DNA of 58,469 nucleotides from Dehalococcoidia bacterium. Its GTDB lineage: Bacteria > Chloroflexota > Dehalococcoidia > DSTF01 > JACRBR01. A program made the position numbers and the translations under genes. Below are positions 1-58,469 of this stretch, one piece after another. A model generated the notes under the pieces. The model saw nothing but the letters and a program-made list of their open reading frames with translations, did no database searches and was not told the DNA's origin. The stretch lies in NCBI GenBank assembly GCA_041494685.1, contig JBGQBE010000015.1, positions 1 through 58,469 on the forward strand, given 5' to 3'. How positions within the stretch are numbered: the stretch's first letter is position 1; each line of letters starts with the position of its first letter.

Positions 1-259
1 CGTGTGGCGGTACGGCGTCACGCGCCAGGAGACGCTGACCTATCTTGGCGCCAACCCTCCGGGCAAGGAGCCGAAGGTACCGCCCGCGACGCCGACCCCG
101 ACGGGGACGCGCACGCCGCGGCCGACCCGTACGGCGACGCCGACGAACACGCGCACGCCCAGGCCCACGCGCACGCCCACGCCGACGTCGACGGGCACGC
201 CGACATCGACGGCCACGGCCGCCTCCACCGCGACGCCGACGTTTGCGCCTACGCCGTAG
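1..259 (+). CDS. 3' end of a protein with a Pro/Thr-repeat tail (partial, starts before window)
   Basis: Open frame from window edge to TAG at 257-259; translation dominated by PT/TPT repeats. Confidence 0.7.
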   Translation, partial: VWRYGVTRQETLTYLGANPPGKEPKVPPATPTPTGTRTPRPTRTATPTNTRTPRPTRTPTPTSTGTPTSTATAASTATPTFAPTP

Positions 260-362
260 CGGCGGGCGCGACGCCCGAGCGCCGGGTCATCATCCGCGCC
301 GTGAGTGGGTGTGGCGAGAGGCCGGGGTGGTGAAGTGCCGAGGGGCGCGCGGACCGCTTCGC

Positions 363-605
363 CTAGCGATCCTGCCAGGAGACAAATTCTTCGAGGAGGC
401 GCTTCAGGCCGCCACGGGGCTGCGCCGTGACGCTGCCGCGGACTTCATAGCGGCGGAAGCAGCGGGTACAGCGATCCACCGCCACGCCGCCGCCAAGCGA
501 ATGGCGGACCACGGCGCCGCCGCAGCCCGGCACGACGCAGACGGCCTTGCGGGTGGCAACTTCCAGGACAGCCTGATCTTCTTGTCTGTTGACGGGGTGT
601 GTCAT
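363..605 (-). CDS. Small hypothetical protein, possible Zn-ribbon (80 aa)
   Basis: MTHPVN... start at 605 within ORF 363..728; Cys pairs CVVPGC and CTRC. Confidence 0.5.
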   Translation of the reverse strand: MTHPVNRQEDQAVLEVATRKAVCVVPGCGGAVVRHSLGGGVAVDRCTRCFRRYEVRGSVTAQPRGGLKRLLEEFVSWQDR

Positions 606-827
606 CGCGATTGAGATCGTAGCGGATCGCGGCGCGCCGCGAGCGTGCCTTATGTCACAATTTTCGCACCTTGACCGGCGCTTGACAGCCTGGCGCCGAT
701 GCCCGGATGAAAGGTTCGCTCGAGACAAGCTCCCCGTTTCGAGCGGTCCTCCGCGGTGGGGCCGGGCGCGCCAACCCCCTTGCGAGGACGCGCGGCCGAC
801 CCTTGCCGTCTCCCGCTCGTCCTGCCG

Positions 828-2324
828 CTAGTCCGGAACGAAGAGGTTGATGCCGCCGTCGCCCGCGCTCACCCGCCCCTTCGTGCCCACCGCCTCTTCC
901 TTCGTCATCGATTCCAGGGTGTGCCGGTCAGAGGGCGTGTTGGCGAAGAAGCGCGCGCCGGCCGCATCACGGCCGATGACAATGCCGCGTTCGGGTAAGC
1001 CATCGCGGTTGAACAGCACGGTGTACGTCTCGACCGTCGCAGCGCCCGCCGGCTCTACTGCGAACGGCGGTCTCGGCCGGGCGTCGATGCGCGCCTGGTC
1101 GAGCTTCGGATCGGTGCGCCGCCACGGGCCGGACGGGGGCTCCGTGCTGTAGACGCCGGCCGAATGCTTGGTGACGTACCATCCGTTGGCGGTGACCAGT
1201 CCGAGCGCGCCGCGGTCGGCGCGCAGCCGCTCGACCATCGTGGCGATGCTGTGGGTGACGTAGTTGTTGCCCGGGCCGCCAAAGTAGGGCAGGCCACCGG
1301 TGACGGTGAGCGGGCGCGGGTCTTCGTGCGCGATGCCCAGCTCGTCGCGGGCGATCTGGACCGCCGAGGGGAAGCAGCTGTAGAGGTCGAGGTGGGCGAT
1401 CTGGTCGATGCTGGCGCCGGCCATGCCGAGGGCGCGTTCGCCGCAGGTGCGGATCGCGGGCGACGAGTGGTAGTCCTCGCGCTCGCTGATGAACCAGTGG
1501 TCGGTGGCGTCGCCGCAGCCGCGCAGGTACACCCACCGGTCCCCCGGGACGCCGAGGCGGCGCGCCTCGCCGACGCTGGTGAGCAGCAGGGCGGCGCCCT
1601 GGTCCACGTCGATGATGGCGTTCATCACCTTCGTGTACGGGAAGCCGATGTAGCGGTTATCCGCGCCGGGCGTGGCGATCTCGTGCGGGGTCCTCGCGTT
1701 GCGGAACCAGGCGTGGAGGTTCGTGGCGGCGACGGACGTGAACGGGGCGAAGAGTTCGCCCAGCGCCTGCTGGTGCGCCGCGATGCTGCGGCCGTAGTGG
1801 GCCCGCAGCGCGTTCTCGAAGAGCGGATACACGCTTGTGGGCAGCGTGGCGCCGTGCTTGCCTTCGATGTCGCTGATGCCGGCGCGCGCGTCGCCGACGT
1901 CGGGCGCCGGCGTGCCGCGGGGTGACCAGCCGAGGTCCACGCCCTTCGCGCGTGCGCGCCGCGCAGAGTACATGCACTCGGCGCCCGCGATGAGCGCCAG
2001 CTTCACCTCGCCGTCGTGGATGGCCTGCGCGGCCTGGTTCACCTGCCACTGCGGCGAGTTGCCGCCGATGTGCGTGTAGAGCGCTTCGCGCGGGGCGACG
2101 GCCAGTGCGTGCGCGAGATCGCGCGCCGGATCCTTCGACGGCCACGACATGATGTTGATGACGCGGATCGAATCGAGCTCGTGCAGCAGGTCGCCAGCGC
2201 CCGCGTCCGTCTCGGCGAGGCGCGCGGCTTCGGTCATGAGGGCCAGCGGCTCGCGCGGGCGTTCGGTCTGCGGGCGCTGTGTGACCTGCCCGACGCCGAC
2301 GATGATCGGCAGATTGTCGTCCAT
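828..2324 (-). CDS. Thiolase-like acetyl-CoA acetyltransferase family protein
   Basis: Starts MDDNLPIIVGVGQ; motifs GGNSPQ, DLYSCFPSAV, LTVTGGLPYFGGPGNNY, ANGWYVTKHS. Start moved from 2525 because the longer ORF overlaps the tRNA. Confidence 0.85.
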   Translation of the reverse strand: MDDNLPIIVGVGQVTQRPQTERPREPLALMTEAARLAETDAGAGDLLHELDSIRVINIMSWPSKDPARDLAHALAVAPREALYTHIGGNSPQWQVNQAAQAIHDGEVKLALIAGAECMYSARRARAKGVDLGWSPRGTPAPDVGDARAGISDIEGKHGATLPTSVYPLFENALRAHYGRSIAAHQQALGELFAPFTSVAATNLHAWFRNARTPHEIATPGADNRYIGFPYTKVMNAIIDVDQGAALLLTSVGEARRLGVPGDRWVYLRGCGDATDHWFISEREDYHSSPAIRTCGERALGMAGASIDQIAHLDLYSCFPSAVQIARDELGIAHEDPRPLTVTGGLPYFGGPGNNYVTHSIATMVERLRADRGALGLVTANGWYVTKHSAGVYSTEPPSGPWRRTDPKLDQARIDARPRPPFAVEPAGAATVETYTVLFNRDGLPERGIVIGRDAAGARFFANTPSDRHTLESMTKEEAVGTKGRVSAGDGGINLFVPD

Positions 2325-2444
2325 GCTCTCCGTCCCGTGCTCTGCGCGTGTGCTGCGCGTGCGTGCGACGCCAGCAAACACGGTCAGCGGCGGAAGGGCA
2401 AGCGTAGCGAGCGGATCGGACGGCCGATATACTGCGCCGCGTGT

Positions 2445-2521
2445 GGCGCCATCGTCTAGAGGCCCAGGACGCCGCCCTTTCAAGGCGGAGATCGCGGGTT
2501 CGAATCCCGCTGGCGCTACCA
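2445..2521 (+). tRNA. tRNA-Glu (anticodon UUC)
   Basis: Cloverleaf: acceptor GGCGCCA/TGGCGCT, anticodon arm CCGCC-CTTTCAA-GGCGG, T arm GCGGG-TTCGAAT-CCCGC, encoded CCA. Confidence 0.97.
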
Positions 2522-2533
2522 CCACTCGCCATC

Positions 2534-2555
2534 GAGCCCGGCTTTGTCCGGGCTT
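2534..2555 (+). terminator. Hairpin downstream of tRNA-Glu
   Basis: AGCCCGG-CTTTGT-CCGGGCT followed by a short T-rich stretch. Confidence 0.5.
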
Positions 2556-2621
2556 CCTGCATTTTGGCGCGGTGTCGTCGGCGGCTTGGAGCTGCGCTAG
2601 TGATGGAGTATCGTCTCGCCC

Positions 2622-3484
2622 ATGTTAGAGAAAGGCAGCCATGTCCCGAGCCGCATTGGCCGAACCAGCGTCACGTTCTCGCAGGTCGCGTCGATCCTCA
2701 CGCCCGCGTCGGGATTTGTGGGCGCATACGACTTCACCCTCAACCCATACGGGGGTGCTCATTCGGGTGCGAGTACTGCTATGCGCGCTTCTTCGCGCGA
2801 GACGATTCGCTCGTGGCGACGTGGGGCGATTGGGTGCAGGTCAAGAGCAACGCGGTGCAGGCCCTTCGGAGAGCCGTCGCGTCCCGTGGAAAGCGGCGCC
2901 TCGCACCAGGTGCGCGGATCTACATGTCAAGCGTGACGGATCCGTACCAACCTATCGAGAAACGCCTTGGCCTGACGCGCTCGTTGCTACAGGAACTCAT
3001 CGCGGTGCAGCCGCGGCTCACCATCCAGACGCGCAGCCCGCTCGTCACACGAGATATCGGCCTGCTGCGGGCGTTCCGCCACGTCCGCGTCAACTTCACG
3101 GTGCCAACGGACTCCGAGACGGTGCGGCTCCGGTACGAACCCCGGTGCCCTGCGATCGAGGTACGGCTGAGAGCGGCGGAGGTGCTGGCTGCCGCCGACG
3201 TGCCGGTGGGCATTTCCGTGAGCCCGATGCTGCCGATCTCAGACCCGGAGATGTTCGGTGAGCGAATTGTACGCGTACGCGCGGCGGAGTATGTCACGCA
3301 ATATCTGAAGCAGGGGAACGTGCGATTTGCTGCCGGGAGCCCGGCCGGCGCTGTCGGCAAACTCCGGGAGGACGGTTGGACGCCCGAGCGTTATCGCGAT
3401 GCACGCGCGACGATTGCCAGCGTATTGGAGGCGCACGGACTCCGCCTGTTGGAAGGAAGGGAAGGGTATGCTCCCGCCGAATGA
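2622..3484 (+). pseudogene. Radical SAM protein (SplB/Rv2578c-like), split by a 1-nt frameshift
   Basis: Frame of 2622 gives ...GFVGAYDFTLNPYG; frame of ORF 2441 gives CSFGCEYCYA, SSVTDPYQPIE, IQTRSPLVTRD. The frames join if the G5 run at 2751-2755 were G6. Confidence 0.85.
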
Positions 3485-4349
3485 AATGGACTGGCAGAAG
3501 ATCCTCGTCCGGCTTGACGATTTGCTACTGAACGCGGCCGAGCGCTACCTGCGGCTGCGCCGCGTCAATGCCGCTGACATCGAGCGCGGAAACAACATCT
3601 TGGAGGGTACTCTCGGTGCGGGTTCAGAGCCGGATTACAATGATTCAGCTGTGGTGGCTGCCTATGCGTTCAAGTATCTCGCGAGGCGCGTCACGTCGCT
3701 CTTGGGAGCGTTGATGTTTCTGGATGACCGCGAATTGCCGCACCGCGTGCTCGATGTGGCGAGCGGAAGTGACGCGACCTCGATAGCGCTGCATTTGCGT
3801 TTCCCGGGTCGGAGAATGAGCGTCGACGCAGTCGAGCCGAGTCGTGAGATGCGCACACTTGGCGACCAGTTCGACCTCGGAGCTGGCCTGGCGCTCAGTC
3901 GTAAGCCCGGCACGTTCAGAGACATAGTGAGTGGTGGGCTCGGGCTCGATCCCGGCGCGTACGATCTGATCGTGATGTCCACGGGGTTTCCTTACGATAC
4001 CAACTGGGATGATGACTTCTGGAACGCGCTGGTAGCAAGAATCGCTGCGGCCGCGGCTGAGGCATCGACCATGATCGCCATAGAGCCCCAGGCAAAGGCT
4101 CGAATCCTTGTAGGGTCAGAGATGGCGATCCGCGCTACGGAGCGCTTTCGTACACAACAGTGGTGTTGTCACGATATGCCGGAAGCAGTGCGGCAACCGT
4201 CCACGTTGCGGCGCTCCACTCTGATGCTGCAGAGGTACTTTCCTCAAGGGCATCCAGTGCAAACGTGGAATCCCATTCGACGCGAGTATGTGGTCGTAGC
4301 CCGCGAGGGCGCGATGGTCGCGCGGCGGCACTCGCCGAGTTCGAAGTAG
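3468..4349 (+). CDS. Putative class I SAM-dependent methyltransferase
   Basis: VLDVASGS motif I, DAVEPS, YDLIVMS, IAIEP; overlaps the radical SAM stop; AT-richer codons than flanks. Confidence 0.6.
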   Translation: MLPPNEMDWQKILVRLDDLLLNAAERYLRLRRVNAADIERGNNILEGTLGAGSEPDYNDSAVVAAYAFKYLARRVTSLLGALMFLDDRELPHRVLDVASGSDATSIALHLRFPGRRMSVDAVEPSREMRTLGDQFDLGAGLALSRKPGTFRDIVSGGLGLDPGAYDLIVMSTGFPYDTNWDDDFWNALVARIAAAAAEASTMIAIEPQAKARILVGSEMAIRATERFRTQQWCCHDMPEAVRQPSTLRRSTLMLQRYFPQGHPVQTWNPIRREYVVVAREGAMVARRHSPSSK

Positions 4350-4365
4350 CGCCCGCGGGCGCTAC
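4339..4365. repeat. Perfect 20-bp palindrome (4346-4365) that also resembles the tRNA-Glu 3' end
   Basis: GTAGCGCCCGCGGGCGCTAC; GTTCGAA..CCCGCGGGCGCTAC versus tRNA GTTCGAATCCCGCTGGCGCTAC. Confidence 0.55.
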
Positions 4366-4601
4366 GAATTTTGAATCGAACTGACTGAGCGTGAGCAGAG
4401 TGCCTTCGGTCAGGACCGTCAGGCACTTGCGGTGCGGCTGGCTGCGCCTCAGGCACCGCCGGCTTGGCTCACATCGCCCCATCTCAACGCCTCGCGATAG
4501 CCCATGAGCAGCTTCGAAGCGGCTGCGGAATCGCTGCCAGGGTGCCGATCATGTGCAGGGGTCTTGGGACCTTGGGCGACGGACGCCCGGTGCCCAATCG
4601 C

Positions 4602-6851
4602 ATGAACGAACCTGACATCGGCGCCGCATCGACACCGCTTCTGGCTGCGCGCGGAGCGTCACTCGCGCGACTGAACGAGCGTGCCCAGCACCCGGCGTTC
4701 ATCGTGGCGGTGGGGCTATCGGCTTTCCTTCTGTTCAGCCTCGAGCTGCTTGCCGGGCGACTCGTGCTGCCGGTATTCGGCGGGGCTCCGGCGGTCTGGA
4801 CCACGAGCCTCTGTTTCTTTACGGCGGTGCTGTTCTTCGGCTACGCGTACGCTCACTTCATCGCGACGCGGATACCGCCGTCCGTGGCGGGCATGCTTCA
4901 GCTGAGCGTTGCCGTGGGCGTCGCAGCGATCACGCTCGTCTCGCCGGCACATTTGTCGTCGCTGCGCCTGGCGGACATGCCGGCGTCGCTTAACGTGCTG
5001 CTCGTACTCGGCGTCATCGCCGGCGGGCCCGCGTTCCTGCTCGCGACGACGACGCCGCTGCTTTCAGCATGGTACGCGGGGCGCGGAGGAGACCCATGGG
5101 GGCTGTTCGCTGTGTCGAACGGCGCGAGCTTCCTCGCTCTGCTGTCGTATCCGTTTGTCATCGAGCCGTCGATTGGGCTTCCGGCGCAGCGCGATCTGCT
5201 GGTGGTAGCACTCGCGGCATACGCAGCCAGTCTCGTGCCGATCGTCCTGGGGGCGCGACATTCGGCGACGGCTGCGGAAGCGCCCGCTCAGGCGGATGGC
5301 GGCGCGCTCAGCGTGCGGCGGCAGGCGATCTGGCTGATCGCTGCGCTCGTTCCAGCAGGACTGCTGTCGGCGACGACGAACTTCCTGCAGACTGACCTGA
5401 TCTCGGCGCCGCTAATCTGGATCGGGCCGCTCGGAATCTACCTGGCGAGCTTCGTGGTCGCGTTTGCCGAGCGCGGCCGCAGCGTCGTGCGCGCGTGCCG
5501 ATGGCTGATGCCGGCGGCCGCGACGCTACTCTGGCTGCCGTTCATCAGGCCGGAAGCATGGCCGCCAGTCCCCTTGCTCGGGGTTGAGTTTGGGGCACTC
5601 TTCGTGCTGGCAGTTGCCATCCACGGATCGCTGGCTCACGACCGCCCCGACGCGCGGCGGGTGACGCGCTTCTATCTCATCCTTACCGCGGGAGGCGCTG
5701 TCGGTACTGCGTTCGTGGCGCTCGCCGCGCCGCTGCTGTTTTCGACGATCTACGAGTACCCGTTGCTGGTCGTTGTGGGACTGATCGTGCTCGTACTGCT
5801 CCCGGCGCCGACCGGTAGTGCGATGGTTCGCATCGACGCGCGGACAATGATTCGGGGTGGGGCCAGGCGGATCGTGCCGTATGCCGCCGCCGGTACGATG
5901 CTCTATCTTCTCATCGACGCGCAGCGGCCTGACGCCGCGGCGGACGTGCGCAGCCTGCTGCTCATCGGCGGGATCGTAGTGTTCACGGCGATCAGCCCGA
6001 AGATTCTGGCGACTGCGACGCCGCTGTCGCTGGCGGTACTCATCGCTATCACTTCCACGAGCCCGCTGCTCCGGACGCGGACGTTCTTCGGCGTGATCGA
6101 AGTGCGCGAGGCCGACGGCGCCCACCTGGAGTACTCGGGGACGACGCTGCACGGCCTGCAGTACACCGACGCGCGCCGAAGCCAGCCTTCGACGTACTAT
6201 TCTCGCGTTGGGCCCTTGGCGGGTGTGTTCGACGATCTGCGGTCGAGGACGGACGGCGCGCGGATCGGCGTCGTGGGACTGGGCGTAGGTACCATCGCAG
6301 CGTATGCACAGACCGGCGACGACATGACGTTCTACGAGATCGACCAAGCGGTGGTGAACATCGCCCGCGACCGTCGGTACTTCACATACCTGTCCGATGC
6401 ACCGGTGACGCCTACCGTCGTGGTGGGCGACGCGCGGCTGTCGCTCGAGGATCAGCCGTCGGGCTCGTTCGACCTGCTGGTGCTCGACGCGTTCTCGTCT
6501 GATAGCGTGCCGGCGCACCTGCTGACGCGCGAAGCGATGCAGACGTACGCGCGGACGCTACGGCCGGGCGGGATCCTCGCCTTCCATCTGTCGAACCGCT
6601 ACTACAGCCTGGCCGGGCCGGTCGGCGCGACGGCGCGGTCGGTGGGGCTGGACGCGGTGTCACTCGGGTCGCACGTCGATGCGGGCGCGGTCGAGAAATT
6701 CGGCGCGACGGACTCGCGCTGGCTCGTCGCGGGGCGGCACGAAGACGTCGTACGGTTTGCGGCGACCGGATGGAGCGAGCCGTCAGATCGTGGGTACGTG
6801 CTGACGGATGACTACTCCGACCTGACGCGATCGCTGCGGATCGGGTTGTGA
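4602..6851 (+). CDS. Fused multi-TM / spermidine synthase-like methyltransferase membrane protein
   Basis: Many hydrophobic helices (LPVFGGAPAVWTT), then GTTLHGLQ, VVGLGVGT, FYEIDQAV, GDARL, LVLDAFSSDSVPAHLLT, LTDDYSDL. Confidence 0.85.
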   Translation: MNEPDIGAASTPLLAARGASLARLNERAQHPAFIVAVGLSAFLLFSLELLAGRLVLPVFGGAPAVWTTSLCFFTAVLFFGYAYAHFIATRIPPSVAGMLQLSVAVGVAAITLVSPAHLSSLRLADMPASLNVLLVLGVIAGGPAFLLATTTPLLSAWYAGRGGDPWGLFAVSNGASFLALLSYPFVIEPSIGLPAQRDLLVVALAAYAASLVPIVLGARHSATAAEAPAQADGGALSVRRQAIWLIAALVPAGLLSATTNFLQTDLISAPLIWIGPLGIYLASFVVAFAERGRSVVRACRWLMPAAATLLWLPFIRPEAWPPVPLLGVEFGALFVLAVAIHGSLAHDRPDARRVTRFYLILTAGGAVGTAFVALAAPLLFSTIYEYPLLVVVGLIVLVLLPAPTGSAMVRIDARTMIRGGARRIVPYAAAGTMLYLLIDAQRPDAAADVRSLLLIGGIVVFTAISPKILATATPLSLAVLIAITSTSPLLRTRTFFGVIEVREADGAHLEYSGTTLHGLQYTDARRSQPSTYYSRVGPLAGVFDDLRSRTDGARIGVVGLGVGTIAAYAQTGDDMTFYEIDQAVVNIARDRRYFTYLSDAPVTPTVVVGDARLSLEDQPSGSFDLLVLDAFSSDSVPAHLLTREAMQTYARTLRPGGILAFHLSNRYYSLAGPVGATARSVGLDAVSLGSHVDAGAVEKFGATDSRWLVAGRHEDVVRFAATGWSEPSDRGYVLTDDYSDLTRSLRIGL

Positions 6852-7146
6852 TCATCAGGCAAAAAGTCGCGGTCGGCATCACGGCCTCAGACATACCACG
6901 GACCTCACGCGGATCTGTCAACAACGTCTGTGGGAACTACAGCTAGCAAGGCTCTACCGAAGGCGCCCTCCGGTTCGATGTTAGTTCGATGCCCCTTTCG
7001 AACTAGCGAACGCGAGGGCGACCAACCTCCTCGAACCTGGATCGCGGTGGTCGACGCCGCGGTGCCCGGCCTCGCCGGCACCGCCGCCCGTGGCCTTCAA
7101 CGCTTGGGCATAGGATAATCCCCTTGCGACTGAGGGAGGCGGAACT

Positions 7147-7689
7147 ATGCCACGCATTCGTCCTGTGGAGCACGGGGAGGGAACGCCGGACGTCCGGGCG
7201 GCGTACGACGACGTGGTTCGCGAGCACGGCCGCATCACCAACATGAAGCGCACCCTGCTCCGTTCTCAGCCCGCGTTTCACGCGTTGATGGAGTGGTACC
7301 CGCTGCGCGACACGGTGCAGCCGTTCCTCGGGGAGCGCCTGACGAACCTGTTCGCCCACGCGATCTCGTCCGAGAACGACTGCCTGATCTGCTCGACGTT
7401 CTTCCGGCGCATCCTGATCGACGCGGGCGAGGATCCGGATCGGTTCGAGCTGGACGAGCGCGAAGAAGCGGTCGTCGCATTCGGCCGGCAACTCGCAAAG
7501 CCGTTCGCGCGCGTCCCGGATGAGATCTTTGCGCGGCTCGCAGCGGCATTCACGGAGGAGCAGATCGTGGCGCTGACCGCGTTCGGTGCGCTGATGGTGG
7601 CGACCAACATCGTCAACAATGCGCTGGACATCGATCTCGACGGCTACCTGGATGACTACCGCAAAGGCGGCGCGGGACAGACAGGATAG
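7147..7689 (+). CDS. Carboxymuconolactone decarboxylase/AhpD-like protein
   Basis: GGAGG RBS; SSENDCLIC CxxC motif; AhpD-like helical pattern. Confidence 0.7.
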   Translation: MPRIRPVEHGEGTPDVRAAYDDVVREHGRITNMKRTLLRSQPAFHALMEWYPLRDTVQPFLGERLTNLFAHAISSENDCLICSTFFRRILIDAGEDPDRFELDEREEAVVAFGRQLAKPFARVPDEIFARLAAAFTEEQIVALTAFGALMVATNIVNNALDIDLDGYLDDYRKGGAGQTG

Positions 7690-7697
7690 GAGGTTTG

Positions 7698-8507
7698 ATG
7701 GCAGAGCGCGAATTCGAATCGAAGGTCGCCTTCATCACGGGCGCTGCCCACGGCCAGGGCCGGGCGGTCGCGCTGGCCCTCGCGCGTGCCGGTGCGCGCA
7801 TCGCCGCCTTCGACGTTGCGAAGCCACTCTCGTATCCGGGCTACGAGCTTGGATCGCAGGACGAACTGCACAGCCTCCAGCAGTCCTGCCGCGAGACCGG
7901 ATCGGAGTGCCTGATCTTCGAGGGCGACGTGCGGGACGATGCAGCCATCACCGCCGCCGTAGACGGGACGGTCGCCGAATTCGGGCGCATCGACGTGCTG
8001 TTCAACAACGCCGGCATCTGCGCGTACGGGCTGGCGCACGAACTGACGGAGGACGCCTGGGACGCGATGATCGACATCAACCTGAAGGGAAGCTGGCTCG
8101 TGGCCAGGCGGGTGATACCCGTGATGATCGAGCAGCGGTCTGGCGTGATCATCAACAACTCGTCAGTTGCCGGGCTGCGCGGGATGAGCCGGTTGAGCCA
8201 CTACGCGGCGTCAAAATGGGGCCTGACTGGGCTGACGAAATCCTGGGCCATCGAGCTGGCGCCGCACGGCATCCGTGTGGTGTCGATCCATCCGACCGGC
8301 GTCAACACGCCGATGAACGACGGCCTGGCCTACCTCGAGGGTGCCTCACCGCAGGAGATCGCCGAGCGGTCGGCCGGCAACCTACTGCCGGTGCCCTGGA
8401 TCGAGCCGGAGGACGTGGCGGAGGCCGTGTTGTACCTCGCGTCGGACCGCGCGCGGTTCGTGACGGGCTCCCAGTTCGTCATCGACGCGGGGTTACTTAC
8501 ACAGTAG
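7698..8507 (+). CDS. Mycofactocin-coupled-type SDR oxidoreductase
   Basis: KVAFITGAAHGQGR, insert after the Rossmann beta-2 strand (PLSYPGYELGS), NNAGI, YAASK, SIHPTGVNTPM, LPVPWIEPEDV. Confidence 0.8.
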   Translation: MAEREFESKVAFITGAAHGQGRAVALALARAGARIAAFDVAKPLSYPGYELGSQDELHSLQQSCRETGSECLIFEGDVRDDAAITAAVDGTVAEFGRIDVLFNNAGICAYGLAHELTEDAWDAMIDINLKGSWLVARRVIPVMIEQRSGVIINNSSVAGLRGMSRLSHYAASKWGLTGLTKSWAIELAPHGIRVVSIHPTGVNTPMNDGLAYLEGASPQEIAERSAGNLLPVPWIEPEDVAEAVLYLASDRARFVTGSQFVIDAGLLTQ

Positions 8508-8548
8508 CGTCCGCGAAGCCGCTCTCGGACACACGGATCGCGCCTGCC

Positions 8549-8962
8549 TCATCGTTGTTTCGGTGCGTTTGGCAGCGGCAGTTCCGTCGACGCAAGCAGC
8601 CACTGCATCTCCAGGCCCGACGAGCGGTGCTCGCCGATCTCCTTCACGTGCGGGTCGCCCATCACCGCGAGGAACGCTCGGCGCGACGGGTACTCGACGA
8701 GGGCGGCGGAGTGGAAGCCTTCGCCGCCTTCGCCGATTACCTGTGAGTCGATGCGTCCCGCCCAGATGAAGCGCCCGCCCTTCGACTCGACGAACTCCCG
8801 CATGCGCGTGGCGTACCGGAGGTACGCATTCTCGCCCGTGGCGCCGGTGTTCGGCCCGTCGGCGTTCTGCTTGTAGCGCAGCAGATTGATCATCACGACC
8901 GGCTCATCGACCGGGCCGTCCATGAGTTGCTTGATCTGTTCTGGCGTCGGGTAGATTGCCAT
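8549..8962 (-). CDS. DUF1330 family protein
   Basis: PVVMINLLRY, AYLRY, LVEYPSRRAF, HRSSGLE. Confidence 0.75.
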   Translation of the reverse strand: MAIYPTPEQIKQLMDGPVDEPVVMINLLRYKQNADGPNTGATGENAYLRYATRMREFVESKGGRFIWAGRIDSQVIGEGGEGFHSAALVEYPSRRAFLAVMGDPHVKEIGEHRSSGLEMQWLLASTELPLPNAPKQR

Positions 8963-8986
8963 GCGTTGCCCCCTTCGAACGGTCGG

Positions 8987-9895
8987 TCAGCTCGTGCGCG
9001 CGATGAAGTCCACGACGACGCGCGCGAGTTCTGCGCCCTTGTCTTCCTGCAGGAAGTGGCCGCCGCCCTCGATGGTGACGTGCGGCTGCCCCTTGGCGCC
9101 CGGGATCCGCGCCTGCAGCACGCGCTCGCCGCCCTTCGTGACGGGATCGGAGTCACTGAACGTCGTCAGGAAGGGCTTCTCCCATCGTTCGAGCACCTCC
9201 CACGCGCGCCGGTTCGCCGGGGCGGCCGGATCATCCGGGCTCGTTGGCACCAGCGACGGGAAGATCCGCGCGCCGGCCTTGTACGAGTCATCCGGGAAGG
9301 GCGCGTCATATGCCGCCACCACGTCGTCGCTGAGCGTCGTGACCGTGGCACCCTGGATCAACCGGCCGATCTCGAACACCGGCGACGTCTGCGAGAACTT
9401 CTGCCAGCGCATGAACGCCTCGTTCGCCGGCCGGTCGCCCGTGGGGAGTCCACCGTTGGCGATCACAATGCGCGCGAATCGCGCTTCGTTCTCGGCCGCG
9501 AGCCGCAGTCCGAGGACGGCGCCCCAGTCCTGCGCGAACAGCGTCACGCCCCTCAGGTCCAACTCGGTGAGGAATGACGTGAGCCAGTCCACGTGGCGCT
9601 GGAACGTATAATCCGACTGCTCCGCGGGCTTGTCGCTGCGGCCGAATCCGATCAGGTCGGGCGCGATGGCGCGGTGTCCGGCGGCGCCGATGCCCGGAAT
9701 CATCTTCCGGTACAGGTACGACCATGACGGCTCGCCGTGTAGCAGAAGGACGACCTTGCCATCGCGCGGCCCCTCGTCGATGAAGTGCATGCGCAGGGTA
9801 CCGCCTTCGCCGTCCGGCACGTCCACGTAGTGCGGCTCGAAGGCGTAGCCGGGCAGGTTCTTGAACCGATCGTCGGGGGTGCGCAGCGCTTTCAC
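8987..9895 (-). CDS. Haloalkane dehalogenase (HLD-I-like alpha/beta hydrolase)
   Basis: LRTPDDRF, LLHGEPSWSYLYRKMI, DLIGFGRSDKP, nucleophile QDWG, catalytic His GGHFLQED. Confidence 0.9.
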   Translation of the reverse strand: MKALRTPDDRFKNLPGYAFEPHYVDVPDGEGGTLRMHFIDEGPRDGKVVLLLHGEPSWSYLYRKMIPGIGAAGHRAIAPDLIGFGRSDKPAEQSDYTFQRHVDWLTSFLTELDLRGVTLFAQDWGAVLGLRLAAENEARFARIVIANGGLPTGDRPANEAFMRWQKFSQTSPVFEIGRLIQGATVTTLSDDVVAAYDAPFPDDSYKAGARIFPSLVPTSPDDPAAPANRRAWEVLERWEKPFLTTFSDSDPVTKGGERVLQARIPGAKGQPHVTIEGGGHFLQEDKGAELARVVVDFIARTS

Positions 9896-9918
9896 GTCGG
9901 TGCCTTTCGCTGGTGCTG

Positions 9919-10725
9919 TCAGTTGGATTCGATCAGGCTGTAGGTGTTGGAGATGTCGTCCTGCAAGACGGTGGCCTCGACGCCCGCATAGGACACTCGC
10001 AGGGTGCTGTCGAGCGTGCGAACGCGGTAACTCCAGCCGGCGGGCAGCGTGAGCCGGGCCGCCAGGCCCGGCAGGTCCGGCTGCGCGAGCGTGGCGATCT
10101 GCTGCTGACTGTAGGCCTGCATCACGTAGACCTTGCCGGCGGGATCGACCAGTTCGTAGACGTCGGCTCCTTTCGCGAACTCGAACACCGTCGCACGTGC
10201 GACGCGATGTTCCGTGTACGGCGCGAGATTCGGCGGGATGGGGCCGAGATCGACGGTCGCGGCCAGGAACATGTCCAGGGAGCCGAAGGTCGTCGTCTGT
10301 CGCTCACTCGCGGGTTGCTTCTCGATCGCGTCCATGAGCCAGTAGCGCGGCCCGTTGAGCAGCACTGCGAGGACGCCGCGTTCCGTCTTAATCGCGCCGG
10401 CGTCGAGCGCCTTCCATGCATCCTCGGGGCAGTCGTTCAGGCCGTAGCTGTTGTACACCTCGGCGTTCAGGCGCCCATCGACGAGCCGCGCCAGCAGGAC
10501 CTCGCAGTAGCGCTTGCCGCGAAGCCCCTCCACCCGGGGCCACCCCTGCACGCCGGTCAGCGTGCCGGCCGGCTTGGCCGCGCCATTCGTCGCCGAGGGA
10601 GTCGATGGCGCCGTACTTCCGGCGGAACCCTTCGAACTGCACGCCGCCGCGAGGGCCAGGCTGGCGCATGCAACGAGGAAGACGAGGTGCGGATGCCTAT
10701 GGCTGCGAGTAGCGCGGACTTGCAT
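9919..10725 (-). CDS. Hypothetical lipoprotein
   Basis: Hydrophobic signal ending LAAAC, Ser/Thr/Pro linker, globular domain (RYCEVL, LNDCP, NGPRYWLMD, YVMQAYSQ). Confidence 0.7.
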   Translation of the reverse strand: MQVRATRSHRHPHLVFLVACASLALAAACSSKGSAGSTAPSTPSATNGAAKPAGTLTGVQGWPRVEGLRGKRYCEVLLARLVDGRLNAEVYNSYGLNDCPEDAWKALDAGAIKTERGVLAVLLNGPRYWLMDAIEKQPASERQTTTFGSLDMFLAATVDLGPIPPNLAPYTEHRVARATVFEFAKGADVYELVDPAGKVYVMQAYSQQQIATLAQPDLPGLAARLTLPAGWSYRVRTLDSTLRVSYAGVEATVLQDDISNTYSLIESN

Positions 10726-10757
10726 GTTGTCCCTGTTCTTGTGCCGCTCGTTCTGTT

Positions 10758-11660
10758 TCAGGCGCCGCGCTTGACGACGGGCACGCGCTCGGTGTCGTAC
10801 GCGACGCGCACCGGGCCGGCGTAGATGTCGCTGAAGCCGGCCATGAACGCCGCGACCTGCGCCGGGTCGTTCGTGATCGGCGGGATGACGTGGGTGAGGA
10901 CCACTTCGCCGACGCCGGCGTCCCGCGCGAGCGCCGCGATCTCATACGTCCCGATGTGGTACGACGGCACGTCTCCGAGCAGGCCCGCCTCCCGGGCCAT
11001 GCCCATCGTCTTGAGCGCCGCGATGCGTTGCTCCATCATCGGCAAGTTCATCGCCTCGCACACCAGCATGTCGGCGCCGCGCGACGCCGCGGCGAGCGAG
11101 TCGCACAGCGACGTATCGCCGGACAATACGACTGAGCGTCCGTCAAACGAAACCCGGTAGCCGAACGCGGGCACCACCGGGAAGTGGTCGACTTCGAAGC
11201 TCTCGAAACGCAGCTCGCCGATCTCCAGGAACCGTTGTGGTGACGATGTGACCGGCACTTCCGTCACCTCGACCTTGATGCCGTCCGGGTGGAGCTTGTC
11301 GCCGTGATGCGCGAGCCGGAATCCGATGTCCCGGCGCAGCGCCAGCAGGAAACCGTCGACCATTTCCTGCGTCCCTTCGGGCCCGTACACGCGCAGCTGG
11401 ACCTGCGCGCCGTACGTCCACCGCTGGAAGAGAAAGTCGGGCAGATCCGTCATGTGGTCGGTGTGCATGTGGGTGAACAGCGCTGTGTCGACCAGGTTGG
11501 GCCGAACGCCCGACGGCAGGAGCCGGCGGGCGGCGCCCCAACCGCAATCGACGAGCACATTCGTGTCGCCCGCGACAACGACGTTGCCCGCTCCACAGCG
11601 GTCGGGGTTCGCCAGGGGGCTGCCCGTGCCCAGGAACACGATCTCGAAGCGCTCAGTCAT
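10758..11660 (-). CDS. MBL-fold metallo-hydrolase (RNase Z/AtsA-like)
   Basis: FLGTGSP, LVDCG, THMHTDH, VDH, SGDT, CEA, YH, LTH motifs. Confidence 0.85.
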   Translation of the reverse strand: MTERFEIVFLGTGSPLANPDRCGAGNVVVAGDTNVLVDCGWGAARRLLPSGVRPNLVDTALFTHMHTDHMTDLPDFLFQRWTYGAQVQLRVYGPEGTQEMVDGFLLALRRDIGFRLAHHGDKLHPDGIKVEVTEVPVTSSPQRFLEIGELRFESFEVDHFPVVPAFGYRVSFDGRSVVLSGDTSLCDSLAAASRGADMLVCEAMNLPMMEQRIAALKTMGMAREAGLLGDVPSYHIGTYEIAALARDAGVGEVVLTHVIPPITNDPAQVAAFMAGFSDIYAGPVRVAYDTERVPVVKRGA

Positions 11661-11858
11661 GGGGTTGCGGACCTTTCTTCTTAAGAGCCCTCGCCGCCAT
11701 GTGCCGGAGTGAGGCGGGCAGGTTCGGCGGCACGCTCCGGCCCTACGACGGTGAGTGTCGGTCGGCGTGGCGATGGCGACCGCTTCGGCCGAGCCCCCGG
11801 CTCTTCTGAGCTTCGGCCGTCTGGCCATGCAGAGGTCCGCGGCGACCGTTAACCTATC

Positions 11859-11883
11859 ATGTTGGCACTGGTCGTGTCAACAT
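11859..11883. promoter_or_regulatory. Putative TetR operator upstream of the MBL-lipoprotein-dehalogenase operon
   Basis: ATGTTGGCAC-TGGTC-GTGTCAACAT, same TTGGCAC-N5-GTGYCAA core as 12692-12712. Confidence 0.7.
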
Positions 11884-11990
11884 CAATTGGCATCGGCGGC
11901 GACAGAAGGCGCAGATCCTGCACGGCGGCGCCAGGCGCGCTTCCGCTCGACCCGGCGCGGGCGAGCGCATGCACGGATGCATGGCTGGGG

Positions 11991-12650
11991 CTACGCGTTG
12001 GCGGAGGGCGCGAGCAGCGCCGTGAGACAGCGGCGCATCGCGTCGCCGGCCTGTTTCGGCGTCAGCTGCTGCGCGTCGGTGAGCAGATGATACGACTCAA
12101 ACGAGCACAGCACGTCGGCGGCGGCGAGCGTGGCGAGCCGCTGCCGGCGGTCGAGCGACTGGAGCTCGGCCGCGAACTGCTTCTCGATCTGCCGCCTGAA
12201 GAACCCCCTGCTTCGTTGCAGATCTTCGGCGACGACCCGCTCGAAGGGCGCTCGCAACCTCGCGACGAGAGCGACCGGCCCGATGGCATCGAACAGCCGC
12301 GTCCGCTGCTCCGTGAGCCGCGCGATGCGATCGGCGAGCGAGCCCTCGCCGATACGGGGGACCTCGAGCAGATGGGCGACCCTCGCCTGCTGGCGCGCGA
12401 TGGCCGCTCGATCAAGCGTGTCGAGATCGTCGAAATACCGGAAGACCGACCGGCGCGAGACGCCGGACCGCGCGGCGATCTCGTCCGCGCCGGGGCGGAG
12501 GTTGCCCTCGCTGAACAGATCGAGCAGCGCGTCGACGACGGCGTGGAGGTTGCGGTCGCGCCAGGCGCGGCGGCCGTCGACCGCCGCCGGAGGCGCTCCG
12601 GCGGCGGTGCTGTTAGTCTTCGGCCGGGGGGCGGTGTCGGCTGTCTCCAT
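11991..12650 (-). CDS. TetR/AcrR family transcriptional regulator
   Basis: DGRRAWRDRN, HTH PGADEIAARSGVSRRSVFRYF. Confidence 0.9.
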   Translation of the reverse strand: METADTAPRPKTNSTAAGAPPAAVDGRRAWRDRNLHAVVDALLDLFSEGNLRPGADEIAARSGVSRRSVFRYFDDLDTLDRAAIARQQARVAHLLEVPRIGEGSLADRIARLTEQRTRLFDAIGPVALVARLRAPFERVVAEDLQRSRGFFRRQIEKQFAAELQSLDRRQRLATLAAADVLCSFESYHLLTDAQQLTPKQAGDAMRRCLTALLAPSANA

Positions 12651-12667
12651 GTCCCCACTATGTACTT

Positions 12668-12712
12668 GTGGCGCGATCAGTGTCAACTTGCATTGGCACT
12701 ATTAGTGCCAAT
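12668..12712. promoter_or_regulatory. Two tandem putative TetR operators in the divergent promoter
   Basis: Perfect palindrome ATTGGCACTA-T-TAGTGCCAAT (12692-12712) and weaker GTGGCGC-GATCA-GTGTCAA (12668-12686). Confidence 0.75.
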
Positions 12713-12728
12713 AGAATCGTGGCGTCGC

Positions 12729-13997
12729 ATGACCGATCTTGATTCCGCCGGTCCGATCCCCGGCTACTTCGACAGCCCCTTCCCGGGCGAGGACGGCGGG
12801 CCGAGGCGGCAGCTCATCCCGCGATCACCGGGGCTCGCCATTAGATCGGATGAGCCGCTGCGCGTAACATCGCGCCGGGCCTCGTTCGCCAACATGGTGG
12901 TCCTCCGGGAGCCGGGCGAGGTGTTCGTGCAGGGCAATTCCCAGCCCTCGAAGAACACGACGTCGTGGGTCGAGCGCGTCGATCCGGTGACGCTGACGAC
13001 CGTCGCCCGATCGCCGGACATGCCGGGAGGCCCCTTCTGGGCGGGCGGCATCCTCGTGCACGCGAACGGCTATCTCTACGTGACGTACGGCCGCTACTGC
13101 CACAAGCTCGACGCGGGCTGTGCGCTCGTCGCGAGCCGCGAGTTGCCCCGGGCGCAGCCGTACAACAGCCTGCTCGCGCTCTCCGACGGCAACCTCGTGA
13201 TGAAGAATTTCGTGCGCGACGGCTCATCCCATTCGTACTTCTCCGTGCTCGAGCCCGGGCGCCTCGAACCGGTATGCCCCGAGGTCGAGATCCCGGAAGG
13301 GTCGATCGCCCGCATCTCGAAGGACATGAGCGGCGATGGCGAGTTCGTCTACGTGGTCGGCGACCACATGATCTTCCGCTACCGCTACGAGCACGGCGTC
13401 CTGTCGCGCGACGCGACGTGGGCCTACCGCTATCGAACCCTGCCGGACGGCGAGCAGTCCTACGGCTGGGACGCGGTGATCGCTGACGGCAGCGCCTGGT
13501 TCATGGATAACGGCGACTTCAACTTCCGGGGGACGATGAACGGCACAGGGGTCGCGACCGGCCCCCTCCATCTGTGCCGGGTATCGCTCACGGACGCGCA
13601 CGACGCTGAGATGTTCACGCCATTCGACCTGCCGCGCGGCACGATCGTCAACCCGCCCCTCGTCGACGCGTGGCGGCGCATCGCCGTGGCGTACGACAGC
13701 GGGAACGGCCGCATCGGCGGCTTCCGGTACGGTCCGGGGTCGTTCGCTCGCCTCTGGGAGCGCGAGTTCGGCGCGAGCAACCACTTCCTGCTCTTTCAGG
13801 ACACGGGAGAGATCGTGGTCAACGACTTCGACGGCGCGACGGAGCACGTCGTCGTGCTCGATGTCGAGACCGGCTCCGAAATGGCTCGCGCGGCGACGGG
13901 GAGTCCGATGCAGTCGCTGCTGTTCCAGGCGCCTGGCTGGTCGCGCGACGTGTATACCTGCACGTTCACGACGCTCTCTCGGGCCTTCGTCGAGTAA
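12729..13997 (+). CDS. Hypothetical protein, probable beta-propeller
   Basis: Starts MTDLDSAG; beta-rich repeats (VHANGYLYV, LSDGNLVMK, TGEIVVND); upstream part of ORF 11859 is antisense to tetR. Confidence 0.7.
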   Translation: MTDLDSAGPIPGYFDSPFPGEDGGPRRQLIPRSPGLAIRSDEPLRVTSRRASFANMVVLREPGEVFVQGNSQPSKNTTSWVERVDPVTLTTVARSPDMPGGPFWAGGILVHANGYLYVTYGRYCHKLDAGCALVASRELPRAQPYNSLLALSDGNLVMKNFVRDGSSHSYFSVLEPGRLEPVCPEVEIPEGSIARISKDMSGDGEFVYVVGDHMIFRYRYEHGVLSRDATWAYRYRTLPDGEQSYGWDAVIADGSAWFMDNGDFNFRGTMNGTGVATGPLHLCRVSLTDAHDAEMFTPFDLPRGTIVNPPLVDAWRRIAVAYDSGNGRIGGFRYGPGSFARLWEREFGASNHFLLFQDTGEIVVNDFDGATEHVVVLDVETGSEMARAATGSPMQSLLFQAPGWSRDVYTCTFTTLSRAFVE

Positions 13998-14451
13998 GCC
14001 AACTACCATCCGCGGTCAGCGAGAGCGGCTGTCCTTTCGCGCGGGATCGATCGACTCCGCTGACGATCGACACAGTGGCGGACGGCACCTCGACTAGAGC
14101 CGAAAGTCCCGGGACGTGGCTGCGCCGCCGCTGCGCGCGCGGCGCTCTCCCGGCGCGTGATCGTGACGGAGTACGACGGCGACGCGATGCGGTACGTACG
14201 GGACTCCACGTGCCGTTTGGCCGCGGCCCGAGAGCCGTTCGGACGGTGTGCCTGCGCTGATCCCCCGACTACGATCGGCCCGCGTTCCCGGCTCCCACGA
14301 TTCGTGCGCGGGTTCTGGTGCGTTCAGCGGACATCCGGCACGTGCGGGTGCCGAACTCCGGCGGCACGTAGACACGAGACGCATGCCGCGGGAGGCGAGA
14401 GCACGATCAGGGCGTTCGGACCGGGCGCCCGGATCAGGAGGGAGACTGGCG

Positions 14452-17235
14452 GTGCAACAGGTCGAACGAAAGACGCCGGCGGGGGAGTGGGCGGACCGGT
14501 ATCGCAACCAATGGAAGTGGGACAAGGTCACCTGGGGCAGCCACTCGGTGGACTGTTACCCGGGCGGATGTCCGTGGCGCGTGTACGTGCGCGACGGGAA
14601 GATCGTGCGCGAGGAGCAGGGCGGCAAACTGCCCGTCATCGAACAGGGTGTGCCGGACATGAATCCGATGGGGTGCCAGAAGGGTGCGTCGTGGTGCCAC
14701 CTGCACTCATCTCCGGACCGGATCACCTACCCGATGAAGCGCGCCGGAGAGCGGGGCGAGGGGAAGTGGAAGCGGGTGTCGTGGGACGAGGCGTTCACCG
14801 ATATCGCCGACGCGATGCTCGACGCCGTCCAGGAGCAGGGAGCCGAGTCGATCATCAACCTAATGACCCCGGAGCCGGGGGCGGCGCCGGCGCGCATGTT
14901 CAGTAACGCCCTGGGCTCACCGACCACCGACGGCAACTCGGAGTTCCAGGACTTCAGCCCCGGCTACTACATCACCTGGGGCAAGTTCAACCCCGTCAGC
15001 TCCATGGACGACTGGTTCTTGGCCGAGTTGACGCTGATCTGGCACTGCAACCCGGTCTACACGAACATCCACTGGTACCACTACGTCTCCGAGTCCCGCT
15101 ACAACGGCGGCGAAGTCGTGACCATCGCGCCCGACTTCAGCCCCTCGGCGATCCACGCCGACTACCACATGCCGGTAAAGATCGGCAGCGACGCGGCGCT
15201 CGCGCTGTCGATGTGCAAGGTGATCATCGACGCGGGCCTGTACAAGAAGCGCTTCGTGCAGGAGCAGACCGATCTGGCGCTGCTCGTCCGCAAGGACAAC
15301 CTGCGGTTCCTGCGCGGCAGCGACATGGCCGAGGGCGACCGCGACGACCAGTTCTTCTGGATGGACGCGAAGTCGAAAGTGCCGACGCCGGCGCCGCGCG
15401 GCACGCTGGCGATGGCCGACGTGGACCCGGCGCTGGAAGGGACGTACACGGTCACGCTCAAGGACGGCAGCAAGGTGGAGGTCACGCCCGCGTTCGAGCG
15501 ACTGCGCGAGCGGCTCAAGGACTACGAGCCCGACGTGGCCGCCAAGATCTGCGAGATCCACCCCGACATGATCCGGTCGCTCGCGCGCAAAGTCGCCACG
15601 CGCAGGACCAAGATCTTCAGCGGCTGGAACTCGGGCAAGTACTACCACGGCGACCTGTACGAGCGGTCTATGGCGTTGCTACTTGCGCTCACGGGCAACT
15701 GGGGCAAGAAGGGCACCGGTACGCGCTCATGGGCGATCTCCGGGCTCGACGGTGGCGCTTTCGTCCGGAACAAGGGGCGCATGGGGCAGGACGCAGCGAG
15801 GGAGTGGGTGACGAACCTGGCCAAGGCGCGCCGCATGCTCACGCAAGACGACCCGACACTGACCCTCGAGATGGTGACGTATCGGGCGGCGCAGATGGCC
15901 GCCGAGCTGGGCGGGCTGGGCCGCATGATCCCGCCAGCGTTCCTCTGGTACTACCAGTACGGCTACAAGGACCGTTGGAACAACCCGGACAACAACGACC
16001 CGTCGATGAAGCGCACGTTCGATGAGTACCTGAACGAGGCGATCGACAAGGGCTGGTGGGACGCCGGGCTGGCCAAGACGTATCGCGAGGTGACGCCGCG
16101 CGTGCTGTTCGAGTCGGGCGGCAACATGCTGCGGCGGCAGCGCGGCGGGCAGAAGCTGCTGCTGGAGAAGCTGTGGCCAGAGCTGAAGATGATCGTGTCC
16201 GTCGACTATCGCATCAACACGACGGGCCTCTACTCCGACTACATCCTGCCGGCGGCGCAGCACTACGAGAAGATCGGCAACAGCATGCCGTCGGTGCACC
16301 ACATGAACTTCGTGCTCATCGACAAAGCTGTCGATCCGCCAGACGATGCGATGAACGATTACGACATCGGCATCGGGCTGGTGCGCAAGATCGAGGAGCG
16401 GGCGACCGCGCGTGAGATGCTGCAGTTCACGGATCGCGGCGGCGTCGTCCACGACCTGCACGACATAACGAACAGGCTCACGATGAACGGGGCGCTCCTC
16501 GACGAAGAAGCGCGGGTCGACGAAGCGCTGAAGGACGATGCGGCGTACGGCATTCTGCCGCCGGACAGCTCGCTGGAAGTGGCGCGTCAGAAGGGCGCTA
16601 TCCGCTGGACGGGCTGGGGCCTCGTAGGGCACGGACTCGGGCAGGCTTCCACGATCAAGCCGGATGAGGTGCACAACCCGTTCCGCTGGCACACCGAGGA
16701 CAAGGTGCCGTATCCGACGCTGACGCGGCGCGCCCAGTTCTACATCGACCACGAGTGGTTCCTCGAAGCCGGCGAAGAGTTGCCGGTTCACAAAGAGCCG
16801 CCGACGCACGGCGGCCCGAGCCGGAAGTTCAAGATGACCAGCGGTCACAATCGCTGGAGCATCCACTCCATGAACATGACCAACAACATCATCCTCAACA
16901 CGCACCGGGGAGAGCCGTTCATGTTCATCAACGACCAGGATGCGAAGGCGAAGGGCATCGAGAACGGCGAGTGGGTGAACGTCGTCAGCGACGTGGGATC
17001 GATGGAGATCACGGCGAAGATCTCGCCGTCGGTGCGACCCGGACAGGTCATCGTCTACAACGGCTTCGAGCCGTACATGCACCGCAACTGGTACAGCCAG
17101 GCCGACGTGGAGCCGGGTCACGTGAAGTGGCTGGGGCTCGTCGGCGGCTACGGGCACCTGCAGTACCGGCCGCTGCAGTGGCAGCCGGTACCGGCGGACC
17201 GGGCGGTGTATGTCGACGTAGAGAAGATCTCGTAG
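14452..17235 (+). CDS. Molybdopterin oxidoreductase alpha subunit 1 (DMSO reductase type II; EbdA/S25dA/NarG-like)
   Basis: GTG after AGGAGGGAG; YRNQWKWD, FS0 motif HSVDCYPGGC...NPMGCQKG, QDFSPG (Asp ligand region), PTLTRRAQFYIDH, SGHNRWSIHS; no twin-Arg leader. Confidence 0.9.
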   Translation: MQQVERKTPAGEWADRYRNQWKWDKVTWGSHSVDCYPGGCPWRVYVRDGKIVREEQGGKLPVIEQGVPDMNPMGCQKGASWCHLHSSPDRITYPMKRAGERGEGKWKRVSWDEAFTDIADAMLDAVQEQGAESIINLMTPEPGAAPARMFSNALGSPTTDGNSEFQDFSPGYYITWGKFNPVSSMDDWFLAELTLIWHCNPVYTNIHWYHYVSESRYNGGEVVTIAPDFSPSAIHADYHMPVKIGSDAALALSMCKVIIDAGLYKKRFVQEQTDLALLVRKDNLRFLRGSDMAEGDRDDQFFWMDAKSKVPTPAPRGTLAMADVDPALEGTYTVTLKDGSKVEVTPAFERLRERLKDYEPDVAAKICEIHPDMIRSLARKVATRRTKIFSGWNSGKYYHGDLYERSMALLLALTGNWGKKGTGTRSWAISGLDGGAFVRNKGRMGQDAAREWVTNLAKARRMLTQDDPTLTLEMVTYRAAQMAAELGGLGRMIPPAFLWYYQYGYKDRWNNPDNNDPSMKRTFDEYLNEAIDKGWWDAGLAKTYREVTPRVLFESGGNMLRRQRGGQKLLLEKLWPELKMIVSVDYRINTTGLYSDYILPAAQHYEKIGNSMPSVHHMNFVLIDKAVDPPDDAMNDYDIGIGLVRKIEERATAREMLQFTDRGGVVHDLHDITNRLTMNGALLDEEARVDEALKDDAAYGILPPDSSLEVARQKGAIRWTGWGLVGHGLGQASTIKPDEVHNPFRWHTEDKVPYPTLTRRAQFYIDHEWFLEAGEELPVHKEPPTHGGPSRKFKMTSGHNRWSIHSMNMTNNIILNTHRGEPFMFINDQDAKAKGIENGEWVNVVSDVGSMEITAKISPSVRPGQVIVYNGFEPYMHRNWYSQADVEPGHVKWLGLVGGYGHLQYRPLQWQPVPADRAVYVDVEKIS

Positions 17236-17287
17236 TGCGAGCGGTGGGCGTACGACGAAGCGCCACACGGAAGGGATGATGACCTGA

Positions 17288-18334
17288 ATGGGCACGATCA
17301 CGCAGTCGAAGCGCCAGCTCGCGTGGGTATTCGACTTGAACAAATGCATCGGCTGCCAGACCTGCTCGGTGGCCTGCAAGATGCTCTGGACGCAGGACGG
17401 CGGCAGCGAGCACATGTGGTGGATGACGGTGAACACGCAGCCGGGCAAGGGCACGCCCAAGGACTACGAGACCATGGGCGGGGGCTATCGCAACGGCAAG
17501 CAGACGCCCGGCAAGCTGCCAACCCGCGAGGAGTTCGGCGGCGGTTGGGACTACAACTACGACGAGGTGTTGCGCGGCGGCAAGGGCCGCACCGCCCACC
17601 TCGAGAAGATCGCGGGAAGCAAGACGTGGGGGCCTAATTGGGACGAGGACGAAGGCGGCGGCGAATTCCCGAACGCCTACTTCTTCTACCTGCCGCGGCT
17701 CTGCAACCACTGCACCCAGCCGGGGTGCGTCGAGGCGTGCCCGAACGACGCGCTGTACAAGGATCCCGAGAACGGCCTGGTCCTCCGCAACGAGGACCTC
17801 TGCAAGGGCGCGCAGATGTGTGCGCGCGCCTGCCCGTACAAGAAGATCTACTTCAACCCGGATCGCGGCGTGAGCCAGCAGTGCATCGGCTGCTTCCCGC
17901 GGATCGAGCAGGGCGTAGCGCCGGCGTGCGTGCGCCAGTGCCCCGGCCGCGCGGCGTGGATCGGCTTCCTCGACGACGAGCGCGGGCCCGTCTCCCGGCT
18001 CGTGAACAAGTGGAAGGTCGCGCTGCCGCTCCACGCCGAGTGGGAGACGAAGCCGAACGTGTACTACATCCCACCGCTGGCGCCGGTGCCGCTGAACGCG
18101 GACGGCAGCTTCAACGAAGGCGGCGAGCGCATCCCAGAGTCCTACCTGCGCACGCTCTTCGGCGCCGACGTGACGGGCGCCGTCGATACGTTGAAAGCCG
18201 AGATGGCGAAGCGGCGCCGGGGCGAGCCCTCCGAGGTGATGGACATGCTGATCATGTACCACTGGGAGGAGTGCCTGGGACCGTTCGACCGCGACCCGGC
18301 CGAGATCGTCTGGGCATCGAACGGCGCCGATTGA
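17288..18334 (+). CDS. Fe-S beta subunit (EbdB/NarH-like)
   Basis: DLNKCIGCQTCSVAC, GPNWDED, LPRLCNHC..PGCVEACP, CKGAQMCARACPYKK (3Fe-4S-type), CIGCFPR...CVRQCPGR. Confidence 0.92.
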   Translation: MGTITQSKRQLAWVFDLNKCIGCQTCSVACKMLWTQDGGSEHMWWMTVNTQPGKGTPKDYETMGGGYRNGKQTPGKLPTREEFGGGWDYNYDEVLRGGKGRTAHLEKIAGSKTWGPNWDEDEGGGEFPNAYFFYLPRLCNHCTQPGCVEACPNDALYKDPENGLVLRNEDLCKGAQMCARACPYKKIYFNPDRGVSQQCIGCFPRIEQGVAPACVRQCPGRAAWIGFLDDERGPVSRLVNKWKVALPLHAEWETKPNVYYIPPLAPVPLNADGSFNEGGERIPESYLRTLFGADVTGAVDTLKAEMAKRRRGEPSEVMDMLIMYHWEECLGPFDRDPAEIVWASNGAD

Positions 18335-18372
18335 CCGGGTCGACTTAACCGAATCGAAGGGCACGCAAAGAG

Positions 18373-18404
18373 CTCCGCACGACCCAACATCGGGTCGTGC
18401 GGAG
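18373..18404. terminator. 13-bp stem hairpin between convergent genes
   Basis: CTCCGCACGACCC-AACATC-GGGTCGTGCGGAG. Confidence 0.7.
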
Positions 18405-18458
18405 TTGCTGCTCGCGCGGTGGCGAGACGGTCGCGCGGAAGGCTGTCTCGGGGACGAT

Positions 18459-19679
18459 CTAGATGGTCAGGATATGCACCGTCGTGGCCGCCGCTTCGCC
18501 GCGGACCATACCGCCGCCGTTCTCGGTGAGCCCGACGCGCGCGCCGGCCACCTGCCGGTCGCCCGCGTCACCGCGCAACTGCAGCCAGATCTCGTAGAGT
18601 TGTGCCACGCCAGTCGCGCCGACCGGGTGCCCCTTAGCGAGCAGGCCGCCGCTGGTGTTCACGGGTCGTGCGCCGCCGATCTCCGTCGCGCCGCTGTCGA
18701 TCAGCCGGCCGCCTTCGCCTTCGCCGCAGATCCCCAACTCTTCGTAGAGCATGAGCTCCGCCGGCGCGGACGCGTCGTGCACCTCCATAACGCTGACGTC
18801 GCGGGGCGTCACGCCGGCCATCTCGAACGCCTGCCGCGCGGCGCGCGCGGTGATGCCGCCATGCGCTGCGCGTTCGTCCGATCCGGAGACGAGCGTCGAG
18901 GCCCGCACCCACACGGGCTTCGTGGTGTACTGCCGCGCTTTCTCCTCGCTCATCAGGATCGCGGCGGCAGCGCCGTCGCCGATCGGCGCGCACATGAGGC
19001 GCGTAAGCGGCTCGGCGATGGTTGGCGACGCGAGGATCTCCTCGAGCGTGTAGCGTTCGCGGTACTGGGCGTGCGGGTTGAGGCTGCCATTGTTGTGGTT
19101 CTTTACCGCGACGCGCGCGAACTGCTCCTTCGTCGTCCCGTACTTCGCCATGTGGGCGCGCGCGCCCGCGGCGTAGATGTCCATGAACAGGCTGCGCGAC
19201 TTGCCCGCGCCGCTTTCCGCGCCCGCCTTCTGCTCCGATGGCGGCTTGAGCTGCTCCATGAGTCCGCGGAGCTGCTCGACGTCGACGCCGGCGCTGAACG
19301 CCGCGAGCGTGCGGGACTTGTCCGGCGAGAACATCTTCTCGACGCCCAGGGCGAGGGCGACGTCGTACATGCCGGACGCGACGTACAGCCACGCCAGCTG
19401 GAACGCCGTCGAGGAACTGGCGCAGGCGTTTTCCGTGTTCACCATGGGGATCTCGTCGATCCCCATCTCGCGCAGTACGACCTGTGCCCGAATGCACTCC
19501 TGCCCGGTGATCACGCCCGCCGCCGCGTTGCCGACGATCGCCACCTGCAGCGCGCCCTTGTCGATGCCGGCGGAGTCGAGCGCGGCCGTCACCGCATCGC
19601 GTGTCAACTCCTTCAGGCCCTGGTCGGCGTACTTGCCGAAGCGCGTCATGCCAGCGCCGACGATGGCGACGTTTCTCAT
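18459..19679 (-). CDS. Thiolase family protein (SCP2/lipid-transfer type)
   Basis: VAIVGAGMTRFGK, ENACASSS, KNHNNG, EVHDA, NTSGGLLAKGHPVGATG. Confidence 0.9.
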   Translation of the reverse strand: MRNVAIVGAGMTRFGKYADQGLKELTRDAVTAALDSAGIDKGALQVAIVGNAAAGVITGQECIRAQVVLREMGIDEIPMVNTENACASSSTAFQLAWLYVASGMYDVALALGVEKMFSPDKSRTLAAFSAGVDVEQLRGLMEQLKPPSEQKAGAESGAGKSRSLFMDIYAAGARAHMAKYGTTKEQFARVAVKNHNNGSLNPHAQYRERYTLEEILASPTIAEPLTRLMCAPIGDGAAAAILMSEEKARQYTTKPVWVRASTLVSGSDERAAHGGITARAARQAFEMAGVTPRDVSVMEVHDASAPAELMLYEELGICGEGEGGRLIDSGATEIGGARPVNTSGGLLAKGHPVGATGVAQLYEIWLQLRGDAGDRQVAGARVGLTENGGGMVRGEAAATTVHILTI

Positions 19680-19734
19680 CGCGAGTCCTCCCTCGTGTCC
19701 TTCTGGCCGCCCTCGGCCAGGGCATCGCGCGCGG

Positions 19735-20940
19735 TCAGCTCGCGAGCAGCGCGTCCGCCGCCTTCAGCGAGACCATCTCGTTCGTTCCGTCCATGATCTG
19801 GAGCAGCTTGGCGTCGCGGTAGAGCTTCTCGACGGGGTACTCCTTCGCGATTCCGTAGCCGCCGAAGACCTGCACCATCTCGGCGGTCACGCGCATCGCC
19901 ATGTCGCTGGCCATCGTCCGAGCGGCCATCGCTGTCGGCATGTGCGGCCGGCCCGTGGCGATCAGCCACGACGACTTCCAGAGCAGCGCGCGCGCCGCTT
20001 CGATCTGGCGGTACGCGTCGAACAGCTTGAGCTTGATCGATTCGTATTGGCAGATGGGCCGTCCGCCCTGCACGCGCTGCTTCGCGTAGGCGGACGCTTC
20101 CTCGTACGCGGCGCGTGCGACGCCCACCGCCAGCGTCCCGACGGCGGTGTTCCCTCCCGTGACGATGCGCTCGATCGTCATCTGGTACATGGGACCTGGC
20201 GGCAGCAGTACGAACTCAGGCGCGATCTGCACGTTGTCAAAGAAGATCTCGGCCTGGTTGAGGCCGCGCAAGCCCAGCTTGTCCAGCGGCTTGCCGCGCG
20301 TGATGCCGGGTAGGTTGCCGGGTATCGCGAACGTGATCGTCCCCTCCATGCCCCGGCTTGAGTCGGCGTTCACCATGAGGAGTATGGCGTCGGCCATCCA
20401 GCCGTTGCTGACGAAGGCCGACTTCTGGCCGTTGACGACGTAGTGGTCGCCGTCGCGCACGGCGGTGGTCTCCATGTGGATGCTGGGATCGCCGAACTGG
20501 AAGAGGTCAGAGCCGTGGTTCGGCTCGGTGACGGCCCACGCGCCGCTGTGCTCTCCCTTCGTGTCGGAGATGTACGCCTCCAGGTACTTGCGATAGAACG
20601 GATGCTTGTCCGGCGTCGCCGCCGCAATGCCCGCGATCATCGGCGCGACGAGGAAGTGGCTCGCCAGTCCCGCGTCGCCGACCGCCATCTCCTCCTGCAC
20701 GACGATGCCGGCCATCTCGGGCGCGCCGAGGCCGCCGACTTCCTTCGGCAGGTTGAGCTTGTGGAACCCCTGCTCGTAGGCCTGCGCGAGGACACGCCGC
20801 AGCCGGTCGCTGGTGTAGGCGGCCTCCGGGTCCGCGATACGGTCTATCTCGATGCCGGCCGGCCGCATCTCGCGGCGGGCGAAGTCCCGGGTCATGTCCC
20901 GGATCCGCTCGACCTCTTCCGTTAGTGCGAAGTCCACCAT
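19735..20940 (-). CDS. Acyl-CoA dehydrogenase
   Basis: AVTEPNHGSD, NGQKSAFVSNG, KLGLRG, QVFGGYG, YRDAKLLQIMDGTNE. Confidence 0.92.
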   Translation of the reverse strand: MVDFALTEEVERIRDMTRDFARREMRPAGIEIDRIADPEAAYTSDRLRRVLAQAYEQGFHKLNLPKEVGGLGAPEMAGIVVQEEMAVGDAGLASHFLVAPMIAGIAAATPDKHPFYRKYLEAYISDTKGEHSGAWAVTEPNHGSDLFQFGDPSIHMETTAVRDGDHYVVNGQKSAFVSNGWMADAILLMVNADSSRGMEGTITFAIPGNLPGITRGKPLDKLGLRGLNQAEIFFDNVQIAPEFVLLPPGPMYQMTIERIVTGGNTAVGTLAVGVARAAYEEASAYAKQRVQGGRPICQYESIKLKLFDAYRQIEAARALLWKSSWLIATGRPHMPTAMAARTMASDMAMRVTAEMVQVFGGYGIAKEYPVEKLYRDAKLLQIMDGTNEMVSLKAADALLAS

Positions 20941-21307
20941 GGTACGGAAACCTCCCCGTCCTGCCGGGTAAGAGGACGTGCCCCGATCCTAGAGTGGCAG
21001 CCGTGGACTGGGCGCGGTGCGTTCGGCCCGTTCACGGCAGTCGAACGGCACGGACCGGTGACAAACGGCACGTCGCAGGGTGCCATTCGTCCCGGCAATG
21101 TCGGGGCGCTGCGGCACTACACGCCGGGCAGCGCGTCCATTAGCGTCGTACGCGGACCTAGAGAGTGAGGTACGCCTTGCCGCTCGTACCCAGTCGGCCC
21201 GCGTCCAACCCGCATCTCGTTTGGACGGTCCTATCCCCGTACCCTCCGGCCTCCCACGAACGCGCAGAGCGCTGGGCGTGCCCGTCCAGCGAACGAAGGA
21301 TCGCGAT

Positions 21308-21565
21308 ATGAGAAAACAGCAGCCCGCAGTAGTCAAGGGGAAGGCCGCTCGGCCCGCCAAGGCCGCTGTGCCTCGGAAGGCCGCCGCACCGGCGAAGAAA
21401 GCTACCGCGGCAAAGAAGGCCGCTGCGGCGAAGCGGGTCGCTGCAGCGCCGATCGCCGCAGCCAGCGCGGCGGCCGATTCCGACCTGATCGTCGGACCCT
21501 ACGGCGACCTGATGTCGAAGCAGGAACTCGCCCTGATCGCGGCGACGCGCACGCGCGTGAGCTAA
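21308..21565 (+). CDS. Small Lys/Ala-rich protein (histone H1-like composition)
   Basis: ATG at 21308; KAARPAKAAVPRKAAAPAKKATAAKKAAAAKR; ends just upstream of the nitroreductase RBS. Confidence 0.55.
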   Translation: MRKQQPAVVKGKAARPAKAAVPRKAAAPAKKATAAKKAAAAKRVAAAPIAAASAAADSDLIVGPYGDLMSKQELALIAATRTRVS

Positions 21566-21591
21566 CAGGCGGCACGAAAGGGAGCATCCAG

Positions 21592-22437
21592 ATGAACACC
21601 AAACAGGTCATCGGCCGGCGCCGCACCATCCGATTCTTCCTGCCGTTCCGCCCAGTAGAGCGCGAGAAGATCCAGAAGATGCTCGAAGCAGCGAGGCGCG
21701 CTTCTTGCGTCGGCAACGTGATGAACGTGCGCGGCATTGTCATCTGGAAGGAGAAGGCGTCGCCGGAGTTGATTAAGGCGATTACGCCGCCCCTCGGCTA
21801 TCAGCAGATGCAGACCGCTCCCGTGTTCATCTTCTGGTACAACGAGACCGACGCGTACCAGATCGACAAGTGGATCGACGCCCTGTACGGGCTCGCTGAC
21901 ACGCACCGCATCGGCACGAACGCCGAGGCGACGAAAGCGCAGGTCGACAAAGGTCTGCGGCCGGCGTTCGCCGCCAGTTGGCAGCAGATGGCGGTGTCCC
22001 CACTCGCGTTTATGGACGTCGGCCAGGCGATCGCGCAGGCGACGCTTGTCGCGTACGACGAAGGCCTCGGCACGTGCTGCATGAGTAGCCCGCGACTGGA
22101 ACAGGTAGGCAAGCTCCTCAACCTGCCGGCTTCGGCCGTGCCGGTGTGCCTGCAGGCGGTCGGCTACTCGGCGGAGCAGTGGGAGGCCGGCGGCCAGACG
22201 GTGAAGCCGCCGTTCGAGACGATGTTCTTCGACATGGAGTACGGCACGCCGTTCGCGTCCGACCCGGCCGTCGATGAGGAGCTGAGGCGTGAGGGCATGC
22301 TCGCGGATCCCGCGCCGCTCGCGTGGCGAGAGGCTGAGCTGGAGTATCTGATGAAGGGGCTCGGGCTCGAAGACCGCATCACCGCCTTCCCAATCCCCGG
22401 CGCCGCGCCCGCGGGCGGCAACGGCCGGCAGGGCTAG
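21592..22437 (+). CDS. Nitroreductase family protein
   Basis: VIGRRRTIRFF, AARRAS, DVGQAIAQATLVAYDEGLGTC, AVGY. Confidence 0.85.
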   Translation: MNTKQVIGRRRTIRFFLPFRPVEREKIQKMLEAARRASCVGNVMNVRGIVIWKEKASPELIKAITPPLGYQQMQTAPVFIFWYNETDAYQIDKWIDALYGLADTHRIGTNAEATKAQVDKGLRPAFAASWQQMAVSPLAFMDVGQAIAQATLVAYDEGLGTCCMSSPRLEQVGKLLNLPASAVPVCLQAVGYSAEQWEAGGQTVKPPFETMFFDMEYGTPFASDPAVDEELRREGMLADPAPLAWREAELEYLMKGLGLEDRITAFPIPGAAPAGGNGRQG

Positions 22438-22441
22438 CGGG

Positions 22442-23434
22442 ATGGCGCGGACCGGCAAGAGCATCGCGATCCTCGATGAGGGCGTCGGCGTATACAGGCC
22501 GCCGGACCCCGACGGCATGCGCCGCTTCGTCCGCGACAACAAGGACCGCCGGCTCGTCGACAAGCGCATGAGCGAGCAGGATGCCGTGTCGCGCTTCGTC
22601 TTCGATGGCGCCTACGTCAGCTACGACACGAACACATGGCGGCGCGGCCCCAGTTCGCTGATGCGCGAGATCATCCGCCAGCGCCGACGCGACCTCTGGC
22701 TCGCCGCCAAGTTCAGCGCGCACGACGCGACGCTGCTGGTGGCGGGCGGCTGCGTCAGCAAGATCGACGTCGGCTGGATGGAAGTCGGCAGCGTGATCAC
22801 CGAGGCGATGAACGCAGGCCGGTTGAAGCTGTACGAGTGGACGAACGGCGCCCTCGCGTACCGGCACCTCGCGGGCGCGCTCGGCGTGCCGTTTCTGCCG
22901 CTGCGGTACGTTGGCGGCACCAGCGTCTTCCGCAACTCCGGCGCCAAGCTGATCGAGGATCCGTACACGGGACAGGCGGTGTGCCTGGTGCCGGCGGTGA
23001 ACCCGGATGTCGCGCTTATCCACGTGAACCAGTGCGACATCTACGGCAACGCGCGCATCTTCGGGCCGGGCCTCGCGCCCGTTGAGACGGCGATGGCGTC
23101 GAAGCGGGTGATCATCTCGACCGAGGAGATCATCGACACGGAGGAGATCCGCAAGCATCCGGGCGCTACGACGATCCCGTACTACATCGTCGATGCGGTG
23201 GTCCACGCGCCGTTCGGCTGCTACCCGGGCACGGTGCCGGGGCTGTACCGAGCCGACCTGCAGCACCTGATGGAGTTCGGCATCGCACAGGCGCAGGGCA
23301 AGATGGGCGACTACCTGGAGAAGTGGGTCTTCAGCGTCTCGTCGCACACTGACATGCTCGAGAAGCGGGTCGGGCTGGAGAAGCTGAACCTGCTCCGTGC
23401 CGAGGAGACGCACACCGAAGGGTACTACACATGA
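22442..23434 (+). CDS. Class I CoA-transferase subunit A (GctA/IpdA-like)
   Basis: AGALGVPFLP, DPYTG, PAVNPDVALIHVNQCDIYGNARI, STEEII, DAVVHAPFGCYP. Confidence 0.88.
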   Translation: MARTGKSIAILDEGVGVYRPPDPDGMRRFVRDNKDRRLVDKRMSEQDAVSRFVFDGAYVSYDTNTWRRGPSSLMREIIRQRRRDLWLAAKFSAHDATLLVAGGCVSKIDVGWMEVGSVITEAMNAGRLKLYEWTNGALAYRHLAGALGVPFLPLRYVGGTSVFRNSGAKLIEDPYTGQAVCLVPAVNPDVALIHVNQCDIYGNARIFGPGLAPVETAMASKRVIISTEEIIDTEEIRKHPGATTIPYYIVDAVVHAPFGCYPGTVPGLYRADLQHLMEFGIAQAQGKMGDYLEKWVFSVSSHTDMLEKRVGLEKLNLLRAEETHTEGYYT

Positions 23435-24294
23435 CCGCAGCGCTCGCATTCACCACCAACGAGGCCGCGATCGTCTACACCTCGCGCATGATGGAGGAGG
23501 ATCGGCTCTACTTCGTGGCGATCGGCGGCCCGCCGCTGCTGGCGATCCTGCTCTCAAAGCAGTTGCGCACGCCGAAGATCGCGTACGTGGTCGAGGATGG
23601 CACGATCGCGCCGGAGATGCCGGTGCCGACGCCGCCCTTCATGATCGGCGCCGGGCTGGCGTCGAGCCGAGCGGTCGCGTGGACCGACATGAACACGGTC
23701 GATTTCCACGCAGGCCTCGGCTACCTCGATTATGGCGTCCTCGCGGCGGTGCAGATCGACGAGTACGGCAATTTCAACTCGACGTTCCTGGGCGACGACT
23801 TCGACCGGCCCGCGCGGCGCTTCGGCGGCCCCGGCGGCGCGACGGAGATCGCGTCGCTGTGCTGGCGCACGATCCTGATGACGCGCCTCGACCGCCGGAA
23901 GTTCGTGAAGAAGCTCGACTTCATGTCGTCGCCCGGCTTCCTCGACGGGTCGGTGGGCGCTCGACAGCGCGCCGGCATGCCCGCCGAGACGGGTCCGCAT
24001 CGCGTCGTCACCGAGCGGGCCGTCTTCGGCTTCGACGAAGAGACGCGCCGCATGCAACTCGTCGCGGTCGCGCCGTGGAGCAGCGTCGACGAGGTGCTGG
24101 GTGAGATGGAGTTCAAGCCGCTGATCGCAGCCGACCTGGCGTCGCTCGATCCGCCGACGGACGAGGAACTTGCGACGTTGCGGGCCGACATCGACCCGAC
24201 GGGCCGCACGATCAGCGGCGACTGGATACAGCTCGAGGAGGCCGGGGGCAAGCTGCGCCGCGTTGCGGCGGAGCCGGCGCCAACCGGGAGATAA
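23431..24294 (+). CDS. Class I CoA-transferase subunit B (GctB/IpdB-like)
   Basis: VVEDG, QIDEYGNFNST, GPGGATEIA, FVKKLDFMSSPG, VVTERAVFGFD; ATGA overlap with subunit A. Confidence 0.88.
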   Translation: MTAALAFTTNEAAIVYTSRMMEEDRLYFVAIGGPPLLAILLSKQLRTPKIAYVVEDGTIAPEMPVPTPPFMIGAGLASSRAVAWTDMNTVDFHAGLGYLDYGVLAAVQIDEYGNFNSTFLGDDFDRPARRFGGPGGATEIASLCWRTILMTRLDRRKFVKKLDFMSSPGFLDGSVGARQRAGMPAETGPHRVVTERAVFGFDEETRRMQLVAVAPWSSVDEVLGEMEFKPLIAADLASLDPPTDEELATLRADIDPTGRTISGDWIQLEEAGGKLRRVAAEPAPTGR

Positions 24295-24391
24295 CGAAGC
24301 GCAGATCGACCGTCGCCGCGCAAGCGTCACGGTCGTGGGCGGCGGAGTCGGCGCGCCGTGTCGCGTCTTTGGCCGGAGGCAGGGGAGGGCG

Positions 24392-27208
24392 ATGATGACC
24401 ACGAAGCCGATCGAAGCGAGTACCTCGACGCAGGCGGGCAACGGCGACACGCCGGCACCCGGCACGGAGGGTCGCTACCGCGGCCGCCTCGAATGGGACA
24501 GCGTCACCTGGGCCACGCACTGTGTCGACTGCTATCCCGGCAACTGCCCGTATCGTGTCTACGTGAAGGACGGCGTGGTCGTGGGGGAGGAGCAGGCGGG
24601 GGACATGCCGGTCGTCGAGAAGGGCGTGCCGGACATGAACCCGCTTGGCTGTCAGAAGGGCGCCGCGTGGAGCAAGATGCTGTACGCACCCGAGCGGGTG
24701 CTGCACCCGCTGAAGCGCGCCGGTGCGCGCGGCGACGGCAAGTGGCAGCAGGTCTCGTGGGACCAGGCGCTGACGGAGATCGCGGACCACCTGCTGGACG
24801 CGCTAGTGGAGGACGGCCCGGAGACGATCATCGACGAGGGCACGCCTGGTGAAGGCGGTCTGCTGACGGGCTTCATGTTCTCGCGGCTGATCGGCCTGCT
24901 CGGCGGTCTGCACCTGGACACGAACGCGACGATCAACGATTTCTCGCCCGGGATCTATCTGACGTTCGGCAAGTTCGACCCCGCACCCAGCGTCGACGAC
25001 ATCTTCCACGCCGAGTTCATCATGTTCACGCACTGTAACCCGGCGTACACGATGATCCCGTCGTTCCACTTCACCACCGAGGCGCGCTACAAGGGCGCGG
25101 AAGTGGTGCTGGTCGCGCCCGATGTCAGCCCCTCGCATACGCACGCGGACTACTTCGTGCCGGTCAAGCCGGGCACCGACGCGGCGCTCGGCCTGGCGAT
25201 GGCGCAGGTGATCATCGAGGAGGGCACGTACAACCGTGAATTCGTCTGCGAGCAGACGGATCTGCCGCTGCTCGTGCGCGTGGACAATCTGCGCTTCCTC
25301 CGTCAGACCGACCTGGGCGACGGCGGCCGCGAAGACCAGTTCTACGTCTGGGACGAGAAGAAGAATCGCCTGGCGGAAGCGCCGCTGGCCACATTGGCGC
25401 TTGGCGACCTCCAGCCCTCGCTCAGCGGCGCGCGGTCCGTCCAACTGAAGGACGGCACGATGATGCAGGTCGTGCCGGTCTTCGAGCTGATGAAAGAACG
25501 GCTCAGCGGCTACACGCCGGAGAAAGCATCCCCCATGTGCGGCGTGAACCCGGAGATGATCCGTACGCTCGCCCGCAAAATCGCGAGCAAACGCGGCAGC
25601 ATCTTCTGCGGCGGGACGTCGTTCAAGTACTACCACTCCGACCTGATGCTTCGAGCGTACCTGCTCGTGCTGGCGCTCACGGGGAACTGGGGCCGCAAGG
25701 GCACGGGGCCGGTCGAGTGGTCGGTCGCGGGATTCGACGGGCCGTTCCTGTCGTTCGCGAAGAGCGGCAAGGGCCCCGATGAGGCGCGCAAGGTGATGGA
25801 GCTGCGCAAGGCGCTCGTCGCCGCCCTCAAGAGCGAAGACCCGACGATGACGGAGGAGATGGCGCACATCGAGCTGATGCATCGGTTCTCGCAGACGGGC
25901 GGCATGGCCCCGCCGGCCATGCTCTGGTACGAGCACTGGGGATACAAGGACATCTGGGAGAACCGCGACTACAACGACCCGACGATGCAGCGGCCGTTCG
26001 AGGACTACATCGCCGAGGCGCTGAAGAAAGACTGGTGGATGGCCCCCAAGCGGACCGCCAACACGAAGACGCCCCGGGTGTACTTCGAAGTCGGCGGCAA
26101 CGCACTACGCCGCACGCGAGGCGGCCAGAACCTGATGCTCCCCAACATCTGGGCGAAGCTGCGCTGCGCCGTGAGCGTCGACTGGCGCATGAACACGACC
26201 GGCATGTACTCGGATTACGTCCTGCCTGTGGCACATCACTTCGAGAAGCTGGCCTTCATGTTCCCGACGCCGCAGTTGATGAACCTCACCTTCTCCGACA
26301 AGGCCGTGGAGCCGCCGGAAGACGTGATGGCGGAGGTCGAGATCGCCGTCAAGCTCGCGGAGAAGCTCGAGGAGCGCGCGAAGGCGCGAGGCATCACGCA
26401 GATCGTCGACGCCCAGGGCGGCGTGCATTCGCTCGTCGGTCTGCGGCAGCAGTTCACGGTGGATGGGACGCTCGATAACACCGAGTCGGTCGCTCGGGAG
26501 TGGGTGAGCGACGCCGTCGTGGCGGGCAACCTGCCGGAGGGGACATCGCTCGACACGCTGCGTGAGAAGGGCCACATGCGGTTTCTGAACTGGGGCATGG
26601 GCCCGATGTCGCGCAGCCAGGCGGCCGACATCAAGACGGACGAGACGCACTCGCCGTTCACCTGGCACACGGAGAAGAAGGTGCCGTACCCGACGCTGAC
26701 GCGGCGCGCGCAGTTCTACATCGACCACGAGTGGTTCATCGAGGCCGGCGAGGAGTTGCCGTGCCACAAGGACAATCCGCCCCAGGGCGGCGACTATCCG
26801 TTCCAGATGACGAGCGGCCACCCCCGCTGGAGCATCCACTCGATGAACATCACCAACAAGACGCTGCTGCAGACGCACCGCGGCCGTCCGCACCTCATGA
26901 TGAACGACAACGACGCGGCGCGACTCGGCATCGAGGACGAGGAAGAGGTCGAGGTCACGAACGACCTCGGCACGATGCTCACGCCGGTGAAGCTTTCGGC
27001 GACGGTGCAGCCGGGGCAGGTGATCTCGTACAACGGCTGGGAGCCGTACATGTACCGGACCTGGAAGGGCGCGTCCGACCTGGAGCCGGGGATGGTCAAG
27101 TGGCTACATTTCGCGGGCGGGTACGGTCACCTGCGCTACTGGCCGTTCCAGTGGCAGCCCGTGCCCTTCGACAGGGGCGTACGCGTGAACGTCTCCAAGA
27201 TCGACTGA
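24392..27208 (+). CDS. Molybdopterin oxidoreductase alpha subunit 2 (DMSO reductase type II)
   Basis: GGGGAGGG RBS; THCVDCYPGNC...NPLGCQKG, NDFSPG, PTLTRRAQFYIDH, SGHPRWSIHS; no Tat signal. Confidence 0.9.
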   Translation: MMTTKPIEASTSTQAGNGDTPAPGTEGRYRGRLEWDSVTWATHCVDCYPGNCPYRVYVKDGVVVGEEQAGDMPVVEKGVPDMNPLGCQKGAAWSKMLYAPERVLHPLKRAGARGDGKWQQVSWDQALTEIADHLLDALVEDGPETIIDEGTPGEGGLLTGFMFSRLIGLLGGLHLDTNATINDFSPGIYLTFGKFDPAPSVDDIFHAEFIMFTHCNPAYTMIPSFHFTTEARYKGAEVVLVAPDVSPSHTHADYFVPVKPGTDAALGLAMAQVIIEEGTYNREFVCEQTDLPLLVRVDNLRFLRQTDLGDGGREDQFYVWDEKKNRLAEAPLATLALGDLQPSLSGARSVQLKDGTMMQVVPVFELMKERLSGYTPEKASPMCGVNPEMIRTLARKIASKRGSIFCGGTSFKYYHSDLMLRAYLLVLALTGNWGRKGTGPVEWSVAGFDGPFLSFAKSGKGPDEARKVMELRKALVAALKSEDPTMTEEMAHIELMHRFSQTGGMAPPAMLWYEHWGYKDIWENRDYNDPTMQRPFEDYIAEALKKDWWMAPKRTANTKTPRVYFEVGGNALRRTRGGQNLMLPNIWAKLRCAVSVDWRMNTTGMYSDYVLPVAHHFEKLAFMFPTPQLMNLTFSDKAVEPPEDVMAEVEIAVKLAEKLEERAKARGITQIVDAQGGVHSLVGLRQQFTVDGTLDNTESVAREWVSDAVVAGNLPEGTSLDTLREKGHMRFLNWGMGPMSRSQAADIKTDETHSPFTWHTEKKVPYPTLTRRAQFYIDHEWFIEAGEELPCHKDNPPQGGDYPFQMTSGHPRWSIHSMNITNKTLLQTHRGRPHLMMNDNDAARLGIEDEEEVEVTNDLGTMLTPVKLSATVQPGQVISYNGWEPYMYRTWKGASDLEPGMVKWLHFAGGYGHLRYWPFQWQPVPFDRGVRVNVSKID

Positions 27209-27238
27209 CAGTCGCTCGCGCCTCAGTTCGTGCGACAG

Positions 27239-27266
27239 AGAAGGCCCGCCGTCAGGCGGGCCTTCT
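27239..27266. terminator. Bidirectional terminator-like hairpin
   Basis: AGAAGGCCCGCC-GTCA-GGCGGGCCTTCT between convergent alpha subunit genes. Confidence 0.75.
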
Positions 27267-27292
27267 TCGATCGCGGTGCGCGCGTGCGGCGC

Positions 27293-30055
27293 TCAGCCGG
27301 CCGCCGGCTCGACCTCGACGCGGAACGCGCGGTCGATCGGGGCCGGCTGCCACTGCGTGGTCCAGTACTTGAGGTGACCCTCGCCGCCCGCGAAGTGGAG
27401 CCACTTGACCATGCCGGGCTCGACTTCGCCCGCGTGCTGCCAGTCGGCGTACTGGTAGGGCTCCCAGCCGTTGTAGCTGATCACCTGCCCCGGCCGGACG
27501 CCGCCGGAGATCTTCGCCTGCGCGGCAAACGATGACAGGTCGTTTCGTACACGCACCGTTGCGCCGTCGGCGATGCCTCGCGCGGCCGCGTCCTCGACGC
27601 TCAGGAGCACGACTGGCTCACCGCGATGCGTGCCGAGCATCGCGCGGTCCGACTGGTTCATGGAGTGGATACTCCAGCGCGAGTGGCCGCTTGTCAGCAC
27701 CAGCGGGTAATCGCCGCCCATCGGCGGGTTCTCCTTGTGGGCGGGTAATGCTTCACCGGCTTCGATGAACCAGGGGTGGTCGATGTAGAACTGCGCGCGG
27801 CGCGTCAGCGTCGGATACGGCAGGCCGTGCTCGACGTGATGGCGGAGCGGGGCGTGTGTTTCGTCGGCGCGCAGATCCGCCGCCTGCACGGCCGCGAACG
27901 GCGTGATGCCCCAGTCCGTGAACCGTACGTGGCCCTGCTCCCGGAACGTATCGATGGTCGTGCCGGCAGGGAGCGTGCCCGACTCGACTGTGTCCAGCAC
28001 CATCTCCTCCAGTACCCGCTCCGTCGTCTCGAAGGCGCCGTTTGCCGTGAAATACGACCCGAGGTCGTCGAGACGGTGCGCCGCGCCCCGGCTGTCGGTG
28101 TACTCGACGAAGCCCCGCGCCTTCGCCCGCTCTTCGATCTTGCGCGCGAGGTCGGCGAATACCTCCCATTCGGGCCGCGCTTCGCCCGCTGGCTCGACGC
28201 ACGCGTCCGAGAACGTGAGGTTGAGCGTCTGCGGCGATGGCTGTGCGAAGCCGGGCTTCTCGTACGGCGCCGCCGCGGGCAACAGGATGTCCGCCTGCAG
28301 CGCGCTCGCCGACACGCGCCAGTCCATGCACACCAGCAGCTTCAGCCCGTCGAGGATCGGCGCGTACGCGCCTCGCCCGCCGCGCATCCGGCGCGCCCAG
28401 TTCGTGCCGATCTCGAACATGACGCGCGGCTGATGCTCCGGGCCGGGCCGCGTCAGGCCGCGCCACCAGCCCTTGTCGATGGCCTCGTCGACGTACGCTC
28501 TGAGCGGCCTGCCCATGCTCTGGTCGGACCAGTCCCGGCGCTCCCATCGCTCGGGGAGGGCGGTGTGGTGGTACCAGAGGAAGGCCGGCACGGTGCCGTG
28601 TCCGTTTCCTGCACCGCCCTGCTGCAGCTGGATCGCCGCGGCGGCATCCGTGAGGCCCGGGTCGTTGGCCTTCATGCCGTTGATCACGGCGCCCCGCATG
28701 TTGAGGATGCCGCGGAACACCTCGCGGCCGGCCACGGGCTTCATCGGGAAGAGGAACGCGCCGTCGAACATGCCCGTGACCGCTACGCCGATGCCGGTGC
28801 CCTTCTTGCCCCAGTTGCCGGTCAGCGCCAGCAGCAGGCACATCGCGCGCTCCATCAGGTCGCCGTGGTAGTACTTCGCCGAGTTGAAGCCGAGCAGGAC
28901 CGACGTCCGCCCGGCCGCGGCCTTGCGGGCGAGCAGGCGGATCGTGTCGGCGTGGACGCCGCACACAGCCGATGCGTCTTCCGGCGCATATCCCGCCAGC
29001 CGCTCGCGCAGTAGGTCAAAGGCGGGCCGGACCTCCACGCGCTCGCCGCCGATCGATGCGATGAACGTCCCTTCCAGCGCCGCATCGGCGTCCGCCGCGA
29101 GGATCTCGCGCGAGGCGGGCGCGATCGCGCCGTCCGCGCGCGACCACATGTAGAACTGATCGGCACGGCCGCCAGCTTCGACGTCGGCGCCGCGCAGGAA
29201 GCGGCCCGTGTCGCTGCGCACGAGCAGCGGCAGGTCGGTCTGCGACCGCACGAACGTGTCGTCCATCAGTCCCTCGTCGATGACGACGCGGGACATGGCG
29301 AGCGCGAGCGCGGCGTCGGTGCCGGGGCACACGCCGGCGTAGTAGTCGGCGTGCATCGCGGACGGGCTGTAGTCCGGCGCGATCGTCACGACCTCGGCGC
29401 CGCGATAGCGCGCTTCGGCGATGTAGTGGTAGTGGGGGATGGCGGTGTAGACGGGGTTGCGGTGCCAGATCAGCAGCAGATCGCTGTGGAACCAGTCGTC
29501 GAAACTGCTGGCGGCGGCGGCCTGACCGAACGTGAGATACGTGCCGACGCTGAAGTCGCCGATGTCGCCGTTCGTGTCGGTGCTCGTCCCCCCGATGCGG
29601 TTGATCAGCTTCTCGAAGAGGAAGCCCGCGGTGAGCCCGCCCTCGCCGGCCGTGCCCGCCTGCACGATCGCCTCCGGCCCGGACTGCTGGATCGTATCGA
29701 TCATCGTGTCCGCGATCTGCGTGAGCGCATCCTCCCACGAGACGCGCTCCCACTCGCCACCGCCGCGTGCTCCTTTGCGCCGCATCGGGTACGGGATGCG
29801 CGTGGGCGCATCGAGCGTGCGGCTCCACGCGGCGCCCTTCTGGCAGCCCATGGGGTTCATGTCGGGTACGCCGGCTTCCACCGGCAGCAGCGTGCCGGAC
29901 TGTTCTTCGCGCAGAACGCGTCCGTCCTTCATGTACGCGCGGAAGGGGCAGTTACCGGGGGAGCAGTTGACGCAATGCGTGACCCACTTCACCTCATCCC
30001 ACGCGAGGTGCTCCCGGTACGTGGCTTCGCCGGCGACGTTCAGGTCGGATGTCAT
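27293..30055 (-). CDS. Molybdopterin oxidoreductase alpha subunit 3 (DMSO reductase type II)
   Basis: MTSDLNV start; THCVNCSPGNC...NPMGCQKG, GDFSVG, PTLTRRAQFYIDH, SGHSRWSIHS; no Tat signal. Confidence 0.9.
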   Translation of the reverse strand: MTSDLNVAGEATYREHLAWDEVKWVTHCVNCSPGNCPFRAYMKDGRVLREEQSGTLLPVEAGVPDMNPMGCQKGAAWSRTLDAPTRIPYPMRRKGARGGGEWERVSWEDALTQIADTMIDTIQQSGPEAIVQAGTAGEGGLTAGFLFEKLINRIGGTSTDTNGDIGDFSVGTYLTFGQAAAASSFDDWFHSDLLLIWHRNPVYTAIPHYHYIAEARYRGAEVVTIAPDYSPSAMHADYYAGVCPGTDAALALAMSRVVIDEGLMDDTFVRSQTDLPLLVRSDTGRFLRGADVEAGGRADQFYMWSRADGAIAPASREILAADADAALEGTFIASIGGERVEVRPAFDLLRERLAGYAPEDASAVCGVHADTIRLLARKAAAGRTSVLLGFNSAKYYHGDLMERAMCLLLALTGNWGKKGTGIGVAVTGMFDGAFLFPMKPVAGREVFRGILNMRGAVINGMKANDPGLTDAAAAIQLQQGGAGNGHGTVPAFLWYHHTALPERWERRDWSDQSMGRPLRAYVDEAIDKGWWRGLTRPGPEHQPRVMFEIGTNWARRMRGGRGAYAPILDGLKLLVCMDWRVSASALQADILLPAAAPYEKPGFAQPSPQTLNLTFSDACVEPAGEARPEWEVFADLARKIEERAKARGFVEYTDSRGAAHRLDDLGSYFTANGAFETTERVLEEMVLDTVESGTLPAGTTIDTFREQGHVRFTDWGITPFAAVQAADLRADETHAPLRHHVEHGLPYPTLTRRAQFYIDHPWFIEAGEALPAHKENPPMGGDYPLVLTSGHSRWSIHSMNQSDRAMLGTHRGEPVVLLSVEDAAARGIADGATVRVRNDLSSFAAQAKISGGVRPGQVISYNGWEPYQYADWQHAGEVEPGMVKWLHFAGGEGHLKYWTTQWQPAPIDRAFRVEVEPAAG

Positions 30056-30408
30056 GGGGTGGCCTCCAGTCGGCCCGTCTCGATCGGGCATTGGGCAATC
30101 GGCGTGCCGCACACGTCGAGAAACGCCAGGAACGAGTGCAGCGCCTGCTCGATGTACTCCCGGTTGAGCGCGTAGTGGACGTGCTTACCCTCCCGCCGTC
30201 GGATGAGGACGTTGGTCCGGCGCATGATGCCCAGGTGGTGGGAGACCGCCGGCCGCGATAACGGCGCGCATCGCTCGACGATCACGCCAACCGGCAACTC
30301 CCAGACGCGCTCCGCGAGGAACGCGTTAAGCACGCGCTGTCTCTGCTGGTCGCCGAGGGTCGCGAGCAGATTCGTCACGGATTCGGGTACGGGAGGGTAC
30401 GCGTCCAT
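30052..30408 (-). CDS. ArsR/SmtB family transcriptional regulator
   Basis: LGDQQRQRVL, LSRPAVSHHLGIM, RRREGKHVHYAL; overlaps start of alpha 3; exact start uncertain. Confidence 0.85.
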   Translation of the reverse strand: MDAYPPVPESVTNLLATLGDQQRQRVLNAFLAERVWELPVGVIVERCAPLSRPAVSHHLGIMRRTNVLIRRREGKHVHYALNREYIEQALHSFLAFLDVCGTPIAQCPIETGRLEATP

Positions 30409-30425
30409 ATATCTAAACATATGGA
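30404..30425. promoter_or_regulatory. Putative ArsR operator
   Basis: AT-rich inverted repeat TCCATAT-ATCTAAAC-ATATGGA over the arsR-like start. Confidence 0.6.
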
Positions 30426-30510
30426 ATTGAACAGCGGACACCCCGCGTCTGTGCAGTGCCATGTGGCCCGGATCGCGCTCGCATGGGAGACGCGGCCCTG
30501 TAGCGGCGGA

Positions 30511-31356
30511 TCAACCGGGCGTAGGCGTGGCGATGGCCGTCTCTGTCGGCGTCGGCGTCGAGGTGTCGGTTGGCGTGGGTGTGTCCGTGTCCGCAGGCAC
30601 CGGGGTAGGGGTGTCCGTAGCTGTCGGCGGCACACTCGTCGGGGTAGGTGAGTCCGTCGGCGTGGGCGGGATCGGCGTCGCGGTCGGTGTCGCGGTGGCG
30701 TCCGGCATGAAGCCGGAGCGCGAGGCAGCGCTGCCACCGTGCTTATGGCAGGACGTGCAGTCGCCGCCGACAGGGTTGTGGCCCTGGCCCTGCAGCTCCG
30801 GGCCGTTGACGTTGTTATGCGACGTCGTGGTGTGACACACGACGCAGATGCTGTCGTGGAGTCCATTGTCCATGCCGTCGTCGAACGAGCCCGAGCCCGA
30901 GGTCGCTTGGAAGTTGACGGCGAGCCCGCCGATGTCCGTCCGGATCATCTCCTTGTTGCCCGGCGCGTCCGGGTTGCCGTGGGGGTCGTGGCACTGCGCG
31001 CACGAGACGTAGAACGGCTGCTGTTCCGCAGCTACGAAGTCCATGTTCGAGTGGGCGGACACCTCCGTCGCGCCGGTGGCGTTGTGGCAGCGGGTGCAGA
31101 CGTTGCTGTCGGTCTGGCTTTCGACGAGCAGGGTATCAGCGATCCCGGTGTGTGAGCGGTGGCAGGCGCCGCAGGCCGGCTGCGCCCCGTGCGGGCTCGT
31201 CATGCCGCCCAGGGTGGCGGCCGACGGCCTTGCCGGAGATCCGCCCGGGAGGCTCGCGTAGGCGTGGCCCGTCACGGCGGCCAGCGCGACGAACGCCAGC
31301 GTCACCACCAGGGCGGTGATAGCTACGTCGCGCATCCAGCTGACCGCACCACTCAC
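30511..31356 (-). CDS. Secreted pentaheme cytochrome c with Pro/Thr tail
   Basis: Signal peptide (..AHAYA-like GHAYA); CGACH, CTRCH, CAQCH, CVVCH, CTSCH; C-terminal (PT)n. Confidence 0.9.
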   Translation of the reverse strand: MSGAVSWMRDVAITALVVTLAFVALAAVTGHAYASLPGGSPARPSAATLGGMTSPHGAQPACGACHRSHTGIADTLLVESQTDSNVCTRCHNATGATEVSAHSNMDFVAAEQQPFYVSCAQCHDPHGNPDAPGNKEMIRTDIGGLAVNFQATSGSGSFDDGMDNGLHDSICVVCHTTTSHNNVNGPELQGQGHNPVGGDCTSCHKHGGSAASRSGFMPDATATPTATPIPPTPTDSPTPTSVPPTATDTPTPVPADTDTPTPTDTSTPTPTETAIATPTPG

Positions 31357-31661
31357 GCGATCACACTCCCACGTACATGATCCGTCAATTGGGCCGCTGG
31401 ATGCACAGCCGTTCGATCAGTCTTCGGCTATGCCTTGCGGCCAGCGCGGCGCATGCGTTGCTGATGCTGGATACGGTGGGGGGTGCGACCCGTTGGGATG
31501 GGCAACGTGCAGTTGAGGGATGTGCGCGGCGATGCCTATTCAGGGAAACGAGAACGCACCCTGCTGGGTGCGGACCGCAGCGCTTCCCTGCGCTTTCACT
31601 GAAGTGCTCCGTGGAGCCGCTGGGAGCAGCCGGCTACTGCTTCCCAGGGTTCCCTCGGTTT

Positions 31662-32999
31662 CTACCCCGGCGTATTCGTTGGCACCGGCGTATCGGTCGG
31701 TAGCGGCGTCGGCGTCTTGGTTGGTGTCGCCGTCCACGTCGCAAGCGGCGTCGGCGGCACCGGCGTGCCTACCGTCCAGTGGCAGGAGATACACACTCCT
31801 CGGTTGTCGTAGAACAGGTTGGCGCTGTCCTTGGCGGGACCGTCGGGGTCTCCCGTGCCAGCCGCCGGAGTCGCCGCGGCACTGCTGCCGTGCGCGAAGT
31901 GGCACATCAGACACCCGAAGGCGTCGTACTTCAATCCACCACCTGCCCCGACGTTCGGGTCGGTACCCTCAGCGGCGTACCGCAGGGCCTGCTTCGGTGT
32001 GCCGGTGTACAGCCTGTCGACGGCGTGGCGGTAGCGCGGCACGTCGCCGTTACCATCACCCGAATCTTGCAGGCCCGGGTAGACGTACGGTGGCACCGCC
32101 GTTGCCGTGCCCGCCTTCGGCGTGTTGTACGCACTCGACGGCGTGTTCATGGAGTTCCATGACCACGAACCGGACCGCGTCAGGTAGGACTTGTGGCAGG
32201 TCGCGCAGAATGCGTTCATGCCCTTCGTCGTGTCCGGCACCGCAGTCAGTCCGGCTCCGGGGAAGATGCCCGACGTGTACCGGGCCTTGCACTTGGTACC
32301 CGCATTGTTTTCCCCGGTCCACGGGGTATTCGTACCCGCCGGCACCGTGGGATTGACAGGGCAATCCACGATGCTGCCGACGTCGAACCCGTAGGTGGGG
32401 GCGTCGTCGCTGGTAGCGAGTACCTGGTTGTTGACCCAGTTCAGCAGATCAGGGTCGTTCTGAACCCACTTGTTGGTGATGCTGGCGTCATTCAGGAGGC
32501 GGTAGTTGGTGCTGCCGTGCGGGTTGTGGCAGCTGGTGCATTCCAGCGTGCCCTGCACACCCGTCCCGTTGTCACCGCTACCATCCTGGCTTCCCCAGGC
32601 CTTCGCGATCCCGGTCCCCCCGCCCAGGCCTTCAACGGAGTGCGATGAGGTCACCGCCTTCCCGTTTGCCTGCTCGAAGCCACCGCCATTCAGCGGCTTC
32701 TGGGTAACACCGTCCCACTTCACGTTTGAGGCGCCCTTCCATTCTCCGTGGACGACATCCGTGGCGACCTTGCCGCCGTGACAACTCGTGCACAGATCGT
32801 AGACGCTATCCACTTCCAGGAGGTAAGGAGCCGTTGCCGTGTGAGGCCGGTGACAGCCACCACACGAGGACGTCGTCAGCGTGTAGCCGCCGTGCGGCCC
32901 GTTGTTCGCGGATGCCGGCGTCGCCCATGCCGTGAGTCCCACGGCCGTCAGGGCCACACCCGCTATCACCATTACTAGCAATTTGAACCGTTTCATCAT
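31662..32999 (-). CDS. Secreted hexaheme cytochrome c, OmcS-like, with Pro/Thr tail
   Basis: Strong GGAGGAGGTGAG RBS; Sec signal ending PASA; CGGCH, CTSCH, CTSCH, CATCH, CLMCH, CISCH. Confidence 0.9.
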   Translation of the reverse strand: MMKRFKLLVMVIAGVALTAVGLTAWATPASANNGPHGGYTLTTSSCGGCHRPHTATAPYLLEVDSVYDLCTSCHGGKVATDVVHGEWKGASNVKWDGVTQKPLNGGGFEQANGKAVTSSHSVEGLGGGTGIAKAWGSQDGSGDNGTGVQGTLECTSCHNPHGSTNYRLLNDASITNKWVQNDPDLLNWVNNQVLATSDDAPTYGFDVGSIVDCPVNPTVPAGTNTPWTGENNAGTKCKARYTSGIFPGAGLTAVPDTTKGMNAFCATCHKSYLTRSGSWSWNSMNTPSSAYNTPKAGTATAVPPYVYPGLQDSGDGNGDVPRYRHAVDRLYTGTPKQALRYAAEGTDPNVGAGGGLKYDAFGCLMCHFAHGSSAAATPAAGTGDPDGPAKDSANLFYDNRGVCISCHWTVGTPVPPTPLATWTATPTKTPTPLPTDTPVPTNTPG

Positions 33000-33077
33000 G
33001 CTCACCTCCTCCCAGGTTCAGAGTCTGTTCCGGGGAGTTGTCGCTCCCCGCTTAACAGTCATTAACGGGTCTGCATC

Positions 33078-34088
33078 TTATTGCGTCCATGTGTCGATGC
33101 GTCCGTTCTCGCGATTTGCGATATAGATCCGGCTACCCGATACGACTATGCCTGCCGGGTATCGGAGCTGGCCCTTCCCGAAGCCCGCTTCGCCGAACTG
33201 CGCTTTGAATTCAGGCGTATCGGCCGTCGCGTCCACCACGATGGCGCGGTGACTGACCGTATCGGTGGCGTAGATCTTCCCATCGGAGTAGGCCAGGCCG
33301 CCGGGGAGCGCGACGCCGGAGGCGCCCTCGCTGCCGAGTCGGAACAGGTAGACCCCGTCGGACCCGAAGACCTTGACGCCCGTGATGTCAGCGACCCAGA
33401 TCCGACCCTTGCCGTCGATGGCGAGATCGGAGGGGAACATGAGGTCGCCCGCAGCCGCGCCCTTCTGGCCGAACCAGCGGATGAGCGTGCCGTCGGGCCG
33501 CAGGACGTAGACGCGGTGGCGCTCGGCGCCAGGCGTATCGGTGGCCTCGCTCACGTAGATCTGGCCGTCGCTATCGATCGCCACGCCGAGCGGCGACCAT
33601 TGTCCGAATCCGGCGGGTCGAAAGGTGTCGCGGTACGTGCCGTCGGCGTTGAAGATGAGCACCTGGTTCAGCCGGCGGTCGGCCACGTACACGGAGCCGT
33701 CCGGCGCGACGGCGATGCCCATCGGCTGGCGGGTGCCCTCGGTCGTGTGGGGCGGCGCCAACTCGCCTAATGCCGCCCCCTTGGCGTCGAACACCTTGAC
33801 GGCGTACGAGCCCGCGCCCTCGGCGACGTAGAGCCGGGAACCATCCGGGCTGAGCGCCATCGCGAGCGGCCGGTCAACGGCCGCGAGCGTACGGTCGAAT
33901 GTCGGCGCGCTCTTCGTGGAGGAGCCCAGCACTTCGGGCAGTCCGGCGCGCGGGGCGCGATCCCACCGCATCAGCAGTGTGAAGAGACCGAGGGACGCGA
34001 GAAAGAGCGCCAGAAGCACCGGCGCGACCGTGTACAGGCGCTTCCGGCCAGGGTCAGGGATCTGCGGTTGCTGCTCGATGTACGTCAT
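33078..34088 (-). CDS. Membrane-anchored NHL-repeat beta-propeller protein
   Basis: N-terminal TM; repeats PMGIAVAPDGSVYVAD, PLGVAIDSDGQIYVSE, PSDLAIDGKGRIWVAD. Confidence 0.9.
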   Translation of the reverse strand: MTYIEQQPQIPDPGRKRLYTVAPVLLALFLASLGLFTLLMRWDRAPRAGLPEVLGSSTKSAPTFDRTLAAVDRPLAMALSPDGSRLYVAEGAGSYAVKVFDAKGAALGELAPPHTTEGTRQPMGIAVAPDGSVYVADRRLNQVLIFNADGTYRDTFRPAGFGQWSPLGVAIDSDGQIYVSEATDTPGAERHRVYVLRPDGTLIRWFGQKGAAAGDLMFPSDLAIDGKGRIWVADITGVKVFGSDGVYLFRLGSEGASGVALPGGLAYSDGKIYATDTVSHRAIVVDATADTPEFKAQFGEAGFGKGQLRYPAGIVVSGSRIYIANRENGRIDTWTQ

Positions 34089-35020
34089 GGCGTGTCACCC
34101 CCCTGCAACTGCTGCAGCGATTGCGCCGCGAGCAACTCGCCCGGGTTAATCGCGACCGACTTCTGGTACGCCGCGATCGCGCCGGCCTTGTCACCGGTCT
34201 TCTCGAGGGCGTAGCCGAGGGCCCACCAATAGTGGGCGCCCCCGCCCTGTTCGGCGGCTGCCTGGAGCTTCGGAAGGGCCGTGACGGCGTTGCCGTCCAG
34301 CACTTCGAGCATGGCTCCGGCGTATTGGGCCTTGGACTGGTCGCCCATGGTTGTGGCCAGCTTCTGGATCTCGGCATACGCGTCCCGGAAGTCAGGCACG
34401 AACGCGACGGACAGCTCCAGCGCCGCGGACGCGTCGTCGTTGTTGTTGTTCAAGGCGAACGTCTTCCCTAGCTCGTACAGGGTGTCCGCGTCCGATCGAT
34501 TGAGGCTCAACGCGCCGCGCAGCTCGTTGATGGCGTCGTCGTAGCGACCCTGGTCGCGCAGGACGAGGCCCAGGTAGAAGTGCGCGCCCTGCAGGCGCTT
34601 GTCCAGCGCGCCCTGCGGGTTGTTGACGTTCGCCTGGATCACCGCCTGCAGCGCGCTGCCGGCTTGGTCGAGGTTGCCCTGTTCACGGTACGCCAACCCG
34701 ATCCCGTAGAGGGCATCCTCGCGGGTGCCGTCGATGTGCAGCGCCTGCTGGTATTGCGACAGCGCTTCCGCCACGCGATGGTCGCTCATATAGGCGTCCG
34801 CCACCGCCACGCGCAATTCCGCGCTGTTCGGGTCGCCGCGAATCTGTTCCTCGAGCTTGGCGATGACGTCGCGCATCGGGTTTGGCTTGCCGTTTGAGGG
34901 CCGGGCGATGTACGAGGCGACGATAAACGCGCCGACGACCAGGGCGATGCCCACCGCCATCGGGCTGAGCCAGGCCATCCGCGGTCGGATCGGGGCCATA
35001 CGATGCGTGTCCATATTCAT
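34085..35020 (-). CDS. Membrane-anchored TPR protein
   Basis: GGAGG RBS before MNMDTH; TM helix then repeated TPR helices (ALYGIGLAY, AHFYLGLVL, LYELGKTF, LGYALEK). Confidence 0.85.
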   Translation of the reverse strand: MNMDTHRMAPIRPRMAWLSPMAVGIALVVGAFIVASYIARPSNGKPNPMRDVIAKLEEQIRGDPNSAELRVAVADAYMSDHRVAEALSQYQQALHIDGTREDALYGIGLAYREQGNLDQAGSALQAVIQANVNNPQGALDKRLQGAHFYLGLVLRDQGRYDDAINELRGALSLNRSDADTLYELGKTFALNNNNDDASAALELSVAFVPDFRDAYAEIQKLATTMGDQSKAQYAGAMLEVLDGNAVTALPKLQAAAEQGGGAHYWWALGYALEKTGDKAGAIAAYQKSVAINPGELLAAQSLQQLQGGDTP

Positions 35021-35280
35021 GGCGATCCCTCCGGACTTCGTTCCGGAGTCATCATCGCCCGGCCGCCGTCGCATTCGGCAGTATCCGGCGTGACATCTTG
35101 GGCACAGCCGATGGGGGCTCGGGTACCCCCGGCACTCACCGGCGCTTGTGAAGAACGGTACATATGGCAGGTGCATTCAGGATCAGTGCCCTTTGTGGCG
35201 GCCGCCGGAACATGGCATCCATAGGGAGGACATAGCCGCCCGGTACCCCGGGCGGAGCCCGGGAACGAAGGCAAGGGCGT

Positions 35281-37089
35281 ATGTCGATGAACCTGAACCG
35301 TCTGAAGTGGGTGGCAATTGCGATGCCGCTCGCGTTCGTGGGCTTCCTTCGCCTGACGACGGAGGGGGCGCTGGGCTCGGTCCTCGGCGCGTGGTACTCG
35401 TCGGCCATCTTCTTTGCGGCCCTTGCCCTGGGTGTCTTCGCCTTTGCCACCGTCGTGTTCGGCTGGCTCGACCGCAGTCAGAAGGTGAGCGAAGCACGCG
35501 CCAGGGAGCTGCAAGCGCTGAACGACCTCGGCAGGAAGCTCTCGGGCACCCTCGAACACGCATCCATCGTGAAGGTGGTACTGGAGACGGCGATGGGGGT
35601 GCTGGGCGCGCGCGCGGCCGGCCTGTCGCTCAATGAGGGGCAAGGACGCAGCCCCGCGTGGCACTCCATCGGTGAGGGATCCGACGACCTTGAGCGGGCC
35701 ACCAGCGCCGTATCGCCGACGCACGTGTGGCAAAACGGGTCCGCGCGCGTGGTCACCGACGATGGCGAGCCAGCGCTGCTCGTGAGCACGCCGATGGGCG
35801 GTCCGGATAGTCCGGGCGTGCTCCATGTGCTGCTTGATCCCGAGTCGGCGCACTCGACCGCCGACGTCAATTCACTGATGTACGCGCTCGCAAACCACGC
35901 CTCGGCCGCCCTTGAGCGCAGCCGGCTGTTCGAGGCGGTGCAGCGTCGTGAGCAGCATGCACGCGCGCTGTATGAAGTCGGACTCGAGATCGTGTCGTCT
36001 CAAGACCTCCAGCGGGTGCTCGGTCAGATCACCACCGATGCCTGCAGGCTCGTCCATGCACGGGCGGCGGTGCTCTGCCTGCTGAACGAATCGGATGGCC
36101 GCCTCAGCCTGGTGCAGACGTCCGGGGACAAGGCTGCCGTCCTTGCGCCGGGTGGCGACGGTTCGGGGCTCACGCCGATCGCGATCGGGCCACGCTATGG
36201 CGGTGGGCCGCCGGCCGCCTGCCCGGTGCTTGCAGAGGAACACGCAGCGCACACGATTCGCTCGCCGTTGATCGTCGGGAGCAGCGTCGTCGGCGAACTG
36301 TGCGTGATCCACGATCCCCAGCAGCGATTCACGGACGACCAGCGAGCGCTGCTCGCCGGGCTCGCCGACATGGCGGCCATCGCTATCCACAACTCACGGC
36401 TCCTGGAGCGGGAGCGTCAGGTCGCCGTGCTCGAAGAACGCGACCACCTCGCCCGCGAGATGCACGATACGCTCGCGCAGGTTCTTGGTTACCTGCACTT
36501 ACGTGCGGCTACGACGCGCAAGCGCCTGCAGGCGGGCGAGACGGACCGGGCGATAGAGGAGCTGCAGGAGATGCAGGACCTCGCCAACGAGGCCTACGTG
36601 GACGTGCGTGAGGCGATCCTCGGCCTGCGCGAGACGGTGGCGCCTGCGGGCGGCATCGTGGGCAGCCTGCGACAGTACCTTCAGAAGTTCGGTCGGCAGT
36701 CCGGTATCGAGGCGGTACTGCGGGTCCCGGGCACCGTGGCGGCGACGCTGCCGCCCGACGCCGAGATACAGCTCTTACGGGTGGTGCAGGAGGCGCTGAC
36801 CAACGTCCGCAAGCATGCCGACGCGGCGCGGGCGACCGTCTGCCTCGAGAATGCGGGCGATTGCCTGCGCATATCCATCGAAGACAACGGCCGGGGATTC
36901 GATTCGTCGCGGGTCGACCGGGCGGAGGGACGGAGCTTCGGGCTTCGATCCATGAAGGAGCGCGTCGAACGCGCGGGCGGGCGCTTCAGTGTGGACTCGA
37001 CGCCGGGGAAGGGTACGCGGATCACCGTGCTGTTGCCGCTAGAGCAGGGAGGAGGACTACGTGTCGCGTATGAAGATTCTGCTGGTTGA
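35281..37089 (+). CDS. GAF-domain sensor histidine kinase (HisKA_3, NarX-like)
   Basis: 2 TM, two GAF-like segments, EERDHLAREMHDTLAQ, QEALTNVRKHA, DNGRGF, GLRSMKER. Confidence 0.92.
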   Translation: MSMNLNRLKWVAIAMPLAFVGFLRLTTEGALGSVLGAWYSSAIFFAALALGVFAFATVVFGWLDRSQKVSEARARELQALNDLGRKLSGTLEHASIVKVVLETAMGVLGARAAGLSLNEGQGRSPAWHSIGEGSDDLERATSAVSPTHVWQNGSARVVTDDGEPALLVSTPMGGPDSPGVLHVLLDPESAHSTADVNSLMYALANHASAALERSRLFEAVQRREQHARALYEVGLEIVSSQDLQRVLGQITTDACRLVHARAAVLCLLNESDGRLSLVQTSGDKAAVLAPGGDGSGLTPIAIGPRYGGGPPAACPVLAEEHAAHTIRSPLIVGSSVVGELCVIHDPQQRFTDDQRALLAGLADMAAIAIHNSRLLERERQVAVLEERDHLAREMHDTLAQVLGYLHLRAATTRKRLQAGETDRAIEELQEMQDLANEAYVDVREAILGLRETVAPAGGIVGSLRQYLQKFGRQSGIEAVLRVPGTVAATLPPDAEIQLLRVVQEALTNVRKHADAARATVCLENAGDCLRISIEDNGRGFDSSRVDRAEGRSFGLRSMKERVERAGGRFSVDSTPGKGTRITVLLPLEQGGGLRVAYEDSAG

Positions 37090-37726
37090 CGACCAACTCT
37101 TGTTCCGCAAAGGGCTGCGAGCGTTGCTCGAGACTGAGGAAGATATGGAGGTCGTGACCGAGGCCTCGAACGGCGAGGAAGCGCTCAACAAGGTGAAGGC
37201 GTACCGCCCCGACGTCGTCTTAATGGACATCCACATGCCCGTCTGCGACGGGATCGAGGGCACACGCCTGATCAAGGCGGAACATCCGGATGTGAAGGTG
37301 GTGATCCTCACGGTGTCCGAGGATGATGACGACCTCTTCGAAGCGATCAAGGCGGGCGCCGGGGGCTACCTGCTGAAGAACCTTCGCCCCGAAGACCTTA
37401 CGCAGATGCTGCGGAGCGTCATGGCAAACGAGGCGCCGATATCGCCGTCCATCGCGTCGAAGCTGCTCGGCGAGTTCCGGCGCCATCCCCACGAGGATCG
37501 CGGACAGCCCAGCGGGCCGGAGCTGACCGCGCGAGAGCGCGAGGTGCTCCAGTTCGTGGCCGAGGGGCTGAGCAACGCGGAGATCGGGCTCAGGCTCAGC
37601 GTGGTGGAAGGCACGGTGAAGAACCACCTGCACAACCTGCTCGAGAAGCTGCATCTCCAAAACCGCGTCCAGGCGGCCGCTTACGGCATCCGCTCAGGCA
37701 TGGTGTCGCTCCCTCCCCAGGACTGA
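37061..37726 (+). CDS. NarL/LuxR family response regulator
   Basis: LLVDDQ, DVVLMDIHMP, GYLLK, LTAREREVL, TVKNHLHNLLEKL. Confidence 0.95.
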   Translation: MSRMKILLVDDQLLFRKGLRALLETEEDMEVVTEASNGEEALNKVKAYRPDVVLMDIHMPVCDGIEGTRLIKAEHPDVKVVILTVSEDDDDLFEAIKAGAGGYLLKNLRPEDLTQMLRSVMANEAPISPSIASKLLGEFRRHPHEDRGQPSGPELTAREREVLQFVAEGLSNAEIGLRLSVVEGTVKNHLHNLLEKLHLQNRVQAAAYGIRSGMVSLPPQD

Positions 37727-37971
37727 TCCAGCCGTCATTGCCGTGCCCCCTTGCTCGACATGTGCGCCGGGCGAGGGGGCACCTGCGTGTGCGGCGCTAC
37801 TGTGCCCGGTGATACACCGGTCTCTACCTCTGGGCGTACCGATGCCCATCTCCATTGATCGAAGGCCACTGGCCGTATCTATCGCGCCGCCCGTGTGAAC
37901 CGATCCGAGGGAGCAGACAATGGCTTTGGGCATGGCACGCTGGATAGGGCGCGCCGCCACGGAGATGTTCC

Positions 37972-38370
37972 ATGCGTGGGCGTCACGTCGTTGTCCTGTT
38001 CCAGCATCGTCTGTTCGGCGAGGCGATCGCGCGGGCGCTCGGTGAGAACGACCAGCTGCAGGTGACGGCGCTCCCGGCCGATGCAGTGTCGCCAGAAGCG
38101 CTCAAGGCCATCCACCCCGATGCGATCATCCTCGAGGAAGAACCGGTGGTGGGCGATATCAAGAACTGCCTGCTGGATGTGGCACCGGTGCTCACGGTCG
38201 TCGTCGGGACGGAAGCGAACACCGCGGAAGTGTACGAGCGCCACGAGGTCATCCACGCCACGGCAACGGAGATCACGGCGCGGATCATGGCCGGATCGCG
38301 GCTCTCGGGGTCGAAGCGCACAGCCAGCGCCAGGGGCCCGTCGCACGTTCCAAAGGAGGATGAGCGTTGA
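37972..38370 (+). CDS. Hypothetical protein, degenerate receiver-like fold
   Basis: GGAGA RBS; HRLFGEAIARAL, HPDAIILE; TTGA overlap with next gene. Confidence 0.6.
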   Translation: MRGRHVVVLFQHRLFGEAIARALGENDQLQVTALPADAVSPEALKAIHPDAIILEEEPVVGDIKNCLLDVAPVLTVVVGTEANTAEVYERHEVIHATATEITARIMAGSRLSGSKRTASARGPSHVPKEDER

Positions 38371-38945
38371 GCCATCTCGCGCGGGCCGGTGCGCTGCTTC
38401 TCCTGGTGGTCGGTGCGGCCCTGACGGTGCGCGCGGTGACCGGCCAGATCGAGATTCCGCTCATCGGCCTCGTGAGAGCGGACAACGCGGCTCACTGGGC
38501 ATCCCTGCAGCCTCGCCTTGGCAGTGCGACCCAGTGCGCGAAGTGCCACTCAGACGTTGACCTGGCGTGGTCCAAGTCCGCGCACGCGGCGCAGACCTGC
38601 GAAGCCTGTCATGGCGCCGGCGACCGGCATATAGCCTACGGCGCGATCATGGATCCCGCGAAAGAGCTGTGCACGACCTGCCACGAGAAGATCCCGGGCC
38701 GGCCGGCCAACTTCCCGCAGATGGTGAAGCTGGATCACTACCCGCTCCAGGCCTGTACGTCCTGTCACGACCCGCACGCCCCGGCAGCGACGTTCCCGGA
38801 GATCCCGCATAACGTCGAGGGCCGGCAGGACTGCCTCGCGTGTCATGGCGTGAAGGGCATCGCCGATATCCCGCCGAACCACGCTGACCGGCCGGTCGAA
38901 CTGTGCCTGGGCTGCCACAAACAGGGAGGCACGAACAAGCGATGA
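38367..38945 (+). CDS. Membrane-anchored hexaheme cytochrome c
   Basis: GGAGGA RBS, TTG start, N-terminal TM; CAKCH, CEACH, CTTCH, CTSCH, CLACH, CLGCH. Confidence 0.9.
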   Translation: MSHLARAGALLLLVVGAALTVRAVTGQIEIPLIGLVRADNAAHWASLQPRLGSATQCAKCHSDVDLAWSKSAHAAQTCEACHGAGDRHIAYGAIMDPAKELCTTCHEKIPGRPANFPQMVKLDHYPLQACTSCHDPHAPAATFPEIPHNVEGRQDCLACHGVKGIADIPPNHADRPVELCLGCHKQGGTNKR

Positions 38946-39754
38946 GCGAGCCCGTTCGACGCCGCGCATTCCTCAAGCTCGCCGGGCGGGTCGTCATCGG
39001 CTCGATCGTGATCTACGGCTCGCCGGCGGCCGTCATGTCGAAGCTGGGGCAGTCCGCGGAACCCACGCCGGTTGACGCCGATGCGGGGCCGCCTGGCTAC
39101 AACCCCAAGGCGCACCAGTGGGTCTTCATCGTCGACACCGCGCGTTGCATCGGCTGCGGCCGCTGCGTCCGCGCCTGCAAGGAAGAGAACCACGTGCCGA
39201 TGGATCCCCGCTACAACCGCACATGGGTCGAGCGGTACGTCCAGACCGCGGACGGCGAGATGCACGTCGATTCACCCGACGCCGGTATCCACGGCTTCGC
39301 GTCGTTCGAGGCGAACCGCGAGTACGCCGGCCAGGACATCACAAAGGCGTTCTTCGTGCCGAAGCTGTGCAACCAGTGCGAGAAGCCGCCGTGTGTGCAG
39401 GTGTGCCCGGTGGCGGCGACGTACAAGACCGACGACGGCATCGTCCTGGTGAACCGGGACAAGTGCATCGGCTGCCGCTATTGCATCCAGGCGTGCCCGT
39501 ACGGCGCGCGCTACCTCGACCCGGACGAACACGTCGCCGACAAGTGCACGTGGTGCTATCACCGCATCTCGCGGGGACTCCAGCCGGCGTGTGTGGCCGT
39601 CTGCCCCGTGGGCGCCCGGAAGTTCGGCGACCTGCGCGATCCCGAGAGCGAAGTGTCGAAGATCGTGGCGCAGCTGCGGCTGTATGTGCTCAAGGAGGAC
39701 CTGGGCACGAGGCCGCGCGTGCGGTACACGCAGCTCGATGAAGGCGTCAGATGA
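38942..39754 (+). CDS. Tat-exported 4Fe-4S protein (NrfC/DsrO-like)
   Basis: RRRAFLK Tat motif; CIGCGRCVRAC, CNQCEKPPCVQVCP, CIGCRYCIQACP, CTWC...CVAVCP. Confidence 0.92.
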   Translation: MSEPVRRRAFLKLAGRVVIGSIVIYGSPAAVMSKLGQSAEPTPVDADAGPPGYNPKAHQWVFIVDTARCIGCGRCVRACKEENHVPMDPRYNRTWVERYVQTADGEMHVDSPDAGIHGFASFEANREYAGQDITKAFFVPKLCNQCEKPPCVQVCPVAATYKTDDGIVLVNRDKCIGCRYCIQACPYGARYLDPDEHVADKCTWCYHRISRGLQPACVAVCPVGARKFGDLRDPESEVSKIVAQLRLYVLKEDLGTRPRVRYTQLDEGVR

Positions 39755-42135
39755 TGCTCGGTTACATCTACCCCAACGAGACCGAGTTCCAGTGGAGCGT
39801 CCTCATCGTGCTCTACCCGTTCATCACGGGCCTCGTCGCCGGCGCGTTCGTGGTGTCATCGCTGTACCACGTATTCGGCATGAAGGCGCTGCGACCGGTG
39901 GCGCGCCTCGCGCTGATTACGGCGCTGGCGTTCCTGCTGATCGCGCCACTGCCCCTCCAGGCGCACCTGGGCCACCCGGAGCGTGCGTTCCTCATCTTCC
40001 TGATGCCCCACTTCACCTCGGCCATGGCCGGCTTCGGGTTCATCTGGATGTTCTACCTGATCCTGGTGGTCGTCGAGACGTGGCTGGTGTTCCGGCCGGA
40101 CATCGTCGCGCTTGCGGAGCGCAGCTCGTGGCCTATGAAGGCGGTGTACCGCTCGATGGCGCTCGGCGTGTACGACGTCTCGGACGAGGCGATGGAGGTC
40201 GATCATCGGCTCATCAAGATCCTGGCCGCGGTCGGCATCCCGTCCGCCGCGCTGCTGCATGGCTACGTGGGATTCATCTTCGGCGCCATCAAGGCGAACC
40301 CGTGGTGGTCGACGCCGCTCATGCCGGTGATCTTCCTCCTTTCGGCGATCGTGTCCGGCATCGCCCTGCTGATGGTGCTGTACATCGTCTCAATGAAACT
40401 GTTGGAGCGGGAGATCGACCATGAGTGCGTGCGGTCCATGTCCTCGCTCCTTGCCGGATTCCTGTTTATCGACCTGGCGCTGGAGGGGCTGGAGCTGCTC
40501 AGCATGGCCTACGAACAGGAGGAGAGCTGGACGATCGTCCGCGGCCTGATTGGGCGGATGTCGGTGACCTTCCTGGGCGTCCAGATCCTGATGGGGGCGG
40601 TGATCCCGCTGATCGTGCTGGGCTACATCTCGTTGTTCCGCGTGGAACGGCGCCTGTCCACCGCCATCTCGACGGTCATCGGCGTGATGGTCGTGGTCGG
40701 CGTGTTCGCGATGCGGTGGAACGTCGTCGTCGGCGGCCAGACGATCTCGAAAAGCCTGCGCGGGTACGTCGAGTACGAGTGGGTCTTTGGAGGCCGCGAG
40801 GGCATCTTCATGGCCTCGCTCATCCTGTGCCTGCCATTCGTCATCTACACCGTGCTGGTGAAGCTCCTGCCGCCATGGCTGGAGGAGGCACCCGCCGCCG
40901 AAGCGGCGCTCGCGGCCCCCACCCGGCAATCGGTGCCAGCTCTGAGCCTTGTGGGCGCCGGTGCGGGATCGGGCGGTGGCGGCGGCTACATCAGTCTGGG
41001 CAACATCGCGCCTGACCCGAAGCGAAAGCGCTACATCGGCCTGAAGCTGACACTCGCCGGCCTCGGGACCGCGATGGCGGCGCTGATGTACGGCGTGTTC
41101 GCAGCGCCGGGCTCACCGGGCCTCCTGCAGATCGGCGGTTCGCAACCCGAACCGGTGCTGGTACCACAGCTCCGCGCCTCGTTCCCGGCGCAGCAACTCA
41201 GCGTGTTCACGGAGCCGGCGGGTGGTTCGTGGGTAGAGCCGCTGGATGTCACCGTCATGGGCGATGGCATCTTCGTGCTCGATCATGCCGGACAGCAGAT
41301 CATCGAGATCGATCAGAAGGGTGCGTTCGTGCGGTCGTATGACGCGAGGTCGGTGTCCGGTCTGGAGTTGCGGCACCCGCACGCGATGGCCAACGACGGC
41401 ACGGACATCTTCATCGGCAACACGTTTCCTCCACGGGTCTACGTCCTCGATCCACGCGCGGGGCTGCTTGTGCGCTCGATCGAGCTGCCGCCCGGCGACA
41501 CGATGAATCTACCCACCGTGCCGACGGGTATGACCTTCACGTCGTACGGCAACCTCGTCGTGTCGGACGGGCAAAACCATCGACTGCTCGTCCTTTCGCC
41601 CGATGGCGCGCTGGTCCAGGCGATCAGGAGGCCGCCGGGATCGTGGGACCTGATCACACCCAACAGCCGCGTCGCAGGTACGGCGCAGGCCGCGGCGCTG
41701 AGCATCGTGGCGAGCACCGGCCGGCCGGGTAGCGTCGCGGTCGCACTGGACGGCACGATCCTCGCCGTTGACATCCTGGGGCCGGGCGTGGTCCGGGTGC
41801 AGCGCGATGGCAGCCTGGGGGGCGAGTTCGCTCGGCCGAGCCTTCCCGAGACCGGCGTCTTCACTCCAACCGACATCGCTATCGACGAGCTGGGACGCAT
41901 CTACGTCTCGGACGATCTCCTCCAGGGTGTCCAGGTGTACGGTGCCAACGGGACCTCGCTCGGGGTGATAGGCCGGAGCGATCCGAACTCCTTCAGCAAG
42001 CCGGCCGATATGAAGCACCCCTCGGCGCTGGCAGTGCAGGGCAACAAGCTCTATGTCGTCGACCGCGGCCGCGGCGTGGTGGTGTACCAGCTCCCCGGCA
42101 TACCGCCGGTGACCGCACAGATTCCGCCACAGTGA
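39751..42135 (+). CDS. nrfD: NrfD/PsrC-family membrane subunit fused to a C-terminal NHL beta-propeller
   Basis: WSVLIVLYPFITGLVAG, HLGHPER, LHGYVGFIFG, RWNVVVGGQ; then Gly linker, TM and NHL repeats (PTDIAIDELGRIYVSD). Confidence 0.88.
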   Translation: MMLGYIYPNETEFQWSVLIVLYPFITGLVAGAFVVSSLYHVFGMKALRPVARLALITALAFLLIAPLPLQAHLGHPERAFLIFLMPHFTSAMAGFGFIWMFYLILVVVETWLVFRPDIVALAERSSWPMKAVYRSMALGVYDVSDEAMEVDHRLIKILAAVGIPSAALLHGYVGFIFGAIKANPWWSTPLMPVIFLLSAIVSGIALLMVLYIVSMKLLEREIDHECVRSMSSLLAGFLFIDLALEGLELLSMAYEQEESWTIVRGLIGRMSVTFLGVQILMGAVIPLIVLGYISLFRVERRLSTAISTVIGVMVVVGVFAMRWNVVVGGQTISKSLRGYVEYEWVFGGREGIFMASLILCLPFVIYTVLVKLLPPWLEEAPAAEAALAAPTRQSVPALSLVGAGAGSGGGGGYISLGNIAPDPKRKRYIGLKLTLAGLGTAMAALMYGVFAAPGSPGLLQIGGSQPEPVLVPQLRASFPAQQLSVFTEPAGGSWVEPLDVTVMGDGIFVLDHAGQQIIEIDQKGAFVRSYDARSVSGLELRHPHAMANDGTDIFIGNTFPPRVYVLDPRAGLLVRSIELPPGDTMNLPTVPTGMTFTSYGNLVVSDGQNHRLLVLSPDGALVQAIRRPPGSWDLITPNSRVAGTAQAAALSIVASTGRPGSVAVALDGTILAVDILGPGVVRVQRDGSLGGEFARPSLPETGVFTPTDIAIDELGRIYVSDDLLQGVQVYGANGTSLGVIGRSDPNSFSKPADMKHPSALAVQGNKLYVVDRGRGVVVYQLPGIPPVTAQIPPQ

Positions 42136-42320
42136 GAGTTGCCTGAAGTCGAACGCGCCGCGGCATGACAGCCCGTCCAGCGAGTGCGGAATCTGGCTGC
42201 CGTCAATCCTGGCTGCACGGAGCAGGTCGACCGCTCGAGGGGTAGAAAATCTTCGCCGGCGGGAGGATAATCGTCTGGATCTTTGAGCACGTCACGGCGG
42301 ATGCCAGGAAGGAGCCAGTC

Positions 42321-44120
42321 ATGGATCTGGGTGGGTACGCGGACAGGGTCGCGCGGGTGGATCTCACCTCCGGCCGGGTGGCCTATGAGCACGTCGATGA
42401 AGGCGACGCACGAAAGTACGTCGGGGCGCGCGGCCTCGGCGTGAAGTACGTCTTCGACAACGGGCCGACGGTCGATCCGCTGGGACCGGACAATCTGCTC
42501 TGTTTCATGAACGGACCGCTTACGGGCACTGAGGTAACGATGAGCGGACGCATGGCGATCGTGACCAAGTCGCCGCTCACGGGCACCGTCACGGACTCGC
42601 ACCACGGTGGCTGGTCGGGTGCGCGCTTGCGCTGGGCCGGGTTCGATGGGTTGTTGTTCAAGGGGCGTGCGCCGAAGCCGGTGTATGCGTACGTCTCGGA
42701 CGGCAAGGTGGAGCTGCGCGACGCCTCCGATCTTTGGGGTAAGGGCGTGCACGAGACCGTGGGAGCGCTGCTGGCGCGGCACGGCGACGACACCAGCGTG
42801 ATCGCGATCGGCCAGGCCGGCGAGAAGCAGGTGCGGTACGCGTCGTTCATCAACGAAAACGACCGCGCGTCCGGGCGCGGCGGCACCGGCGCTGTCGCCG
42901 GAAGCAAGCAGTTGAAGGCCGTCGTCATCAAGGCGAAGAAGGCGATCCCGAAACCAAAGGACAAGGACGCGTTCAAGACGGCGCACCAGCGCGCGCTGGC
43001 CGTGCTGATGGACGAGGCGACGGTGACCTCGCCGCGCAAGGGCGGGCTTTCGGTCTATGGTACGAACGTGTTGATGAACATCACGAACACGATCGGCGCG
43101 CTCGGCGCGAAGAACTCGCAGCAGACGACCTTCGCCGCTGCCGAGGAGATCTCGGGAGAGAAGATCAAGGAGACGATCCTCGTCCATGACCCGACCTGCC
43201 ACGCCTGCCCTGTCGCGTGCAAGAAGGAGGTCGAGACGCACGGCAAGTATGCAGTCCACATGGAAAGCTTCGAGTACGAGCCCGCGTGGTCCCTCGGGGC
43301 GAACTGCGGCAACCAGAACCGGGACTCCATCGCGTACTTGATCGACCTCTGCAACGACTACGGCATGGACGCCATCGAGCTCGGGCAGGTGCTGGGCATG
43401 GCGATGGAAGCGAGCGAGAAGGAGCTGATCAAGGAGCGCATCGAATGGGGTGACACCGACCGCATGGTGGAACTGGCCCACATGGTCGGCCGCCGCGAGG
43501 GCATCGGCGACACGATGGCCGAGGGCACGCAGCGCGCGGCGGAGGCATTCGGCGACGGCAACCTGGCGATGACCGTCAAGGGCCAGTCGACGCCGGCGTA
43601 CGACCCTCGCGGGCTGAAGGGTATGGGCATCGCCTACGCGACGAGCAACCGTGGCGCCTGTCACCTGCGCGCGTACACGCCGGCGAGCGAACTGCTGGGC
43701 GTGCCGTAGAAGACCGACCCGCTGGCGTGGGAGGGCAAGGGCAAGCTCACAAAGCTGCTGCAGGACCTGCACGCGGTCTCCGACTCGTTCGACCTGTGTA
43801 AGTTCTCGGCGTTTGCGGAGGGGCCGGAGGAGTACGCGGCGCAATACTCGGCGGTCACCGGCGTGAAGTCGACAGCCGACGACATGCTGCTCATCGGCGA
43901 ACGCATCTACAACTTGGAGCGCTATTACAACAACCTCGCCGGCTTCCGCGAGGGCTCCGACTACCTGCCGAAGCGCTTTCTGGAGGAGCCGTCGACCGCG
44001 AAGGGTTCGGAGGGCCACGTCTGCGAACTGGACCTCATGCTGCGCGAGTACTACGAGGCGCGCGGCTGGGAGAACGGCGTCGTGCCGGAACGGAAGCTGA
44101 AGGAACTGCAGATCGTCTAG
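42321..44120 (+). pseudogene. aor: Tungsten-type aldehyde:ferredoxin oxidoreductase with in-frame TAG at 43707-43709
   Basis: KSPLTG, DSHHGG, GRGGTGAVAGSK, CHACPVAC, EYEP, GMDAIE, YDPRG, RGACH; same frame continues after TAG (KTDPL, DSFDLCKF, LEREQ-like ERYYN, YYEARGW) to give 599 codons. Confidence 0.88.
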
Positions 44121-44130
44121 GAGCGCGTGA

Positions 44131-44412
44131 TTGGGGACGATTCGGCTGTACGCGACGCTGCGGGCGCGCGCCGGCGGTCTGCGCGACGTGGAGATCGACT
44201 GGCGCTCCGGGATGCAAGTCGGCGATGCTATTCGCGCGCTCATCGCGCGGAATCCGAACCTGGAGGGGTACATCGTCGACGCCCAGGGGCGCGTCGTGCC
44301 GTACGTCTCCGTGTTTATCGAAGGCCGCGATATCCGTTACCTCGACGGGCTCGCGACGGTGCTCGCGGATCGCGACGAGATCGCGATCTTCCCGCCGGTC
44401 GCAGGCGGCTGA
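44131..44412 (+). CDS. moaD: MoaD/ThiS ubiquitin-like sulfur carrier
   Basis: IRLYATLR, GRDIRYLDGLAT, C-terminal IFPPVAGG. Confidence 0.88.
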   Translation: MGTIRLYATLRARAGGLRDVEIDWRSGMQVGDAIRALIARNPNLEGYIVDAQGRVVPYVSVFIEGRDIRYLDGLATVLADRDEIAIFPPVAGG

Positions 44413-44415
44413 CAA

Positions 44416-44661
44416 ATGGCGGAGGTGGTGTTCGGCGGCATGCCCGCCTGGCTGTTGGAGGCCTACCTCGTCGAACTCGGAGGCAGACGCGCGGCGGCAG
44501 GCGGAACGGTGGAGGGTGACGGTTGGTTGGCGACGCTGGATTCCTCGCGAAGTAATTCAAGTGGGGTCGCCATAGCGCGCGTGACGGTCACGATCGAGGG
44601 CGAGCGCGCGCCGATGGTGCTGGCGGCGCTCCGCAAGAAAGCGCAGCGCGGCGGCGGTTAG
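44416..44661 (+). CDS. Small protein, DUF1952-like
   Basis: GGMPAWLLEAYLVELGG...VEGDGW...KAQRGGG; follows aor-moaD. Confidence 0.65.
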   Translation: MAEVVFGGMPAWLLEAYLVELGGRRAAAGGTVEGDGWLATLDSSRSNSSGVAIARVTVTIEGERAPMVLAALRKKAQRGGG

Positions 44662-44676
44662 GCCGGCGCCACAACA

Positions 44677-44715
44677 ATTGACGCCCGTCGCAGCGGGTGC
44701 TGCGCGGGCGCCAAT
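44677..44715. terminator. Imperfect hairpin between convergent operons
   Basis: ATTG-A-CGCCCG-T-CGCAGC-GGGT-GCTGCG-CGGGCG-C-CAAT. Confidence 0.5.
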
Positions 44716-44738
44716 CGAGCCGGTGAACTGGGACGGCG

Positions 44739-45392
44739 CTATGGCTGCGCGGAACCGATGATCTGCGCCAGCTTCTTCTCCATCGTCTTCTTGCTCATGG
44801 CACCGATGCGCATGTCGCGGATGATCCCCTCACGGTCCACGAAGATGTGCGTAGGGATACCTAGCACGCGGTAGTTGGCCGCGATCTGCGTGTCGCTGTC
44901 GGTGCCCACCGGATAATGCAGGTCCGCGCGCTGCATGTATCCCGCGACGCTGTCGCGGCCTTCGCCGATGGCTGGCGCGAGCAGCACCAGTCCGTCGGCG
45001 TCCTTGTGCGCGTTGTACAGATCCTGGATGTCCGGATTCTCGGCGCGGCACGGCGGGCACCACGACGCCCAGAAGTTGATCCACACGGGCTTGCCCTTGA
45101 AGTCGCTGAGCCGCACCTGCGTCCCATCGATCATGGTGAGCGCGAAGTCCGGCGCGGGCTTGCCGATCTCCGGTGCCGCGCCGGCGGCAGCGGCCGTCAC
45201 CGACACGGACTGACTGGCAGCGACGTCGGGCCGGTCGAAGACCCAGACGAGCGCGGCGATCGCGACGCCTACCAGTATCGTGGCGATGATGTTGCGGAGC
45301 GCGCCGGGCGTGGGCCGCCAACGCACGCTGCCGAGATCGTCGTCCTCCGGCTCGGCTGCGGCCAGGTTGAGTGGTTCGACGTGGCTAGCCAT
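44739..45392 (-). CDS. resA: ResA/TlpA thiol-disulfide oxidoreductase
   Basis: TM anchor; APDF, INFWASWCPPCRAE, GIPTHIFVDREG. Confidence 0.88.
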   Translation of the reverse strand: MASHVEPLNLAAAEPEDDDLGSVRWRPTPGALRNIIATILVGVAIAALVWVFDRPDVAASQSVSVTAAAAGAAPEIGKPAPDFALTMIDGTQVRLSDFKGKPVWINFWASWCPPCRAENPDIQDLYNAHKDADGLVLLAPAIGEGRDSVAGYMQRADLHYPVGTDSDTQIAANYRVLGIPTHIFVDREGIIRDMRIGAMSKKTMEKKLAQIIGSAQP

Positions 45393-46257
45393 AGCTGTGC
45401 AGCCCTCCGAAGAAGTAGTTGCCGAAGTACGTGAACACCACGGCGCCAAAGCCGGCAATCAGCAGATAGGCGCTGCGCTCACCCTTCCAGCCGCGGACCA
45501 CGCGGGCGTGCAGGTAGCCTCCGTAGATGAGCCACGTCACGAGCGATGCGGTCTCCTTGGGGTCCCAGCTCCAGTACGTGCCCCACGCCACCTTCGCCCA
45601 CACGGCGCCCAGGATGACCACCAGCGCCAGAAGCGGGAATGCGAACATCACGGCCTTGTAGCCCACCTCGTCGAGCATGGCCTGCCGCGGCAGCCAGCTG
45701 AACCGGTCCCGTCGGTTGAGCAGGAACAGCACCGCCGCGGCGAAGGACAGCGCGAACGCGCCATACGCGGCGATCGCGACCGCGACGTGAATAGAAAGCA
45801 ACAGGTTGTTCTGCAATGCCGGCACGAGCGGGTCGATCTCCGACGGTACGGTCGCGGCGTACGCGAGCATCGCCAGGCACACGGGCAGCACGAGAATCGC
45901 GAGCGAGCGCAGCCCGTAGCGAAACTCGAAGTACAGGTGGGCGGCCAGGGTGCCCCAGACGAACGAGAGCGAGAATTCGTACATATTGGCGAACGGCCCG
46001 TGGCCCGCGGCGATCCAGCGGAACGCCAGCGCGCCCGTGAGGAACGCGAACGCGTTGATGACGAGGATCGTGCCCCAGCGTCCGAGTGAGGCTGACATGC
46101 CGTTGACGACCGGCCCGCGCATCGATTCGGTGGTGTCGCTGTCGAAGCCGGCCACGACGGCGCGCCGCCGTGTCACGCCGTATGACGCGTAGAGGACGGC
46201 CGCCAGCGCCAGGGCGATGAACGACGCGACGTAGGAGTACTGAGAGAGGCTATACAT
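45385..46257 (-). CDS. ccsA: Cytochrome c synthase CcsA/ResC (System II)
   Basis: GHGPFANMYE, LVPALQN, IHV, WWD domain GAVWAKVAWGTYWSWDPKET, YLH, GLHSY. Confidence 0.93.
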   Translation of the reverse strand: MYSLSQYSYVASFIALALAAVLYASYGVTRRRAVVAGFDSDTTESMRGPVVNGMSASLGRWGTILVINAFAFLTGALAFRWIAAGHGPFANMYEFSLSFVWGTLAAHLYFEFRYGLRSLAILVLPVCLAMLAYAATVPSEIDPLVPALQNNLLLSIHVAVAIAAYGAFALSFAAAVLFLLNRRDRFSWLPRQAMLDEVGYKAVMFAFPLLALVVILGAVWAKVAWGTYWSWDPKETASLVTWLIYGGYLHARVVRGWKGERSAYLLIAGFGAVVFTYFGNYFFGGLHSYG

Positions 46258-47731
46258 GGTCGGCTCCCTTCTTCTCGTCTTGCTGGCGGCGGGTCAGGGC
46301 ACGTCGCACCTTCGCAGTCACCTGCTCAAAGTCCTTTTCCAGTCCCAGGTCGCGTTGCGACGCGGCGGCCAGGCGCACGTCCGCGCCGCCGTCCTCCCGC
46401 GGGCTGCAGAGGGCCCACAGCCGCCGGTGCGGGAACCAGAACACCATCACCAGGCCCAGTACCATCAGGCCGCTGGCGATCCAGACGACGTTTACCCCGG
46501 GGTCCTTCACAACCTTGAGTCCGGTGAACTGGCTCTCGCGCAGGAAGCGGAACGTCAGTCCTTGCGTCTGCACGTCCTGATTGCGCGGCAGGTTCTCGAT
46601 TGCGACGGTGCGGTTCGTGGTTTGGTCGTACAGTTCGAGACGCACCGTGCCCAGCGGCACGGCGGCGTCGTACGTGCCGGGCTCCGGCCCGACGACGTAA
46701 CCCTTGAACTGCTGCCCGGGGATCTCGATGAAACCCACCGGCCGGTTGCCCTGGTTCGATTTCCATGCCAGCGGTACGCCTTCGTTGAAGACGTCGTTGC
46801 CGGCGGCGTCCTTTACCTCGACCACCGCGACCTGTCCGAAGAACGCCTGGTTGAACGTGATGCCTTTGTACGACAGCGGCGAGTTGACGCGCGTGGTGCC
46901 CCGCTTCACCTCCTGGCCGTTGTCGTAGATGATGAGGTCGCTCGAGAAGTCCTTCGGCGGACCCTCGACGTACCACTCCTCCTGGAACTGCTCGAGCTTC
47001 ACGGAGACGTTCTTGGCGAGCGGTACCTGTTGCGTCGCGCCTTCCGCGACGATGAACTGGTCGTCCTTCCATCCCCATACGCGGCCCATGATGGCGCCGA
47101 TCAGCAGCAGCACGAGGCTGAGGTGCGTGAGGAACGTGCCCAGCCGCGAAAGGCGGAAGCGGTCGGCGTACATCGCCACAGACTCCCCGTCGTCCGTCAG
47201 CGAGCGGTATCCCGCGCTGCGCAGACCCTGCCGTACTGCCGCGGCAGCGGTAGCGGTCGGCAGGGTGACGTTGAACGTCGCGCCGAGGCGGGCGCGGTCG
47301 AAGTAAACCGCGTTCATGCGGACGCGCGGGCTGAACACCTGCGCCCGGATGCTGCCCCACCGGTTGATCGTGCACACGATGATGTTGGCCACGAGCAGCG
47401 CGATCAGCCCGCGGAACCAGATGGAGCTGAACACCCGGAAGAGTTGCAGCCGTGCCATCGTGTCGGTGAAGACGCCGTAGCGATTGCTCGCGCCGTCCAG
47501 CCACCTGTTGTAGGCGACGGGATCGCTCGCTACCGCGCCAGGGACCTGGTCCAGCAGGGTGCCGGTCAGCGTCGCGACCGCGATCAGCAGGATGAGGATG
47601 AGCGCCAGCCGGACGGACGTCAGCGTGTGCCAGAGCTGCCCCGTGGGGTTCGTCAGCCAGGGCGAGGCCGTGGCCACTCGTGTGCGTCTCTCGACTGCGG
47701 GCAACGCTTTCATCTCGCGGCTCCTAGCCAA
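46250..47731 (-). CDS. resB: Cytochrome c biogenesis protein ResB/CcsB
   Basis: LTSVRLALIL, FSSIWF, CTINR, THLSLVLLLIG, VNSPL, TGLKVVKDPG; start may be ATG 47713. Confidence 0.92.
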   Translation of the reverse strand: MARSREMKALPAVERRTRVATASPWLTNPTGQLWHTLTSVRLALILILLIAVATLTGTLLDQVPGAVASDPVAYNRWLDGASNRYGVFTDTMARLQLFRVFSSIWFRGLIALLVANIIVCTINRWGSIRAQVFSPRVRMNAVYFDRARLGATFNVTLPTATAAAAVRQGLRSAGYRSLTDDGESVAMYADRFRLSRLGTFLTHLSLVLLLIGAIMGRVWGWKDDQFIVAEGATQQVPLAKNVSVKLEQFQEEWYVEGPPKDFSSDLIIYDNGQEVKRGTTRVNSPLSYKGITFNQAFFGQVAVVEVKDAAGNDVFNEGVPLAWKSNQGNRPVGFIEIPGQQFKGYVVGPEPGTYDAAVPLGTVRLELYDQTTNRTVAIENLPRNQDVQTQGLTFRFLRESQFTGLKVVKDPGVNVVWIASGLMVLGLVMVFWFPHRRLWALCSPREDGGADVRLAAASQRDLGLEKDFEQVTAKVRRALTRRQQDEKKGADHV

Positions 47732-48446
47732 GCGGTCCTCCGCCCCAGTCGAAGTACTGCGGCATCTGTACCAGCGTGTTCGTCAGCATCAGCACGCCGA
47801 TACCGGCGACGAGCACCCCGCTCACAACCGGCACGCCGACGCGGAGCAGGCGCGCCCGCTTCAGCGGCTGTGTGATGGCGTCGACGGCCACGGCGGCAGC
47901 GATGAACGGCACGCCGAGTCCGAGGGAGTACGACACCAGTAGCAGCGTCCCGCGGGCGGATTCGCCATCGAACGTCGCGAGACCGATGATCGCTCCGAGC
48001 ACCGGGCCGATGCACGGCGTCCAGCCAGCCGCGAAGATGAGCCCCAGCGAGAACGAGCGGACGAAGCCGGAGCGCTGACCGAGCTTGCCGCTGAAAACGT
48101 GGTCCTGGTTCAGGAAGCCTAGGTTGATCACCCCGGCCAGGTGGAATCCCATGAAGACGAGCACCGCGCCACCGGCCTGGCGCAGGTAGTGCGCATTGTC
48201 GCGCAGCGCATATCCGACCAATCCGATCGAGGCCCAGAATGCGACGAAGACGAGGGTGAAGCCCAAGACGAAGACGGTGGCGTGCAGCGCGGGCCAGAGT
48301 CGCCCGTGCGCGATGGCGCGGCCTTCCACCGAGACGTCGGCCATGTGGGCGAGGTAGACGGGCACCAGCGGCAACACGCATGGCGAGACGAACGAGAGCA
48401 CTCCCGCCGCGAAAGCCACCAGGATCGTAACGTTCTGGCCATCCAC
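47724..48446 (-). CDS. ccdA: Cytochrome c biogenesis protein CcdA
   Basis: AGVLSFVSPCVLPLVPVY and GWTPCIGPVLG. Confidence 0.93.
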   Translation of the reverse strand: MDGQNVTILVAFAAGVLSFVSPCVLPLVPVYLAHMADVSVEGRAIAHGRLWPALHATVFVLGFTLVFVAFWASIGLVGYALRDNAHYLRQAGGAVLVFMGFHLAGVINLGFLNQDHVFSGKLGQRSGFVRSFSLGLIFAAGWTPCIGPVLGAIIGLATFDGESARGTLLLVSYSLGLGVPFIAAAVAVDAITQPLKRARLLRVGVPVVSGVLVAGIGVLMLTNTLVQMPQYFDWGGGPLG

Positions 48447-48462
48447 GTCTCATTCCCTCTCG

Positions 48463-49404
48463 TTACGGCGCCGGGACGACGGGCGTCAGCGTCGCTACGG
48501 ACGGAACCGCGGCAGGCGTCCCCGTGAGCTGCGCCTTCAGCCCGTCGACGTGCACCTTCGCTGTCTGCCCCAATTGTGACTGCGGGTCCAGTCGGACCAC
48601 GGTCTCCCACTCGTTCACGGCACCGGCGAGATCACGCGGCTCCGCGTTCGCGTATACGAACCCCATGTTGTAGTGCGCCTGGACGTCGTTCGCATCGATA
48701 GTCAGGACGCGCTGCCACCACTCCTTGGCCTTGTCAGGCCGGCCGAGGTTGAAGTTCGCTGTGCCGATGTCGGTCAGAGCGTTCTTGTTGTTCGGATCCA
48801 GATCGACGAGCTTGGTCAGCGATGAGATCGAGTCTTCGAAGCGTGCGGCCTCGAAGTACATTTCGCCCAGCTCATACAGCGCGTCTTTGTCCGATGGGTT
48901 CTGGTTGAGCGCTGCCTGGAGTTGGTCGACGCGGGCCTGGTCTATCACGGGCGTCCCCGTTGTGGCCGGGAGCGATGCGGCGCCACCCGCTCCGCCCGTC
49001 ATGGCGCGCACGCCGAAGATGGCGAACACCGCCAGGACGCCGATCGCGACGCCTATGCCGAGCCGGGCGGCCTGTTGCGGCACTCTCAGCACGAACATGC
49101 CGGGGTCGGAGGCTGCGGCGCCACTGCTCCGGGGCGCAGCCTGCCGGAGCGCCTTCGGATTGGCCGCGGCAAGAAGCGCGGGGGCGCTGACGGCCTCGCC
49201 TTCCTCGTCGCAGGCGTCCGACTCAAAGTCTTCGGCGGAGGCCATGTACGCGTCGATTAGTTCGGCGTGCCTGCGCGCCCATCCGCGGAAGTTCGCCGGA
49301 ATCCCGTCCGACCCGAGGAACGCGACGAGTTCGTTCGACCAGCGCTCGAGCTCGTCCGGGGACAGGCCATCCGGGACACCTGCGGGGCGTTGTTGCGCCA
49401 GCAT
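48463..49404 (-). CDS. Membrane-anchored TPR protein
   Basis: Central TM then TPRs (ALYELGEMYF, ALTDIGTANF, AHYNMGFVY). Confidence 0.8.
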   Translation of the reverse strand: MLAQQRPAGVPDGLSPDELERWSNELVAFLGSDGIPANFRGWARRHAELIDAYMASAEDFESDACDEEGEAVSAPALLAAANPKALRQAAPRSSGAAASDPGMFVLRVPQQAARLGIGVAIGVLAVFAIFGVRAMTGGAGGAASLPATTGTPVIDQARVDQLQAALNQNPSDKDALYELGEMYFEAARFEDSISSLTKLVDLDPNNKNALTDIGTANFNLGRPDKAKEWWQRVLTIDANDVQAHYNMGFVYANAEPRDLAGAVNEWETVVRLDPQSQLGQTAKVHVDGLKAQLTGTPAAVPSVATLTPVVPAP

Positions 49405-49973
49405 TACTCCTCCATTCCCGGCGGCAGCGGCGTGTTCGTGCCGGGGCCGACCTTCGAGTACTTTGCGTCGATGAACTTGCGTGTGGCCGCCAGCGACTGT
49501 CCCTGGGACTGCATCGTCTTGACGTCGAGGACGATGGACACGCAGACGTCGCAGCCGGAGCCGTGGTCGTCGTACGTGATGCCGCTCAGGGTCTGCTGCT
49601 TGACGAAGCAGTCGCGGGCGTTGCGGTGCCCGGAGTGGCCGCCGCAGCCGCAGTAGCAGGGAATGTACGCCAGTTCGGCGCCGTGACTGGCCGCGAACTC
49701 GTACGCCTCACGCACGCGCGGCGTCGCCGCGCTGATGAATTGAGGCAGAGATGGCGGACGGGACGCCGCAGGTGAGGCGGGAGCCGATGCCGCCGTCGGA
49801 CGCTCACCGCTGCCCCCTGGTGGGAAAAGCCCTCCGAACCAGAGGCCGGCGCCGATGATGGCGACCGCGCCCGCGAGCACCGGGAGGATGCCGCGGATAC
49901 GCGAACCGGACGGCGCCGTGTGCGCCGTGGTTCGGGACGGTTCCAGGCCATGTCGCCGGCTACGACTGTTCAT
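49404..49973 (-). CDS. PCYCGC-motif protein
   Basis: TM anchor; IPCYCGCG...GHRNARDCF...DDHGSGCDVC; TNTPLPP terminus. Confidence 0.85.
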   Translation of the reverse strand: MNSRSRRHGLEPSRTTAHTAPSGSRIRGILPVLAGAVAIIGAGLWFGGLFPPGGSGERPTAASAPASPAASRPPSLPQFISAATPRVREAYEFAASHGAELAYIPCYCGCGGHSGHRNARDCFVKQQTLSGITYDDHGSGCDVCVSIVLDVKTMQSQGQSLAATRKFIDAKYSKVGPGTNTPLPPGMEE

Positions 49974-50198
49974 GGTTGGGTCCCTTCTTCGCCTTCATGG
50001 TCGCTCCCGCAGAGCTGCGCCGCATGCATCGTCGCTCACATATCGAGGCATACCGCTGGGGGGACACTCACCCTGCCAGATGCAGTGCCCAGGCGTGCCA
50101 TCTGCCAGCCGAATTGGCCGTCAGGAGAGGCCGGCTGCCCCGTGCGGGAGAGGGGGAGGCTCCGTACGATGCGTGGGTAGTCAGGAGGCGGACGGGGG

Positions 50199-51299
50199 AT
50201 GGACGAGTCTGGAGACGACGGACGCTCGTTCGGAGGTTCGACGCGGCTGGAGCTGTCGCGCTTCGACCAGGTGTTGCTGGCCGAATTGCAGGATCGGCTC
50301 CCGGTGGCTGTCGCCCCGTTCCGCCGCGTGGCGGAGCGCCTCTGCGCCGACGAGCGCGACGTGGTTGCGCGCGTCGTGGCCCTCCACGACCTGGGCGTCC
50401 TGCGGCACATCAGCCCGATCTTCGACGCGGAGGCGCTCGGGTATTCGAGTTGCCTGGTCGCGATGTGTGTCCCCGAGGAGCGGCTCGCGGCGGCGGTGGA
50501 CGTCGTGAACGCGCACCCCGGCGTGAGCCACAACTATTTGCGTGCGCACGCCTTCAACCTGTGGTTCACCATCGCCGTTCCGCCCGCCTCGGACCTGCAG
50601 GCGCACGTCGAGGCGTTACGCGAGCGAGCGGGCGCCGAATCGGCGCGATCGCTGCCGGCGTTGCGCCGGTTCAAGATCGGGGTCTCGCTGGACATCACGG
50701 GCGAGCGGGGCATGGAGCACCGGTCGGCACCGCGGCACACCGGCGGACGGGACAAGGCGGCCGCCGGGCGAGAGCCGCTGACGCAGCGCGATATCGACGT
50801 GATCCGCGCGGTCCAGGGCGACCTGCCCTTGCGGGCCGATCCGTTCGCTGACGCCGCGCGGGCGCTCGGGATGACGGAGGCAGCTCTGGTCGAGCATCTA
50901 CTCGATCTGCGACGGCGCGGATGTCTGCGTCGGATCGCCGGCATCCTACGCCATCGCGACGCAGGGTTCGCGGCGAACGGAATGGCTGTCTGGGATGTCC
51001 CGGCGGCGCGCATCCGTGACGTGGGCGAGGCGATGGCCGGCTACACCGCGATCAGCCATTGCTACGAGCGGCCGCGCTACCACGACTGGCCGTACAATCT
51101 GTTCACGATGGTACACGCGCACAGCACGGCGGAGTGCGACGCGTTCGTCGAGGAGCTCGCGCGGGCGCACGCCCTACGGGAGCACGCGGTGCTCTACAGC
51201 ACGACGGAGTACAAGAAGATCCGTGCCGTCTACTTCACGCCCGATGTCGCCGAGTGGGAACGCACATTCGTCCGGGGGACGGCTACACAGACTGACTAG
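50199..51299 (+). CDS. Fused siroheme decarboxylase AhbA/AhbB (two Lrp/AsnC-like modules)
   Basis: HPGVSHNYLR..FNLWFT and SHCYERP..WPYNLFTMVH, LYSTTEYKK. Confidence 0.9.
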   Translation: MDESGDDGRSFGGSTRLELSRFDQVLLAELQDRLPVAVAPFRRVAERLCADERDVVARVVALHDLGVLRHISPIFDAEALGYSSCLVAMCVPEERLAAAVDVVNAHPGVSHNYLRAHAFNLWFTIAVPPASDLQAHVEALRERAGAESARSLPALRRFKIGVSLDITGERGMEHRSAPRHTGGRDKAAAGREPLTQRDIDVIRAVQGDLPLRADPFADAARALGMTEAALVEHLLDLRRRGCLRRIAGILRHRDAGFAANGMAVWDVPAARIRDVGEAMAGYTAISHCYERPRYHDWPYNLFTMVHAHSTAECDAFVEELARAHALREHAVLYSTTEYKKIRAVYFTPDVAEWERTFVRGTATQTD

Positions 51300-51428
51300 C
51301 AGAAATAAGGTGACGACGTTCACAGGCAGGTTTCGGACATAACGCCGAACCGCGGCACGCGGGCTGAACGCCCGCGCCACGGAGGTCGGCCATTCTTCAG
51401 CACTAGCTAGGGCGAGATCGGCGCGGCG

Positions 51429-52562
51429 CTACGATGCGGCCGGCGGCTGGTAGATGCAGCAGGGCTCCTCCGCCAGGTGGTTGCCCGACGTTGCCCAGGC
51501 GCGCGCCCGGGAGCCGCCGCAGACGTCCTTGAAGTCGCAGCGACCGCACTTGCCCTGCAACTGCGCGGGGTCGCGCAGCGACCGGAAGAGCGGCGCATCG
51601 CGGTAGATCGAGGCGAGCGACGCCGTGCGGACGTTGCCGGCGCAGATCTGCAGGAAGCCACTGGGGTAGACGTCGCCGACGTGGGAGATGAAGCAGAAGC
51701 CCTTGCCGTCGTTCACGCCCTTCTCGACCGGCGCTTTGCCCTGGCGGAACGCGTACCCGGCGCCGGTCAACTCGAACTCCTTCGGCTGCTCGCCTGACGC
51801 CGCCTTCGCGCGACGGCGCTGGATCAGCACGCGCCGGTAGTGCTGGGCGGCCGTGGTGCGAACGCGGAAGGGGACTCGCTCGGACAGGTCGGCCAACCAC
51901 TGCAGGACTTCCTCGTGCTCCTCCGGTGTCAGCATGGCGTCCAGCTGGGCGCGGCCGGTCGGGACCAGGAAGAACACGTTCCAGACGGTCGCATTAATCT
52001 GTTGCACGACCTCGGCGATAGCCGGCAGGTCGGCGATGTTGTGGCGGCTGACCGTGGTACCGATCTGCAGCGGCAGCCCGACGTCGCGCACATCAGCGAC
52101 GATCTCGCGCGTGCGCTGGTACGCGCCGCTGACGCGCCGGAAGGCGTCGTGCACGTCCGGCCCGGAGCCGTCGAGGCTGACGTGCACCATATCGACGCCT
52201 ACGTCGCGCACGCGCTCGATGGCGGCGCGCGTGACGAGCTTCGTCGCACTCGGCGAGAAGCCGACCTTGAGCCCGCGCTCCACGGCGCCACCCAGGATGT
52301 CGAACACGTCGCGGCGCATCATCGGGTCGCCGCCGGTGACCACGAGGATCGGCTTGCCCACGTCGACGATCTGGTCGAGCACGCCGAATGCCTCGGCGGT
52401 CGTCAACTCGTGGGCGTCGCGCTGGGGGATCGCCTCGGCGCGGCAATGGATGCATGAGAGCGCGCAGGCCCGGGTGATCTCCCAGGCCAGCGTGAACGGC
52501 GTGTGGTCAAAATCGACGTCAAGGTACGGCGGCCGTGCCGGTGCGGTCGATGCAGTCTCCAT
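51429..52562 (-). CDS. ahbD: Radical SAM/SPASM protein, AhbD-like heme synthase
   Basis: WEITRACALSCIHCRAEA, TGGDP, LVPTGR, GKCGRCDFKDVCGGSRARA; heme-pathway context. Confidence 0.75.
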   Translation of the reverse strand: METASTAPARPPYLDVDFDHTPFTLAWEITRACALSCIHCRAEAIPQRDAHELTTAEAFGVLDQIVDVGKPILVVTGGDPMMRRDVFDILGGAVERGLKVGFSPSATKLVTRAAIERVRDVGVDMVHVSLDGSGPDVHDAFRRVSGAYQRTREIVADVRDVGLPLQIGTTVSRHNIADLPAIAEVVQQINATVWNVFFLVPTGRAQLDAMLTPEEHEEVLQWLADLSERVPFRVRTTAAQHYRRVLIQRRRAKAASGEQPKEFELTGAGYAFRQGKAPVEKGVNDGKGFCFISHVGDVYPSGFLQICAGNVRTASLASIYRDAPLFRSLRDPAQLQGKCGRCDFKDVCGGSRARAWATSGNHLAEEPCCIYQPPAAS

Positions 52563-53761
52563 CACACCCCCAGTGCCTGCGGCGCGCGGATCTCGTCGTC
52601 CGTCAGGTAGCAGGCGGGATCGGACCCCCAGAGGTCGCCCGTGGCCGCTTCGGCGCGGACACGCAGGTTGCCGTTGCAGATATCGAAGAAGCCGCAGCTC
52701 GCGCAGCGCCCGTTGATCAGGTCGCGCCGCTGCCGCAGCCCGCTGAGCAGCGGATTCGACAGATCGCTCCAGATCGTGCTGAACGGCCGCTCGCGCACGT
52801 TGCCGAGCGACATGTGCCACGAGAACTGGTCGGGGTGCACTTCGCCGAGGTAGTCGATGCAGCCGACGCCGAGGCCGGAGCTGTTGCCGCCGTTCCAGCG
52901 GAGCAGCTTCAGCACTTCTTCGGCGCGCTCCGGCTGGTCGCGCTTGACGCGCATGTAGAGGTAGGCCGAGTCGGCGTGGTTGTCGACCGTCAGTACCTCT
53001 TTCTCGATACCGCGCCGGTGCCACTCCAGCACCTTGTCGCAGAGCAGGTCGAGAGCGACGCGCGTCTCGTCCGAATCGAGCGCGTCGGCGGCGATCTTCT
53101 TGCCGCGGCCGCTGTACGCCAGGTGGTACATGCAGAAGCGCGGCACATCTTCTTCCTCAAGCAGGTTCAGGATCTCGGGGAGATGATGCTGGTTGCGGCG
53201 GGTGATCGTGAAGCGCACGCCGACCCGGACGCCCGCTTCCCGGCAGGCGCGGATGCCGGCCAGCGCCGCGTCGAAGGCGCCGGGCTTGCCGCGGAACTTG
53301 TCGTGGATGTCCGCCCGCCCGTCCAGGCTGATGCCGGCGTACGAGAAGCCCTGCGACTGTATCTCCCGTGCGACCTCCGGCGTGATCAGCGTGCCATTGG
53401 TCGAAAGGACGGCCCGCATCCCCCGGTCGCGCGCATGTCGTGACAGCGTGAACAGGTCCGCCCGCCGCAGAGGTTCGCCGCCAGAGAACAGGACAACGGG
53501 CACGCCGAAGTCGGCCAGGTCATCGATGACCCGCAGCCCCTCCTCGGTCGTCAATTCGCCTTCGTACGCGCGGTCCGTGGCGGCGGCGTAGCAGTGCACG
53601 CAGTGGAGGTTGCAGCTGCGCGTCACGTTCCAGACGACCACGGGCCGCTTGTCCTCGGAGAAATGGAGAAGGTGAGATGGCAGATGAGCAGATTTGCGCT
53701 CGTATCGCAGGGCATCGCCGGAGGTTACGGTTCCACAAAGCAGGCGTGAAAGACTAAGCAC
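52562..53761 (-). CDS. ahbC: Radical SAM/SPASM Fe-coproporphyrin synthase AhbC
   Basis: DALRY, KRPVVVWNVTRSCNLHCVHCY, YHLAYSGRG, TVDNHAD, WNGGNSSG, HPDQF, DPACYLTDDEI. Confidence 0.88.
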   Translation of the reverse strand: MLSLSRLLCGTVTSGDALRYERKSAHLPSHLLHFSEDKRPVVVWNVTRSCNLHCVHCYAAATDRAYEGELTTEEGLRVIDDLADFGVPVVLFSGGEPLRRADLFTLSRHARDRGMRAVLSTNGTLITPEVAREIQSQGFSYAGISLDGRADIHDKFRGKPGAFDAALAGIRACREAGVRVGVRFTITRRNQHHLPEILNLLEEEDVPRFCMYHLAYSGRGKKIAADALDSDETRVALDLLCDKVLEWHRRGIEKEVLTVDNHADSAYLYMRVKRDQPERAEEVLKLLRWNGGNSSGLGVGCIDYLGEVHPDQFSWHMSLGNVRERPFSTIWSDLSNPLLSGLRQRRDLINGRCASCGFFDICNGNLRVRAEAATGDLWGSDPACYLTDDEIRAPQALGV

Positions 53762-54210
53762 TGATGCACCTCCCGCTGGTTCCGCCCCGCCGCGAACGTT
53801 CTCGCGCGCGAGATAGGAGCTTGTCCAAGCCGTTGACTAACTGTCGCATCGTGAACAGGCCCCGCCAAGGTGCCGATCGTCCCGCAGGGGCCCGAATCTG
53901 GCCGATAGATGCGTAGCTTTGCGTATAGCCGGGGGCATAGAGCTGACCATATCTCATCTGCATCGGCAGCGTGGCTTACGGGACTGATCGATGTCTCGGG
54001 CGTCTACCGATGAGTTGATGTGAGGGGGTCGTGTCTGCCGCTACGATCTCCACAACCGGCGAGGAGTTCGCCCATCATGGAAGACAGCCACGCGCTACTC
54101 CTGAGAGATTCGGCGGCGATGCGGCGCCTCCCGCGGGGCTGCCACGCGCGATCGCGGGTGTGCAGATGACAACGCAGAGAGTCCCCCCGGCCGGCGGCAC
54201 GCACAGACCG

Positions 54211-55476
54211 ATGCGCATCGCGCTCCTCGGGACGAACAACAAGATGTCGCCGCTGGACCTCCGGGAGCGGCTCGCGTTCTCGCCACACGAACTCGGGCCC
54301 GCCCTCGAAGCGATGAAGGCATACGTGCCCGAGGGTACGATCCTTTCGACGTGCCACCGCGTCGAGCTGTACGCGGCCGCGCCGAGCCTGCGCGGCGTGC
54401 GGGCAGCGCTCAAGCGCTTCTGGAGCGAGCAGCGGCACGTTTCCCGGCGGGGCCTCGATGAGCACCTCTACTACCTGGAAGACGAGCAGGCGGTAGCCCA
54501 CCTGTTCTCCGTGGCGAGCGGGATGGATTCCGCGATCATCGGCGAGCCGCAGATTCTCGGTCAGGTGCGAGGGGCGCTCGATCTGAGCCTCGAGCATCAC
54601 GCGACGGGGAGCGTGCTCTCCGGCCTCGTGCGGCAGGCGCTGACGGTCGGCAAGCGGATCCGCACGGAGACCGGCATCAGCCGCAACGCGGCGTCGATCA
54701 GCTCCGCGGCCGTCGAACTGGCGCGGGACACGTTCGGTGATCTGCGCACATCCCGCGTGCTGCTCATCGGCACCGGAAAGATGGGCGAACTGGCGGCGAG
54801 AAACCTGCTGAGCAAGGGCGTCGCCGGGTTCTCCGTGGCGGGCCGCACGCCAGCGCGGACGCGCCAACTGGCGCTCGAATGCGGCAGCGCCGTCGCGCTG
54901 ACCGAGCTCGAGCAGGCGCTCCCGCAGTGCGACATCGTCATCAGTTGCACCAGCGCTCCCCACCACGTCATCAGCAGGGAGATGGTGGAGCAGGCCATGC
55001 GAGAGCGCTCGGGCCAGCCGCTCTTCCTGATCGACATTGCCGTCCCGCGCGACGTCGAGCCGTCCGCAGGCGACGTCGAAGGCGTCCGCCTCTTCAACAT
55101 CGACGACCTGGAAGCTACCGTCAGGGCGAACGTGCGCGAGCGCTGGGCTGAGGCACCGAAGGCCTCGGCTATCATCGACGAATCGGTGGCGGCGTTCGAT
55201 TCATGGCTGGTCGCCCGCCGCGCCGTTCCGACGATCGCGGCGCTGCGCAAGCGCGCCGAGTCGATCCGGCAGACGGAGTTGGCACGCACCTCCGCCGTGC
55301 TCGCCCGCCTCTCCGAGGCCGACCGGCGGCGCATCGAAGCCCTCACGCTGGCCCTCCAGAAGAAGCTGCTGCACCAGTCGATCGCCCTGCTTCGTGCAGA
55401 GGCGGTGGCCGGCAACGGCCGCGCCACCGACCGCGCCGTCCGCCAGCTTTTCTCTCTCGACTCGACGCGCGCCTGA
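54211..55476 (+). CDS. hemA: Glutamyl-tRNA reductase
   Basis: RERLAF, LSTCHRVELY, HLFSVASGMDS, GEPQILGQV, IGTGKMG, DIAVPRDVE; start could be 54166. Confidence 0.93.
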   Translation: MRIALLGTNNKMSPLDLRERLAFSPHELGPALEAMKAYVPEGTILSTCHRVELYAAAPSLRGVRAALKRFWSEQRHVSRRGLDEHLYYLEDEQAVAHLFSVASGMDSAIIGEPQILGQVRGALDLSLEHHATGSVLSGLVRQALTVGKRIRTETGISRNAASISSAAVELARDTFGDLRTSRVLLIGTGKMGELAARNLLSKGVAGFSVAGRTPARTRQLALECGSAVALTELEQALPQCDIVISCTSAPHHVISREMVEQAMRERSGQPLFLIDIAVPRDVEPSAGDVEGVRLFNIDDLEATVRANVRERWAEAPKASAIIDESVAAFDSWLVARRAVPTIAALRKRAESIRQTELARTSAVLARLSEADRRRIEALTLALQKKLLHQSIALLRAEAVAGNGRATDRAVRQLFSLDSTRA

Positions 55477-55713
55477 ACGCGGAATCCGACGTGTCAGCCG
55501 TTGGTGCTACGATATAGCGCAGCCACGCAAGTAGTTGCGGTACTCGGGCGCTACGTCCGACAGGGAGGGGTCGAGCAGCGTTTCTGCGCCGGGCCCTGTT
55601 GTGTGGCGCAGCCAGAGACGGGCTCGGTCTGCCTGAGCCCTACCGCTCGCCAGTTGCACTCCGATGAAATGCCGATGAAGTGGCGCCCGATGATTGGGCG
55701 CCGGAGGTTGTCC

Positions 55714-57321
55714 GTGAATACGCTGTTCCATGCCCTGGGTCTGAAGGCCGAGATCTTGAAGGCCATCGACGGGCTCGGCTTCGAAGAGCCCTCGCCGATC
55801 CAGAAGCAGGCGATCCCGGCGCTCATGAGCGGCGCGGACGTCGTGGCGCAGGCGCCGACCGGTACCGGCAAGACGGCGGCCTTCGCGATCCCGATCATGG
55901 AGCGCATCGATCCCGCGCGACGGGTCGTGCAGGCGCTCGTGCTGGCGCCGACGCGCGAACTCGCGGTGCAGGTGGCCGAGGCGTCGCACGCGATCGGGCG
56001 GCACTGTCGGGTGAGCGTGCTGCCGGTGTACGGGGGGCAGGCGTACGACCACCAGCTGCGCGGGCTGCGCGCGGGCGCGCATCTCGTCGTGGGCACGCCG
56101 GGTCGCGTGATGGACCACATCCGGCGCGGCACGTTGCAGCTGGACGGCGTTCGCATGGTCGTGCTCGACGAGGCCGACGAGATGCTGGACATGGGCTTCA
56201 TCGACGACATCGAGTTCATCCTCGATCGCACTCCGGAAGGGCGGCAGATGGCGCTGTTCTCCGCCACGATGCCGCCGCGGATCCAGGCGCTGGCGCGCCG
56301 CTACATGCGCGATCCGCAGGTGATCTCGCTGGCGCACGAAGCGCAGGCAGTGCCGCTAACGCACCAGGTCTACTACGAGACGCCCCCGCGCGGGAAGCGG
56401 GACGCGCTGATGGGCGTGCTGGACATGCAGTCGCCTCGCTCCGCCATCATCTTCTGCCGCACGCGAATGGAGGCGGGCGACCTCGCGTCGACGCTGCAGG
56501 CGCGTGGATATGCCGCGGAGGCGATCCACGGCGACATCAGCCAGGCACAGCGCGAGCGCGTGCTGAAGGGCTTTCGGGAGAGCCGCGTGACCCTGCTGGT
56601 TGCCACCGACGTGGCCGCGCGCGGCCTCGACATCCCGGACGTGTCGCACGTCATCAACTACGACATCCCCGACGACGCGGACGCGTACGTGCACCGCATC
56701 GGCCGCACGGGGCGGATGGGCCGCAAAGGCGAGGCGATCACGCTCGTGACGCCGCGCGAGATGCGGCTGCTGCGCGTGATCGAGAAGGACATCCGCAGGA
56801 AACTGAAGCCACTACAGCTGCCGACGCCGCAGGACGTCGCCGCCAGCCGCCGGAAGGTGTTCCTCGAATCACTGCGCGGCGTGCTGCGGAGCGGCACGTC
56901 CGAGCCGTACGGACTCGTCGCGGAGGAGCTCTCGGAGGAATTCAGCGCGATGGAGATCGCGGCCGGCGCGATCCAGCTCGCGTTCGAGGGTGCGGCGGGC
57001 CCGGCGCTTCCGACGGCCGCGGCCGTCGAGCAAGCAGCCGCGCGGGCTGCCGCGCCGCCCGAAGAGGTGACGCGTCTCGTGCTCGGCGCCGGGCGACGCC
57101 GCGGCATCCGTCCCGGCGACGTGGTGAAGGGCATCGCGACCGCAGCCGGTATCCCCGGCTCGTCGATCGGCAACATCGACGTGCGAGATGACCAGACGTT
57201 CGTTGAGATCAAGGGTCCGGCGGCAGCGAAGGTGCTGGAGCTCGTGCGGATCCTCAAGTTCCGCGGTGGCCAGGCGACGCTGGGCCTCGCGGGCGCCGCG
57301 GCGGCGAAGCGCGCGCGCTAG
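55714..57321 (+). CDS. deaD: DEAD-box RNA helicase with DbpA-type C-terminal domain
   Basis: GGAGG then GTG; PTGTGKT, PTRELA, DEADEM, SAT, ARGLD, HRIGRTGR, IRPGDVV. Confidence 0.93.
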   Translation: MNTLFHALGLKAEILKAIDGLGFEEPSPIQKQAIPALMSGADVVAQAPTGTGKTAAFAIPIMERIDPARRVVQALVLAPTRELAVQVAEASHAIGRHCRVSVLPVYGGQAYDHQLRGLRAGAHLVVGTPGRVMDHIRRGTLQLDGVRMVVLDEADEMLDMGFIDDIEFILDRTPEGRQMALFSATMPPRIQALARRYMRDPQVISLAHEAQAVPLTHQVYYETPPRGKRDALMGVLDMQSPRSAIIFCRTRMEAGDLASTLQARGYAAEAIHGDISQAQRERVLKGFRESRVTLLVATDVAARGLDIPDVSHVINYDIPDDADAYVHRIGRTGRMGRKGEAITLVTPREMRLLRVIEKDIRRKLKPLQLPTPQDVAASRRKVFLESLRGVLRSGTSEPYGLVAEELSEEFSAMEIAAGAIQLAFEGAAGPALPTAAAVEQAAARAAAPPEEVTRLVLGAGRRRGIRPGDVVKGIATAAGIPGSSIGNIDVRDDQTFVEIKGPAAAKVLELVRILKFRGGQATLGLAGAAAAKRAR

Positions 57322-58469
57322 GGCGCCGACGCCCTCACCCCCGGCCCCTCTCCCTCAAGGGGAGAGGGGAGCCCGGTAGACGGGAAGCGTGAGTCCGCCG
57401 TCCGTCGCAGGTACTCCGGCGGGCGATCTTCGGCCTGCTTCGGAGCAACGGATGGTGCCACGCCGGCGGCGTCGCGCAGGGCCGCGAACTCTTCATCGGC
57501 GTACGCCGCAAGCGCCTCGATGCCTGCCGGCGCGTCCGCATCGATCGAGAGGCTGAAGTACATGCGGGTGTCGTAGCTCATGACCGCGAAGCTGACGCCC
57601 ATGCGCCATCCGAGCGGCACCCACGCGTAGTGGTCCAGCATGCGGTGCCCCATCAGGTAGAGCGGCGCCAGCGGGCCCTGCACGTTGGTGACCTGGACGT
57701 TCGAGAGCCAGTTCGGCATCGTGAGCGTCTGACCGAGGAACGCGCCGCCCGGCGCCGGCAGGGCGCCGATGATGGCCAGCAACTGGTCGACACCGTCGGC
57801 CTGATGCGCTTCCTTCAGCGACTTCGTCTCCGCGGTGATCGTGGCAAACCTCTTCAGCGGGTCGCGCTCGCCCACCGGCAGTCCGACGAGCATGTACGAC
57901 ACGCGGTTCCCCAGGCTCCCCTCTTCGTCGCGGTGGCGGACATTCACCGGCGCCGCCGAGCGCAGGACGAGATCGGCCGTCATGGCGCCGGTGCGTTCGA
58001 GGTAGCGGCCGAACGCACCGGCGATGATGGTCAGGACCGCGTCGTTCACCTTGCCGCCCAGCTTGCGGGCGACGGCGCGCAGGTCTTCGAGTGGCACGGA
58101 CTGCCACGCGAGGCGCGTCGGGCCGGCCAGCGGCTTGTTCCACGGCATGGCGGGCGCCGGCACGGCGAAGTACTTGCCCGCCGCGCCGAAGGCCCGGACG
58201 ATTCCGGCCGCCGTCTTGATGACGGATTCCGGCTCGAGCATTGCGCGGACAACGCGCTCGTTCAGCCGCAACTGGTCGATCGCGGCGTCGAAGAAAGCGT
58301 CAGTGGCGAGCGATGCCAGGCTCGGAATCGGCGGCGCGGCGCGGTGCTGCCGTTTGCGCATCTTACGCGGTGTTGGGTCGAAGTCGAGCAGCGCGGCGAG
58401 CAAGCTGACGCCGCTGACGCCGTCGATCATGCAGTGGTGGACCTTGGCGAGATGCGCCGTGCGCGCACC
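57318..58469 (-). CDS. Wax ester synthase/diacylglycerol acyltransferase (partial, starts beyond window)
   Basis: Frame extends to edge: KVHHCMIDGVSG (HHxxxDG), KVNDAVL, PVNVR, GNRVS, TNVQGP, SY. Confidence 0.88.
   Translation of the reverse strand, partial: GARTAHLAKVHHCMIDGVSGVSLLAALLDFDPTPRKMRKRQHRAAPPIPSLASLATDAFFDAAIDQLRLNERVVRAMLEPESVIKTAAGIVRAFGAAGKYFAVPAPAMPWNKPLAGPTRLAWQSVPLEDLRAVARKLGGKVNDAVLTIIAGAFGRYLERTGAMTADLVLRSAAPVNVRHRDEEGSLGNRVSYMLVGLPVGERDPLKRFATITAETKSLKEAHQADGVDQLLAIIGALPAPGGAFLGQTLTMPNWLSNVQVTNVQGPLAPLYLMGHRMLDHYAWVPLGWRMGVSFAVMSYDTRMYFSLSIDADAPAGIEALAAYADEEFAALRDAAGVAPSVAPKQAEDRPPEYLRRTADSRFPSTGLPSPLEGEGPGVRASAP
57332..57369. repeat. REP-like palindromic element CCCTCACCCC..CCCTCTCCC-N-GGGAGAGGG
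   Basis: CCCTCACCCCCGGCCCCTCTCCC-TCAAG-GGGAGAGGGG; encodes LPSPLEGEGPGVR at the WS/DGAT C-terminus. Confidence 0.6.

Follow-up and report, generated by a model that had tools for sequence, protein, structure and literature searches.

Does the 25-kb block at 30511..55476 encode a single electron-transfer system, which of its genes belong to that system, and in which direction would electrons flow through it? The initial annotation of the window (the whole stretch of 58,469 nucleotides analysed here) had described the block as a self-contained island for extracellular electron transfer in a probable monoderm. Using Pfam, NCBIfam and the translations, we found every gene that it had listed in the block, and its count of 17 CxxCH motifs held in the translations (6+5+6 over three cytochromes). 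An 18th motif falls within a 5′ extension of the reading frame of TPR1, a membrane-anchored TPR protein (34085-35176, minus strand); this extension is probably untranslated, the true start of TPR1 probably lying near 35020. Five coding-like ORFs with at least five CxxCH motifs were found across the 3.29-Mb genome and three of them are in the cluster, a concentration far beyond chance. G+C content is 0.65-0.70 throughout the window; the block is thus an island as a gene cluster, but not as a compositionally foreign insert. Omp85/BamA was not found in the genome (97.6% complete), in a search whose control was positive in seven diderms, which fits a monoderm envelope and lends support to the proposed host type. 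Near-identical DNA is contained in sediment metagenome runs. Judged from its genes, the region rather probably encodes an extracytoplasmic multiheme conduit of an uncultured monoderm Chloroflexota, placed in Dehalococcoidia by how its relatives are labelled, most likely for extracellular electron transfer.

The secreted hexaheme cytochrome, cyt6 (31662-33005, minus strand; six CxxCH), has a signal peptide that reads ...ASA, followed by NNGPHGGY, and a 35-residue Pro/Thr-rich tail. It did not match OmcS as a single-sequence query, and homology shows with profiles only. Profile A3 (83 sequences) had OmcS 6ef8_A as its best PDB match (E=1.9e-23, 86.7 bits), in an alignment that covers OmcS from residue 8 to residue 406 of 407 and in which all six CxxCH motifs follow the same order; OmcS (6ef8) was likewise the best PDB match of the narrower profile A1 (E=2.1e-10). 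The invariant CxxCHxxH histidine of the cyt6 family maps to OmcS position 16 in profile A3, and cyt6 has six conserved non-motif histidines. The AlphaFold2 model of cyt6 was poor (pLDDT 59), and Foldseek found no structural match with it. The end-to-end A3 alignment, with its six motifs in order, bears out the name 'OmcS-like' and, as far as profiles can tell, makes cyt6 a true OmcS relative. The match carries no information on polymerisation of cyt6; among Geobacter OmcS paralogues, OmcS alone is described as a known wire former (PMC12977616). The pentaheme cytochrome, cyt5 (30511-31356, minus strand; five CxxCH), has an N-terminal hydrophobic segment and an 80-residue Pro/Thr-rich C-terminal tail, and what it has in common with the hexaheme family is the N-terminal CxxCHRxH...CxxCH di-heme unit only (hhalign probability 97%). 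Among 71 related loci, 25 have a homologue of cyt5 after the hexaheme gene.

The hexaheme gene closes a conserved triad, in the order TPR, NHL, OmcS-like hexaheme. TPR1, the first gene of the triad (Pfam TPR_2 E=3.6e-24), has one transmembrane segment at 73-91 and a weak Pfam match to CcmH/CycH-type TPR proteins. Its stop is overlapped by four bases by the start of the gene for an NHL-repeat beta-propeller protein (33078-34088, minus strand; Pfam NHL E=4.7e-27), which has one transmembrane segment (residues 21-39), preceded by PDPGRKR, and which lies directly upstream of the hexaheme gene in 49 of the 71 loci. The whole triad was found in 57 loci (48 contiguous, 9 with inserted genes); the other 14 comprise 11 loci cut by contig ends and 3 without the triad. 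By their record labels, triad loci come from Chloroflexota, Actinomycetota and Bacillota-labelled (Eubacteriales) MAGs.

Facing the triad are a sensor histidine kinase with GAF, HisKA_3 and HATPase domains and a transmembrane segment (35281-37089, plus strand; Pfam) and a NarL/LuxR-type response regulator (37061-37726, plus strand; Pfam Response_reg E=1.3e-31, GerE), a pair found in 23 of the 71 loci. The next gene, orf132 (37972-38370, plus strand), encodes a small cytoplasmic protein with no Pfam or NCBIfam match, whose closest Atlas clusters are unnamed Chloroflexota proteins. The initial list lacked orf132, the fusion of NrfD to an NHL propeller and a second TPR gene (TPR2, 48463-49404, minus strand).

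The stop of orf132 is overlapped by the start of mcyt6 (38367-38945, plus strand), which encodes a small hexaheme cytochrome c: six CxxCH motifs in 192 residues, with a hydrophobic segment at 7-25 as N-terminal anchor or signal. It had a weak PDB match to OcwA (6i5b, E=8.8e-4) and no Pfam NapC/NirT match. It is followed by a Tat-exported four-cluster ferredoxin of NrfC type (38903-39754, plus strand; Fer4_11 E=3.2e-27), whose translation has the twin-arginine motif RRRAFLK and four Cys clusters; its top NCBIfam matches, TtrB, DsrO and NrfC, are all under their cut-offs, and its nearest PDB chain is PsrB (2vpw_B, E=3.5e-43). The last gene (39751-42135, plus strand) encodes a 794-residue protein (Pfam NrfD E=2.3e-39 plus NHL), in which the quinone-interacting NrfD part (residues 12-331) is followed by more transmembrane segments, about 10 in all by hydropathy profile, and then by an NHL propeller predicted to be outward-facing and membrane-anchored. 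The final anchor (433-451) is preceded by PDPKRKR, called the same motif as that of the stand-alone NHL protein. No solved chain matched the NrfD part and it scores far under every NCBIfam cut-off, so that we ascribe quinone chemistry to it by its family. In a 5.8-billion-protein set the fusion accounts for 24 clusters, of which 22 are near full-length and the other 2 shorter or partial. The same genome has, on contig C1, a second, split cluster in the order NrfC, NrfD, NHL, hexaheme, NHL. The claim that the operon lacks a catalytic subunit stood: none was found in the window, nor in the five other loci with fused NrfD (L018, L019, L021-L023), and molybdopterin subunit or EbdA-like genes were absent from all 71 related loci.

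From these parts we infer the following route. Menaquinol would be oxidised at the NrfD membrane subunit, as family knowledge suggests; electrons would cross the four [4Fe-4S] clusters of NrfC, pass to the small hexaheme of the same operon and then reach the two secreted cytochromes, cyt5 and the OmcS-like cyt6. These two may conduct them across the envelope, or past it, to an acceptor that is insoluble or lies outside the cell. Both NHL propellers, the free one and the one borne by NrfD, would act together with the TPR protein as factors for cytochrome assembly or docking and not as redox proteins, and the GAF kinase and NarL regulator would govern expression.

The genes of this putative route form an 11-gene, 11.6-kb core (30511-42135) that is syntenic in three related genomes (G002, G019 and G008): TPR, NHL and hexaheme, optionally followed by pentaheme, face kinase, regulator, orf132, membrane hexaheme, NrfC and NrfD. 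Core products are 54-88% identical across these genomes, in all of which the kinase (53-71%) and orf132 keep their positions and the regulator is 72-88% identical. In G002 and G019 the hexaheme gene is followed by the pentaheme gene, whose homologue in G008 is on a separate contig. Counts from G000, G002, G019 and G008 are not independent if, as may be the case, they are one clade, and their common synteny and second System II could reflect one inheritance event. Among all 71 loci, NrfC and NrfD occur together in 9, and L072 has the same divergent layout but a 9-heme cytochrome.

Beyond the core lies a System II operon for cytochrome c maturation (44739..49973, minus strand) that consists of a PCYCGC protein gene (49404-49973), TPR2 and the genes for CcdA, ResB, CcsB and ResA (44739-48446; Pfam, NCBIfam). 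ResB was matched in Pfam (E=1.5e-70), CcsB in NCBIfam over the cut-off (TIGR03144, 218 bits), and ResA also in NCBIfam. The operon is the second copy in the genome, which encodes a further ResB-like protein on C5 and a further CcsA on C22, and it would mature the extra c-type cytochromes. A doubtful but possible alternative is that the system is the core only, and that System II, Ahb and HemA lie nearby by shared ancestry or for heme housekeeping. System II is within 10 kb of the hexaheme gene in only 2 of the 71 loci and Ahb/HemA in 4. The System II operon of G008 is on another contig, and window-type ResB is also found in 12 genomes without the hexaheme and is the sole ResB match, with the query used, in G028. 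Against this alternative, the genome retains two ResB-like and two CcsA genes, and orthologues of the window System II occur in 5 of 40 relatives (G002, G019, G008, G028 and G035), four of which, all but G028, also have the hexaheme (within the order). In a class-wide sample, window-type System II was found in 4 of 8 hexaheme carriers versus 12 of 293 other genomes, and is thus enriched among the former. G019, G008 and G035 have the six genes in the same order; the G008 operon is flanked by a pentaheme homologue; and in three further, distant Chloroflexota lineages (G035, L058 and L080) System II adjoins the triad or is at most about 5 kb away from the cluster.

The heme genes comprise a fused AhbAB (50199-51299, plus strand; AhbA and AhbB over NCBIfam cut-offs), AhbD and AhbC (51429-53761, minus strand; best NCBIfam matches yet under equivalog cut-offs, AhbC at 595 bits) and HemA (54031-55476, plus strand; NCBIfam 417 bits), and the set adjoins the cluster in G019 and L018 too. 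Ferrochelatase was not found in the genome, which does encode a heme-copper oxidase. No heme route other than Ahb was found, which counts towards the core-only alternative and points to a general heme supply, a siroheme-dependent heme b route of the whole cell that would be linked to the cluster by happenstance. Of the 'self-contained' system with its own cofactor supply, the second-copy System II stands, whereas private heme synthesis by Ahb and HemA does not.

How new is the conduit that we favour? The parts of the cluster are of familiar kinds and their arrangement is new, and 'undescribed system' was an overstatement given the close precedents in Thermincola (CwcA) and Geobacter (Cbc4, and an NHL gene beside omcS). 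OmcS of Geobacter sulfurreducens (GSU2504) is, like cyt6, a six-heme protein of about 400 residues with collinear CxxCH motifs. Its gene adjoins an NHL gene (GSU2505; PMC9070056), an NHL-cytochrome neighbourhood shared with the present cluster, as are tandem hexaheme paralogues and a two-component pair alongside (regulator and kinase GSU2506/2507 in Geobacter; PMC9070056, PMC10599522, PMC12977616). The host here, by the Omp85/BamA search, differs in having no outer membrane, and a TPR gene here always comes before the NHL gene. The ImdcA-PdcA-CwcA-OcwA route of Thermincola potens and T. ferriacetica is likewise of Gram-positive type: a membrane quinol-oxidising cytochrome passes electrons through intermediates to the hexaheme CwcA, which is proposed to span the wall and for which OmcS served as the basis of a model as a wire in the cell wall (PMC7911101). 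Clusters of Thermincola type in Dethiobacter also hold NHL and TPR genes (PMC10376724). We liken cyt6 to CwcA by description, through the resemblance to OmcS; the input here, however, consists of the iron-sulfur module NrfC/NrfD plus a small hexaheme instead of decaheme ImdcA, and the cluster has no OcwA-type nonaheme. Cbc4 (CbcS-CbcT-CbcU, GSU0068-0070), viewed as a putative quinol:cytochrome c oxidoreductase (10.1101/2025.04.14.648717), resembles the module here in its three parts (anchored multiheme cytochrome c, 4x[4Fe-4S] protein and cofactor-free integral membrane subunit) and its lack of a catalytic subunit. [quoted passage not shown]

Electron-flow direction cannot be read from sequence, as the initial annotation had stated, and the heme-copper oxidase of the genome makes inward flow to oxygen possible. 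Surface cytochromes would then be reduced by Fe(II), a mineral, reduced humics or a syntrophic partner, and the hexaheme and NrfCD would relay the electrons into the quinone pool (by reverse, energy-dependent flow) or to an oxidase. NrfD-type complexes such as Qrc work as quinone reductases (PMC13059093), and the triad of Actinomycetota-type relatives encloses a [NiFe] hydrogenase, so that the hexaheme can adjoin an electron donor module. High-potential donors, however, reduce quinone uphill, no Cyc2-type or other known marker of iron oxidation was noticed in the cluster, and the closest systems that have been studied (Thermincola, Geobacter Cbc4 and OmcS) are treated as outward routes (PMC7911101; 10.1101/2025.04.14.648717). 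We consider inward flow unlikely.

Less likely still is that the cytochromes, fed by NrfCD, reduce or detoxify soluble substrates outside the cytoplasm (oxyanions, metalloids, or compounds of nitrogen or sulfur) and are not a conduit to solids. Periplasmic reductases are the classical partners of NrfCD/PsrBC relatives, PsrB is the closest solved relative of NrfC, and an ArsR-family regulator gene (NCBIfam) adjoins the pentaheme gene; it is not conserved beside the module in G002, G019 and G008. Full-length homology to OmcS argues against this explanation, Pfam and NCBIfam gave no match to a family of nitrite, sulfite or tetrathionate reductases, and conserved histidine candidates for bis-His ligation at all six hemes leave no obvious open catalytic heme.

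It is very improbable that the cytochromes take electrons from the three ethylbenzene-dehydrogenase-like molybdoenzymes encoded just upstream (14248-30112). The gene for the third alpha subunit (EbdA-like molybdopterin subunit, 27293-30112, past the ArsR gene and downstream of the pentaheme gene) does share its strand with the pentaheme gene and lies 400 bases away from it. The N-terminal 90 residues of all three alpha subunits, however, lack a twin-arginine motif, which makes them probably cytoplasmic, and no EbdA-like gene is present in the 71 related loci or in those of G002, G019 and G008.

Next to the fused NrfD gene lie genes for an AOR (42321-44120, plus strand; AFOR_N and AFOR_C domains), a MoaD/SAMP-like protein (44131-44412, plus strand; ThiS) and a DUF1952 protein, together at 42321..44661. 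The first two had been counted into the cluster, but none of the three has a homologue in any of the 71 loci or beside the otherwise conserved G019 island, so that co-conservation holds for the core genes and fails for aor-moaD; these three genes are probably unrelated neighbours outside the system. The window AOR has an in-frame TAG at 43707-43709. Position 43707 is G in the contigs of all four public runs (4/4), giving GAG, which identifies the TAG as an assembly error.

All the genes listed in the initial annotation were found in the window, which is contig C15 of a 3.29-Mb source genome (G000; 87 contigs, 97.6% complete), when genes were called by third-position G+C and scanned against Pfam and NCBIfam. 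The relatives of the window proteins lie in records labelled Dehalococcoidia, Chloroflexota or Chloroflexi, and near-identical DNA was present in sediment metagenome runs. The 17 CxxCH motifs that had been claimed divide as 6 + 5 + 6 among three cytochromes, a secreted hexaheme (31662-33005, minus strand), a secreted pentaheme (30511-31356, minus strand) and a small hexaheme (38367-38945, plus strand). Only five coding-like reading frames of the whole genome hold at least five such motifs, and three of these five are within the window. Since G+C is even throughout the window, the genes form a cluster and not a compositionally foreign island. Two genes had been missed: orf132, a small conserved gene that follows the regulator and precedes the small hexaheme, and a second TPR gene, which belongs to the operon for cytochrome maturation (System II). 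An Atlas search with orf132 gave unnamed clusters only. The guess that the host is a monoderm fits the search for Omp85/BamA (PF01103), which gave 0 matches in the 97.6% complete genome and was positive in the control set of 7 diderm genomes.

The secreted hexaheme had been called OmcS-like, and two profiles of its family indeed ranked OmcS, the best understood cytochrome nanowire, first in the PDB. Profile A1, made from 59 family members, gave OmcS (6ef8) as its best match (E=2.1e-10), spanning heme motifs 2-5, and the broader profile A3 (83 representatives) placed 6ef8_A first with E=1.9e-23, covering residues 8-406 of the 407 of OmcS with all six CxxCH motifs aligned in order. OmcS was seen with profiles only; PDB searches with the single sequences of the three cytochromes returned no OmcS match, and the N-terminal profile A2 returned generic paired-CxxCH matches (MtrA 6r2q; OmcE 7tfs, 5.4e-6; OmcS, 0.016). 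In the 447-residue reading frame the CxxCH motifs are at residues 48, 72, 156, 267, 365 and 405. Six further histidines are conserved in the family (H36, H53, H120 and H370 invariant, H161 and H325 at least 90%), a number that would suffice to give every heme bis-His ligation, the assignment to individual hemes not being readable from sequence. H53, the invariant histidine beyond the heme motif in CxxCHxxH, aligns with OmcS position 16, and His16 of OmcS is presumably the residue donated to the neighbouring subunit's heme. Inter-subunit heme ligation by a histidine of OmcS is described in the available part of one report, where the residue number is not given (PMC7911101). As judged by this homology, the secreted hexaheme is a relative of OmcS.

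The family is large: in a library clustered at 50% identity its 4452 representatives at E<=0.001 fall to 1763 when the threshold is E<=1e-10, and to 655 when it is E<=1e-30. A conserved GPHGGY motif opens the mature hexahemes, immediately behind the signal peptide, and the pentaheme has only the first di-heme unit in common with them. An AlphaFold2 model of the hexaheme (alignment A1) had a pLDDT of 59.2; Foldseek of this model against the PDB gave no match at E<=0.001, and its best row (6ef8_A, E=5.5, TM 0.16) is meaningless. The predicted complex of two mature copies without hemes scored 0.01 ('no answer'), and so speaks neither for nor against binding. Pro/Thr-rich C-terminal tails, of 15-31 residues on hexahemes and 75-120 on pentahemes, were seen in a Dehalococcoidia-type clade only (31662-31770 and 30511-30750 in the window; also loci L018-L023), and may be tethers or glycosylated linkers; hexahemes of most other lineages end 2-4 residues beyond the last heme motif. 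In P0074, a 716-residue Chloroflexi relative, a precomputed EB_dh (PF09459) heme-b-type domain precedes the hexaheme region (profile match at 371-713). The fourth-best match of the family profile (E=3.4e-7) was chain N of PDB 9yuq, an entry with 16 chains; this chain, named a 'putative multiheme cytochrome c' and 218 residues long, may belong to another cytochrome filament.

Lack of co-conservation had been named as a ground for refuting the cluster, and its core (30511-42135) was followed through the relatives. In this core, TPR, NHL, hexaheme and pentaheme genes face genes for a kinase, a regulator, orf132, the small hexaheme, NrfC and an NrfD fused to an NHL propeller (NrfD::NHL). This core was present in genomes G002, G019 and G008, where order and orientation are kept and the products are 54-88% identical. 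These are the genomes with full-length orthologues of the secreted hexaheme, 3 of the 24 same-family genomes among 40 relatives; a distant orthologue occurs in G035, and weak matches in G007, G024 and G025 were rejected as spurious because they cover the Pro/Thr-rich tail only. One or two extra hexahemes and a pentaheme follow the TPR-NHL-hexaheme triad in G002 and G019, and the pentaheme homologue of G008 is on another contig. In a class-wide sample the family was found at E<=1e-10 in 8 of 301 genomes. The hexaheme is an accessory, patchy trait. The counts over 40 relatives (41 genomes with G000) and over the 301-genome sample include G021, an unpublished genome without a hexaheme.

The triad extends far beyond this clade. 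From a scan of one genome per species, in which 335 relatives were confirmed, the 80 best matches make up 71 loci, the reading frames of which were searched with the window proteins. In these 71 loci (best 80 of 335), the triad is contiguous and on one strand in 48, and in 9 more TPR and NHL are followed by inserted genes and then the hexaheme. Another 11 are cut by contig ends, 2 of them still with NHL before the hexaheme, and in 3 with room upstream no TPR or NHL match precedes the hexaheme. The loci are labelled as Chloroflexota classes, Coriobacteriia/Actinomycetota and Eubacteriales. Among the same 71 loci (best 80 of 335) an extra hexaheme was found in 34, a pentaheme homologue in 25, the kinase-regulator pair in 23, NrfC with NrfD in 9 and the fused NrfD::NHL in 5. 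The layout of the window returns in L072, a locus of an Anaerolineales MAG, where kinase, regulator, TPR, NHL and hexaheme genes are faced by those for a 9-heme cytochrome, for NrfC and for an NrfD without the fusion.

The NrfD gene (39751-42135) encodes a 794-residue fusion, also missed in the initial annotation, in which an NrfD domain is followed by further membrane segments, a last anchor and an NHL propeller. The last anchor is preceded by PDPKRKR, and the same PDPxRKR-plus-anchor motif begins the free NHL protein. The NrfD domain scored 136 bits with Pfam NrfD (cut-off 25.8) and below every NCBIfam equivalog cut-off, and had no match in the PDB by sequence. NrfC has a Tat motif (RRRAFLK), four Cys clusters and a Fer4_11 match; its closest solved chain is PsrB (2vpw_B, E=3.5e-43). 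The small hexaheme gene is directly upstream of that for NrfC and overlaps both of its neighbours. The claim that the module lacks a catalytic subunit stood, as neither the loci of G002, G019 and G008 nor the 71 others (best 80 of 335) gave an EbdA-like (ethylbenzene-dehydrogenase-like) match, and the module has no catalytic subunit in any of the six loci with the fusion (the window, L018, L019 and L021-L023). With a hexaheme in the operon and no catalytic subunit, it has the build of Geobacter Cbc4; however, the cytochrome of Cbc4, CbcS, is of the NapC/NirT family, whereas the small hexaheme of the window had no NapC/NirT match in Pfam and matched Paired_CXXCH_1 and cytochrome c7/c3. The module would work like Cbc4 but is not its orthologue. 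The available part of one report regards Cbc4 as a quinol:cytochrome c oxidoreductase (10.1101/2025.04.14.648717).

In a set of 5.8 billion proteins the fused NrfD::NHL formed 24 clusters, 22 near full-length and 2 shorter or partial. The source genome also has a second, distant version of the module, split into separate genes (contig C1, 102560-108203; L089), in the order NrfC, NrfD, NHL (547 residues), hexaheme (224 residues) and NHL (344 residues). Its NrfC and NrfD are 34% and 23% identical to those of the window, and its NHL protein most resembles the propeller in the NrfD fusion of the window. A third cytochrome-NHL locus (contig C9, 52584-60798; L090) has a HisKA_3 kinase, a NarL regulator, a 737-residue seven-heme protein with a NapC/NirT-like stretch, a 789-residue NHL protein and another beta-propeller. 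Since the window, C1 and C9 loci all pair NHL with a multiheme cytochrome, NHL propellers are steady partners of multiheme cytochromes in this genome.

The cluster was also said to have its own cofactor supply, and this is supported for cytochrome maturation but not for heme synthesis. All four System II components (ResB/CcsB, CcsA, CcdA and ResA) are present in one window operon (44739-49973, minus strand), with matches for ResB (PF05140, E=1.5e-70), DsbD_TM and CcsB (TIGR03144, 218 bits, cut-off 187.6), and with ResA below its cut-off. A divergent ResB-like gene on contig C5 and another CcsA on C22 of the same genome make this operon a second copy. Full-length orthologues of its ResB (48-77% identity) were found, among 40 relatives, only in G002, G019, G008, G028 and G035; 34 of the 40 have a ResB match, mostly only to a divergent ResB-like protein with 35-42% identity over residues 30-321. 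In the class sample 16 of 301 genomes have window-type ResB (E<=1e-70): 4 of the 8 that carry the hexaheme, and 12 of the remaining 293. These counts carry no statistic because the genomes are related. In G019, HemA, AhbC, AhbD, AhbAB, pentaheme, PCYCGC, second TPR, CcdA, ResB, CcsB and ResA genes are on the contig of the core and 5-25 kb from it; except for aor, the island is conserved there. System II and HemA adjoin the triad or its cytochrome genes in G035 and in two loci of the wider scan (L058 and L080). The System II operon of G008 lies on a different contig from the core, beside a pentaheme homologue. Within 10 kb of the hexaheme, System II was found in 2 and Ahb/HemA in 4 of the 71 loci (best 80 of 335). 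A PCYCGC-motif protein (49404-49973) and a TPR protein are the fixed first genes of this System II type, in G019, G008, G035, L058 and L080.

The Ahb/HemA genes (50199-55476) gave NCBIfam matches above the cut-offs for AhbA (233 bits) and AhbB (239 bits); AhbC (595, cut-off 650) and AhbD (354, cut-off 500) were best matches but below, with NirJ-type alternatives lower. AhbC occurs in 18 of 41 genomes, the source genome counted. No ferrochelatase was found in the source genome, yet a heme-copper oxidase is present, and Ahb is thus probably the general heme route of the cell and not private to the cluster.

The aor-moaD genes, which had been counted as part of the cluster, did not hold their place: aor, moaD and the DUF1952 gene (42321-44661, plus strand) have no homologue in any of the 71 related loci (best 80 of 335). 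The aor gene has an in-frame TAG at 43707-43709. In the contigs of 4/4 public runs, position 43707 is a G and the codon GAG (Glu); the gene is thus intact and the stop an assembly error. Selenocysteine and a pseudogene were ruled out by the codon, TAG, and by GAG in all four runs. On the other side, one EbdA-like alpha subunit is encoded downstream of the pentaheme, just past an ArsR gene, and another two further upstream; together these three type II DMSO reductase-like alpha subunits and one beta subunit (14248-30112) are among thiolase, acyl-CoA dehydrogenase and CoA-transferase genes. No twin-arginine motif was found in the three alpha subunits, which, by this feature, resemble cytoplasmic hydroxylases acting on the side chain of a lipid or steroid-like compound. 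That these enzymes feed the cytochromes was rejected on the missing motif and on 0 recurrences in the related loci (71; best 80 of 335).

NrfD/PsrC proteins bind quinones and have no cofactors of their own, and NrfC/PsrB proteins hold four [4Fe-4S] clusters at the outer face. From what is known of these families, quinol electrons would pass via NrfD to the NrfC clusters and on to the operon's small hexaheme, in the manner of Cbc4; the secreted pentaheme and OmcS-family hexaheme would then carry them through the envelope. The OmcS-like CwcA of Thermincola is proposed, in the available part of one report, for the same passage (PMC7911101). The neighbours of omcS in Geobacter include an NHL gene (GSU2505) and a regulator-kinase pair, and the accessible passages of two reports suggest that the GSU2505 protein is required for OmcS assembly or expression (PMC9070056, PMC10599522). 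Likewise, NHL and TPR genes are noted in Gram-positive cytochrome clusters of Dethiobacter, in the portion of the source at hand (PMC10376724). By analogy with these cases, the NHL and TPR proteins may be docking or assembly factors, and the NrfD::NHL fusion would keep the chain of cytochromes attached to the quinol dehydrogenase.

The initial annotation put the cluster forward as an undescribed system. Its parts and general idea are already known; of the NrfD-NHL fusion and of a Chloroflexota TPR-NHL-OmcS-type cassette, a full-text literature search, with most subscription journals outside it, found no description. What is new is an input module made of hexaheme, NrfC and NrfD::NHL, the presence of a second and split version of such a module in the same genome, the near-constancy of the TPR-NHL-OmcS-type hexaheme cassette across three phyla labelled Gram-positive-type, and the tracking of the cassette by a second System II operon in this taxonomic order. 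Chloroflexota are abundant in sediments, yet guesses at what they contribute to iron and manganese cycling mostly rely on heme counts; how thick-walled bacteria without an outer membrane respire minerals is, to our knowledge, known from only a handful of Firmicutes. The cluster offers a concrete, testable wiring diagram, tied to OmcS by real homology. The TPR-NHL pair by the cytochrome gene, the NHL gene by Geobacter omcS and the NrfD::NHL fusion point to assembly factors of cytochrome wires, candidates open to testing in relatives that can be cultured, for example Ardenticatena or Thermincola.

A wider reading, which we offer tentatively and regard as rather unlikely to hold in full, is that the triad serves bacteria that lack an outer membrane as a general, modular 'cell-wall wire' cassette, with membrane-anchored NHL as a docking or polymerisation platform, inputs that vary by lineage, and, in this clade, NrfD::NHL nucleating the wire on the quinol dehydrogenase. 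Electrons would enter such a cassette from the multiheme-NrfC-NrfD module in Chloroflexota, or, in MAGs with the labels Coriobacteriia, Actinomycetota and Eubacteriales, from a [NiFe] hydrogenase whose genes separate NHL from the cytochrome. The order in these MAGs is 14-20-heme cytochrome, TPR, NHL, [NiFe] hydrogenase small and large subunits, and OmcS-family hexaheme, as read by Pfam in L068 (1704-13677) and by gene sizes in L052, L074 and L084. The position of hydrogenase genes inside the triad locus suggests that hydrogen oxidation is wired directly to the same cytochrome cassette.
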